From the NCBI GenBank assembly GCA_002633005.1, contig NMRA01000797.1, positions 14,293 through 78,292 of the forward strand: a stretch of 64,000 nucleotides of DNA. The letters are read 5' to 3'. The position numbers and the translations under genes are program-made. The notes under the pieces are model-generated. The model did no database searches, was not told the DNA's origin, and worked only from the letters and a program-made list of their open reading frames with translations. This DNA comes from Phoronis australis. Taxonomy: Eukaryota; Animalia; Phoronida. This document shows, in pieces, positions 1 to 64,000 of the stretch (position 1 is its first letter; each line of letters begins with the position of its first letter).

Positions 1-309
1 AGTTGCTTAACCTTAATTTAGAGATTCACTTCATTTCTATTTTGTTTAAATTTCCAATTTGTTTTGAGTATTCACCTATTTCACGAACGCGGGGCGCTGC
101 TGTCGTGTTGATCGAAAACGAGGCGCCTTGACAAACATGGCATCGTCCTGCAAGGTGGTGTGGTCAAAAGACTTATCAACGTTACCAAAAATCAAGTTGT
201 CTGATGTTGAATCGATCTCCAAAAACATACCAATACGCACGGCAACTAGACTTTTACCCTCCTCAGCCATTCATCCGTAGTTTTCCCTTTTTTGGAAAAG
301 TGTGGAAGT

Positions 310-1991
310 CAGGGATTTACCTAGGCTTTTAGTCGTGAAAAATACTGCTCGCCAGCTGGGCGAGTGCCGGAGCCAGAAATTCTACTCGCCCGAAGTTCAG
401 TCACCCGGCCGTTGGCGCCAGTCACCACAAACTTGCTAATAGTTTAAATAAAAATCATCGTTTCGTGCACTGATGTCACCATGAGAGCTACCGTATTTGC
501 CCTAATAATTAGCGCCCACGGGGGGATGCTTTTTGTAGCCTACGGCGGTTAAAACCCGGTCTGCGCTGTGACGTTTGTGTAACCTATCTCAGACTTTTTA
601 CAAAACTGTGGTGCATTGCTATCAAACTCTGTTGTTAATCTTTAAAAAAAATGTGTTGAAATACCACGGCGAAAACTTTTTGCCGACTGATGCCTAGCTG
701 CTTCGCGATCGTCGATAGGACAACTTGAATTCTTGAGTAAAAATAGTTTGGACTCAAATTACCTCAAATCCTCCTTAAGTTTTCCAAATAGCCTTTCCTA
801 AGATTCTTTTAAGAACTTAAAAGTTCCTGTGGACTCCCGAGTCGGGCCCACCGCAGATTAAGTCAAAATCTGCGCTAGATCGCACCCGGCAACGAGAAAA
901 ATTTGGACGAACACATATGTTGTTGTCACGTGACGTTTGTATTGAAGTGAGCGAGCGCGTGCATGTCATCAGTGTTCATTTGCCAGAGTAGCAGGCCCAA
1001 TGAGCTGTATATGTAGTTATATTTATCTCATTGCACAGGCCCACATGTAGGCCCTAGCGCGCGCTTCTTGGCCAAGTTTCGATTCGCGGTTTTTATAATT
1101 TTACGTGTACAAAGCAATCTGGATTCCTGTTGTGGGAGAAAATCTGTACGGGAAAGATACAATACCAATCCCGTTGACCAGTACACTGCGTCTGTTCGAA
1201 GGGCCAGACCATATATATAGTGTGACACTTTCCTCGCAAGATCAGTAAATCTTGCGTTCTAAGTTTTGAAGCACTGCGGAACGGTTTGAAGTGTACAGCC
1301 ACGGCTAAATACCAGGGGCGAGGCTCGTGGTCTACTAGAAATTCCGCGCACAATGATTTTTCAGGACTGTCGGATATTATTGATAAATTGAATAAATTAC
1401 TGGAGAATTTTAGAACTGTGAGGTAAGACATTTTTCGCACAAATATATCGCATTCATGGACTGGGCGCTTATTTTAGCGAAGTCTGGAAACGAGTGGGGA
1501 CGCTTATAGGGGCATGGGCGCTTATCTTATCAAAATAATTTTGGCTAAAATGACATTGTACATTACAAAAAGGAATCAGTTCCAAGAAATATGGTATTTC
1601 ATTTGCTATGAGCACATGGACCGGTCTTCCACCTTTCTCCCCTTTTCTTCGTTTCGGACAAGTCCACAAATTCTTTGTGCACGACCACACACACTGGGAT
1701 TTTTTTGACGAATCGCGTAACAGGTGACATGTACTGAATCGGTAGGGTCGCAGTGCGCCGATGTTTTTTACTGCCGGAGCATCGACACGATGACCAAACT
1801 GAACCTTAAATTCATGATAAAAACAGCACAAGGAGGAGGAAAATTATTCATATTCATCTGGGAAACGATATATAGTGCTTTTGCGCTTTGAAATTCGCTC
1901 GCCACCTGGGCGAGCGGCAAGTCAACTTCTACTCGCCCAGCACCATTTTTACTCGCATTGGCGACTGGGCGAGTGGCTAAGTATATCCCTG
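310..1991. mobile_element. hAT-like non-autonomous element
   Basis: Termini CAGGGATTTACCTAG (310-324) / CTAAGTATATCCCTG (1977-1991), with repeated CTCGCC/GGGCGAG subterminal motifs at both ends. The TSD is degenerate (only GGAAG shared). Confidence 0.55.
491..1525 (+). mobile_element. Tc2/pogo-like non-autonomous DNA transposon, copy 1 (right end truncated)
   Basis: Starts TA|CCGTATTTGCCCTAATAA, a CCGTATT terminus typical of Tc2-group elements. Colinear over ~1 kb with the copy at 21872-23310. Confidence 0.7.
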
Positions 1992-2303
1992 GGAAGGATA
2001 CCGACGAGTTGGAATTGGTACGTTCAGGCACTGCACAGTACACCATCAAGGCCAGCTGATGACCGCTCACGAGGTTTTATCAGTTTGCCTCGTTTTCGAT
2101 CAGTATTTAAAGTTGGCGCGGGAAGATGGAGCTTTCGTGAAATAGGTGAATAAGCATTATTTGACAAAAATAGCTCGGCTTTTCTTAAAAGGTCACGACC
2201 TCCGACCCCGGGTTTCTGACATAGAAAGTAGTTACAAAGCCGAGGCGAGTCGAGAAAGGTAGATCGATTCATTGTAATGTTTCTCGTTTAGTATGTGGTA
2301 TGA

Positions 2304-2391
2304 ATAGATTATTACATGTGGATTTTGGAGAATTATCACCCTCGGGGCTCTAGATAACGGCGGATAACGACTTCGCCATGTAATAATCTAT
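2304..2391. mobile_element. Tiny palindromic MITE-like element followed by (TA)n
   Basis: Perfect 15-bp IR ATAGATTATTACATG (2304-2318) / CATGTAATAATCTAT (2377-2391). Confidence 0.45.
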
Positions 2392-2850
2392 ATATATATA
2401 TATATGCGAAAAGACCACGCGAAAAAGAAAATAGTTTAGTTTACTACGCGTTGCAAATACTTACGAAAACTGACATCTTTTACAAAACCGAGGTCAAATT
2501 GTGCTGCAGAAGCTGTCTACCAGCAACCTTGAGTTACACAGACTGTTTAGTACGCAAATGACTATTACCTTGGGATGTTCCGTTTGACACAATGGTGACA
2601 AAGGTGGTCTCCTCACGTAATCGAGTCAAAGGCAGATTGTTAACACTTCTTGCTTTATCGATGCAGTAGGGTTGTGACGAGTACTTGGGATGGTATAATA
2701 ACATTCCCCAGCCCAAAATGAGCTTATTGGTCACTTCAGAATGAGACATAATAACAATAAGCAAGAAATGCACCTATTCAAAGCATTTAGAAATGGACAA
2801 GACAATAAAGAATTTAATAATGCAAAGGTACACTTTTTAAGCACACACAC

Positions 2851-2918
2851 ACTCTCTCCCTCTCCCTTCCCCCCTCCCTCTCACTCTCCCTCCCATCCCC
2901 CCCCCTCTCTCTCGCCCT
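2851..2918. repeat. Polypyrimidine (C/T-rich) low-complexity tract
   Basis: ctctctccctctcccttcccccctccctctcactctccctcccatcccccccc... Confidence 0.8.
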
Positions 2919-3819
2919 ATTNCTATTCTAAGCACTTTTTTGCGTGTTTTGTTTGCCAAAATCCAGAGCTCGGATGTACTTTTTATTTTAGTTAAACTAT
3001 CTACACATTGTCGATTAAAGCAAAGGAATCGCAGATCCTTGTCCTCGCTCATCTGACCCGCGAAAATAAAAATTAAAGAAAAAATACAGTTAACAAATCA
3101 TTATAAGATATAACGTCATCTGCGCTCGTACGGTGATTCAACAGGATTTGACAATTGCCTAAGAAAACACTGAAAAATGCTTTTTCTCTGCTATACTCTA
3201 AACAGTTAAGCAATTGGAGAGGTAAGATACCAATTTGCTCTGAATGAACCGTATAAAGAAAAATTAGTCATGGTTACCATTCTGGGTGTGGAGCTTATAT
3301 TACTGATTTTGGTCTTAAAATACCCCTTTGCTGTTACATTTCACTTAGATTTTTTTACCTAGCGAAGCCACACTCACTGACGCAACTTCAAATCTTTGAA
3401 GTTAAATCTGTTATGTAGTTTTGGTCAACTCATGGAAGTTTGAAGCAAGTCATAAAACGCCTTTAAATATGCAAAATTGGAAACCGTGACTAGTGCTTCA
3501 AGCTAATTTTTAAGATGTACGGTTGTTTGGAAAACACTACGCCTCGAACAACAGGGTTCATATGTTGCAGCGCAATTCACTCAAAGGGAAGTGCAGTGTT
3601 CAACAGCAGACGACTGCGTCAGTTCTGGGCAAAAAAAGCAGGTTTGTGGCACCTGTTTAACAATAAAACTGACTTTGACATCCTGAAATTTGCTCTGTGA
3701 CTCGATCTTACACGGACACGTTGGGACTGCCAGGCCCAAGCTCCCAAGAACGATAGGTTTTAGACATTAAAAATTCCAGAGCATGCATTTCAATATTATA
3801 ACGATATTTATTTTTTCAG

Positions 3820-4235
3820 GAATTAAGCTACCAATAGGCCTCCAAGCCACCATCATCTATCTTACCGTGGCCTCGGTTACGTCGCTGCCAGTGGAGGAAG
3901 CTTTCAACGGATTCTTGGACTACGCACAGGCATTTAAAGATAGAGGTAGCGAACAGCTGTTGCATAACTCAGACTCAAACATGTTCAAAAAGTTAGACGA
4001 TGCCACGGTGAGAGCTGGAAAGTTATTCAAAATCTATTCTAATTTAGCGTTGACCCGGGAACTTGTGAAAGCTTTGAACGGTCGAAACCGGCCAGTAAAT
4101 GTTCGCACGCCATTGAAACGGATATTTCCAAATCTGTTCAAACAGGCGATCGCCGATGAATACAGAATGCCGAAGACGGCCGACGTTTCCAAAGAAGGGA
4201 GTCGATCTGGAGGCACCGTACTTCGCTACGGATAA
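3820..4235 (+). CDS. Putative neuropeptide precursor (RYamide prepropeptide), paralog 1, terminal coding exon
   Basis: Acceptor ttttttcag|GA at 3819/3820; the ORF is also open from ATG 3783. Hydrophobic signal-like segment ending VASVTS|LP, KR at 4116-4121, then 36-aa IFPNLFKQAIADEYRMPKTADVSKEGSRSGGTVLRY + G + TAA. Near-ungapped similarity to the paralog at 58049-58443. Confidence 0.72.
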
Positions 4236-5924
4236 AAATAATTGATGCGGACATGTATACATGACGGCGACATCCCGTTGCTTCCAACTTGTTCGATTCT
4301 ATAGCCCAACAACAAGTTGGGAAGTGTACCCCCGTAGCCAATATCTTACACGACTGATTAACTCCATTCTGGCATTTATAATTGGAGCCCCATGTTATCG
4401 CATGTTCAGCACCCGTCACGTCTGGAAAAGTTTAATACTGAACAACAGAACGCTGTAACGAACTAACGCTTGCTTATATTACCACTGATAGAGAAACAGT
4501 CCTCCAAACATAGAGAAGAACTACACAAACAGTTTGCCAAAGAAATGATCGTCGTCAAACTAAATACAAATGTTCTCATCGGGTGATCGCGGACTTTAAA
4601 CGCAGTGAAAACACTTGCATCTATATTCTGTTGCCCAAATGTTGCTCAAAAAAGATGTTGCAAAGGTTCGAAGACGCGTTATTGAACAAAACCTCTGATG
4701 ATATACATGTCAGCGAGTTCGCGTATTTTAGCCAACGTAGTCTCTTCAAGGCACTGACCATTGTTCCAACTGATACAGTCTCTACTGCTGGACTTACATA
4801 TACTTGAGAATTGAAAGCAACGTTTTGTCAACAACCGGACACTTGGAATGCGTTCCATGATAGGCCACGTTTCTTGCGAAAAAGTGAGATCACGCAAGAC
4901 CATGTCACTTCTCTGTCATCTACTGCATTCTTTGTTCAAATTCCACACAGGTCTTACAGCAGAAAACATCATCGGAACAGCTCTATCACTAGGGCCGTCC
5001 CGGATAACACAGCGAGATCCAAGTCTCGCTGTATTTACCCTCAATGCCGCAATACTTGTCAAGCATTTTTATAGCCTCGTTTTCGCATGTTGTTCGTTCT
5101 TGTCGTATTCTTGACAAGTTTTTCACGGCTGCACTACTCTATCCATCTTGACAAATACCCCTGGATACGTGATGTTAGTTCGGTTTCCGACATGCCCTGT
5201 TAAAATTTGTGGGGACGTCTTGTATAAAAAGCATGGATCATACATGTACTGTACATCTAAGCTGTCGATTGTCGTTGGTTTATTGAACACACGAGAGTGT
5301 CATTGGTTGGCAGCTTTCATACATACAGTACTCCTTCGAACTTTGCAAGTGGTACATTTGTCGACCAAGGCTCCAAAAAGACCTCTGTAGCAGATAACAA
5401 GATAATACATGTACATGTATTTATAACACGACAATTACATTTTGAGGCCAGGACTTTCATCTTCACGCAGAAAAATGATATAGGGTTAACAGCAGCAGGT
5501 AACAAAGGGGTTGATGTCACTTTATTTTTGACTGAAGATGAGACATACAACGACATCGGAACATAGTCTTCATTTTGCATAGGGTCGTTCTGTCGGTTGG
5601 TAATCTGCTGTATAGTTGTTCTTTGGAGAACTGGTAACTAAAGAATACCAAGAGTTCGAAATAGTACGCATGAAAGCAGTCAAGCGACAACACTGCCATA
5701 TAATTCTCATTACATTAATATAAATATTTATATCACTGATAAAATTAAGCTTTGTCTGACTGGGGCGATAATTTGATAATCGATAAAAACAAAAAAATGT
5801 CTTAACTGCAGAAAATACAATGTTTAACTAGATTCCGTTACATTTAAGTGGTTTCATTTGCATCTAGACGAAAAGCAAAAATAACAAACCGTTGGTATCA
5901 GGAATTTTGTTTAAAGTGTTAGAG

Positions 5925-6220
5925 AGTGAAATGTACATTTACAATATGTTAATAAAAACAACGATGGATTTAAACCGGCTTGACATGTTTCGGCTTTTAT
6001 TAAAACACCATCATCAGAAGAAAAAAAAAACAGTGGCCACGTTGCTAGGCCCAACAAGACGGCCACAGTCAGTCACTGTACAGAGGAGTACAATAGATTA
6101 GACCAACAATGACAACCTGTGGTGTGCCAGTTGCCTATTTGACTGGACTTGCACCTATTGATGTGAAGAGCCTCAAGAATTTTCAGCTTTGTTGTTTCTT
6201 CATGTCAAGCCAGTTTAAAT
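5925..6220 (-). mobile_element. Penelope-like retroelement 3' fragment (family A)
   Basis: Reverse complement matches 15150-15490. Contains a decayed GIY-YIG C-terminal motif (LKILEALHINRCKS...) and a hammerhead motif. Confidence 0.65.
5979..6020 (-). ncRNA. Minimal type I hammerhead ribozyme motif (Penelope-associated)
   Basis: Minus strand reads CUU-CUGAUGA-U-GGUGUUUUAAUAAAAGCC-GAAA-CAUG-UC-AAG: intact core, pairable stem II, palindromic ACAUGU stem III, GUC cleavage triplet and CUU/AAG stem I. Confidence 0.65.
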
Positions 6221-6593
6221 CAGTCGTTGTTCTTATTATTAAGATATGCTGGTACTTGCTACCATGGAGAAACATTTACAATAAACAGTTAAATATGGCT
6301 ACACAGCTAAATACTTATAAAACGAAGTAGTTTGTTTGATTTGATCTTTTCTGATGAACTTAATTTAGGCGTGATTCTTGTTTCTTTACACATGTTTTCA
6401 GAACGCTTCATCGTGTAGGCTGAAACAATTAATTGTGAATGTTGCTTAGTCTGAAATTGAGGATTACAATAAAGATCTGAGGCCCGGTTTCTCAAACGTC
6501 TTAAGTCCGGCTTTTTGTTCAGACGGTCATAACTCCCGTTTTAATTTGCACTCTGTTCATTAACAAGGCGCGTGAAGGCGGCCGCTAAAGTTA

Positions 6594-8037
6594 TGTAGGA
6601 CCCGTAAAACGGTGCGGATTTGTCAAACTTTGGAACAGGCATATCTTGCAAATGGCTGATTGGATGAATGTGAAAGTTTTTATTTGCTACGCGTCATGCA
6701 CTGTTCACCAAAAATGTTTCGTGACGTGTTGCTTAAATTCACCCGCGTTTGCATGGAGGGTTATGCACTTTGGGATTTTTATTAGGATTTTATGAAAAAA
6801 TGAAGAGTTGCACAATACGAAAACGAAATGAAAGCTTACAAAGTGTAACAGATCTCATCCTCAACACTTACAGCGAGCAAAATTTGTTTACAATGTTATC
6901 GAAAACTTTGCTTAGTTGGGACTTTACCTTTCTTTATGCAAAATTTAATTAAAAATACAAGGTCACGCGACCCAATCAGCGGCAGCGGAGACTAGCATAA
7001 ATCTCAAAATCCCTAAACTTTCTTCTTTCAGGAAATATACTTTTCGTGAGTTGAAATTTTCCGATATGTAAAATTGATTAAACACACGACACTTTTCGTT
7101 ATTAACAGTCTTTATTCCGTTTTGTTCATATGTTCTACACTCATCGGAAGATTGATGAAGTAACTGACCAAGAGACATGATTAAAAGGCACACGATATTT
7201 CGAAACATACTTGTTTCATTCTCAAGTGGAAATAAAATGACGCAGTAATTAATGCCACCACAGAGCATAAGCGGGAGACATGCACATTTTTTAGAGATTT
7301 GTCGGAATGCACAGACACTTCGATAAGGTCATACATACAACTGAAAGTCTGAGTATAAATCATTATCAACTTAGTCAGTTGCAATGTTTTCCTAATTTCC
7401 GGTCACACATCGGGCGATGTTTGGTCGATCCCGTCAAGTCTCGACGCCTGTCACGGTCGGGCGATTTTTATAGGATGTGGTAGCAGCAGTGAACCTACGT
7501 TGAGGTCAAAGAAAGTTTCCAGGCTAGTGAGCATCGCCCCCTCCCCCTGCCCCCCAATGTACTGGTGAAGACATAACGCGAAACCAATGCTCGGACGAGA
7601 AGGCACACAATCAAGGACTAGGCAGAGCATCGGCCCAGCCATCGTCGGCTGATGACAAAGACAACTCCCGATGATCTAGTGCCGACGCACGTCTGCGGGT
7701 AAGTCCTGATGATGCACCGATTAGGGATTACGACGCCGACGCTCCCAAAAATGTCCCAGCCGTGACGTTCGGCCGCCGATATGACCAATTTTCTACCGCA
7801 AATGACTTGTCGCGTGGAAAGCTTTATGTGTGACCGCGGCATAAAACATGCTCGTCTATGCCAACGACCATTGAAAACACGGGCCCCTGAAAATAGTATA
7901 AGAAAAGGATTAAAATTGCTTTCTTCATGCAGCAACCATTGCTTCCGGTAAGCTAAAATTTCAACCGCGCACGTGAGTACGGTGAATACTGACGTCAGCT
8001 CTAAAGCCTGGCTTATTGTACGTCTTACGGTCCTACG
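6594..8037. mobile_element. Degenerate TIR DNA transposon remnant
   Basis: Imperfect IR TGTAGGACCCGTAAAACG (6594-6611) / CGTCTTACGGTCCTACG (8021-8037). Confidence 0.4.
7396..7841. mobile_element. PIF/Harbinger-like GC-rich MITE
   Basis: IR core CGGTCACACAT (7400-7410) / ATGTGTGACCG (7826-7836), flanked by TAA at 7393-7395 and 7842-7844 (TWA-type TSD). Confidence 0.55.
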
Positions 8038-10816
8038 CCACAAACTTCAGTTACGAGAAACTCCCGCACACATTGGTGTTCTATTTTATACATTAGCGGC
8101 AGATATACACTCATACCGCGGGTGCCAACTTATGTTCAAAACTAAGTGCCAACGGCGGTCTTTTAATTGTTGTTTTCTACTCAAGCCCGTAGGTCGAGTT
8201 CTGTGGACGCAAGGGTCTCGCGACATAAGCTTGTGTAATCAATCAAATGCTTCGCTTGTAATACATATCTCGCGAGGCTTTCGTTTTAGCATAGAACTCT
8301 AGCCCTGGCGTGCGTTCTGAGTAGCGCTAGGGCCTACATGTAGCTAAGGTCTAGCCAGAATCACACCTTCTCATTGAAAATACACGACAATATCTCACGT
8401 AATCTCGCCAAGTCTTGCTTTTTACGACGTTCTAGCGTTACTGAACGGGAGGCTGGGAATGCGCGTTGCTGAAGTTGCGCCACGCATGCGTGGCATTTGT
8501 TTGTTCCGGTGTTGGTTATACCCACGGAATTTACTGTCACTAAAACTTTTCGCAACTCCGCCGCTTTTCAACTGAATTGCATAAGAGTCACATCGATTAT
8601 CAGTTCTTGATGGTGTATGATTATAGCAGAAGCAAACGTTAAGGACTTAAGTAATACATCTTTTCGTATACCTGCCAGGTTTAAACGAGAATGTTACCAA
8701 AATGCGCGTGAAATGACTGGGTGTAATAGTAAGATAAAATAGGAAACGAGCCAGAGAGGTTATGTAAATGACTAATTAAATCAGCAAGGAAATAATTTCA
8801 ATGATTCAAAAGATTTCTCGCTATCAAGACAAAAATTTTAGCATATGGATCCCCCACAGTTGCTGTGAAGAACTTAGTCATGCATCCACTGCATTCAAAC
8901 TTATAGATTTTAAATATTAATTTGACCTTTGGTGTCGCTTGATACAGTTCATCAGTAAAACTTCAGGACGGAGTGACATTTACAAAAATATGATCAACTA
9001 ATTACTCCAACTATCTATGCAAAATTTGCAGATAAAGGTTTTCTGATTGACAAAAAAATGAGCAAACTTCTATTGTGTAGGTTTGAAATGTACTGTGGGT
9101 AGATCACTACAAAGATCGCAGTGTACGACTTTATCGTAAGTAGGAGACACTGGAACACATTTTAAATGTACGATTGTTATGTAACTAAGTGTTTTCTGGA
9201 AAATAACAATATTCATGACAAAGAAACAAATGAACACCTGTTCCATTGTTGTCAACATTCGAAAATGAAATAAAAACAGAACAACTAGATTAAAAAGCGG
9301 GACTTCCAGATAAAAAGTGAGGCATCTGGGTCTATGCCAAAATGCAAGCGTGAAATGCTCGCCGAAACACACAAAAACGTAGACAGCGTTTTTGTCGAAC
9401 GGGAGATGTTACACCCAGAAGCGCCCGACGGCGTTTTTTAAATCAAATGCGCAATTGCGGGTGCTTCAAAACCCATGAAATGTCCCGTTTTGTTTTTTTC
9501 TTTTTAGTCGAACAGGATAATGCACGCCGGGCTTTGTTCTTTTATAGCTCTGGTCACATAACTTCAAGAAGAGATCCAGCAATAATACCCAAAATGTGTT
9601 TTTCAGCCGTAAACCCAATTATGTCCTTCCAAAGGAAGGTTAAGTACCCTTTTAATGTGGGAATCAACAGCCAGCTCGACGATTAAACTAGTATTCTCAA
9701 TGTGATGAATTTTGACGTATACGAAGAATATTGGAGGACTCCATCATTAATTTAATCTACAGACACTCGGCAGAGGCACAGATTGCGTCTTAATTATCGC
9801 CTATTTGTCATGGGTGACTGTGGCAATGCCAAAGAGACGAGATTTTAATTATGATGTGACACAATATACTCCATAAAATTCCGCTTGAACAAGACAAGTG
9901 AGGATTAATGACTGCGCGAAAACAAGAGGAATTTGTTGACCGGTTCGAGATCCTAAGTACAAAGTAGAACCCCAATAACAAAACACTCGAAGGAAACGAA
10001 AGCCATCTTACGTCATGATCATCCTTTTCAGAATTGTTCACTGAGTAAAATTCACTTTCACCTATTTTTTTCGGATCTCTCAACAGTGGCACTGTTATCA
10101 AACGACGTTTACTCGCAAATGTTTTTTCTTTGAAACTCGTTCAGTTTTAAAGAAACTGTTGAGCCATACTTTACACCAGGACGGTTTAATCTTTGCCAAA
10201 CTCGACAAGTATTTTCTTTACATTTTCTCTTCTATTTTTGTGCTACAGTACATTATGGTTTAGATGGAAGACTGCTTATTCCAAGTTTACACTTGTTGAC
10301 CCCTAGATCAAGCTAAAGCTAAAATCTTGTACGCAGGTGGACCTCTGTCAAGGTCGTTGTATCAGTCAAAATGATAAAAGGGCAATTTTCACGCGAACTG
10401 ACAACTACAACAGGACTCACGCACAAAATCGTAGAAACATTTACATGTATCAATGAGATTGTGTACTACTTGGTGACTTATGCACAAATGGTTAATAATT
10501 CCCAGTCGACTCGTAACAACCTATCACGGAATGCCGCAGAGGCTTGAACAAAATTCAAAAAGTCAGTCACATTAGTTAGAAGACAACACAACTACGGCAA
10601 TCAATCATTTTACATTTTACAAGAAGTCACTACATAAAACTCAAACCGATTTTGGTTTTATCACAGAATTATAAAAAGCTGTTTCTGAAATGAATTTTAT
10701 CTTATAAATATTACATTTATTGTCAAGAAAATAATTGCGGAAAGGCTAATTTAAGGTTGGACGCCTCAGATCAAGCCATTACAAAATAGTAGAGCAATAA
10801 GCATTCTACATATAAG

Positions 10817-11048
10817 TACGCGTGCACTCGGGAGGGTGGGGGCTCAAACGAGCCCCCCGTTTGGCGAAGTGGGCAAAAAGGTCCGCCTCAGAGACGCAAA
10901 AAGTCCGAAAAAAATAGAAAAAGAGACAAATGTCCACTAAAAAGGCAGGAATTCGGCTATGCACAGTTTATAGCTCTGAACATACACCGTTTTGGTTTAG
11001 TAAAAGAACCACATTCTTAAAACTTCGAGCCCCCTGGGTGCGCTCATG
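10817..11048. mobile_element. Possible hAT-like MITE
   Basis: Imperfect termini TACGCGTGCACTCGGGAGGG / CCCCCTGGGTGCGCTCATG with internal GAGCCCCC motifs. No clean 8-bp TSD. Confidence 0.3.
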
Positions 11049-11604
11049 ATAAGTTGCAATCAATATAAATTAACAGGGAAAAGAGGGACGAAGAAGGAGT
11101 TCTGTGTACCTTGTATGCAGATTCTGTTCGTACTTACATGTACGTGGGGAATGAGATGCCTAATGATTAAGAGGCTGATATACATATACAATGGAAATAA
11201 CATTGTACTAGGTACATACTTAAACATATATAAAATAAACCGAAACGAAACGAAAATTCTTATCTAATGGGTATCATCGTGCAGCATCAATACGGTTGTA
11301 CTAATTATCTAAATGTTAATGTAACAAAATAAGTAACATTTGATTTCAACCATTTCTAAGATAATAACTAGACATGCGTGCAGACACATTTGTGTCCGAG
11401 GTATCTGTTAAAATAATAAATGCTTATACATGTACATGTAAATGCGTGTAACTTCAGAATAAAATTGTTAAAAATAGATTTTTCCCACTTCGTTGTCTGG
11501 TAGATAAAGAAAAGTGCAAGTGTATCGCTAAGTAATTTGTGGTCTAAGTTGGGGTTTTGAAAAATCTTTATTATCCTAGATTGTAAATATGTACTGAGCG
11601 TTAA

Positions 11605-11825
11605 AGGAGAATGCCACCCGATTTAATTAATCTTTTTCTCCGTCTTAATCGGTCTATATCCACATCGCCTCTTATACGGTCGAACTCACCTTGCCGAGAG
11701 GTGTCGCGTTAACTTGTGAGGAAGGTGAGAAAGAACGCAGAGACGTCAGTGGTTCGTGTGCAGACGAGTGAATGCCGCTATATTGCGGTGCATCGTTCCC
11801 GCTTGTCCGAGATTCGGAAGCATTG
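11605..11825 (+). mobile_element. Kolobok-like element end
   Basis: TTAA|AGGAGAATGCCACCCGATTT terminus; ~220 bp match in inverted orientation to 21675-21871 plus 23313-23331. Confidence 0.55.
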
Positions 11826-12059
11826 AGTCGTTATCATACGCCGCAACGAAGAAAAATATGTCCGCCGTGTAAAATTTATAAACGATTTCGAAAAGTTAGA
11901 ACATATTTTGTCGCATCTCGGCTGGCGTCGCAGGAGCATATCATACGAACGACCGAAGAATCTTCGGCCAGCCAGGCTGTTTTCACGACTACGGGTTGAA
12001 ACATGATGCATTTTTTTCCAAAAAGGACATGGCATTCAATCCCTCGATTTTGGGGCCGA

Positions 12060-13296
12060 ATATCGTTCCCATCCCCCTGTCAACAATATTGAAAAATCAC
12101 GCGAAATTCCCACGAGTCTTAGGAATTGTCCTAGTGAGTGAAAATTGCTCTCCCGCTAAGTTCAAATCACCTGTACCTACACAGGTGACAATTTGAAAGC
12201 AGAGCCTATTAGAGCTTGTAACAGGGCGGGGGTGCTATTGATGGTGATCGCAGGAGGCAGATTTCCCCTCACTCGGCGAAAGAAATACCCTCTCAGAAGG
12301 CACAGGCCACATATTAATAAAGCATAAAAATATTTCCAGGTGACCAGTGCAATGGGTCCACATGCGAGGCCTGCGCACGTCTGGTAAAACGTGTATCAGA
12401 CCGCCTGCAGTTATTTTTTTAGGCACAGGCATCTTTCACCTCCGTCAGATGAACTAGGCCCCTAAAGAAACACGATAACTATGCTTGCTCCGTTCAGTTA
12501 ACTGAAATTGAGCTCTAAAACGAGGTTATGGTTTGGATGAACAAATTAAGTGTTTTAATTTTAAAATTCAACTTTGTCCAACTTGATATTTGAAATCTAA
12601 CACCTGAAATAGACTGGGGGGAACGTACGAATTATTAAAACCAAGAAAGCAGAATTGATGGTCAAATTAATTTGATTTCAATTACTAGCCTTGTTTTTTA
12701 TTTTAATGAGAATATATTTAATAACACCAATTATTGTCAGATCAATGACAAATCTGAACTGTTAGTGCTGGTAGTCCTTACCTCACCAGGACCAAGGCTA
12801 TGCTTGATGTTAATATTCTTGATCAACAAATTAAACCAGATGAGACTAATTGCACTTGGCAGCAAAATGCGATGAACCACCGCTGTCGAATATATCTTCA
12901 ACTCGTCAACAATGCGAGCAGTTGACCTGGTTCGTGTAGAAAGCATTATCAACTATTTACAAGAAGAAATGTAACCCTGCATTCACCATAATACCTAATT
13001 AATAACAAAGTACTACGAACGCCGCAATTTGGTCATGACTACTTTTTATATTTCCGAACGAACCTAGTTTTCCGAAAAAATATATCCTTTCGCCAGACAA
13101 CTCTGTAGTGCATTGACTTGTTCTCTAATGTATTTTCTACGACTCTGTGGTTGATTGTCGACACATTTTTAAGATTTAATATCTAGGTTGAACTCGAAAG
13201 ACCAGCCTTTTAACTCACGCAACGTCAACTTCCGTTTTGTTTTTCGCAGTGAGCCTCGCTTTGGACTTTAATGTCCGCCGCGTGAATTAGGTCTAT
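12060..13296 (+). mobile_element. Interspersed DNA-transposon-like repeat, copy 1
   Basis: About 1.2 kb colinear with the reverse complement of 62889-64000. Both copies end at ...CGTGAATT(A/G)GGTCTAT. Confidence 0.75.
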
Positions 13297-13694
13297 ACAG
13301 TTTATGGTCGGATTACATTTAGTTGGGTTTTGGTCGCATCGGGCAATGCCGCTATCTCTTTGATCATGGTACAAGCCGCTCAGAAGGACGAGCGGTGAAA
13401 ATTCCCGCATATCTTTAAAAATGCGTGACTTCCTTGTAAGCGTATTATTCACGATATGTTTGCAGTAAAGGCACTGAATTCTATGTAATAGCGCGCTTTT
13501 AGTGGAGCTAGTTTTCCGATGCTTTAAATTTAAAGAGGACAAGAACGCGAAAACAGACTAAATTGCATAATTAAGAGTGTTTCTCGACCATTGAAACAGA
13601 ATCAAACGTGCTCACCAGGTATTTTTACACTTTGTTAGTTAAGATTTCAAGTTTCTGTTTGCAATTTTCTTTTACAGGTGATGAGTAGTTATAC

Positions 13695-14325
13695 TTATCG
13701 GCGACCTGTATGTGTTTGCGGACCTAGCTTTCGAGCCCATTCTGGGCCTTTCGTCAGGGTTCTGGCGGGAGTCTTACTGTCATGATGGTCAACAGTGGGT
13801 GGTCCAAGGTCGGGTGGTTCAGTGTCCAATCCTACTTGGTGGCTATTACTTGCGAGGAGGCGCTGGCGCTGGTAATTCATATCCACTATCAAACTTCAAT
13901 TTTGGCTTATTGCTCAGGATGACTTCGGCTGTTGGCGAAACCGCTCGGAATCTAGGCACCAGACTAAAAGGTCATTACAACTCATCATCTGGCAACCCTA
14001 CATCCTTAGGAGAGCACGGTATGGACGCATCGCACAACATTTGCAAACCTTCAGTTAAAATACTATCTAGAGAAAATGGATGTTGGAATCGTAAAATGGC
14101 AGAGAAGCAGTCGAAATCATGAGCAATAAACCAAAATTGAACAGAGGCAGTGGATATGAAGTACCAGCGCCTCCTCGTAAGTAAGTCACCAGGTGGTGTT
14201 GGACAACCACCACGGACCACTAATGACCATGAGACACGAAGACTTCCGCCAGTACCCCGACGAAGGACCCAGGAAGTGCTCAAAAGCTATGCCCGCAAAC
14301 ACACAGGTCGCCTATAGGTAATATA
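13695..14325 (+). mobile_element. Penelope-like retroelement fragment (GIY-YIG remnant) with inverted pLTR
   Basis: Translation VGETARNLGTRLKGH...SLGEH...H...VKILSRE...RKMAE (~13930-14110) is a GIY-YIG endonuclease signature. 13695-13920 is an inverted copy of 14120-14320. Confidence 0.75.
13719..13763 (-). ncRNA. Minimal hammerhead ribozyme motif in Penelope pLTR
   Basis: Minus strand reads GAACC-CUGACGA-AAGGCCCAGAAUGGGCUC-GAAA-GCU-A-GGUCC: intact CUGANGA/GAAA core, GCCC/GGGC stem II, AGCU palindrome and imperfect stem I. Confidence 0.55.
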
Positions 14326-15149
14326 CTCTATCCCCTACACTATGTAACAGAGCCAGCTATGAACACTCATTCTGTCATTTGTCTTTTATTTCAAATTTCA
14401 ATAAANAACCTGTCAACTGCTTGCCATTTTGTAGATGTTTCTCCCACAAGGTACGTAAACCCCGACCCCTTATTGGAAAATGTGACCTTTGATGTAAACA
14501 AGCCAGTGTCAACCAGTTCGATTAGCGGCAACTGGTGCAAGTCCTAACTGTTCAAAACGAACTTGGAATTATTTTTGGAAGATTGCTTTGCTTCACTGGC
14601 TTGCCTCATACCTTTGCCGTCGACCTCAGATTCTGTGTGATTGTGAGCGCATTTAAGTGGGAGAGGGATTAGAAACTCAGTGGTGACTACAGTTTTTCCT
14701 TCACGCGTATTTCAATTATCGTGAATTTTGTGATATTTTCTGAAAATTCCCCCACAAAGGAAAGTGAATCTCTTTAGAAGACGTTGCGAGGTGGCACTTT
14801 CGTCAGAAATTGTTTATAAGATATAATTTCCAACGATCTTTCGCGCTCCATACCTCTTTAAGGGAAACCCAAAACAAAGCGCACATCGGCTTCGACGGTC
14901 ATTTGTTCGATACGAGTCAAAATCTATTGCCGGTATCGTACCTTTATAACATGTAAAATTCCAATCAAAGACCTTTCTGGACAAAAAGCCATGCCAGGTG
15001 ATAACGCAACTAGATGGTGATAGACTGCCCTGCGTCCGTAGTCACCACATCTACTCGGGGAGGTTTTAACTCCTAAGCAACACCTCTTCGTCCGGGGTAG
15101 ACTAACATACGAGTTCACGTCAGTAACTGAAGGTGGTGTTGGTTAAAAA

Positions 15150-15492
15150 AGAGGTTGCCTAAACGAATCAAGACAGACATTTTCACTTTTGACGAACTAG
15201 CCTCTCCAAGTCGGTGATAATAGTGTCTCGAACCAAGCAGAAACAACAAAGGAGCTGAAAATTCGTGAGGCCCTACACATCAATTGGTGCAAGTCCACTC
15301 TCAACAGGCAACTGGCACAACACAGGTTGTCATTGTTATTCCCCTGTAACTGAATGTCTGTGTATCATTACTTGTTGTTGGGCCTAGCAAGGTGGTCACT
15401 GTTTTTGCTTCTGAGGATGGTGTTTAACGTCGAAGCATGTCAAGTCGATTCAAACCCATCGTTGTTTTTATCAACATATCCAAACATTTCAG
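15150..15492 (+). mobile_element. Penelope-like retroelement 3' fragment (family A)
   Basis: Encodes ...TTKELKIREALHINWCKSTLNRQ (GIY-YIG C-terminus), followed by a hammerhead-like CTGAGGA...GAAGCATGTC at 15408-15444. Homologous to 5925-6220. Confidence 0.65.
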
Positions 15493-18309
15493 TAAGCGCT
15501 TATTTTTTCGGACCACAAAGACACCATTTCATGACTGCACGGGCCATCTTCATTCTCTAGAAAACTGCAGTGAGTCAACAGATGGAAATTAAGAAAAATC
15601 GAACACATTCTTCAATCCTACCACAACAAACTTCCACGCTTTCTGAAAAAAAAACTACGACAAAATGTGTCTTGTTGATGCAGAAACGTCAAACCCTGTT
15701 GTTAATTCACTTGTAAATGTTAGAATGAGTATGATATGCGGTAATTCCATCGTTATCAGGGCAGCTTATGAAAGTATATCAGCAAACTACGAAATATCAC
15801 CTTTACACGTACAAAGTCTATTACAACACGTAAAAATCACTATACTTAATATTGCTTGGCACACGCCATTTGACAACTTGATAACTGGTAGACACTTTCA
15901 TTACAGAGGCGCTGTGATCAATTGCTTTGGCAGCATTGTTTTCAGTTTATCCGATACATGTCGCTTACGGTGCTTCAAGAAGTCAAGAGCATACTCGAAG
16001 GCGAGAAATCCACATCTTTGACGAGTTACAAATTTTAGCTCAACGAGACGTTATTTCGTGAGAAGCAGAAATCGACTGACGTACTGATATGATTAGAGCC
16101 CTTCCGGTAAAAAGAAAACGAAAACATCTTGGTCTGATTAAAATGTCTGATTGTATTAGATCACACGTAACAAACAAGGTAAATCTCATCAGCATATCAC
16201 CCAAAGAAATCCATCTTTTTGTGGTGACAGCGTCATCACAGAACTTGTTTAACATTACCGTATGCATAAACGGCAACACATCTAAGAAACAGAGCATCAG
16301 GAAAAACTTCAAAGACCACATGCAACTTGCAGGAATTAATTGACTTAAAATCTCGTGTCCATGAGATTTACGTGTTTTTAAAATTTCTTAGACTGTATCA
16401 CTGGAAAACATCCGAGGACCTCAAACACACGTTTTGAAACTACACGTTCACCTCTCATATTACCCACTTTGTCTCTCCGGAGAATAACAGCTTGTTTCGT
16501 TCCGCAAGAAAAGCCAAAATGTCAACGCAAATGAACTTGTTGTGGCCCAAAAGGAAAAACGTTGGGGGTAAAAGTTTTGTGCTGACGTACACATATCGAT
16601 TTTCTACAGAAATAAGCCAATTGGTATCATCGCGTGACACCCATTATGCCTGCAGGACCCATTAGCAATATTTAACATACATGCGCAATTGCGTCATGGA
16701 AATCGGACGTCATATCCCCCAGCTAACCCAAACTGATATGATGTGAGAAAACAGCTTGTATTTGAGTCCTAATCCAGGGCAACGCAGACACGTGACTAGC
16801 ACGTACTGCATTCTTACAAAAATAGCGTGGGTGGGAAATGAGCAAAAAACGGAGCCACCGATGTGGGGCACTGCTACTGCTATTACGTCAGTCCTGCAGC
16901 AATAAACGCCATTTTGGAGAAATGGTATACAATGTGAAATTTACTTAATTTAAGATCACAATAGGTCACGAAATGTTATTTTACAGCAGAAAGCATTCCT
17001 TGGATGTAAAATGTGAACCGAGGTAGGATGTCCCCTTGCACACCACCCCCGCTTCGTCAACTACACCCCTGGCTATTATCCAACCAACACAACAAGCTTC
17101 GTGGTTCTACTTTGCACCTGTCTTCACGTTAAAACAGAACAATCTGGGCAACTTCCTAAGTTCATACAATAAGTAATTGTAACAATCCACCAAAACATCT
17201 TCAAGAACAACGAAAAATCCTACCATAGAAAGGGATGAACTAATTATTTTAGAAGGCAATATTCGAGTTTCGTATCAGACTGATAACCAGTTATCCCACA
17301 GAAGAGGCCAGCATTCAAATGAAGTGCTTAATTTGTTCTTCCTTACAAAAATAATTCCTCTTTTAGACAAAATGTTGGTCCATCAAGAATATCCAAAGAA
17401 GTTATAATTGAGTTTTAACTTTGAAGGCAAACTACAACATACAGTAAAGATTCTCTAATTTCGAAGGGGATTGCTGAAACTTGCATTTTCCACTTTTCAA
17501 AGGCCTACAGCATAATAAAAAGGCTCAAAATGTTAACACTTATTTAATGGTCAGAGCTGTAAACTAGCAAAGACCTTTTGTTACAGTCATTGATTTACAT
17601 AAATAATTTTGTTGAATATTTCCAGGAATAAAACTCATGATCAGCCCTCCTGTGTCCTACAAAGAAGAACATTTACCCTCACCAAAAGGGAAATCAATGA
17701 CACATTCTCAACTCTCTCAGGAAAGACTTCAGAAAATGCCATATGGGTGGTGGCATTGCTTTTGTGGCTTTTAACTGTTGAAGAGCAGCAGACAACATGG
17801 TGTTTGATGAAGCAGCAAACACCACACAAATTGGTCCTAAACAAACCACAGATGGCCTCAGCTGAGCTGGAGCTTTTTAATAACAATTATCAAAACCACT
17901 ACTTAAAAGAAATTTTACCGCTCTAATTTCTCCACATTTTAACAGTCACAGGCAGAACTTGATGGATTTGAACAACTATTTTATAACATATAAGTGCTCT
18001 GTTTCAAAGATGTCTCCAATGTTAACAAAATTCTTTTTACCCTCTGTAGGTAAAAGCATTTGCTAAAAAATGTCCAAAAGTAGGAAATACCCCACAAAAT
18101 GGTGCTGCACAGCACAATGCTCTGTACACTAATATTGTATAGTGACATTACTACAGTGAGATTGCCTCACATATGCTGATCAAAACATGGCATTGTCACA
18201 GCTGGGAATAGCATGGCATGAAAACAGTAACATGTACTGGGGACTTTCAGATTTTAAACATCATCAGATTCAACTTTCATATGGTCTAACCAATCAAAAC
18301 TGATAGTTC

Positions 18310-18500
18310 ATCGTTCATTAAATGTATCCCGGATGAACAAACATTCATTGAAATGAATACACATTCAGTGAATGTATGCTGTAACATTCACATTGCCCAG
18401 TTCACTGAACATACATTGAATGTACCTTTACTGAATGTAGGTTCAGTGAATACACTTCCACTGAATACACATTAATTGAATGTACATTCATTGAACACAA
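18310..18500. repeat. Degenerate minisatellite of ACATTCA(T/C)TGAA / TTCAGTGAATGTA units
   Basis: Repeated cattcattgaa, cattcagtgaatgta, tgaatgtac and ctgaatacacatt words in both orientations. Confidence 0.6.
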
Positions 18501-19729
18501 GTTGGCTGACCAGTTAACTTATGGGACAGCAACTTAATGAAAGTTCAATAAAAGAAAATTCACTAAACGTAATTCCATTGCATACAAGTTCATGAGGCAT
18601 CTTGTGAGATTGAAAATAGATAAGCTGGCTATCCTCAGTTGATTAACAATAAAATGTTTTCCATTTGACACCACAAGCCATTTGCTTGATTCTCGACTCC
18701 ATGTCAACGGCATTGTTCAAAAATGCAAGTGATCTCACACTTGTTTTTGAGGCTCACACCTTTCGCATAATAATGTTCACTTAATCAGCATTAATACCTT
18801 TTGAACATTTCTCCCTTTGCCCTTAAGTTAATCATTCTCCTGATGTCTTTTAATGTTGCAAATAAGATGGGCAAATTTGCACCTGAACCTCATTCCATTT
18901 GAACTTGTAACAGATGCCTAAGTGTGCAGTAGCTTTCTTACGAAAAAAAATCTTTCCCCAAATTCTTGGTGAAGCCTAGCACAAAGAGCGGAACTATTTT
19001 AAATGCAAGACTTACATACGGTAGACAGAAAAAGAGCCAAAGGCAGGAAAACAAGTGGATTTAAATTTTTTCTGCACATGGTGGAGCAAATTATCATGCA
19101 CAGAACTTCGGGGTGACACTTGCTTTAACCATATTACCAACAGCTGATTTATGATCAAATGTAATTGTCTATTGTCTGGTGTCCTGGACAGAAAGAATGA
19201 AATGGGTACTGGTCGTGGGTAACTCTAACACAAAATGCGAAGAGTTGTTTACAACCTGTCTGTGGCAGGTGGAGTAGGATTCCTTCTTTGCATGTACTGG
19301 TAGTTTTGAAGGTAAGAACTCATCAACTAGCGGTAAAACCGACCACTTGGGGTGCCATCCACATTCATGGAGTTCTTTCCTTAAATACTACTCTGAATGC
19401 TAAATTAAAGAAATTGATTCTAGGTAAAAGGGCGGAATTCTAACTCAATGGTGAATTTGTCTGCCGTGAAAAAATTATATTAAAGATTCCATTGCCATGT
19501 GATTCACCAGACTGGTTAGCTGACGAATTGACCAACTTGTGTGTATAGCATCCACAATCAGACATTGCTTAACAAATGCTGTGATCCTGTGAGTGCGCAT
19601 CTGCCCCAGTGCACTGACTGACTCGAGTCCACAGTGGTACCAGTTAATCACTTAACCAGTGAGCCACCTGAACGAGTCATCAAGTAACACACTTAGCATG
19701 CGCACGAGCATTAACCTCATCCACCTCCA

Positions 19730-19743
19730 GCGCCCCCTCGTGG
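19730..19743 (-). promoter_or_regulatory. Candidate CTCF-binding motif
   Basis: Minus strand CCACGAGGGGGCGC closely matches the bilaterian CTCF core consensus. Motif match only. Confidence 0.35.
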
Positions 19744-21674
19744 TCGACTGGGCCGCCAACTACAACTTCCTCCGTTGTCGCCCATCAATGGATTATAGTC
19801 TGAAAGAGAAAGGAATTAGCACAAAGTTAATAACTAGTAGGTTAACACATGTTGACATCTCCCATTCCACAAATCGTCGACTTGAGAATACATTTTATTA
19901 ATCAATTGATACAATCTGTTCTACTCTGCCCATAGGGAGACCCTGTCGTGCTGCAGTATTATCCATCAACTCTGCTAGAACAAGACACGGATGAACATCA
20001 TATGTACAAATAATTGATTTAATGAGTCTGGTTATTATCGTCAACAACAACGACAACTGGAATTTCTTAAAGTAACTTCTTGGGCCTACATCTATGTGTA
20101 TATTAGGTGCGTTTTCAAAAGAATGGTGACGAATGAATGGAAATTATCTCAGGAAGAATAGCATTTCGCATTTAAATAAGTCAGACATACATGCTCAAAT
20201 GTCTGCTTCCAGGCTCAAATCCAAGAAAATGACGAAGAGTCCGGAATTAATGGACTAACATTGGAAGTGCTTCAGACTATGGTGAACAGTCTTCAACTCA
20301 GGACAATGAAATGCTAAAACCAACAACTTTAACTTTTCAAAAGTTCATTTGGGGCTTGGAGGGGTATCTAGTCGCCACAGTGGCTTAAAGTTTCGTATAT
20401 CATGGGTGTCATTCGCACACAATGGGTCTTTTGAAACTGACATGCAAGGTCAGTGAAAGCAGTTCTCAGTGAACCCAGTGTTCTTAGCCATTCAGCTGTC
20501 CCAGGTGGATTGTGTAACTAAACACAGCTTAGAGAATGCCACCAAAACATTACTATTTTGAATCAATTTAGATCGAGTAGTTCCACTCGACACCAGACAG
20601 CAGACGGAGGGGTTGAAATTAAACAATGACGTCACAGGTTCTAAAACACTCTGCTCAGCAGTTCGAAAAACACTTACTGGTGCCAGCTTATCGCTTCAAT
20701 TTATCGTTTTACACTATTAAATCATCAAAATTCAATGTAAAAACCTTACAAATAGATTGAATTTTTAAACACAAGTCGTTTTATTTCGCTGTAACAGATT
20801 TATAGAAATTTTAGAATGTGCCGTAAGCTAACTTACTGAGGTGGGTCACGGGAAGTTTGGAATCCTGTTAATTGATAAAACAGAATGATTCTTTCAAGAA
20901 ATATAGACAGGAGAGCAGGGCCGTGTGTCGCAATTTTAAACTCGCTCATTAGCAGTGGCTTAAACTCGATCAGGCCCACGGCAGCCAGACTGGAAACAAT
21001 TTATGAACATAAACCAGCCGGGTTAGTTGAAAACTAAACTTCCTGTAATGAAAAGACTGGACTTTGAGTGAACCAAACAAACAATGTGAACGTAAAAATT
21101 TTGGTGAACTGGCCATAAAATTGCAAATCGACTTACTCGTCGGGGCTGCAAAGTCAAGTTCACTCCACAGAACCATACAGGGAAAGGTGTACAATAACAA
21201 TGATTTGAATAATGTATATATGAATAAAGATTCCTCTACCATCTGACCATAGCATATAAAATCAAGTTTATTAGTTTCGCAACAGCTTTCTGTCAGCAAA
21301 CATTGATACAGAATTAGCATGCGCTCATACCGCATTCAACTATAGTTTTATTGCATCTGAAGCTGGTAACGCACTATGATTTATTGGTTGTAGATTTTCT
21401 CAAAACACTTGCACTCAGGAACACTCCTAAGGCATTACAAATTGTATCTACTGACAGAGACAGACTTTGACACTTTGTTTCTGCTTTATAAAAACACTGG
21501 TAAGGGTAAAAAATAATTCATTTTGAAACCGAACAATGCCCGTCACAGACACAGAAAGATTTCAGGGCCTCACACTTAGTATTACTGGCGAACTTTTTGT
21601 TACTGCTGGGAACAACTTCCACAGGATTTTGGATTCTCGAGGAAATCGAAAAAACCATATACCCAATTTCCTTG

Positions 21675-23331
21675 CAGCTTCATCAGGTTCGCACAAGTGG
21701 GAACGATATGCCACACAATAGCAGCACACACTCAGCTGAAGAACTACTGAGGTCACTGCATCGTGTACTCATCTTCATCACAGGTTAACGCGACATCTTT
21801 CTGCATGGTGAGATCGACTGAATATGAAGTGATGTGGATGTAGACTGATTAAGACGGTAAAAAAGTAGTTACCGTATTCACCCTAATAAGCACCCTGGGC
21901 GCTTAAAAAAATTCACTTCAGGAGGGCCTATTATAGCCTAAGGTGGTTGAAACCTGGTTTCCGAAACGGTGAAATCGTAAGCTAGGATTCATCAAATTTA
22001 CACTCTGTGATGTATCTGTAACCCATGACAGACTTTCTACAAAACAGTAGTGCACTGCTATCAAATTTCGTTGTTAAATTACGATCATTTTTTAAAAAAT
22101 TGTGCTGAAATCCCAGGGTGAAAACTTGCCAACTGATGCATCGCTGCCTCGCGATTGCCGATAGGTCAACCTGAATTCCTGAATAAAAATAGTTTCGACT
22201 CAACAAAATACTTGAAGTCCTCCTTAAGTTTTCAAAATAGCGTCCCTAAGATTTATAAGTTCCTGTGGAGTCGGGATCAACTGCATAATAAGTCCAAATC
22301 TGCGCTAGATAGTACCCCACAACACGAGAAAAATCTCTGGACTAACACACGTTGTTGTCACATGATGTTTGTTTTGAAGTTCGTGCCTGTATGTGAGTGA
22401 GCGAGCGCGTGCATGTCACCAGAGTTCATTTGCCAGAGTAAACACGATGTAATGATCTAGGTGTGCATACTTAGGCAGTAAAGCAGAACGTGTTTTACTT
22501 ATCACTTGTTGATCTCATCTGCTAAACATGTTCGAGAATTGTCTCGGTAAGGCCGATATTAAATGTCATTGAGTCGCTGGGTGACTGAATGCGTGACAGT
22601 CTAACAGTTACTTTCAGGGACATTCAGGGGGGGGTGTAAGGGTGCGGAAGTGTTTACTATCAGTGGGTAATTTTGACTATAAAAACATCGGTTACGATAA
22701 ATTAAATAATTCCTCCAAAAAATGCAAATGTTTTTACGGTATTAGAAACTTTCGGAAAATAGTGCCAATATTTTTTCTTGCCGTTTCATGAATAGATAGT
22801 TCCCGAAGATTAATGTCTTCGATGACAGGCACATGTATATGGCGCAAGCTTCCGGGTCACGCTCTTTTAACATCGGTCAAGTTTTCATGCGTCTTTGATT
22901 CACAGTTTTCACGTGTACAAAGAAATTTGGATTACTGTTGAGGGAGATCTGTACGGGAAAGATACAACACAATCCCTTTGATCAGTACTGAAAGGCCAGA
23001 CCATAATGGGACACATTCCACGCAAGATTAGTAAAACTTTTGCAGTCTTTGTGAAGCACGGCAGAATAGTTTGAAGTGTATAGTCACGGCTAGCGGAGAG
23101 GCTCGTGGTCTACAAATTCCATGCACAATGATTTTTTTCAGGACTGTCGGATTTTACTGATAAATTGAAGATGCTACTGAAGAATTTTAGATATGTAGGT
23201 AAGGCATTTTTCGCATGTACATGTTTGTGGGATGGGCGCTTATTTTAGCAAAGTCTGAAAATGCGTGGGGGCGCTTATAGGGGCATGGGCGGTTATTGCG
23301 GCAAATACAGTAAATCGGGTGGCATTCTCCT
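21675..23331 (-). mobile_element. Kolobok-like element end, split by a Tc2-like insertion
   Basis: 21675-21871 joined to 23313-23331 reconstitutes the reverse complement of 11605-11825. Confidence 0.6.
21872..23310 (+). mobile_element. Tc2/pogo-like non-autonomous DNA transposon, copy 2 (both ends, TA TSD)
   Basis: TA|CCGTATTCACCCTAATAAG ... TTATTGCGGCAAATACAG|TA. Colinear with 491-1525 but with ~400 bp of extra internal sequence. Confidence 0.8.
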
Positions 23332-24186
23332 CCAACAAAATGTTCATGGTTCTGGCTCAGAAGATAAATGTTTTATCATACCACATGGATTCTTGAGTAG
23401 CTGAGCCTTAGGAAGGATATCCTTCAAATGCTCATAATTTCACCGAAACAATCATACAATGGGACAGATGTACACTACACGTTAAAAGTATTCAGACAAA
23501 ATGACCTTGAATTCCATCATTACGACTTCGTGGAATTTGACTTCATTATCAGAGAAGTCTTCCCTCATGACCAAGAATAGTGGGGAATTAACAGTAAAAT
23601 TATTAAAGCCACTATAAGCCATTCTGTAGCAAGAATTGTGACACCCCTATAATTATCACTGGTTATTGTTGCACTTATATAACACCAAGATAAGTAGTCA
23701 TGATGGAAGAAAAGGTATTTTGTCTGATTACTGTTCTCTTGTACTGAACAATACAAACCATTCTGATAAATTGTTATTTTTGTCGGACATTAGAGCACAA
23801 AATTCTATATGTAATCCCTATATTGTGTCCCAAACACATTTTTTCCAAAGAAACTCGTTTATGTGAATTCTTTACTATAAAATGAATGTATTAGCCCAAA
23901 GGAAGGACAGAAAACCGCCATTAGGTTTTTTAGAAGACTGATGAGCTTGCACTTGAAATGACAATTAGGTTTGTCAGTTGATATCTCAACCCAAAATGAA
24001 CAGCGCAAGGTTAAAATTTAAACTTTGAGATTGAAAGAATGTTTTTTGGTTCATTCTCTCGGTTCACTTCAATTTACGATAAACCAAATAGCTTTACAGC
24101 TTGCCTGTTATGGCTTTCAAGTGACATTTACACAATTTTTGCTTTCAAAAAAGGTTTACAACCCACGTGGAAATAATAAAAAACGA

Positions 24187-24640
24187 AAGCACTTGGAGGA
24201 GCGACACTTGGAAAATTAACTGAAAAGACCTCAATGGAGATGATGATGATGATTTAAGTGGCGATATTGAATATTACAACAAATGTCAGTAATGAGTAAG
24301 TAAGCTGTACGGTAAATCAACAGAAGTGTAGCAAAATCAGTCAACAAAGGAACAGCGTTTTTCTGAAAATCTCAAATAATTCAATAAGTTGATCTCTTAG
24401 TGAAAAATGAAAACTATTCTCAGTGAAAGCTCATTAAAAACTCAGATAATTTTCACAAAATTCGGTTAAATTTTTGGAAATTTTCAAATTTTGCATCTTT
24501 TTGAAATTGAATGTCAAATAACTTGAAAACCGTTAAGTCTGAGAAAAAAAAATGTTACTAGTCATTCAAAAAAGGTATCCACAGAGAATCCACATGCAAA
24601 ATTTCATTGAATCATTTCCTTTTCCCGTTCAAAAATAGCA
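24187..24640 (+). repeat. Interspersed repeat with (GAT)n, copy 1
   Basis: Direct match to 26918-27337, from AAGCACT.GAAGGA.CGACACT to TTTCCCGTTCAAAA.TAGCA. Confidence 0.7.
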
Positions 24641-24674
24641 CCCCGGCACGATTGAAAATGGATGAAAACGCTTC

Positions 24675-25180
24675 ATATCCGCCATCTTGAAAGCAACTTA
24701 TAGCTAAGCAAGATATTTCCCCCATCTTTGACCGGAAGTAAACAATTTTCGGCATATCTGTAGAACACATCTGGTACAATAATCGTGATGATATTCAGCC
24801 ATGAAGGTAAAAAATAGCGGCCTCTGTGAGCATTTGAATCTGAATTTGAAAACAAAATGGTCATCACATCCGCCATTTTGAATACGTGACGCAAAACAAT
24901 AAGCCATCTTTAACCAGAAGTAATTGTTTTCCGGCATATCTGTAAAACATGTCTGATACAAAGATTTTCAGCCAGTTGTACGTCAAAAACTTACGACCTC
25001 TATGAGCATTTGAATCTGAAATTGAAAACAAAAGGGTCACCACGTCTGCCATCTTTGATCTGATCATGACCAAAAACAATGGACTTCCAGCAATTCTGGA
25101 ACTACAGGTTGTGTGTAAATTTCTTGCGGATCGGATCAAAAGTGCGACCTGTATCGTGCGAAAAAACGCTGCCATTATTT
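24675..25180. repeat. Tandem ~180-bp subrepeats with GCCATC/TTT(G) motifs (transposon-internal)
   Basis: 24721-24882 and 24903-25060 are diverged direct copies (GGCATATCTGTA...GAGCATTTGAATCTGAA.TTGAAAACAAAA). Confidence 0.6.
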
Positions 25181-25676
25181 TTAAAAAATATAGTGCACAC
25201 TCATTTTCTGAAACCTAACACCTTGGATCAAATATTAGTGACACTGATAAGACCAAAGTAGAGCTAATTTCTGAATGAATGCCCTGAGGTGTCACAAACA
25301 GAAATTCCATGTGGCGTGTATCTCATTAGCTGCCCACTGGAGTGCACATGCCCTATAAGCTACGTTGCGTAATCACGACCAGGTAATATCCACATTCTTT
25401 CAGGCCCAGCTTCTATTGTGAAGCAGAATACTAACACCATGCTAGGAACTCCTTTCCAATGAGTAGCTCAGGGTTTCAGGTTTTGTTGCTATTAGTTCAC
25501 CACTTTCGGAAATTCAAAAACAAATTAATATACACATTAATTTGTGCTCCTCTATTCAGATTTTACGATTTCAACAAATTTTTGTCCCAAAAAGAAAATC
25601 GAAAATTACAGCCAGGACGCTCTTAAGCATTCTATCCACGGATTATCTGATAAGAAACAGTAATTACCCTCACTAA

Positions 25677-26629
25677 AGGCCCCGATTCATACTAACATCG
25701 ATGTGTCATGTTTTAGGGAGTTGCGGTTAACTTCAAATTTAGCAGTGCCAGTTAACTTTGCAGTGTCAGGTGGACTTAACAGCGGAGCGTTGACGCCACT
25801 GGTGCAGTATGAATAGTTAACTTCTGTCCCATCGAAGTTATCACCAAACAGGGCCACTGTTGTCGTCAACTATTAAACAGCACTGTCGTCGCTAATAGAT
25901 GCTTATATCTTGCTCAAATAGATAAAGGTTGAGTCTTAAATACCAGGAATAAAAACTTACAAAAAGTTAGCAATGTTGCGTCCGCATCTCACGGACTTCA
26001 GCTTGGCTTGTGACGTTATCGTTATTCTGGCCAATTGGTGGCGTTTTGACCAGACGGTGCACATTGACGTCAGAACACCATTGTGAGACAAATTGAATCT
26101 TAAACCCCCTCAGTCTTTTATTTAAAGAGGGACTCTCAATGCACTCATGATTTGATTTGTCACACGTATGGGATGGTGGTCTGACGTCAATGCCGCGCCA
26201 TCTCGTCAAAACGCCACCAATCGGCCAGAGTAACGATAACATCACAAGCCAAGATGATGTCCGTGATATGCGGACGTAACGTCACTAATTTTTGTAAGTT
26301 TTTATTCCAGTATTAGACTCAAACTTTATCTGTTTTCTCAACTGGATGTCTCAAAAATTTTCATGCTTTTGCTTGAATAATCACCAATCGAAACACAAAA
26401 AAGTTCTATGGCAACTGGCACATGTAAATGCATGTTCCTAAATTGTCATACAGTAAAAAATCTCATCATGCATTAGTGATATTTTGCGATTACTTGACGA
26501 TGACAGCATCACCTACTGTTTACTTTGATGTCCGTTAACTACCGAAGTCGGTACAAACGGTTCAGGTAAATTCCCAGTTTACATTCAACACTCTACTCAG
26601 ACTGGAATTAAGTCAGTGTGAAAGGGTCT
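25677..26629. mobile_element. PIF/Harbinger-like element interrupted by a Penelope fragment
   Basis: Termini TAA|AGGCCCGATTCATACTAAC ... GTCAGTGTGAAAGGGTCT|TAG. Related copies at 50730-50859, ~51650-52107 and ~54170-54510 lack the insert. Confidence 0.6.
25919..26354. mobile_element. Penelope-like family B, inverted pair of 3' ends
   Basis: 25919-26090 and 26155-26335 are inverted copies. Minus strand encodes HECIESPSLNKRLRG. Matches 57189-57952 and 32060-32790. Confidence 0.75.
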
Positions 26630-26917
26630 TAGTGAATAGAGTCACTCTATTGAGGACTAGCCCACTAGCGAAATTGGAATGTGGATAAACTGTTCCTGCT
26701 GAACACAGGCATTGGAAAAATTCAAAACTTTTCTCCAAATCGATCCTTATCTTGATCCTTACCTATTTCAGGGGGAAACCATGTTCACAGCATGCAGACA
26801 AACTCCTTGGAACAACACTGATATTAAGAAGTAGAACTTCATTACCAAGGGTAACACAACCTTTAATTGTTGTTTCAACTCATTCACTCGGGAAAGTGTG
26901 ACTATGAAAAGGGAATT

Positions 26918-27337
26918 AAGCACTCGAAGGAACGACACTAGGCGAAATTAACTGAAAAGACCTCAAAGAAGATGATGATGGTGATGATGATAATGGTGGT
27001 GATGAACAGCATGATGAACAAAGACATTAGAAATCAGTAGGAGTCAACAAGAGAATAGCGTTATCAGAAAATCTCAAATAATTCGAAAAGTAGGCTTCCC
27101 AGCGAAAAATGAAAAACACCCTTTGAAAGTCCACTCAAAACTCTATGTAACGCAGTAGTTTCACAAAATTTCGTAAAATTTTTGAAAATTTTGCATTTTT
27201 TGAAATTTGAAGTGTCATAGAACTGAAAAGCGGTAAGTTTGAGAAAAATTATCACAGTTCATTTGAAATAGTATACCTTAAAGAAATGTACATGCAAAAA
27301 ATTCACATCATTAGCTTTTCCCGTTCAAAATTAGCAT
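26918..27337 (+). repeat. Interspersed repeat with (GAT)n, copy 2
   Basis: Direct match to 24187-24640. Confidence 0.7.
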
Positions 27338-27350
27338 CACAAAGCGAGTG

Positions 27351-28360
27351 ACAAGAGCAACGCAGAGCATTGAAATGCGCCCACAAATGCACTGCAAATG
27401 GCGTGCTTCTAGGGTTGTTTATTTGTTTCATAAAAATAGCCACTAGATGGCGCAAAAAATCCACTCCACCTGAAAACGGGAAAAATCCAGCTTCTTTAAT
27501 AGAAAGCTATTTACCAAATTTCATAAAAGTCAGTCAAGGAACTTCAGAGAAACAAAGGAAAACAGAAAAAAATGAAATTGTCACTATGAGGCACAGCATT
27601 CATTGGATCGGCCTGAAAGACGTCGTCTGTTGTTAGCTTCATATAAATATATTACTAAATTTAATGAAGATCATGTAGTGTGTTAAGGAGATGCAGCTAT
27701 GGGCGCAAAACAAAACTATCACTAGGAGGCACCACAGTAGTCGAATTCGTTATAGTCAACTGCCCTCTTCACACTTGAGAACATACACGCCAATTTTCAA
27801 AATCATCCTTAGAATGGTTTGGATGATCGAGGGGTGGATGCCAAAAAACACACTCGAAAACAGGAAAAGTGGCAACTAGGTGGTGCAAAGTACCTAAATT
27901 CCACCCGAAAACGGGAGGATAGCATCATCTTACCAATAGAAGGCCATCTTCCAAATTTCCTCAAAATCTGTTGAGGACCTTTGAAGATACAGAGCTAAAC
28001 CTAAAAAACAGAAATTGCCTCTAGGGCCAGCACACTAGTAGTCAGATCTGTCCGAAAATTGTTGTAATCTGTTATGAACATAATACACTTGCTCTATTTA
28101 GCAAAGATCCTGCAAACGGTTTAGGAGATACAGTCATGGGCTCAAAAAAAACAAAACTGCCACTAGGAGGCGCCACAGCAGTCAAAGTTGTCGAAAAATC
28201 ATCGTCACCTTTGTAGTAAGAACCCTTAGAGCCGTTTGGTTGATAGAGGGGTGGACCCACAAAAACAGACTAAAAACTGTAAAAAAAAGGCCACCAGGTG
28301 GCACAAACTACGTCAAATCCATCCGAAAATGGAATAATAGCGTCATCTCGCTAATACAGC
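27351..28360 (+). mobile_element. HINE/Helentron-like repeat with internal ~142-bp tandem array
   Basis: Begins ACAAGAGCAACGCAGAGCATTGAAATGCGCCCAC, the same start as 41665. Seven CCACTAGRWGGCRC-like motifs at ~142-bp spacing. The family assignment is inference from the ACAAG start and internal tandem repeats. Confidence 0.5.
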
Positions 28361-30307
28361 ACACATCATGAATTTTTTTCCCACCGGTCGGAAATTGGTC
28401 GACGACAGGCCGTCGACCGGTCAACAAATTAGCCGACCGGAAGCCAGCCGCAGTGCCGACTCATGAGGCGACTCCCCAACCGACCCTTTAGCCGACAGGC
28501 CATCAGCTGACCAGCTATAATTTTTAGGCTAGAGTAGCAGTTGCGAAAGTTTGTCAGGCTGATACCACTTTGCATGTCGATGCACACTCGTCTTAGCACA
28601 GGGTCAAATAAATTAACCTAGTTTTACTGTCTTTGTTACATGAGTTCACTTCGGTTGTGTATCACCACTAATTCGAAGGTTGAAGGCAAGCGGTAATAGT
28701 AAATATTGGATTATGAACAATGCAAGTTTTGGATAAAAAACATGAGTTTTCTTTACATTTGATCTATAATTTGACTCTACATCGTCTGCTTCCTGGTCAA
28801 TGCAACGCCGTAGTCATTTTGTAAACACAGCTATTTTTGACAGTCTTCGCCCACAATTGATTTTTGTTTGTGTAACGCCAAACTGCATTTTTTGCATTTT
28901 TTAAGTTATTCATGGGTCTCCTATCACGCGCCCATGATGATGAGATAGTGAGTGAGTTGTTACACCGCGAAGAGCTCTCACTCCGGGGAATTTATTTTCA
29001 TAGTATTAACCCTTGCAGTACAGACGCGAAATTCACGGCCCAGTATATAGTTACGATTTCCACAAACTTAGACGGTGACATCAAACATGGAATGACCACT
29101 GTTGAGGCTACAGCCAATTCTAGGTTTGCGCATTCCGTTTTCATGTATCGGTGACGTTAAAACCTGGGCTAGTTACATATACACGTAGGCCCCTATCAGT
29201 TGGTCGTTCACGGTGTTCCAAAAATAAATATTTTTGACAATCGTGTAAAATAAAACAATTGGGAATGGGAAGATGTGAATATGTGGTGAACAGGTTTTGT
29301 CTCTTAACGTGGCATATGTGCGTGAATCTCTGGTAAAGCGATTGCGATGTCGAACACAAAATGATAGAAAATACATCAAGGTCGGCAATTACCATTTTAT
29401 GACTTAGCGGGTGAACTTTGGCCAAACAAACATTTAACTGTTCGCTGTTCGTTCACCAGTGGCAACACCGGTCTTGACTTCCGTTTATCAACTTTTGTTC
29501 AACTCTTGAAAGGAGGTAAAATAGAATCAACCTACAAATACGAAGTGCGTGACATTACACCAACGTAAACTTTATGTTGAATTACTAACGGCATGGTAAA
29601 ATCAAACGTTAAGTGATATCGCGGAAGCATAATTTCTGTCTCTTAGTATGAGACTTTTATAAAGTACATTATGCATAAAAACAAGCGAGAAATTTTGAAA
29701 TTTCACAGTAAAATTGCACAAAAATCAGAACACATTGCTCACACAGAAGACCAAAAAACAAATCAAGACCAAAATTCACCACGTCAAGACTGAAATTTAT
29801 CACATTAGCACCTATAATTTATCACGTGAGGACCAAAAATTCTTCACTTCAGGATCAAAATTAAACACGACTGAACTGAAAAATTCAATAAGTCAGGTCC
29901 AAAAACTTGCCATATCAGTAACTTTTCACGCCAGGACACCAAGTCACCATCCCCATGCATTGATCCTTCAAAGTGATAATGTCCGTACCACACGTATAAA
30001 GAAAGGCTAAGTGTTCAACCTCATAATATCTTGGAAATGCGGTTGAATTTCTTTCATCTAATCCACGTTTTACAACAGATGCCAATGTATAGGTACACAC
30101 TGGATAGTCATTCTTGCATAATGGGTGATCAAGTAGTCCCGGCATGAAAACAATTCTCTCCTGGTGTGATAAGTTTTCTGATGCAAAAAATCCTGGCTGC
30201 CAATTGTTTTTGACTGTACAGAGATTTCAATTCCTGAATAGAAAATGTGTGTTCTGGATTTTTCCGCTTCAGCTTTCCATTCAGCTAACTAGTGTACAAC
30301 AGTGGTT

Positions 30308-30490
30308 TTAATATCCTGTGGCAGCTCCACTGCAACGAATCACTTCTGGTACAACCTTCCGTAAATGCTGTACGTATTTTGCACATTTCTTCGGAGTAAC
30401 AGTTTTCCAAGAGCTACATATTCATTGCACAAGTTTCTGTTTGGTATTCGACTTTATTTCCTTTCTCAGGTAGTCCTTGAGCTCATGCTC
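30308..30490 (-). pseudogene. Tc1/mariner-like DDE transposase C-terminal remnant
   Basis: Minus-strand frame reads HELKDYLRKEIKSNTKQKLVQ*ICSSWKTVTPKKCAKYVQHLRKVVPEVIRCSGAATGY*. This resembles the Tc1-type C-terminus (ELK..LR...W...CxKY..HL.KV.P.VI...G..TGY) and has one in-frame stop at 30422-30424. Confidence 0.65.
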
Positions 30491-32059
30491 CGAAAGTTTT
30501 GAAAACGCAGCTCTTTCTTTACGCAGATACGTTTTCTGCCCACGCGTACATGTATGACGTACGCCCGTGGGCATCGACTCGCTGAAAATGCCCTCAAAAG
30601 TGGACTTTTTTAAAAGACCGTGTTGACCGTATTCGTCAGTGTAGAAAAGCGAAATGAACAAATTTGTACACATTGCTCAAAAAACTTTGTGGACATACGG
30701 AAACGCCAACGTCTCTGTCTTACAACGCTGCGTGTGCTTGGCATTTCAGACAAAGCGCTCATACGTCTGAAATTTTTTTAAGATTGAACACCGAGACACA
30801 TATTGAAACCGTAATTGCCGCCATTTCCAAGTCGCGATCGTTTGCGGGGACATTGCGCGCAAACAGCGGGACCAAACAGTGTCGCAGTACGATATTGTAG
30901 GTGATATTGTAATAGGATTGATATCATAATCTGGAAATCTTGCATGTAAAATAAAAATGTTTTCCACCACAAAATTTGGTAAGTTGGTCGTTTACCAAAT
31001 GAATAGAAACATTGCTGTTTTCTGACGTTTTATTACATATGTATGCCATGGATCAGATCGCATGTTACGACTATGTACAAGATGACCAAAATCTTGGCTC
31101 GCATTTTCAAAATTTAGGTCGCCAATGCGACCTGCAGCTCATTATGTCTAGCGCCGAGTCCCGTTTGCAACAACACCGACTCAGTAAGGACGCTTTGCTC
31201 GTTACAACTCGCCACTAATTTCATCGCATAACATTTTTTAACCATTGGTGCCGTTTACCCGAATAATGTGGACTTCGTCTTCGAATTAATTTTACAGACA
31301 CAGGTAGGCTAGGTGTATGAACTACGTCTTTCCCAGACTCTACTGTACGGGTTCATTAGACTCATCCCATTCACAGTGTTAGTATTTTTTAAAATTAAAA
31401 TCTTAAGTACTTATTTTTGAGTAATGCCTTTGTGGTAACTTTTGATTGACAACTGGCTTATGTCTGCGTACCTGTGCCGGGTGGTCAAAATAAAACAGCC
31501 GCAGAACCTCATTACGTTGAAAATGTCATTGAATCAGGGAGTCTTGAACATAAACATCCCAAACACAAAAACACCTGAATTAGTTTTCCAAACCTTAATT
31601 ACAAACAATTTAAAACTGCTCTCTAACACGTGATTCTGCTGTGACCTATGCAGCACGTGAAGGTTGCACGCGCGCACTTTGCACTGTCAAGTCAGTGAGG
31701 ATAGTTGCAATCCAAGGGGAACGCTGCTTAGTCACTGGTCGTCTGCGCTCTACAGGTACAGCTCTAAGAAGACCGCAGGACAGCACAGGCTATTAGTCAG
31801 CAATTTTGTAAATTTAACTGAAATGATTAATCTGAGGGCAACAGAACTTTTTCTGGGATCATCCGCTATTATAACATTTTTACCGTCATTTGGCGATGTG
31901 GCAATAAAGCTCGGAAAAGTGCTGCTAAATTTCGGAACAGTTCTTCTAGCATAGATAAAATTTGAGTCTCATACTGGAATTTGAAATAAAACTGATTAGA
32001 GTTAGCGAAGTTACATACATCTCTCATGGATTTCAGCTTAGCTAGTGATAACTAATAGG

Positions 32060-32790
32060 TAGCCTTTTAACCAGATGGCACGGCATTGAGGTCAGTACTC
32101 TAACCCATAAGTGTGACGGATGGAACCTTAATCCACCTCGTTTATTAAGAGAGGGACTCTCGATTCGTCCATGGAATGCTTCCTTGACATCCCTTCTGAA
32201 CCAGTCTTCCGCACGGTCTATGATAGTGACATCATCCCAATTGAAATCATGTCCAGTGGCGCATAATGTGGCTAAAATAGCCGAGTCATAAGTGTCCCCT
32301 TAACTAGAGCGACGATGTTGTGACATGCATTTTAATGCACCTAATAGCTGTCTGAGCACTGGGGATTCTTGCACTGAAAACCATAGACAAGACATGATTT
32401 ATTACCCTTGGGGGTCTTGTCCTTGACATTAACGAGTTGGCTGCAGAGAGAATTAAACCGTTTGTGGATGATAGAAATGTCAAACTGTTTAAATATCCTA
32501 TTGAAGTGGTCAGAAAGTCCCTGAACGAAGGGAATCAACACACGAGTAGGGGGATTCATAGTGGTGGTTGTCTGAGTGTTGACTTTTCTCTTCTCTGAAC
32601 TTCCCCCTATGGTGAACGACCAAAGTGGATAACCGCATTTGCCACCTTTTATCCAGAATAATAATGATATTACTAGCCAAGGTGAAATCTGTGACAGACG
32701 GACGCAATGTCACTAATTCTAGTAAGTTTTATTTCAAATTCCAGTATTAGATCCATATTTCATTTGTTTTCTCAACTGGACTCTTCAAAA
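32060..32790 (-). mobile_element. Penelope-like family B fragment (linker + GIY-YIG remnant) with inverted 3' end
   Basis: Minus strand encodes IPFVQGLSDHFNRIFK...HKRFNSLCSQLVNVKDKTP...VYGFQC...C...Y and HDFNWDDVTIIDRAEDWFRRDVKEA...SPSLNKRGG. A plus-strand pLTR copy lies at ~32640-32790. Confidence 0.8.
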
Positions 32791-34976
32791 TCTTTGTTTT
32801 TAGTTCTTCTAACTGACTTTCGCAGAGAGAGAGGCGGGTGTCATATCAAAATATATCAAATCTGCCTAACATTGAGAAAGCAACATTGTCATCTCAATAC
32901 CAACATTCATGAAATTTCATAAATTTCTATGACGGAACTTGGTAGACACAAAGAAAAACGTAAAGGGGCAATTCCATTTGTGATGGACATAGGAAAATAA
33001 CTAATACATCACTTGATAGGTCTCACTGACAGCTTTCAAAGCATTATCAACTTTTCCCCTGTTTTAATCTTACTATGAAAATCGCCTTTAAAGGGGTGTG
33101 ACGGATGTACGCAGAGAATTTGAATTTTTTGAAAAAAAATTTTTAACGTTAATTTTCTGTGAGTTGCATTAAGTTACATTTTTGTTTTGTATAATGATAT
33201 AGTGGAATGTTTGCAAAGTACAACACACTAATTTTTTTGATGATATCTTTCAAGAAATTTTTGTCAGACAGCTCAATAAAAGCTTAGTTATTGTGACGGA
33301 CGTACGTGATAGACGTACGGTCTGAATTTCTAGTATTAAATTGTTTGTTGTTACTAAGATATCAACTTAGAATGATTCAACCTTTTGCAGCACTTAAAGT
33401 CCTTCTCTCAAACTGCCCATGTGGTTCCAGTATCCGAAAATACTTACTACATAAAATCTTATTTTCGACACCCTATATTCTTTTCGCCTTTCTTGCCAAA
33501 AGTGATTTTTTTAACTGTTACAGTATATGACCCTTCTCTGTTAGCGTATAAGTACCGGCTGTCATCAGTTATTTCCGTACCCACATTTCGGGCTCATCAG
33601 TTCAGGAACTTGTCCTGAACGTCGTCATTTTTTCCTTGTAACTGAATGTGCTATGGCTTGCTCGAAAAGTCTTCATTATTTTGTTTTATTAGTAATATCT
33701 CGTGATTCGTTTGCATATGTAGTGTATTTATAGTTCGTAGTTAGTGGTTCTTGATTTTTTTTGGAATGTTACGCGTACTTAGTATGTTAAAATAGCATTG
33801 GTGTTTAGTTCCTTACGTAGGCCGGTCGAACCTAGGAACCAAATATGAGTCGAACCAATTTTTTCGGTTTTATTTTGTTTCTCGTTTTGAAAAAGTACTT
33901 TGCTATCATCGGAAAGGTAGTGCATTCTACTCAGTAAAAATCGAAAAAGTATCAAAATCCGGGCAAGCAGTGTAAAGTTATTGCAAGTTTTGTGGCGGAA
34001 TTTGGGTCACTTTGTTTGGATCGCGTCGGCCATATTGGAGGACAGCGGGATACGTTACGAGTTTAAAACTTTGTGTAAATTGTTTTCGCCAATACGGTGA
34101 AATTTAGTTAGACATATCTTTACTTACTATTCTGCACGATTTAACAGTGTTCACCAAATTTCAGCCTCACAGTTGTTACTCATTAAGTGATAAATTTTCT
34201 CACAATTCCCGTTGGGACTTCGTCTCATTTCTGGCGGCACCAACAACATGGCGACTTTTGCTGAACTGAAAGGCATGTTCAATCGGCTACTTTGTAATTT
34301 GTGAAGATTTAACGTTGATATATTTTGACAAACGTTGCTAAAAAAGAAACTTTGTTCAATTTTCGTGTTTTTTGTGCAAAAATATAACATGTATTCGAAT
34401 TATTTTACTGTAAATTTCCCATTCAGGTGATCTTACACTAAGCTAAAAAAATAGTTGAAATAATTTTGAAATGGTTTTTTGTTTGACTGTCAACTGCTGT
34501 TCAAGACTTGATTCGGTGTCACAAAATGATTCATATTTTTCTAAATTTTAAGCCTCAATTGCTTTCAAGTCATGTTTTGTAACTTACTGCTTCTTAATTC
34601 AGGTTATCAACTCAACAATATGAATAATCTCAATTTGAGAAATAAGCTATGTTGGATTGTGAAGCTTCAAGCCTCTAATTCTTGTTCCTTGCAACTTCAT
34701 ATTTTTTTAAATGATGCTTGTCAAATTCTGGAGTAAGAAAACACTATTCCGTCATCATGGTAATACAGTGCTGATCGAATCCAATGTCCTATCGAACGAA
34801 CTTCAGCCTCAGTCAGGCCTCGGGTGACCTTCAACCGGAGTGAGGTCAGGCTTCGCCCGGACGCGTTCTGAACTCGGTTGGGATGTGACTCACCCTAAGA
34901 CTGGCCTAGGTTGGACTCGGTTGGACTGCGGTTATTGAGTCATTAAATGTCCGGGGGGTTACCCCTGCATATGCTN

Positions 34977-35018
34977 TAGGCCTACTAACAAGCTGTATAG
35001 GCCTACTAACAAGCTGTA
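34977..35018. repeat. 21-bp tandem duplication
   Basis: TAGGCCTACTAACAAGCTGTA repeated twice. Confidence 0.8.
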
Positions 35019-37340
35019 TTTTGACGATAGTCTTCACTGGTAGCTGGTGACTGAGGCTAACTAAGGTCTGCCGCGGCAGTGTGACACAGGACTAACCCGG
35101 CAGCCTGTAATTTCATGCAAGTGTCTGAAACTACCCTTGAATATATGCAGCACTTATGATTTGACCATTTTACTTCGACAAAACAGCCAGTGTCTGGTCT
35201 CGATCTGCACCGGGTCCGATAGGCTGCGGTCCCGAGTCTGGCAAAATAATTTCTGTCAAAAAATTTTCGCCACATTTCTTCAGCAAATTCGATAAAATTG
35301 TCCGTAATTCAATGTTTTTTAATTAAAATGTACCGACTGACCTTTCATACAAAATCATCACACGTAGGCCTATGCTAGGAGTATACTCTAGGATATTAAC
35401 TCTTCAACACATTTAATTAAAGATATAAAACAACCACCTAAAATCTTCACTTCCCTTTCAAGATGGTAAGCCGTATAGGTGGTAATGAGAATGATAATCA
35501 CTTTGTACTTGACAGTTACTAGTTATCATGAAAACCTGTTTTATGGGTTAAATAAAATACTCATTCAAAACCAATAAGTAAATGTGACTGTCAAAATATA
35601 AAATCTGAAGTAAAATTTTAAAATGTTACTAACCACTGTCATAAAAACAGAATTTAATTGTTTTTCAAATTAGAACTCGCCCTAAGCTTGCATAAAATTA
35701 TTCTCTGGACCATGTCGTTGATGGTTCTGATGAATGCCATGTAAGTAATAATCATGGGTTTTTTTAAAAAGTATTAGTAACAGGACTTCAGTATCTTCTT
35801 AAAACAAAGTGTGAAGAATGGTTTAGTAGACAACATCGACTTTTGGCAAACATACTTTGATAAACATCACCTGTGCTTTCTGTGAAAACAAGACATTTTT
35901 TAATAAATTGAATTTAGAATTATGACTTAGGAATATGTAGAATTGACTTTAGTTATCAGATGTTGGTTTCTATTTAGTGATTAGCATGTATTGATTAGGT
36001 TTTAATCCAGCTCTTTAACTCATGCATTCTTTTCAAATTTAAGGAGAGGCTGCTTAAAATAATGTCACATGAAAGTACGCACAAGTACAATAAATTATGA
36101 ATTTCTAGATCCACGATGGCATTTTTTTTTGAGTTTCAAAGAACATTCGGGAAGATATTTGTTCTTCTCCCAGTTGCTTCTGTTCTGTTGGTGGTCTCCA
36201 TCAATTTCCTCTTATCGTTTCTAACCACTGATTTAATATCCTAGAAGCTCCGCAGAAAAAATTAGTCCAATTTTTAAAAAGATTGAGGGATCAAAAATAC
36301 GTAAGATGAGACAATGTAATCATTTGCTTTAAAACATTTCATACAAGCCACCCAATGACCCAATACACTGAAAAACACAAAAGGGGCAAATACAATCAGT
36401 GAGGCTGTGACAAAAATGCTCAATAAAGTAGGTGAAAGGTTCCCACTGCTTAAAAATGCCCAGTAGAAGCTTTTTCAACACCCAACACAGTATAGCAGGT
36501 CAGAGCAGAAATAACATGTGGACTCCAGTGCACGCAATAGCAACTTGACATGTATTCGTTTAGGTCTCTTGTTATTTATACTCTAGAGTACCTTAGGAAT
36601 TCTTTTGTATGAAGATTTAGCACCTTGAATTTCCCAATAGCTAACTAAAGCATTTCTTTATAAACACGGGGTAAGAACAGATAAACAATAAGTTCATTAA
36701 ATTAGCATTTTGTTTTATTTACATTTTACAATGTGGGCCAACTGTCTGATTTTAATAAGTTGAATTCTACTAAGATTAACTAGATGACATTGTAAACTAT
36801 AACTTTTCAGCAAATATTTTTGAAATTGAAAAAATCCCTTGCATTTTGTTTAAATCTGTAGCAACTTATTCACATAATTTTAAAACTGCCTTTGTAATAT
36901 TTTATTGTTTTAAATTTGTTAGGTGTTTGATACATTTTCTATTGAGGTAACGCTCAGCATGATAGAAGCATTGGTTCACTTGAGCTCCAACTGTTTTGAT
37001 TTCTGGTCTCTCCCTTTCACAATGCATTTTGATGTGTACCTGTACAGTCTCTTCTCTACCTGTGTCGCTTGTTTTGTGTTTGTAACTGTTTCCTTGAGAA
37101 TGGTTTAATGAAATAAACCGAAACTTGGATTGGATAGATATGTCGTTATTTACTTAGGCGCTAATTTTAAAGTTCGTGCTTTTGTTCTGGCCTAAATCAA
37201 ATGTGATCATTCTTGAAAGGGTTTCGGAGATACAGCTGCAGTAGATGGCAGAAACACCCAAATGCCTAAACCGAGATGAGATCAACATGCACCCACACTG
37301 TGTATGTGGGTGCCTTTGCATAGGAAGCATCAATACGTAC

Positions 37341-37422
37341 CAGGCCTGGACAGTGGCTTTTTACCTTTCGGTTTTGGCAAATTACTATTGCTGCTGCTGC
37401 TGGTTTGACTATCATCTTCAGG
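37341..37422 (-). other. Candidate isolated coding exon (unassigned)
   Basis: Minus strand tttgtttcag|CCTGAAGAT...AGGCCTG|gtacgt; open frame PEDDSQTSSSSNSNLPKPKGKKPLSRP. No partner exons established. Confidence 0.25.
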
Positions 37423-38589
37423 CTGAAACAAACGCCAGAAATCAAGGTCAACAATCACAACAAAATAAAATCTGGATGTAGCACTTGTTACTCAGAACCA
37501 CAGACTGAAAGAGAGAATTTTTAATTTACAATGGTGTATATTCTGGTTAATGCAGTCTCCAATTTGTATGGTCCAGATGTTAACTCCAGTTTTACCTTGC
37601 GACCTACATTGTGAATAAAGGAATTGACATTTTTCATTATGACACACAGCACATACCTAACGGAGGCCAATGAAAAAATTGAACAGAGCATTTTGGGATA
37701 AAATTAATAAAATATGGGATGCACTTCACTGTTTGCATCACATAATAGATTTTCACAGCAAGTATAACCTATTGTCTTGGGTGTAGTAGAAGAAAACTTC
37801 TGAAAATAGAATAAATATAGCTCTCATTTACTAAGCAATGGGATAAATAAATAAAAATGTCTTACTGGTAAGTTAAAAGACTTAAAAAAAACATTTATTT
37901 CAACAATGTGATAATAAAGATGTCTGGTTGAGATGTCCACAATATTAACATAACACTAGTAAAGACATCGGACTTCTTCAGAAGAATAACTGATGAACAG
38001 AAAGCTGTCGAGACGATAAAACAACTAACAAAATTTAATGACATTAATGAAAAACTGAAATGTTGTCTTTTTAAACTTACCAAGATCAACACATTAGCAT
38101 GGATATGCTGTCATGGTGAATTAAAATGATAAATTTTATGACTTTATTGTCCTCAGAGGTGCTTTCGAGCACTTACGTAAGTTTCTGCAATACTCATTCG
38201 AGTTAACACATAGGACACTACAACGAGAAACTCAAAAATCAAGGGGTGGGCCCGCTTTAAAGTCAAATGTCTGAGATGGGTGTCAAAGACCCCACTATTC
38301 GGGCAAACACCCAGAAAACTACATTTTATATCAGACTCACATGCACTAGTCGACTAAAACTAGGATAATTATAAGCATTCCATGTCCAAAAAGCTATGGT
38401 GGCACTGACACAGACTGTCAGCCAGATTTGCTATCTTTGGGCAAAAAATTGAACGAGACAGATGTTCATGAAGAAGGAAGTCTTGATGGTACAGATTCAA
38501 GTAATAATGAACTGAAATTTTTCCAAGCCCAGAAGTACTTCTCGTCTGTCAGATAGGACTAAGTTGAGATCTTTTTTATAGTGGTCAAG

Positions 38590-39061
38590 CAGGCCTTTAT
38601 CCAGGATTTCGAAAACAGGGTGTCCAAAATGGGGTTCCCAATATTCCAGGGCGTCCATGATTCTGACGCGTAACCCCCTACCCCCAGCAGTCCCCCCAGA
38701 CACACACATTTTTAGACCAAGGTTTTTACATTTAAGTTTACAAAACATCCTTCTGTAGTGAGCATTTTTACTAAAAAACTGTAGACCAAGACTTTTACAA
38801 TGCTATCAACCAAGTGTGAGCATAGCAACATTGTATATACTTTGTACATACATTGTATATTTCTTCTTGCTTTGAAAAACAGCCCCCACTGTGAGCCTTC
38901 AGAGGCTTCCTAGTATTCAATACAATGTGTGAGTCCAAACTTGAAAGGTTCCTATTGACAGTGGGCATCCAAATGATACATTGGGCATATTTGCCAGGGC
39001 ATCCAGATTAGTCCTAGGGCGGCCATTTGGACGCCCATGACATACGCTGCATAAAGGCCTG
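38590..39061 (-). mobile_element. hAT-superfamily MITE, copy 1
   Basis: TIR CAGGCCTTTATCCAG / CTGCATAAAGGCCTG with perfect 8-bp TSD TGGTCAAG (38582-38589 and 39062-39069). Confidence 0.9.
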
Positions 39062-41664
39062 TGGTCAAGTTGTCTAAAAAAAGGTTAGTTTTTGCAGAAC
39101 GCATTAGTTTGCAGAAACTTTAAGAGTGCAAAAGTGTACCAAAGTTTATCAAATTTTGATTGGTAGAACTGTACAGTACGCAGATGTGTCCCAACCGATA
39201 ACTTTTGCTGATAAATTTGAAAAATATAGCTTTGCAGTGAACTTGATCGCAGTACTATTAACAATGATGCAGTGTCACCCACTCTAGAGGTGGCTGCTCA
39301 ATTGATGAGAAGTAATTTCAAATATTAATAAGCCGAAATGTTCAGGCTTCAATGGAAAGTGCGACATCCTCTTACCATTTTTCTACGGTAAGGAGGCCCT
39401 GCACCGGCCCTCTCGCTAGGGTAGAAAAATGCGTAGCAAACATTATGTGCAGTACTTTTCAAAATGTCAGGCACTCCAATTTGATTAAAGCAACTATCTG
39501 CCTTCCATCACAAAAATCATTTTTAATTAGGCCACTTACTATTAAGAAAATGGTATCAAATTATGTTGCTTAAAAACAACTGACAGCTGAACATCTTTTG
39601 CGAAAAGGCTATACAAATTGACTAGTCACAATTTGATTTTATTTGGCGAGGAAGGACTCTAGCAATACAACGAAGTGTCAGTAGTTGGCAGGACCAAAAA
39701 ATCACTTCTCATCTGAGCAAAGAAACAAATCGACATCTGTTTTATAGTGGCAAATAGTCTAAATCAAAAATGTATGTTTTAGTTGTGTAAACAATGGTAG
39801 GACAACATACTGCACATCCAGCACTCATATTAGAACTTTTTATCAATTTCTTGATGACATTATTACAGAGAGACAAGTGCTCGACAAGTGTTGCGCATTG
39901 GCTTCGTTAGGAGAGTGGTGCTATATACAGTACTCTTACACTGAATTAAAACCTGGAACTGGAAAATCACAAGTTGATTAGCTGTCAATGATAAAATCTT
40001 ATACAAAGAAGCCGCCCTTTGGGGTTTAAAACATTACCATGCTGACATTGGATCTATCAGTAGCCGAAAGAACCAGCAACTCAGTCACAGGTAGTGCATA
40101 CACCGCCATTTTCAAAGTCGTAATTTGAAGGGTCACCAACCCCAATAAAACTCTTAAGAATTTTCTTCTTGAGTTGTTGATGGCTTCAATGTTCTTGTTG
40201 ACAAAGGAAATGGAATCCTATCACAGTAATCACTATTGTGGGTCTGATTTCATGAAAGTAACAGGCCTGATTCCATATTCCATTCCAGCCAACTAAATGG
40301 GGCGAAATGAAATTTCACAACACCATGTTAGTAAACATGGGGTTAACATGCATGTGAATCTGCATGGTAGTTCACAACCACTGTGGCATTAAAACTTACA
40401 ATTCAAAATGAAGTTTGAATTTTGCCTGTTTGGACAAATGTATTTTAATGAAAAGGCCACCACCATATTGTTTGTCTTCACAGTTGCTAGTGGTGTGATA
40501 TGACCTCTTTCTGTCCTTATTAGCTAACAATTAGTCACAATCTCTTAAAGTAAAACAAATCCACTTTGGGAAACCAAAATTCAAACCAAAATTAAATTTT
40601 TTTCACTCCAAAAAATGAGAAATTGGTGATTTTGGCATTAACCATATTTCACAAACGTCAGACAGTCCGTTCTATATTAATTACATAGTCTGAAAACAGT
40701 CCTGGAAGATCATAAGATTGTCAAAGACAGCAGCTAACGCGGCATTTTTATGCATCCCCATAGAGTGAAACATTGAGGTGAATCGATATCATTGTACCCC
40801 TCACACCTTCTTTTTCAAATGAAACCACAGACTGCTACTGAAAAATAGGCATATTCATCTCAATGTGAACCTTCAGCTGTGCTACATGGGGTTACTGCAC
40901 ACACTCGTTTCGTGCCGGTTTCCAGTTCTGAGATTAGAAATGCCAGCACTGCGGCTTCAAAGCATTAAACCACGGCTGTTTTTACACTACTGCTCAACAC
41001 CTGATTACGAATTGATGCCAGTTGATGCAGTTTTTGCCATCTTTCTAGTAATTCTTGAATTTCGGATGACCTGAGCATTGCCTATCTCAAAAATTTGGTA
41101 CAAGCTCCAACTTAATCAAATCAATGAGCTATACCAAATAATAGATTGTTCATAGACCAAACTGGAGAATGTTTATTGTAGGTAAACAGCCAAAACAAAA
41201 ATGGACAGTTGCAACAGTAAAGTCACACTTTAACTAGCGTCACCATGCAAAATTTTCAAACACTTGATAGACCTAAGTGCTGCCTTTCCTGGACTAATGA
41301 AATAAGACTAATGGAAAGAAATTGTGCAATATTTTTTGCACACCTGCGGCAACCTCTCGTTGTCTCATAAAACAAAAAAGACATTAAGATACAATCATGG
41401 TGGACTTTAACACCGGCTTCCAAGAAATGTCCCCTACACCAGAACAGCCAGGCCAAATGTTGAAAATACGGTAAATCAAGAAATCGTGCATTACGTGCTG
41501 ATAGTAGGCAACTCACGGCGCACTATCAACACTGTGAAAAGGAGTCACTGTTGAAAGCATGTGTATGGTTAAGGGACAGTGTTTTAAAATTGAGAAGTTA
41601 AAGAATACTTAAGGGGTGTAAAGAATATCAAGCGGCAAATTTTGATTGAGGATGCTTACCATTA

Positions 41665-41790
41665 CAAGAGCAACGCGGAGCGTTGAAATGCGCCCACAAT
41701 TGCACCGCATACGGTATCCTTCTAGGGTTGTTTATTGGTACCATAAAGTGGCCAGTAGAGGGCATACTTTGCAAAATGGAAAGGCATGGT
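41665..41790 (+). mobile_element. Truncated copy of the HINE-like repeat at 27351
   Basis: ACAAGAGCAACGCGGAGCGTTGAAATGCGCCCAC...CTTCTAGGGTTGTTTATT matches 27351-27460. Confidence 0.6.
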
Positions 41791-43714
41791 CATTGTCTCC
41801 TCAATAGGCTAGGGGCAAAATGTGAGTAATCTTCATAATACAAGCACATCCTATACACCAGTTGCTTAAAGCACCACAGAAACATAGAATTAAAAACAAA
41901 TTTACCAACATACGAGATTAGCACAGCATTAGAATGCCAGAAACAAATTTCTACTNCACCAGGAACAGTTGTCAGAGTGCGAGTTGGCACGTCAGGACTT
42001 GCATTGGATCGCAAGCTGTCATTTACATGAAGGCTGTCTGTGCAGCATAGACAATAGCAAAGGCCCACATAAACAATCAAAGTAGCAAATGTCCAAACCA
42101 TGAGGATTGTTCTGGAATCAAGTGTATGCTTATTTTGTCCCTGTTTATGTTTAGACAATGGTATGTATTTGAAACTAGAGCAACACCTCTACTATAACTT
42201 GGTCTACCTCTGAAACCAGTGTCAAAAACGACAGCCACACCAACAGCTCTGTGTCAGTCATGTCTACACACACACACTTGCATCAGATCAGCTGTTCCAC
42301 GTTTGTTACTCTGTGACATTACTGTCTCCTGTGTAAATGCGCCTAAAGGCAGATGTAGTATTATTACAAGAAAGTGACTGTGCACTTTGCTACCTGAAAT
42401 TAGTTTTCCAAAAAAGTTGAAACCATGTTTCCAAGAAATTTTGTCAATAAATGAGCATTTACAAAAACATTAAAGGCACCTCAAAGTACACCACTAAGAG
42501 TATCAACAGGATAAACTGGGTGGGCCGCATAACCAAACACATTAGTGCTTAATTATTAAAAGTGGGACAATTCCAAGTCCAATACAACCGTTCACCCTTA
42601 AGTGTGAAACAGACATGTTTACATGAAGATCTGCTCAGGGTGAATAAATAGAGTACAGCAATTTTTAACTTATTTTGCACAAAAATAATTGCCAACATTG
42701 TCACGATTTTTCATTTCTTCAGAGGCCGATAACTTTGCTAGAAACAAATGTAAATTTTACAAAATGTTGTCTTATGAAATCTACACTGCACAGACCATGT
42801 TAGTAATGGATTAAATATTTTAAATCTCAATTTTTGTGGGGAAATGTGACGGAATAGAAATTTCATGTGTCGGCCATATTGTGTGCTAAATAAGTGAATA
42901 ATCACAGCATTCAGTTTCATACATTTGAGATAGAACCACTTGTCGGAGAAGATGAAGTATCGCAGTGGAATAGGGGGCATTAATTAAACAGCATAGTAAG
43001 TATGTATGCACAGAGTATCGTTTAAAATGCACAGCTTCACATCTCGTGCCCACGTGGCTGACTGACACTTGCTTGCAATTAGCTTCCTATCTACAAGTGA
43101 GTGGTGTGATTTCTGAATGAAAAGGCATTGCAATATAATGAATATTTGCTCTAATGACTGATCCAAGTGACATTTGATGCCATTAGATAAAATAAATATT
43201 TCATAACTTCTACACCACTAGTGTTGGCATGTTAACTAATCCTAACACTAATAGAAATTATTTGAGAAAACTATGATTACATACAGCTAAAAGTACAAGT
43301 AAAGTCAACAAAGAGCATTTTATTTAATTTCATAATCATATACTTTAAAATTCTTGTCACCACTTCGTGAAATTAATTGCTAACATGTACTTCTGCACGG
43401 AACTGGCAAAGACCACTAAAAGCCAGAAAATGTTCTTATATTAATCCATTATTTTCAGCATGACATGTGGTTTACTAAACCCGAAAAAATAGTACATGCA
43501 ATGATTTGAAATCCACAGATTAAGATTCTCTCAAGTATTCCAAACCAGTAAATACAACCTACACATTTTCACTTTCCCGCAATCTAGTACGTAAGTTAGA
43601 TTATCGCTATTCTAAGACCACCGGTGATCAACTTCCTGAGAACCATCTTAGTCCTATAGGCATACAGCAACCTGCAGCAAATCACAGGCCCAGAGTGACA
43701 CATTCATATTCAGT

Positions 43715-43970
43715 TTTGACCAATCATCATGCAGTCCTGCATTGACCAATCACATCCCAGCAGCCCACTTGCTCAATCAGATGAACAACACAGGCAAGTC
43801 GTATGTGGGATGTACCCAGTACATAAGACACTCATTATGACAACTAGGGTAGAATGCTGGTAACTCAAGCTTCACACAAGATGGCAGTCCTCTGCGTCAT
43901 GTAGTAGAAATAGAATATTGAGCAGTAATCAAGAAAATACTCTCAGTGATGACAACACTCACAGGTAAGT
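43715..43970 (+). promoter_or_regulatory. Candidate promoter and short first coding exon (possibly of RYamide paralog 2)
   Basis: Two TGACCAATCA CCAAT boxes (~43717, ~43743), TGCGTCA CRE-like site (43893-43899), and ATG ACA ACA CTC ACA G|GTAAGT (43949-43970), a phase-1 donor compatible with the phase-1 acceptor at 58049. Confidence 0.3.
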
Positions 43971-46900
43971 CACCTTTTGATTGAAAGGTTCATTGACTAA
44001 ATGATGAAATTAGTTAAAAACTGTTAAAAATTCTTCAGCTTAGGGCACAAAAGGATGAGAGATAATTTTTCCATTTTACGAATGTTTTTTACAAAAATGA
44101 CATTTCGGGTAATTCTACTTGCCTGGTTTGTATGTTACAGTTGTAAACAAATGCAGTTGGTAAAATTTCAGGTACTACGAATATTCTCACATTTAGCACC
44201 CACATTTGATTTAGTGCAATTAACAACTGATATCAACTTATTCTCGACTAACGTGATGAACCATTTCTGGGCCATAGAAGAACAGACACTTCCAATTTAG
44301 TGCGGCCTGATCCTCTGCTCGGCAAATAAAATCATGCAACATGAAAAGATAACCCAATCACAAGCAACAAGCTCTCTGTTTTTCCCGAACTCAGGAATAA
44401 TATTTGTTTTTGAAAGTTAATTACATCTGCTTTTAAGTTACAGTTCAGTTAATTTCGTACGCCACTAATATTCTTATACATTCCACGACTGTTCCAGCAA
44501 TATCAGGAAATCACTGCAAAAAGAGAGCGTTACATAAATTGTAAATGCACATTACTTTAAATTACTATTCTTTTTTATGTTTCTCCCGTGTAAGTAGTAA
44601 TTATTACACATCTTTTTAGTCTTTGATCTATTCTCTCTAACTGGTTGGAAGAGCAATTATAAAATTCTTGGTCATGCAAAGCACAGCTAGTTTAAAGTTA
44701 TGCAGGACTATAACGGAAAGTCTGCACACTAAGCAAAGGATCTAGATAACCAGGTGACATATTTAAAAAAACATTGTTACAGTATTCCAAAATATTGTTA
44801 CGTTTTACCCAACTTAAGAGATTTTTTTATGAAAATCATAAGTCTCACTTTTGATAGCCAGTCATGCAAAAGTGGAACATTTTAAAAACAATTCCAAACA
44901 GCTTTTTTCAGAACAGTGCATAAAGCATAATACTTCCGAAAAGTTTCATATAAATCCGATAGCCATTTCTGAGATATGATGTTCCGAAGTTAGCCAAATT
45001 CGGAATTTTTACAAGATCCTGTCGTGACCCTTGGTTCCGCGTAAATTAAGATAATAAGCGGGATATTCCACTAAGCCGGATATTTCATTTAGCATTTCGA
45101 CTTGGGACTTGGCAGTAATCGTAACAACTAGCTCAAAGGGAAACAGGAAACATTCAGTTTCACCTCCGGCACAAAGATCTAGTAATTAAGAGCAATTGAA
45201 TTTAAGATAAATGTGGATTCTATTATAGTGGAAACAATTCATTTGTAACACAACAAATACAGAAACCAAAGTTCTTGTCACTCTTTTAATTCAAGAAGAA
45301 TTAAACATTTAAAGACATCCAAATGTGAAATGAAACTGTTCAATGAAACAGATTTTTATATGGCAATCCAGTTAAATCATATATTACCCTATCATACTTG
45401 ATTCCGTTACACACCCACACAGTGGGATGGGTGTCCAGATTTCACTGAACTAGTTGGGATACAGAAGTTTCCTTATCAGTTTGACAGTGATAGCAAGGGG
45501 AGACAGTTGGCAAACCAGTGTTTACATATTCCAGCTCTCTGGTTGTTTGCATTTATCTGATGAGCTCAAGTAGGTACCATAATCCAGCAATTATGTGGTA
45601 AACAGAGAGCCTGATGCTAACCAATATTTAAAAATACTATTTCCAAACCACGTTGAATGAATTTGTGACAGAGACGTGCTTTGTATGGAATACTATCGCC
45701 AAAAAACTTTGAATGTAGAAAAATGGTCGAGTTTCAGAGAAATTAGACTTAACTTTCACCTGCTGATTCTTTTTTGGGACCTGAGGTAGAAATTAGTAAG
45801 CTCTGACCCACTTAACTACCACAGCATTGTGTACCAACAAAATAGGCTTGTTCCTCAAGTTTAATGGAATGTGACACTAGATCAAACCCTGATGTTGGAA
45901 ATGTCTTGGTCTTAACAGTCCAGGGGAATGGTATGTAATGCATTATTTTGCATATAGCTATTACAATTATGGTTTGTACATCAAATATGGAGAAAAAGAA
46001 ACATCTATGATTTCAACCCAAAAGAACTGTATAAAACAAAAAGTGTCAATAAGCTTTACTCCGTGACTTGATCTTTTGAGACCAACGCAAAATTATATTA
46101 ATAAAACCACTAGCCAGTTGCCATAGAGTGAAACACGATGGCGCAAGACAATGGTCATATTACATAAACAATGATAAAAAAATCAACTTCAATGTCAAAT
46201 AACAACAATTTAAATCTCTCTGGAAGTCAAGGGATACCCTCAAAACTGATGTAAGCCTGGTTTTGGTAAAAAAAGTTTTGATTCAGGCAACAAAGTTACT
46301 TTTTAATGCTTACTATGACATTGTCAGTACAATAAACATACAGACCCAGTAACTGTCAAGAGGCTTGTATCTGGGCTAACAGCTTAAAATAACAAATAAC
46401 AAAACAGGTCTTGGCTCTTGTTCCTTACTCCTGTTTTATGTGATTTATGGATGTAAACAGAACAGACAGGTTTTATTTGCTCCAAACTGAGGCTCAACAA
46501 GTTGGCTTAACCATTTCATATGAAGTAGAATCTCCAGTCATTAATGCAGAACTGGCATCCCTTAGAAAACACTTTCCACTTGAGTGAACAATAGAATAGT
46601 TTTATAGCAGCAAGAGATCTAAATCAAAAAATGTTTGAGCCATATATGACATTAATGAGGGATAGAGAACAACATTTTCACATTGGTACAAGCTCACTTT
46701 TCAACTTACTATTTGATGATGTTGAGAGCGAAACTACTAGCAGCAATCTTCAACCCCCTACGTCCCCTAAGTGAATATCTGTACTCCGCGAAAATGGCTA
46801 TAATCGTGAACTAAAGTACTTACATTTTCATAAATAATGATTGCTTACCTTATACCAAATGCAAGTAACTCATTAAAACTGCGTTGTGAGACAATTGCAT

Positions 46901-49567
46901 TCGGAGATTCAATCAACTGGGTAAAATGACAAGTTTCATTAGACAGTTCTGCATAATACATCCAAAAATTAAGTATTTGCAGCTCAGCAGAAGTGATAAG
47001 TCTGATAATTAAAGCAATAACAGAATACAATAGGGACACAATAAGGCTCATGAAATTTGCCATCATGTTATTGGGTTGATAATCAATCTCATGTATTGCT
47101 TCTAGCTTGTGATGTAACAACTGTCCAAATCATTTCTAAAGAGTCTGCTATCATAAATTACACACCTTCCCATTATGACTCAGTATACATAACTTTAAAC
47201 TAATTGTGACTCTTTGTGCTGACAATATGGTATCATTCTATTGTGTTTGCATTGCTTTATAAAACATTTCGAAAGCTGAGACAATAATCCATAGGTATAG
47301 TTCTGCTACCTGTTAGGAACAAGTGACATATTGTCAGACTTTGATGCTGGCTGTGGTGACTATGGGATTATTCCCAGGTTGCCAAACACAATCTGAAGTC
47401 ACCTTGGCAAGCTGCAGGTTACCAAACTGAGCTGTGATGTCCATCCAAGTAACCAGCTTTCATTGTAGTAAGAAGTCTTACTTAAACAACACCAGCAGCA
47501 ATTAGCAATGCTTGATTGAGTTTCCAATAATAAAGTGAAATGTTTGGGCCAGGAGTGAACAAGTAAAGTAATGGAAATGATCCTATCTCATATGTAAGGC
47601 AAATCATCTGAAAGTACAGCAGTTGAGAATTATTCATTTTCATTAATTAAGCCACAACAGAGCTGAATTTGGCTGAAAATATTAGATTTCATATTCAAGG
47701 CAATTCAAAATAAATTTCCTAGGAAGCCCGGAAGTAGTTTTCAAAGACAACTTTGACATAGAAGTGTTGATGATCCACCTCGTGACAAAAGAGCCATTTT
47801 GTTTCTAATAGAACTAATTTCAATTCTTGCTAAATCGTAATAATTTACTTAGGATGTCCATTCTAGAATAAACAATTAGTGGCTCGACACAATAACCACA
47901 CATTAAACTCTTGATTAAATGCTTGGCTATTTCATTGCGACAAAGGTTCGGTTCAACTGAACTCGTCTGCCAAATATTTCTGGCAAGAATTCCTCCATAT
48001 TTGACACAGTTGAGTCGATGTCGGTCTAGGTTATTTTGAAAAATACAATGTGCATCTCCTTCAATCATCAACATTGAAACATACCTTCATTGCAATAATT
48101 TGGGATAGTCAATTATTGTGAAGAATGCGTGGAAAAGAAGAGATGATGATAATTTTATAACTCAGGTATGTTCCACAACAGTTGTGACCGAAGAATATTT
48201 CAACAAATTTCTCAAAAAACTTGCTGGACAAAACTTCAAGTAAAACCAGCACAGGTGGGTATTACTTTCATTTCCGACTGGGTTAATTATGTATCTTATA
48301 CCCACCTTAAAATGCTCATGTGACATACCTTAAGAGAAAGAATTCAGTTGGTTAAAAATAAGGGGCTTTCAAACTGAAAAAAAAACCCGCAAATCTAAGC
48401 TCATATATGTACAAGACAAAAGCACCACCGTTTCCTCATTACAACAGCTAATTTTGTTAACATCAAAAATGACTGGTAAGAACCATCAAAGTGGCAAAAT
48501 TCTAATAACGAAAGGCTTCGACACCTTAATAATTTTCCTGGTTCCCCCTTTAATCTCGGTCATGACCGAAGGTTACTCTTACAGTGAATTCTACATCCAC
48601 CGAGCCGTCACGATGTGAAATTCCTGTGAGGTCATTTTGTTTCAACCCTTTTGGATATACCGTACATCGTTTCATAAAACGCTTGCAAAATTAATAACAA
48701 AATGTTCTGTTTCAAGTTTTAAGAGTGAAACTAACTCATTTATTACCAGAATTGTTTTAGTTTGAGTGAAAGTGAGCAGACATCAAAAGCCTCACCTGTA
48801 TGATGGAGGAATAATACATTTGAAAACTTAACATCAATTGAATAGAAATGTAAGAATTGCATGAAATATCCCATTACCAGTGCACACAAACGTGTTGAAT
48901 GCGTGATTGGAACAAAAACACATTTAATAGCCCATTACCAATGTTTCACACAGTGAATTTAGGTCAGAAGTTAAAGTTTGAAGAAAATAATAGTCAGCTC
49001 AAATTAAAACCATTAAAGCATTAAACAAACGGCAAAACATTCCAAAAGTCAACAATTGTAAAATTCACACAGCAATACAACAAGCATGGACTACTGTGAG
49101 CATCTTTAGTTATCAGTCACGTGCGCTGGAGGCAGGATTGGGGGGACTATTACTTTCTATATTATTCATTCACAAACGTACGCACCACCTGACGTGTGAC
49201 GTTTTGCAACAAAATTTGTGTGCCATTCAGTTATTCACTTTTCACATACCCAGAGAAACTGGGATGTCTTCATTCTACCCATATTATAATAGCCTTCTAA
49301 TGTCCATGCAGCAACCTTATGATTGTATACTCTTGACATCTAGGACACTAGAACAGTATTTCAAATTTCGCTAATTTTGGAAGAAATTCTACATGTAGGA
49401 TACAGCTGATGGAATTCAAGAGAAACTCACTGTCAAAAATGCAGTAGGAATATGAAAACAAAATGGTGAGAAATTCTAAACCCCATAAAACTCAGTTCCG
49501 GAAAAGGGCATGACTAATTAATTAAATTACGGGAAACTGTAGTCAGTAACCGAAAAATATGTCTGGG

Positions 49568-50036
49568 CAGGCTTTCATGCAGAGTATGTCCTGGCACTAA
49601 TATGGACGCCCTGGCAAGGATGCCCAATGTATCATTTGAATGCCCACTATCAATAGGAACCTTTCAAGTTTGGACACACACATTGTAATGATTACTAGGA
49701 AGCCTAGTATGAAGACTCACAGTGGTGGCTCTTTTTTCAAAGCAGGAAAAAATATATGGCAATGTATATACAAAGTATATACAATGTTGCTACACTTGGT
49801 TGGTTGATTGTAAAGTCTTGGTCTACACAGTTTTTTCAGCAATAATGCTCACTACAGAAGGATGTTTTTTAAACTTAGATGTAAAAACCGTGGTCTATGC
49901 ATTTTCTTGTAAAAAATCTGTGTGTTTGGGGGAGGGTTGCAGGGGATGGGGGTTACACATCGGAATCACGGACGCCCTGGAATATTGGGAACCCCATTTT
50001 GGACACCCTATTTTCGAAATCCTGGATAAAGGCCTG
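49568..50036 (+). mobile_element. hAT-superfamily MITE, copy 2
   Basis: TIR CAGGCTTTCATGCAG / CTGGATAAAGGCCTG with perfect 8-bp TSD TGTCTGGG (49560-49567 and 50037-50044). Inverted homolog of 38590-39061. Confidence 0.9.
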
Positions 50037-50729
50037 TGTCTGGGATAATCAACCAACCATATTTTTACTAAAAATGACATGAAAAAGGTTGCTTTCTGAT
50101 TTAACATTATGCTCATTTCAGCATTGATTCAAACTTTTTTAAATTTCATGGAAAAACTCATAAGTTGCACAAAACAAGAACCAAAGGGTTGTTCAGAAAA
50201 GATGACCATATCAGAATTTTCAATATTTCTTCTTGAACATCTAAATGAAACAATCATTTTTTGCAAAATTTTAGTAAAAAGACATGGTAACGTCATTGAT
50301 AAATGACGGATTGATATCAAGTCAAAAATCAAATTCTATAGAGTTTCTACTTACAGAAATTAGGCTTCTCCGACAACTTAATTCTAGTTTAATTGTAGAT
50401 ATTTTCCTAAATGCACAAATTTGTCGAAAAATCCCATATAGCTTTACTCATAAACTGTTTTTCGTTTAGTAAAAAGGAAAGATCATTCCACGTAATGACA
50501 AACATTCAACGTAAGTTGCAAGTAAAACAAACACTTTTATCTATCAAACATTCACTTGAAAGATTCTGACAATAATTTATCTCCACATGCCTAAAATGAC
50601 TTTGCAAAAAAACAAAGCACCTAAAGAAACTAATAGCAGAATGATACTGCCTTAAAGATTTTGTAATCGTTCAAGTACCTTTACTAATACAACTGAAGAA
50701 TGCAAAAGATCTATAAAATATGCAACTTA

Positions 50730-50859
50730 AGGGCCTTTCATACTAACGTCAATGCGTCGATGGTTTGGGGAGTTGCGGTCAGTATGAACGGTCCAGCTAA
50801 CTGCGCTGTTTACATCGACGCTCCCCTCAGACCTGAGTTTAGTCAATATGAAAGGGCCT
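50730..50859. mobile_element. 130-bp PIF/Harbinger-like MITE
   Basis: TTA|AGGGCCTTTCATACTAAC ... GTCAATATGAAAGGGCCT|TTA; internally deleted relative of 25677-26629. Confidence 0.75.
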
Positions 50860-51649
50860 TTAAAGCATAACCAATTACTATGAGAAATCTTCTGAAGTGG
50901 GCCTCTTTGAAGAACTGAAGGGCGTTATGTAAGATTGGAAATCAAGCTTAAGTGACTAATCAAAGTCATGACCTATGGGAAAATTCAAGGCAAAATAACT
51001 CATTAAGCTAATTAGTTGTTGTGTAGACATTGGCAAAATTTTTAGCCACTTAGGCTATGCAAAGAGGGAATGGAACATACTTTGTAAAAACGAGTTTTGA
51101 TAATTTAAAAAGAATTTTATTTGCTTCCCACTCACAGCCTCAACGTAACCATGTAATTGACTCCGGCAATCTGGCAATTCTTTACACTGTGAATACTTAG
51201 CAAACATAAATAATGGGTTCTAACAACATTTACTTTGAAAATTAGAAAAAAGAAGCCAGACATGAAAACAATGACGTGCAATTTGAGCTATACTTGGATT
51301 TTTACCCAGGGACTCTAATGCTTGCTTTTCAATGCATTGTAATAATAAACACAAGTGTCCACCTCCACAATCACCATTAAATCCCAGTTCACATTGTTTC
51401 CTATAAATTCATAGTACTTAAAAATTAGCAATTTATCATTTCTTTTTCCTATTTCATTAAAACCAGGGCCATGGCCCCAAGAGTGTAATTGGTAACAAGT
51501 TGACTCAATAACGACTGATTCAGTAAAAGATTTTCGATGCGTAATTTCTAATCTCTAGCTAATTGGTTACAGTCATAGTTTTTGGGAGCTGATCTGACTC
51601 TGGAGTTGACAGCATTTTTCATTCTTGTGTTCTCATGAGGAACTAGGGT

Positions 51650-52107
51650 CAGGCGGAAATTCATCATTCTAGATCGAAGTTAACAGCTCCAGTTCACTTC
51701 GCAGGTAAACAGGTGGATTTAACAACGCAGCGTTGTTGTTGCAGTGCATTATGAACGGTCAATTCCGGTTTCAACGAAGTTACTGCCCGAGGCCACTGTT
51801 ATCCTCAAGAATTAAAGGACAAAGTTGTCGCTAATGGTTTCTTAGGTTTTACTAAAATAATCACCAATCGAATTAGAAATAACTTTGATATCAAATAGCA
51901 CACTTGTTCTAAAATTGTCACATCAAAAAAAAATTGTGCATGGGTCATCAACACATAACTTTATGGGATTACTGGGATGATGACTAGGTCACCTACTGTT
52001 TACTTCAATGCCCTTAACTACAGAAGCTGGTACCAACAATTCAATTAACTTTGTAGTTTACATTGATGCTAAGCTCATCCTAGAGTTAAGTTAGTGTGAA
52101 GGGACCT
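51650..52107 (+). mobile_element. PIF/Harbinger-like element copy
   Basis: Shares CAGGTGGATTTAACA...ATCACCAATCGAA...TCACCTACTGTTTAC...AGTGTGAAGGGACCT with 25677-26629. Confidence 0.6.
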
Positions 52108-52384
52108 GCAGAACAAAAGGAACTGGTTTCCTTGAGGGAACACAATAGTTCAGTGGTGCAGCATCACCAGCATGCCTCATGTAATTATTGTCCAATTATG
52201 TCCTAAACTATGTGGTTGTCCACTGCCAAGAAAAAACCTCACTATATAAAACAGTCCTCTACATAGCCTGCCCTAGAACACCTTAATGCACGAATGCAAC
52301 TTAACCCACTTTTAAAAGGAGCGTCCACACAAACACCTATCTGATACCTAGGGTAAGACAGAAGTTGCCGCTCCGTGCATGAAA

Positions 52385-52489
52385 ATGAACACCTAATGCG
52401 AATAATTGGGCCGCAAAAGAAGACCAGTGTGCATGACAATGAACACCTGATGCGAATAATTGGGCCGCAAAAGAAGACCAGTGTGTATG
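52385..52489. repeat. 54-bp tandem duplication
   Basis: ATGAACACCT.ATGCGAATAATTGGGCCGCAAAAGAAGACCAGTGTG.ATG starting at 52385 and 52439. Confidence 0.85.
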
Positions 52490-54169
52490 TAACCGGAGCT
52501 GATAATTACTTCCACCTTGCACCAAGTTAGCGGCCACACACGAATAAGAAGTAACGTAACAAGTTACCCTACCTCAACAAGGTGGAGTAAGCTGTCACAA
52601 GTGGGAAATGTTGCATTAGTTTAAATAGCGTCCATACAGCCATTAAACCTAGCGACAACTCGTGGCAGGAGTAACTTGTTCTAGAGTAAGTCTGTGTGTG
52701 GATGGCACTTGGGAAATGTTGTACTTTATGCAACTAAATCACTTGAGAAAATTAAGTATTCTTATGGATTTCAAAGGTTATGGCGCTGTTACTCAAACCG
52801 AATTCCCATTAGGCATACAGCAGCTCTGAATGTTCCCTCAGTCCTTTCATTGACCGAGCCGCCATAATATTGCAATGACGACATGTACATATGATAGAAA
52901 GATGCCGGGAGAACAAAAACAGAGCATAACTTTGATCCTGAGAGAGTTATGTGTCTGCATGAATATGACTTTTTAGAATGAATGCTATGAGTTGCCTAAT
53001 GCAACTGTGTTCACAAACACAGCAAGTTGTGAAAAGAGAAAAAGTGGAAAACATCAAGTCTTCAAAATCTGGCGGGTTGTAGCTTAATTATTTGGTGAAA
53101 ACTTGTTTTTGGGATTGTCTAAGCCATGTTCATCATTTCAACATTCACTCCCAATGTCATTACCCAATTCGTTGTGCATATTCGACTACTTAATTTAATT
53201 ATCACTACAATATTTAAATTGTGTAATTAATTTGATGTGCCTCGAGTCAAATTAGGAGACTGTCAGCAGAAGTGAGTACCGTGTTCATTGTTATACATGC
53301 CACGCCAAGGGAAAATTCGAGTGACAGCAGTGTAACCTTTGAACTTTGATAAGTATACAAATTTCCACATTGCGAAGGTGGGTTGGGAAGTTGTTTATTT
53401 CCTACCATAAACAGGTAAGATGTTGATTTTAAAGCAAACTAAAAATGAAGATAAAATATTCATCCACACACGCCAGTCAGGTGTTGCAAAAACTTACAAA
53501 TTTAGAACTGGTTCCTCCATGCCCTTAACAGTGCTGCAACATTAACTGGCAGTCTGACTGTACAGGGGGAATTGAAACTTTCACTTCTGTTACACATTCA
53601 ACTGGGTGTTGGTACAAAATTGCCCCAGAGTGTTCATAGCACTATTGTCTCATACCTGTATAGCATAGAGCCCGTAACTCATGAAACATCAACTGCTAGT
53701 GCAAACTACTCGCAACACAACCGATATTGTTGAAATTTGAAAAGCATGTGTGCAGATATTTGATTTATTTCCTACACAGGTCAGTGCTTAGCGGAAAGAA
53801 TGCTCCCGGCTGAGAATTGAAAAAATTTGTTTTTGTAAAGATCCTTTGCAGCAGAAACCAATTAATCCAAATTTTTTCTTGTGCTCTGGGGAGACATGGG
53901 GCTTTCACTGAATTTTGTTTGTTTTGGGGTGTTGATAGTGGTACACACTTTTCAAAGCCTATGCTGCCTTATTGTCAGATTTCCATAATGTATCTTCAAT
54001 TAAAACTTGCGTTGAGCTGCTCCTTTTTAATCTAGAAAAAGGATTCAACATTAAAAAATATGCAGTAAAAAACACCAAATTCAATAGTCAGTAGCAAGGG
54101 TGGTTACAGAATTTTGGTCTGGCTATCAAGTAAAAATCATGTATTACTCCCACTTTGATTGCTCTATAG

Positions 54170-54511
54170 CTCATAGCACCAAAGTTAACATTGACAGTTA
54201 ACTTTGCAGTAAACACTCAGGTGGATTTAACAGCAGAGCATCGATGCTGCCATGCGGTATGAACCGTCAACTTCGGTCCCATCGAAGTTATCCCCATCGA
54301 CCAGTGTTACCATCATCAACTAAAGGGCAGTGTCGTCGCAAGTTGTTGCTTATATTTGAACAATCACCAATCGAATTAGAAATAAGTTTTTTGTCAATTA
54401 GCACACGTGTATGTTCTCAAATTGTCGCATTAAAAAATCTTAGCGTGCATGTGATGCAACAGCGCTATCTTGCGATAACTTCGATGACAACATCATCACC
54501 TACTGTTTACA
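54170..54511 (+). mobile_element. PIF/Harbinger-like element internal fragment
   Basis: Matches the internal portion of 25740-25910 plus 26370-26525. Confidence 0.6.
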
Positions 54512-57188
54512 TATAGTGCAGTTGTCCAACCTTACCCACTAGAGGTCACTGCAAATTCAAAGTAATCTTAATTTTACACAATTTCATAATCAAAGGGGTT
54601 ACTTTTGATGTTCAGAAGTGAAGGAGACAACGCCAAAAATTGACGACGTAAGTTTTTTTTACTTCATCTTGGCACCCAAATATCAATTGTCCTTTATGAT
54701 TCATTTTTAACTTGAACAATAGTCTAATATGACTGAATATTCGCCTTTCTTAGAATGTTTATAATGTGTTATATAGTATGATTTTGTGGGCTGCCATTTT
54801 TAAATCAATCAATCAATCAATGAAAGAGTTTGTTACTTAAGAGCGTTTCATTAGGTTTTCTTAGCGGAACATATCTAACATGTGGTGACAAAAACATTAC
54901 TGAATACAGCGTTTACCGCTGAGCCTGCAGCTAAAATAAAGGCAACTTAGTTGCGCTGTGCAGTGCTATTTTGGATAATCATAGATAGGTAATTTTTGTG
55001 TTACTTTAAATACGAGAAATCCGATGTATTCTTTTGTGCAACTTCTAAGTTCAGGGCTTGGAATGACCCATGACAAAAAAGAGGAAATTTTTACGGTCCT
55101 AAATACACATTTCAATCTAAACCATACCTCAACAGATCGAAAGTAAACATTATTATCACAAGACGCCCTGTAACTGTGTTGTGTTGGCAAAACGCACTCA
55201 TCGTAAGCAGTACCTGACATCTATTTCAGCAACAACAATGAAGGCAATTAGATGCAACAAAAGATATTTTATAAATTTAAATTAAAATAATAAAGATAAT
55301 GATGCAAAATTTGCAGTGTGAGTGGCAGCAGCTTATTCTTGATTTGCTGCAGGGAGACCTAAAAAATTATTTTCAATTCTTATAATTACGATACAAAATT
55401 ATAAAAAAAAATTGAAAATCGATCCATGGATTATCTAGAAAGCCTGAAATACATTACACATTTAATTCCAACAAAAGAATTTAATTGCAATGCAAATGGA
55501 AAAAAGTCAAGACGAAAACCTGTGGCTCATACCCCCAACTGTTAGCATGGAAAAATGAAAGTCAAAATTTTAACTATATAGAATGCATCAATCACAATCC
55601 TAAGTTGGCCAAACTTTTCAGTTTCAAACAGTAGTTACAGGAGTTAATTGTTCATAAGACACGCTGGTGTAGAAGAAACTATGTGACAAAAAATAACTAC
55701 AAGGACACAGAAAATAGGCGGGCAGAATTTGTAAACAATGGCTTAGACCAATCAGATCATTCAGAATCTGTCGCGTGATCACTTCCCTCGAACTGCAAAA
55801 CCCGAGTCACAAAATAGAACACCAAAAACGTGAAAATAAATTGAATTACATAAAAGGCAATTTAGAACACATTTGCAGTAACGAAAATAGCACTCTGTAT
55901 CCCGTTTCGGCGGCACGTAAAAAGTCGCACTCAGACAGTCAGGCCTAGCACTAGCCTCCAAGGGCAACGGGCGTGCATGTGGGATCAAACAAAAGAATTT
56001 CATACATCACTCACATCCTATGATTCCAATCCAACGAATAGCCCGTTATGGTTGAATTTCCTTTCAGGAAGCTTTGTTATTTCTAGTGTTCCATCATTTT
56101 CAGTCAGTTATTCGACTCCACTTAGTCCAAGACGGCTCGACCACGCACTCCGTAATTGTTCAGCTCTCGAAGTTTACAGAGCACAAACCTTGGTTTGTGA
56201 AGACATTGACCATTTCTTTTATCCACTTTTTCAACGACATATTCGGTCTACTCCACGCTCCACACATTTTCACAGCAGAAATGCACTATTTGTCACTGCG
56301 ATTTTATACCAAATGCAGACGCCATTGATGAACCACGCTATGCCAGGTACAGGCACTTGAATTTATCTGTTCCTTGATTACCACTGACGTCACTCTCTAC
56401 TAAGAGAACATGTTTCTTATATATGGTTACGAGTCATCGGGAAATTCGAGCGCCTGTGATCCGCAATTACAATTTTCAGTCGGCAACGCTGCGGTGAGAA
56501 ACCAATTTGCCGCAATAACTTTATGGCAAATTTAATTTTTTCCGCAAAAAGATAACGAAAATACGCGGAGGGAATAAAAGAAAAAACCGGAAATCCGCAT
56601 TTCCGTAGAAAATTCCAAGCCTTGTAAGTTGACCCCAACAGTATATTTAACTGGATGCACCAGAAATAAAATCTGAAACATTAAACCAAACCCATCAGAG
56701 CGTCCAATCAAAACAAGCCATGGAGAACAATGAGTGATAGCCTAATTTTATAATCAAATGTTGTTTTCGAATCCTATAGTCCGATGTAAAAATGCTCTTG
56801 TTGACCATATAGCCGCTGTGCAATTCGCGAGTGTCTCTGTGTGCGGGACACGAAATCGCAGAGGAGTATAACTACAAACCTCTTAGACGAACAACAGGTT
56901 GCACTGCTTTAGGTCACATTGAAAAGAACATGTCAAGAAAATGTGTCGGCGGATATTTTCGATGATTTTATGACCAATCAAATCATTTTTAGACTCTGTT
57001 TGTACAAAACTCATCATCCAAGATTTGTGTAAGATGGTCAATGCCAAAAGCACCTACAATCTTCAGTCATGAAAATTCAATTTCTGTTTGAATGTCACTG
57101 ACTCATATTTTAGAGACAGTCCCAAACTGGAGAATGTTAACTGTTAAAAGAATGTCAACGGAATGTTAATGATAAAAGCATGAAATAA

Positions 57189-57952
57189 TTGAGACATCCA
57201 GTTGAGAAAACAGATAAAGTTTGAATCTAATACTAGAACACAAACTTACAAAAATTAACGACGTTGCGTCACGTTCTTCAGCTTGGCTTGTGACGTAATC
57301 GTTATTCTGGCCAATTGGGTGGCATTCTGACCAGATGGCACGGCATTGATGTCAGAACTTCTCCCACACGTGTGACAAATCGAATCTTAAACCGCCTCTT
57401 TTATTTAAAAAGGGACTCTCAATGCACTCATGGAGAACTTCTGAACCAGTCTTCCTCACAGTCTAGGATAGTGACATCACCAGAATTGAAATCATGTCCA
57501 GTGGTGCACAGGGGGCTAAAAATAGCCGAATCATAAGTGTCCCCGTAACTAGAACGACGATGTTGTGTCATACGTATTTTTATGGACTGACAGTTACATA
57601 CAAATTAGGTGAAACGAAACAGTCCATAAAAATGCGTGTCACAACATTGCTGGGGACACTTGATGATGTCACTATCCTAGACTTTGAGGAAGACTGGTTC
57701 AGAAGGGGTGTAAAGGAAGCTCTCCATGAGCGCATTGAGAGTCCCTCTTTAAATAAAAGAGGCGGTTTAAGATACGATTTGTGACACATATGGGATAGAG
57801 TTCTGACATCAATGCAGTGCCGTCGGGTCAAAACACCACCAATTGGCCAGAATAACGATAACGTCACAAGCCAAGCTGAAGTCCCTGAGATGCAGACGCA
57901 ACATCGCTAATTTTTGTAAGTTGTTATTCCAATATTAGACTCAAACTTTATC
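57189..57952. mobile_element. Penelope-like family B, inverted pair with GIY-YIG remnant
   Basis: Plus strand encodes DDVTILDFEEDWFRRGVKEALHERIESPSLNKRGGLRYDL (57661-57784). 57189-57580 is an inverted homologous copy. Confidence 0.8.
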
Positions 57953-58062
57953 GGAATGATAATGATTTCGATGTGCTTAGACAGCCAACCTTCAATTGTC
58001 AAAGAGAACTCAAAATACAAGAAATTGATATGTCTTTTGTATTTTCAGGACGGATACTATCG

Positions 58063-58443
58063 ATGGGGATTCAAGGCGTAATTTTCTGCCTAGCTGTGGC
58101 TTCTGTTACATCCCTGCCGCTGCAACAATCAATCGAAGAACTCTCAGATTATATACACGCCACTGAAGGCCAAGACAGTGAACGTTTACAGTACAGCATC
58201 GATTCAGACATTCTCCGAGAGTTGATCGAATTCAGGACAAGAGCTGAAAAACTGAACCAACTAAACGCAGCTTTATATCGGGCACGTGAACTTTTAAAAG
58301 AAATCAACAAGTATACTGAGCGTGACAGGCCATCAAATTTTCTTATAAAATACGAACGCAGGTCGTTACCAAACGGTTTTAAGACTTTGTCAAGTAACGG
58401 TGGCACACGCTCGTACGGTGCAAAAGTGCATCGATACGGGTGA
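58063..58443 (+). CDS. Putative neuropeptide precursor (RYamide prepropeptide), paralog 2
   Basis: Acceptor attttcag|GA at 58048/58049 and ATG 58063. Signal peptide MGIQGVIFCLAVASVTS|LP, RR at 58357-58362, then 25-aa SLPNGFKTLSSNGGTRSYGAKVHRY + G + TGA. Paralog of 3820-4235. Confidence 0.78.
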   Translation: MGIQGVIFCLAVASVTSLPLQQSIEELSDYIHATEGQDSERLQYSIDSDILRELIEFRTRAEKLNQLNAALYRARELLKEINKYTERDRPSNFLIKYERRSLPNGFKTLSSNGGTRSYGAKVHRYG

Positions 58444-58618
58444 CGATCAGTTTTTTGTGTGAGTGCAAGAAAAATCAATGGAAACCGGCCGGCTGACAGG
58501 AAAAGCTGGCAGAGATCAAGCAACTGAACATTCACTAGTCCCTTCATGCTTTGGATAGCTTCATGTGTTATTTGGAAGGCAAATATTTTACGAAATGTCA
58601 TAAAGGGTTTAAACACAA

Positions 58619-58624
58619 AATAAA
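58619..58624 (+). promoter_or_regulatory. Candidate polyadenylation signal for paralog 2
   Basis: AATAAA about 175 nt downstream of the stop codon; could be chance in AT-rich DNA. Confidence 0.3.
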
Positions 58625-61600
58625 AGCCAAACATTTTCATTGAGAAATGTTAATTCCATATTGATTTTTGTGGCATGGCACATTGCAAAATGCTATTTAT
58701 ACATTGAGCAATGACACCTACAGCACTATATTCATTTATTTAATATCGTTCCTTATTTACACAACCGACAATTTATCCCAGAACATGCCAGGCATTGATA
58801 TCTGGGCGTCCAAATTGTTTAAAAAAGGCATTTAATTACAAAATCTTGAAATGTACCTCGTCACACATCCAGGAAATTTTTCTGATTACAATTACAAAAT
58901 CCATAATTATTCAAACAATAGAAAAAGAATTACACAGTATAAGATTGCCAATATTAACAACAATACTATTAGTACAGTTGATAATTGAAAGAACAAGGAA
59001 TACAATGATTATGAAATCTCATATAATTAATGACTTTCAGATCCAAAAAAGATGTAATTATGATTCAGACAGAGTGGAGGTCACTAACACATTTTTGGGG
59101 TCTGAAAAGCAACATCTTGATTGTGCTAGTAAGTAACAATTGTTTTATAAGATTATATTTGCTAAGTATGTAACTCCTGGAAGGAAGATATGTTTCGGCT
59201 TTTGAATGTGTATCAGTCATTTGTGTGGACAGTCAGCTACAATTTTTATCCAAAATGCAATGGACAAACCAACAACCAATCATATTTTGGGAAAGATATC
59301 ATGTTTTGCTCTCTTACAATAGTCATTCTTATTACAGAACAATTGACATACGTTATTTGGGTCAAATATCAAATGTGATAAGGTCAGTCACGTGACAGAA
59401 CAATGACTAATTCCCATGTTGAGACTACATTGCAGATCAGATTATGGTTTTGACTCTTCGAATTTGAAATATCCTTCATGTTATACAGGGCATTGAATTA
59501 AGCTAAATATCGACTGAAAGTAGACAGGTTGTAGAGTTTGACTTAGTACCGAACCACAATAGATTGGGTTACATGACCATGTATTTTTAGTAAATTTAAA
59601 AAGGTAAAGTACTCTGATAGCTAAACCAATGGTATCAATAACACTTTAATTTGTTTACTAACAATCTTCAAAAGGGAATCCAAAAAACTCCAAAACTTTT
59701 CTAAATTTTTATTTCATTTTTGTTTTAATTTTGATTTTTTCATGAAAATCAAAAAAAAATCAGCAGTGATAATGGGAAAGTCAATTCAGCAATAATTCTG
59801 GACATGTAAACCACCAGATAAGTGCACTGTGTTATTCATTCAATACAATTATGCACAAACTGGAGAAATGGGTCTAGAACCTGCCAATACTATCTGTCAC
59901 AATGGGTCACTTAAGTGAACTCAAGAGTCTGCTTGAGTGTTACCTAATGACAGGACATGCTGTGCACACAGTAAAACTTACCTCAAATCAGATAAGCAAT
60001 GTTCATTAACCATAAAACACAATCGTGATACATTGGTGGGAAAACAATGCTCTCAATAAGAAGTCCACATTTCATTTGATACAAATGATGAAATCTCAAA
60101 AATGCTATAATTACAGTTTTTTAAAATTATCGTTTTGTTTTTATCTTATACAACTTCTGAGTTTTTTATGAAAACCACCAGTTCTATTGATTTTAATTTT
60201 GGTTGTTACACGATATCTACCATAAGAAAAAACTTAAGGTGTACTCTAACATTTAGTTCCGGATTCTAAGAATGAATGAGGGTAAACAATACAGCATCAT
60301 ACCTGAGTAAACTAATCACTAAGTACTCTTGGGAATTTCCAGTCACATCTAGTTAAACACAAGAAATATTGCCCTATAAGGCAAAACAACAATTAATGTG
60401 AGCATTTCAGTCAAATCCGGTTATTAACTAAAAAAAAACAACTGGAAAAGTTGTTCGCCCTGTTTAAAGCAAAATGTCAATTACTGTGAGCATTGTCAAG
60501 AGATTGCACATCAACCTCGAAACAATCTCATAAAAACTTATATGATCATTTCTAAAAAAGAATACATTTATAAACGAGTCAAACACAGTGACTATTTATA
60601 AGAAATTAAAGCTACTATGAACTTGAATTTTGTCGAAACAATTTTTGAAGTTCCTGGCATGTAACTCTACTCTTGAGAGATTACTGTAGGTTATTAAACT
60701 GGAATCAAAATTGCGTACAGAAAAGATTCCTGTACTTTGGAAGACTTGACATTTCCCTAATACTCAAAATCAAGCTCAATGGCTTGGTTTGACCAAAAAC
60801 CAATCAAAGTCGAAACCTGCTTTATAACAGTATGCGGACTAAAAACACCAATGAAACATTTATTTCTTTTTGACTACAGTCGCCTTGTGTAGGTCACCAA
60901 GTAAAAAGTCTTGCAAGAGTTTGTTAGGGTCTGACAGAATTCAGTTGAAATCTTTCAGCACAAACCCAGAAATTGCTTTCGCATTATATACAGGCTCTCT
61001 GATTCACTCCCTGGCATCCATTCATTACTTGAAGACCAAGACCAAAGGAGGAGACACCTTTGTGCAATGCTCAATTGTCTGCCAGTAAAGCCAGGATTTG
61101 AGCCCAGGTGTCTCACATGGGAGTCCCGAGCTCAAGCCACTGAACCACACTGTCTCCACAATGGAAGTCTTACTGGACTTTCTTTTGAAAACTACAGTTA
61201 GGCTCCTATCAGAGGAAGACCAATGAACCAGATGACCACAACAAAGTTCATTGCCATGGGTCTTGTCCATAAAAACTAGGTTCAATGCCCCAGAAAAATA
61301 AACAAGTCAAATGAATTTCATGATTAGCGCAATGGATTCTCTGGAATTATCCAATTCCCAGTACCATCAGTTAGACTTCAGATACAGATGGAGCAGGTTA
61401 TATTTCTTCAACAATTCCCATTGGAGTTTTACATCAGGACGACAGCAAAATAACAAGATCAATGCAGTAGCATAACATGGCATTGCATGTTTGAAGATAT
61501 GTTCTTCAAAGAGATTAGCATTCATTAAATCCAAATTTGAATAAAAAATTTAATTAAAGAGATTCACTTCCGCGGCTAAACACAGTATTTAATTAACTTC

Positions 61601-62888
61601 AACCGTGAACGTTCAAAGACGAAGAAGACAAAATTACCCGGCAAATTGCTATTCAAATGATGAAAAATAACAGTATTAAATACATTGCTTCGCAGCTGGG
61701 TTTGACAATGGCATGAGGACTGCAGTCTGTAGCACACCCTTGAGAAAGAGCGCGTCGCTCGATACGTGTGGATATTTTAGTATATTTTAGTACGGATGCT
61801 AGTCATTTAGTTTTACTAGTTTTACTATTTTATATGTTTATTCGTCGGTAACTGCAACATCTATTTGATATCAATATAAATCTTTTAATATTGAAAACAA
61901 GCAAGAGAAGTTCTTACTGCTTTATGGTAAAATATCACTACTTTTGGACAAAAATAGTTGTCAAAATGCCGATGTCGGAGCTGGGATGAGATTTTTGTGA
62001 ATAACAAGTTAATACATCATCCCTGCGTAACAACAAATAAACTTTCACGTATCACTGTCTAGTCTTTTCTTGTGATATTGTGGGTTATAACCTGAACCTA
62101 CTATACAGAACATGCAGGCATCCTGGAACGTCTTGTTATTAGTGTTGGTCAAATTACAAAATACTCCCAGGAATATGAAGCGTAATCTTTTTTTAAATTC
62201 ACGATGTTCACGCATTTTAGGACCCACTTCATCACTGTCTTGTAAGTTGAAGCCAGTCGCTGTGCAGCAGTGCACTCATCCACACGCCATGTTGAAATCA
62301 GATGAGTTTCTATTATCGTGCAACCACAATACACAAGCTCCACCCATAATGTCACATGATCAGAATCAGTTGTGAACAAACTCCACGCGCGTGTATTTGA
62401 CTAAGCGTTGTGTTTTGCTGAATAATCTCTGTGAAAATACCATTTAGTTTTAAATATTCCAACGAAGGCAGGCGGTGACATTAAAATGTTCCATTGATGC
62501 ACGATGGCTATCAAAACTGAACGTCTATGATTTTCAAGAAAAAAAAATCAACATTGCATGTACTAAACAGGAAATTACAAGTATAATTCAGAAAATTGCA
62601 AGAGTCTTTGAGATTTCAGCGAGTAAAATCTATAGTTTTGTAGAAATTTGGCAAAAAACACGGACTTGCCGATAAGATCCAACATGACCTTAAGCAATGA
62701 ACCAATTTTTTGGGGTTCAACAAGTGTTAATGATACAGTGTAAGGTTGACACTCCTTCAAGTGGGTGCAGGTGGTCTCCTGCAGAACACCACCAGTGTTT
62801 CTGTTCATAATATTAATGATAATAAATTTTGTTTATGGAGGATAAGATACAATAGATTTAAAAAAACATGCTTCAGCCAAAGGCTAGC

Positions 62889-64000
62889 ATAGACCCAATT
62901 CACGTGGCAGACATTAAAATCCAAAGCGAGGCTCACTGCGATAAACAAAGCCGAAGTTGACATTGCGTGAGTTAAATGGCCGGTTTTTTGAGGCCAACCT
63001 GGATATTAAATCTTAAAAATGTGTCAATACTTAACCACAGAGACGTAAAGAAATACATTAGAGAACAAGTCAATGCACCAAAGAATTGTCTGGCAAAAGG
63101 GTATAAGCTTTTTTCGGAAAACTAGGTTCAAAACATGAAAAGTAAATATGACCAAATTGCGGCGATCGACGTGTTACGACTAGGTATTATGCTGAATGCA
63201 GGGTTACGTTTCTTCTAGACTTGTAAATTGTTGATAAAAATGCTAATTTCTACACGAACCAGTTCGTCTGCTCTAATTGTTGACGAGTTCATGAAATATT
63301 CGACAGCATTTTGCTGTCATGTGCATCTGGTTTAATTTGTTAATCAAGAATATTAACATCAAGCATCAGATAGCCTAGCTAGGTGAGGTAGGGACTACCG
63401 GAACTAACAAACGATTTGTCATTGATCTGAAAGAATAATTGATGTTATTAAACATATTTCTATTAAAATAAAAACCTGGCTCGTAATTGAAAAAAAAATT
63501 CTTTGACCATCAATTCTGCTTTCTTGGCTTTAATAATTCTTACGTCTATTGCATGTGTTATGATTCAAATATCAATCTATACCAAGTTGAATTTTAAAAT
63601 TAAAACACGTACCTAATTCGTTCGTCTAAAGCATAACCTCGTTTTAGAGCTCAATTTCAGTTAACTGGACAGAGCAAGCATAGTTATCATGTTTCTTCAG
63701 GGGCATCGTTCGTTCATCACGGTGAGGGGAAAGATGCCTGTGCCTTCAAGAGGGGGATTTTTTTGCCGAGTGACGGGAAAAATCTAGCTCCCGATCACCA
63801 TTAATAAGACCCCCGCCCTGTTGCAAGCTCTCATAAGCTATGTCTCAAATAGCATTTTGTGCTCTTTCCGTCAAATTGTCACCTGTGTGATTCACTCCAC
63901 ACGATTTGAACTTCGAAGAGAAATTTCCAATCACTTTTTTAGGCCTCGTGGGGGAATTTCGCATGATTTTTAAATATTTTAAGAGGGGAATAGAGCCGAT
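62889..64000 (-). mobile_element. Interspersed DNA-transposon-like repeat, copy 2 (runs off window)
   Basis: Reverse complement of 12060-13296; terminus ATAGACCCAATTCACG. Confidence 0.75.

Follow-up and report, generated by a model that had tools for sequence, protein, structure and literature searches.

Results

Gene structure and transcription

Two genes lie on the forward strand of the analyzed stretch of DNA (64 kb; hereafter the window), gene A at its 5′ side and gene B downstream of it (Table 1). The earlier note had placed two same-strand exons with an identical phase-1 acceptor here, and both indeed follow TTTCAG and begin with GA (phase 1). The last coding exon of gene A encodes, in this order, most of a predicted signal peptide, a 79-aa pro-region, the dibasic site KR (at 4116), a 36-aa peptide, Gly, and the stop codon. 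The second coding exon of gene B encodes the rest of a predicted signal peptide, an 83-aa pro-region, RR (at 58357), a 25-aa peptide, Gly, and the stop codon. The dibasic sites, the RYG-stop ends, and the lengths of the two predicted peptides are as had been described; the chance that a given frame ends in RYG is about 1.4 × 10−4.

Table 1. Features of genes A and B (positions in the window).
Feature	Position	Strand	Details
Gene A, last coding exon	3820..4235	+	Intact frame, stop TAA 4233–4235
Predicted mature peptide A, 36 aa, ends VLRY-amide	4122..4229	+	Processing predicted
Gene A, probable 3′ UTR, at least to 5791	4236..5791	+	Strand-biased reads 4401–5600; X5 contigs 5378–5591 and 5568–5791
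Gene B, first exon, 3′ part	43932..43964	+	5′ UTR, ATG 43949, five codons plus one base, CAG|GTAAGT donor
Gene B, intron, 14,084 nt	43965..58048	+	GT-AG, phase 1; splice junction from read ends
Gene B, second coding exon	58049..58443	+	Stranded reads X7–X9; X5 contig; stop TGA 58441–58443
Predicted mature peptide B, 25 aa, ends VHRY-amide	58363..58437	+	Processing predicted
Gene B, 3′ UTR	58444..58634	+	AATAAA at 58619; coverage stops in bin 58590–58634

Expression was judged from aligned reads of X7–X9, which stem from one study and are of low depth here, and from X5, which was taken to be RNA by guess. Both genes, predicted earlier from the letters, are transcribed; splicing and the complete coding sequence were recovered for gene B only. 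Its exon reads were few (18, 21, and 42 on this stretch) and all first-mate-minus, and a 656-nt X5 contig aligned gap-free to 58046–58626. Where reads reached the acceptor of exon 2, their loose ends (5 reads in X8, 13 in X9, and one X5 contig) matched the 3′ part of the first exon exactly, with no match in 100 shuffles, and an independent donor scan of 4236–58048 returned the donor at 43964 as the only candidate for exon 1. This first coding exon had not been located in the earlier note; with it, the full precursor B comprises 136 aa, and the intron interrupts the predicted signal peptide after codon 5. The poly(A) signal coincides with the end of read coverage. Because gene B is spliced to a first exon of its own, ending at 43964 between the two, A and B are separate tandem genes.

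At gene A, bin 3601–4000 held first-mate-minus reads only (3.59, 1.67, and 0.71 versus 0, 0, and 0), and bin 3201–3600, upstream of the exon, was empty of reads. An X5 contig lies on 3813–4113, with 42 unmatched letters at its 5′ side. The donor scan of 1–3819 found neither a fitting donor nor an exon 1, and the start codon was not seen; the first exon of gene A is probably located upstream of the window. Its putative 3′ UTR is represented by reads and contigs in separate pieces, none covering the whole length, and includes a high-copy repeat at about 4273–4387; an AATAAA occurs further downstream, at 5951.

The window contains 189 stop-free frames of at least 66 aa; of the 146 scanned for other genes, none reached the Pfam cut-off. 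Matches to Rfam or tRNAs were absent. A transposon-like fragment is present, for which no homolog was found. The GC content (38%) and CpG observed/expected ratio (0.76) are compatible with an invertebrate.

Paralogy and selection

By tblastn within the window, A matched B with 35.7% identity (E = 3.8 × 10−17); the next-best match had E = 0.89, and no third paralog was found in the 64 kb. The earlier note had described a nearly gap-free alignment of ∼85 aa; its first 87 columns are in fact ungapped, the listed motifs are present, and 50 of 125 aligned residues are identical. The local alignment score was 163, compared with 27.6 ± 4.8 in 1,000 shuffles (maximum 55). Identity amounted to 11/21 in the signal, 26/79 in the pro-region, and 13/25 in the peptide plus Gly, and a P-N-x-F-K motif directly after the dibasic site is kept in both paralogs.

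Over the 125 codon pairs (Nei–Gojobori), pN was 0.38, pS 0.72, dN 0.53, and dS 2.46, and identity at the three codon positions was 57, 64, and 41%. The dN/dS between the paralogs, about 0.2, is rough because dS is near saturation. This codon comparison supports net purifying selection on both genes, in agreement with what had been proposed for them. Within the species, constraint on gene B is not tight; among the 11 coding variants listed, 7 change a residue (pN/pS about 0.54). Three residue-changing variants fall in the first half of the peptide and were seen in the X5 contig only. None of the 11 affects RR, the fixed residues of P-N-x-F-K, the last 13 peptide residues, Gly, or the stop, and the dibasic site and C-terminal Gly are present in both paralogs and in all gene B variants listed.

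Precursor features and homolog searches

A hydrophobic core (11-residue Kyte–Doolittle maximum 2.6 in B and 1.94 in A) is followed by −3/−1 small-residue sites in both precursors. Peptides A and B contain neither Cys nor Trp, have hydrophobic fractions of 0.39 and 0.28 and net charges of +2 and +4, respectively, and predicted monoisotopic masses of 4043.1 and 2695.4; the pro-region of A is basic, not acidic. The AlphaFold model was of low confidence (pLDDT 51.6). Among the ESM Atlas look-alikes listed, 8 of 10 for A and 3 of 3 for B were peptide hormone precursors; because all were under 0.9, they were taken as leads only. The top match for A is not a neuropeptide (Frey/C11orf94), and the two recognition values, 1749 and 1894, were low compared with 2300.

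Searches for homologs were uniformly negative. In a 5.8-billion-protein set, searched at near lengths only, none of 25 candidates was retained at E ≤ 10 with the P0002 query and none of 139 with a two-sequence A/B profile. A full HMMER scan of 1.84 billion representative proteins gave no homolog; its one match, P0003, a 6954-aa repeat protein, was rejected because its score is the sum of 16 weak repeats (best 6.8 bits). Pfam returned nothing above cut-off for either precursor. In metagenomes, none of 317 pattern-scan matches was confirmed; a scan with a degenerate motif gave 61 loci, none of which was matched by tblastn at E 0.05, and 3 were in frame but unrelated. An ortholog in another species was found neither in the protein sets nor in the metagenomes, and five exact A/B motifs had no match in the literature searched. 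The pair is real and apparently undescribed in these databases and this literature, as the earlier note had suspected when it recognized neither sequence.

Discussion

We consider it likely that the tandem paralogs A and B encode neuropeptide or peptide-hormone precursors, one predicted RY-amide each (36 and 25 residues). By analogy with prohormone biology, both would be secreted, with signal peptide cleavage near residue 23–27; PC1/PC2 would cut at the C-terminal dibasic site (KR or RR), and PAM would amidate the final glycine, a carboxypeptidase step being unneeded because Gly is terminal. The peptides would act on a GPCR of the RFamide/RYamide type, the receptor class being the more tentative part. 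As had been proposed, the pair may belong to a peptide "signaling system".

In layout, A and B come closest to the lophotrochozoan NKY-1, NKY-2, and scallop LRYamide precursors, a likeness that the earlier note overlooked, and they would work in the same way. Common to all are, in the same order, a signal peptide (predicted for A and B), a long pro-region, a dibasic site, and a single long C-terminal peptide ending in RY-amide. Precursor size and peptide length are similar, though B, with 25 residues, is shorter than the NKY peptides quoted (up to 43), and NKY often comes as two paralogs, as here. By a by-eye count, 21 of 23 NKY precursors end in RYG plus zero to three basic residues after a G/S/N-rich stretch, which has counterparts here (6/10 and 5/10 residues before x-x-RY-amide), and one NKY-2 likewise ends in RYG-stop. 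However, the consensus motifs FW[RQ]P[LM]G[YG] (NKY-1) and G[YF]WIWMPAQG (NKY-2) (PMC6425005) are absent from both peptides, which carry x-x-P-N-x-F-K instead; Trp, found in 22 of 23 NKY precursors, occurs in neither. Membership by these tryptophan motifs therefore fails, the HMM searches retrieved no NKY protein, and the A/B motifs are absent as precursor matches from the supplements of PMC8557429, PMC6425005, and PMC5996578. The central region already differs strongly between NKY-1 and NKY-2 (PMC6425005). Descent from NKY is possible, and that A and B are divergent NKY family members in a lophotrochozoan host is a reading we hold tentatively, with more doubt than conviction.

The earlier note leaned toward QRFP. 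QRFP/26RFa precursors (vertebrate, amphioxus) carry a single amidated peptide, about 25 residues long, at the C-terminus, and this part of the likeness stands for B, which has exactly 25, A having 36. The sequence itself does not bear it out: the positions conserved in the 25-mer RFamide (L4, A8, K18, and G20; PMC4062910) are matched 0/4 in B and 1/4 (G20) in the last 25 residues of A, the FxF motif is absent, A and B end in RY and not RF, and neither Pfam nor the HMMER scan gave a sequence match. QRFP-type receptors outside chordates were without a known peptide as of 2014 (PMC4062910), and receptors of this type that lack a known ligand occur among echinoderms, hemichordates, and lophotrochozoans (PMC4062910, PMC8557429); that A and B are the missing non-chordate ligands is nonetheless quite improbable. 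We give no better chance to a wider proposal, in which A and B would represent a bilaterian family of RYamides not described before and would provide an orphan receptor group, in the boldest version the QRFP-type receptors of non-chordates, with its missing ligand; lophotrochozoan precursors of the NKY type and chordate ones of the QRFP type would then be linked in a single ancient system of C-terminal peptides. Kisspeptin precursors (vertebrate, echinoderm KPP1) resemble gene B in having two coding exons and a phase-1 intron, with the peptide in the last exon (PMC9400282), and a kisspeptin-2 cluster was an ESM Atlas lead at 0.87; their intron, however, lies after the signal peptide and not inside it, and echinoderm kisspeptins end in LPF-amide. 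NPY/NPF, PrRP-type, and luqin/RYamide precursors share the RY/RF-amide end (that of ophiuroid "NPF/Y 1" is LRY-amide, as in A), but place the peptide directly after the signal peptide, where A and B have their long pro-regions; the N-terminal peptide and C-terminal two-Cys domain of luqins are both lacking here.

Other readings concern the product rather than the family. The two peptides share a G-[S/T]-R-S motif, and cleavage at its single Arg would release short, sNPF-like peptides of 8 and 9 residues. In the alignment of the paralogs the R-S pairs coincide, the gene B variants in the peptide are all upstream of that Arg, and five of the six residues of the annelid sNPF GTLLRYamide (10.1101/712687) recur at the end of A. 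Yet sNPF precursors are multi-copy, and the conservation of P-N-x-F-K right after the dibasic site suggests that the long forms matter. Monobasic cleavage calls for a basic residue at −4, −6, or −8 of the cleaved Arg, and none is present at these positions. We consider short active products unlikely. The genes are duplicated in tandem, and peptide B is polymorphic in its amino acids and carries a net charge of +4, all of which would also suit secreted effectors without a neural role (host-defence peptide, pheromone, or gland secretion) that are processed by the same machinery. The low hydrophobicity, the lack of Cys and Trp, the lower charge of peptide A and the basic pro-region of its precursor, the conserved RY-amide end, and the low read depth in X7–X9 speak against such a role, and we regard it as very unlikely. 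Finally, despite the fact that neither sequence occurs in any protein database searched, an artefact, a pseudogene pair, or alternative last exons of one gene are hardly credible: both genes are transcribed, their frames have stayed intact while dS approached saturation, and B has a first exon of its own; for B the splice junction refutes these readings.

Neither precursor matches a neuropeptide family already described in the searched databases and literature, and the peptides of A and B are therefore likely to be new hormones. Orphan lineage-specific precursors are common, and orphan predicted precursors are numerous (20 in crinoids alone; PMC9793003); if A and B are lineage-specific, they would join that long list and matter mainly to specialists. 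NKY peptides may be without an identified physiological receptor (PMC8557429, 2021; 10.1101/712687). As a pair of expressed, long C-terminal RYamide precursors, A and B provide two defined peptides that could be made synthetically and screened against the orphan GPCRs of the host.

Two paralogous exons ending in RYG-stop

Both frames claimed by the earlier note were present as described, behind identically placed phase-1 acceptors. In a tblastn search within the window, the two predicted RYamide precursor genes, A and B, matched each other with 35.7% identity (E 3.8e-17; next-best match of the window, E 0.89), and a similarity search of the window revealed no third copy. MAFFT aligned the products with 50 of 125 aligned residues identical and the first 87 columns without gaps, which bears out the nearly gap-free alignment reported before; their local alignment score was 163 (1,000 shuffles, 27.6 ± 4.8). 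The flanking DNA of both exons showed no alignment (scores 19 and 22), and even the coding DNA was barely alignable (score 26), which makes the duplication an old one. A 44-codon frame in the gene B intron (55921-56055, +) likewise ends in RYG-stop, probably by chance, and has no similarity to the paralogs.

Features of the window
Feature	Position	Strand	Remarks
Gene A exon	3820-4235	+	after TTTCAG acceptor, phase 1
Gene B first exon, 3′ part	43932-43964	+	ATG 43949, ends CAG/GTAAGT, from loose read ends
Gene B second exon	58049-58443	+	after TTTCAG acceptor, phase 1
Related elements, inverted pairs	57213-57952, 25916-26370, 31954-32794		similarity search of the window
Dispersed inverted repeat pairs	12421-13296 / 62889-63745; 38590-39018 / 49590-50036		80-84% identity

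Gene structure, transcription, and surroundings

Sequencing data of the same organism were placed on the window: raw RNA runs X7-X9, all three from a single study, and the contig set X5, whose RNA origin is a guess. Gene B received 18, 21, and 42 reads (X7-X9), its exon depth being first-mate-minus throughout, as expected for + strand RNA in most stranded libraries. Depth was zero in the first upstream bin and beyond 58634; an AATAAA lies at 58619. At the acceptor, five X8 reads, 13 X9 reads, and one X5 contig (none among those listed for X7) shared a loose 5′ end that mapped exactly to the first exon, a site matched in none of 100 shuffles and the sole candidate in an independent donor scan. 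The gene B intron is therefore 14,084 nt long and of phase 1, and the product has 136 aa. Since this first exon sits between them, A and B are separate tandem genes. In-frame ATGs occur in the intron just 5′ of both acceptors (3783 and 58030), which could mislead ab initio gene prediction into single-exon models; for gene B, reads backed the spliced form. Putative CCAAT boxes (43720 and 43746) and a CRE-like TGCGTCA (43893) lie 5′ of the gene B ATG (43720-43899).

On gene A, an X5 contig covered 3813-4113 with 42 unmatched 5′ letters, reads in 3601-4000 were minus-only, 3201-3600 was empty, and no splice joint was among the joints listed. Donor and sequence scans found no fitting exon 1 in 1-3819, so this exon is probably located 5′ of the window. 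A high-copy repeat (4273-4387) lies within the probable 3′ UTR and attracts reads of both strands from numerous loci elsewhere.

The long introns and transposon-like fragments of the window (GC 38%, CpG o/e 0.76) point to invertebrate animal DNA. Domain and RNA-family scans detected no other genes in it, and no homolog of its transposon-like fragment was found. One inverted pair of related elements lies ∼100 nt 5′ of the second exon of gene B. Frames 57467-57781 (+) and 32344-32709 (−) look similar to the GIY-YIG part that terminates Penelope-like retroelements; neither had a Pfam match or a homolog. The dispersed inverted pairs are probably transposon remnants. Three palindromes, TACATGTA, TGACGTCA, and TAGGCCTA, occur in excess across the whole window and may be informative about the taxon.

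Selection

Over 125 codons, pN was 0.38 and pS 0.72 between A and B, and third codon positions were the least conserved. The dN (0.53) to dS (2.46) ratio of ∼0.2, rough as dS is near saturation, agrees with the purifying selection proposed earlier. Within the species, seven of 11 listed coding differences in gene B change the residue (pN/pS ∼0.54), and constraint on the gene is looser than between paralogs. The X5 contig differs from gene B at 20 positions (15 listed) and alone carries three replacements, at positions 5, 8, and 12 of the predicted peptide. The RR site, the fixed P-N-x-F-K residues, the Gly, the stop, and the 13 C-terminal residues of the peptide are free of listed differences.

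Predicted processing and relation to known families

Prohormone convertases cut dibasic sites, and PAM amidates terminal Gly. Both products carry a hydrophobic N-terminal stretch with −3/−1 sites near residue 23-27 (a candidate signal peptide, by script), pro-regions of 79 (A) and 83 (B) residues, modeled as helical with low confidence (pLDDT 51.6), and a single dibasic site adjoining the peptide, then a terminal Gly. Convertase cleavage and PAM amidation would yield RY-amides of 36 (A) and 25 (B) residues, whose likeliest target would be the GPCR supergroup that unites RF/RY-amide receptors (PMC8557429, in part). Alternatively, the active products may be short sNPF-like peptides, cut at the shared G-[S/T]-R-S; the end of peptide A shares five of six residues with the annelid sNPF GTLLRYamide (10.1101/712687, in part). 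Among the rows of a language-model search, eight of 10 for A and three of three for B were peptide hormone precursors, all <0.9 and with low recognition, and the top row for A was a non-neuropeptide; these are leads only.

The family comparisons draw on parts of the cited sources. QRFP is a 25-residue RFamide with conserved L4, A8, K18, and G20 (PMC4062910); peptide B has none of these and the last 25 residues of A have one, which speaks against the QRFP likeness suggested earlier. The 23 precursors of lophotrochozoan neuropeptide KY (NKY; PMC8557429 supplement) share the layout of A and B, and 21 end in RYG plus zero to three basic residues (counted by eye), but the N-terminal Trp motif of 22 (by eye) is absent from A and B. 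In scallop, the LRYamide precursor likewise carries a long RYamide at its C-terminus (PMC5996578). The phase-1 intron of kisspeptin genes differs in falling after the signal peptide (PMC9400282). In NPY/NPF, PrRP-type, and luqin precursors the peptide comes first, as the earlier note had stated (PMC8557429, PMC5627052, and PMC4772807). By these layout and motif comparisons, the pair looks NKY-like in layout and is not assigned to the QRFP, NKY, kisspeptin, NPY/NPF, PrRP-type, or luqin families. Descent from NKY presupposes a lophotrochozoan host.

No relatives were found among 5.8 billion proteins (near lengths), in Pfam, or in metagenomes, and none was accepted among 1.84 billion representatives, where the single match was rejected as a repeat artefact. 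Neuropeptide precursors evolve fast and their genes are frequently not annotated, so this blank is not proof of novelty. The scallop annotation missed 14 such genes (PMC5996578, in part). Motifs of A and B had no precursor match in the available parts of seven supplements (PMC8557429, PMC9793003, PMC5996578, PMC6425005, PMC6586643, PMC5627052, and PMC6188537), nor did the available text of PMC6586643 contain matching passages; PMC9793003, PMC6188537, PMC11521371, PMC13551398, and PMC5818035 were also consulted, in part. Five exact motifs drew no paper in a full-text search; a description could exist among sequences shown within figures, in the supplement of PMC4772807 or in bioRxiv supplements, or in subscription journals.

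Altogether, A and B are real and expressed, and likely a functional prohormone pair, unassigned to any known family. That they represent an undescribed bilaterian RYamide family, the missing ligands of non-chordate QRFP-type receptors, is improbable; an echinoderm or hemichordate host would lend the QRFP-ligand case its greatest interest. Orphan precursors of this kind are common, which tempers the significance of the pair. It is directly testable and bears on two open ligand-receptor gaps, QRFP-type receptors outside chordates and NKY.
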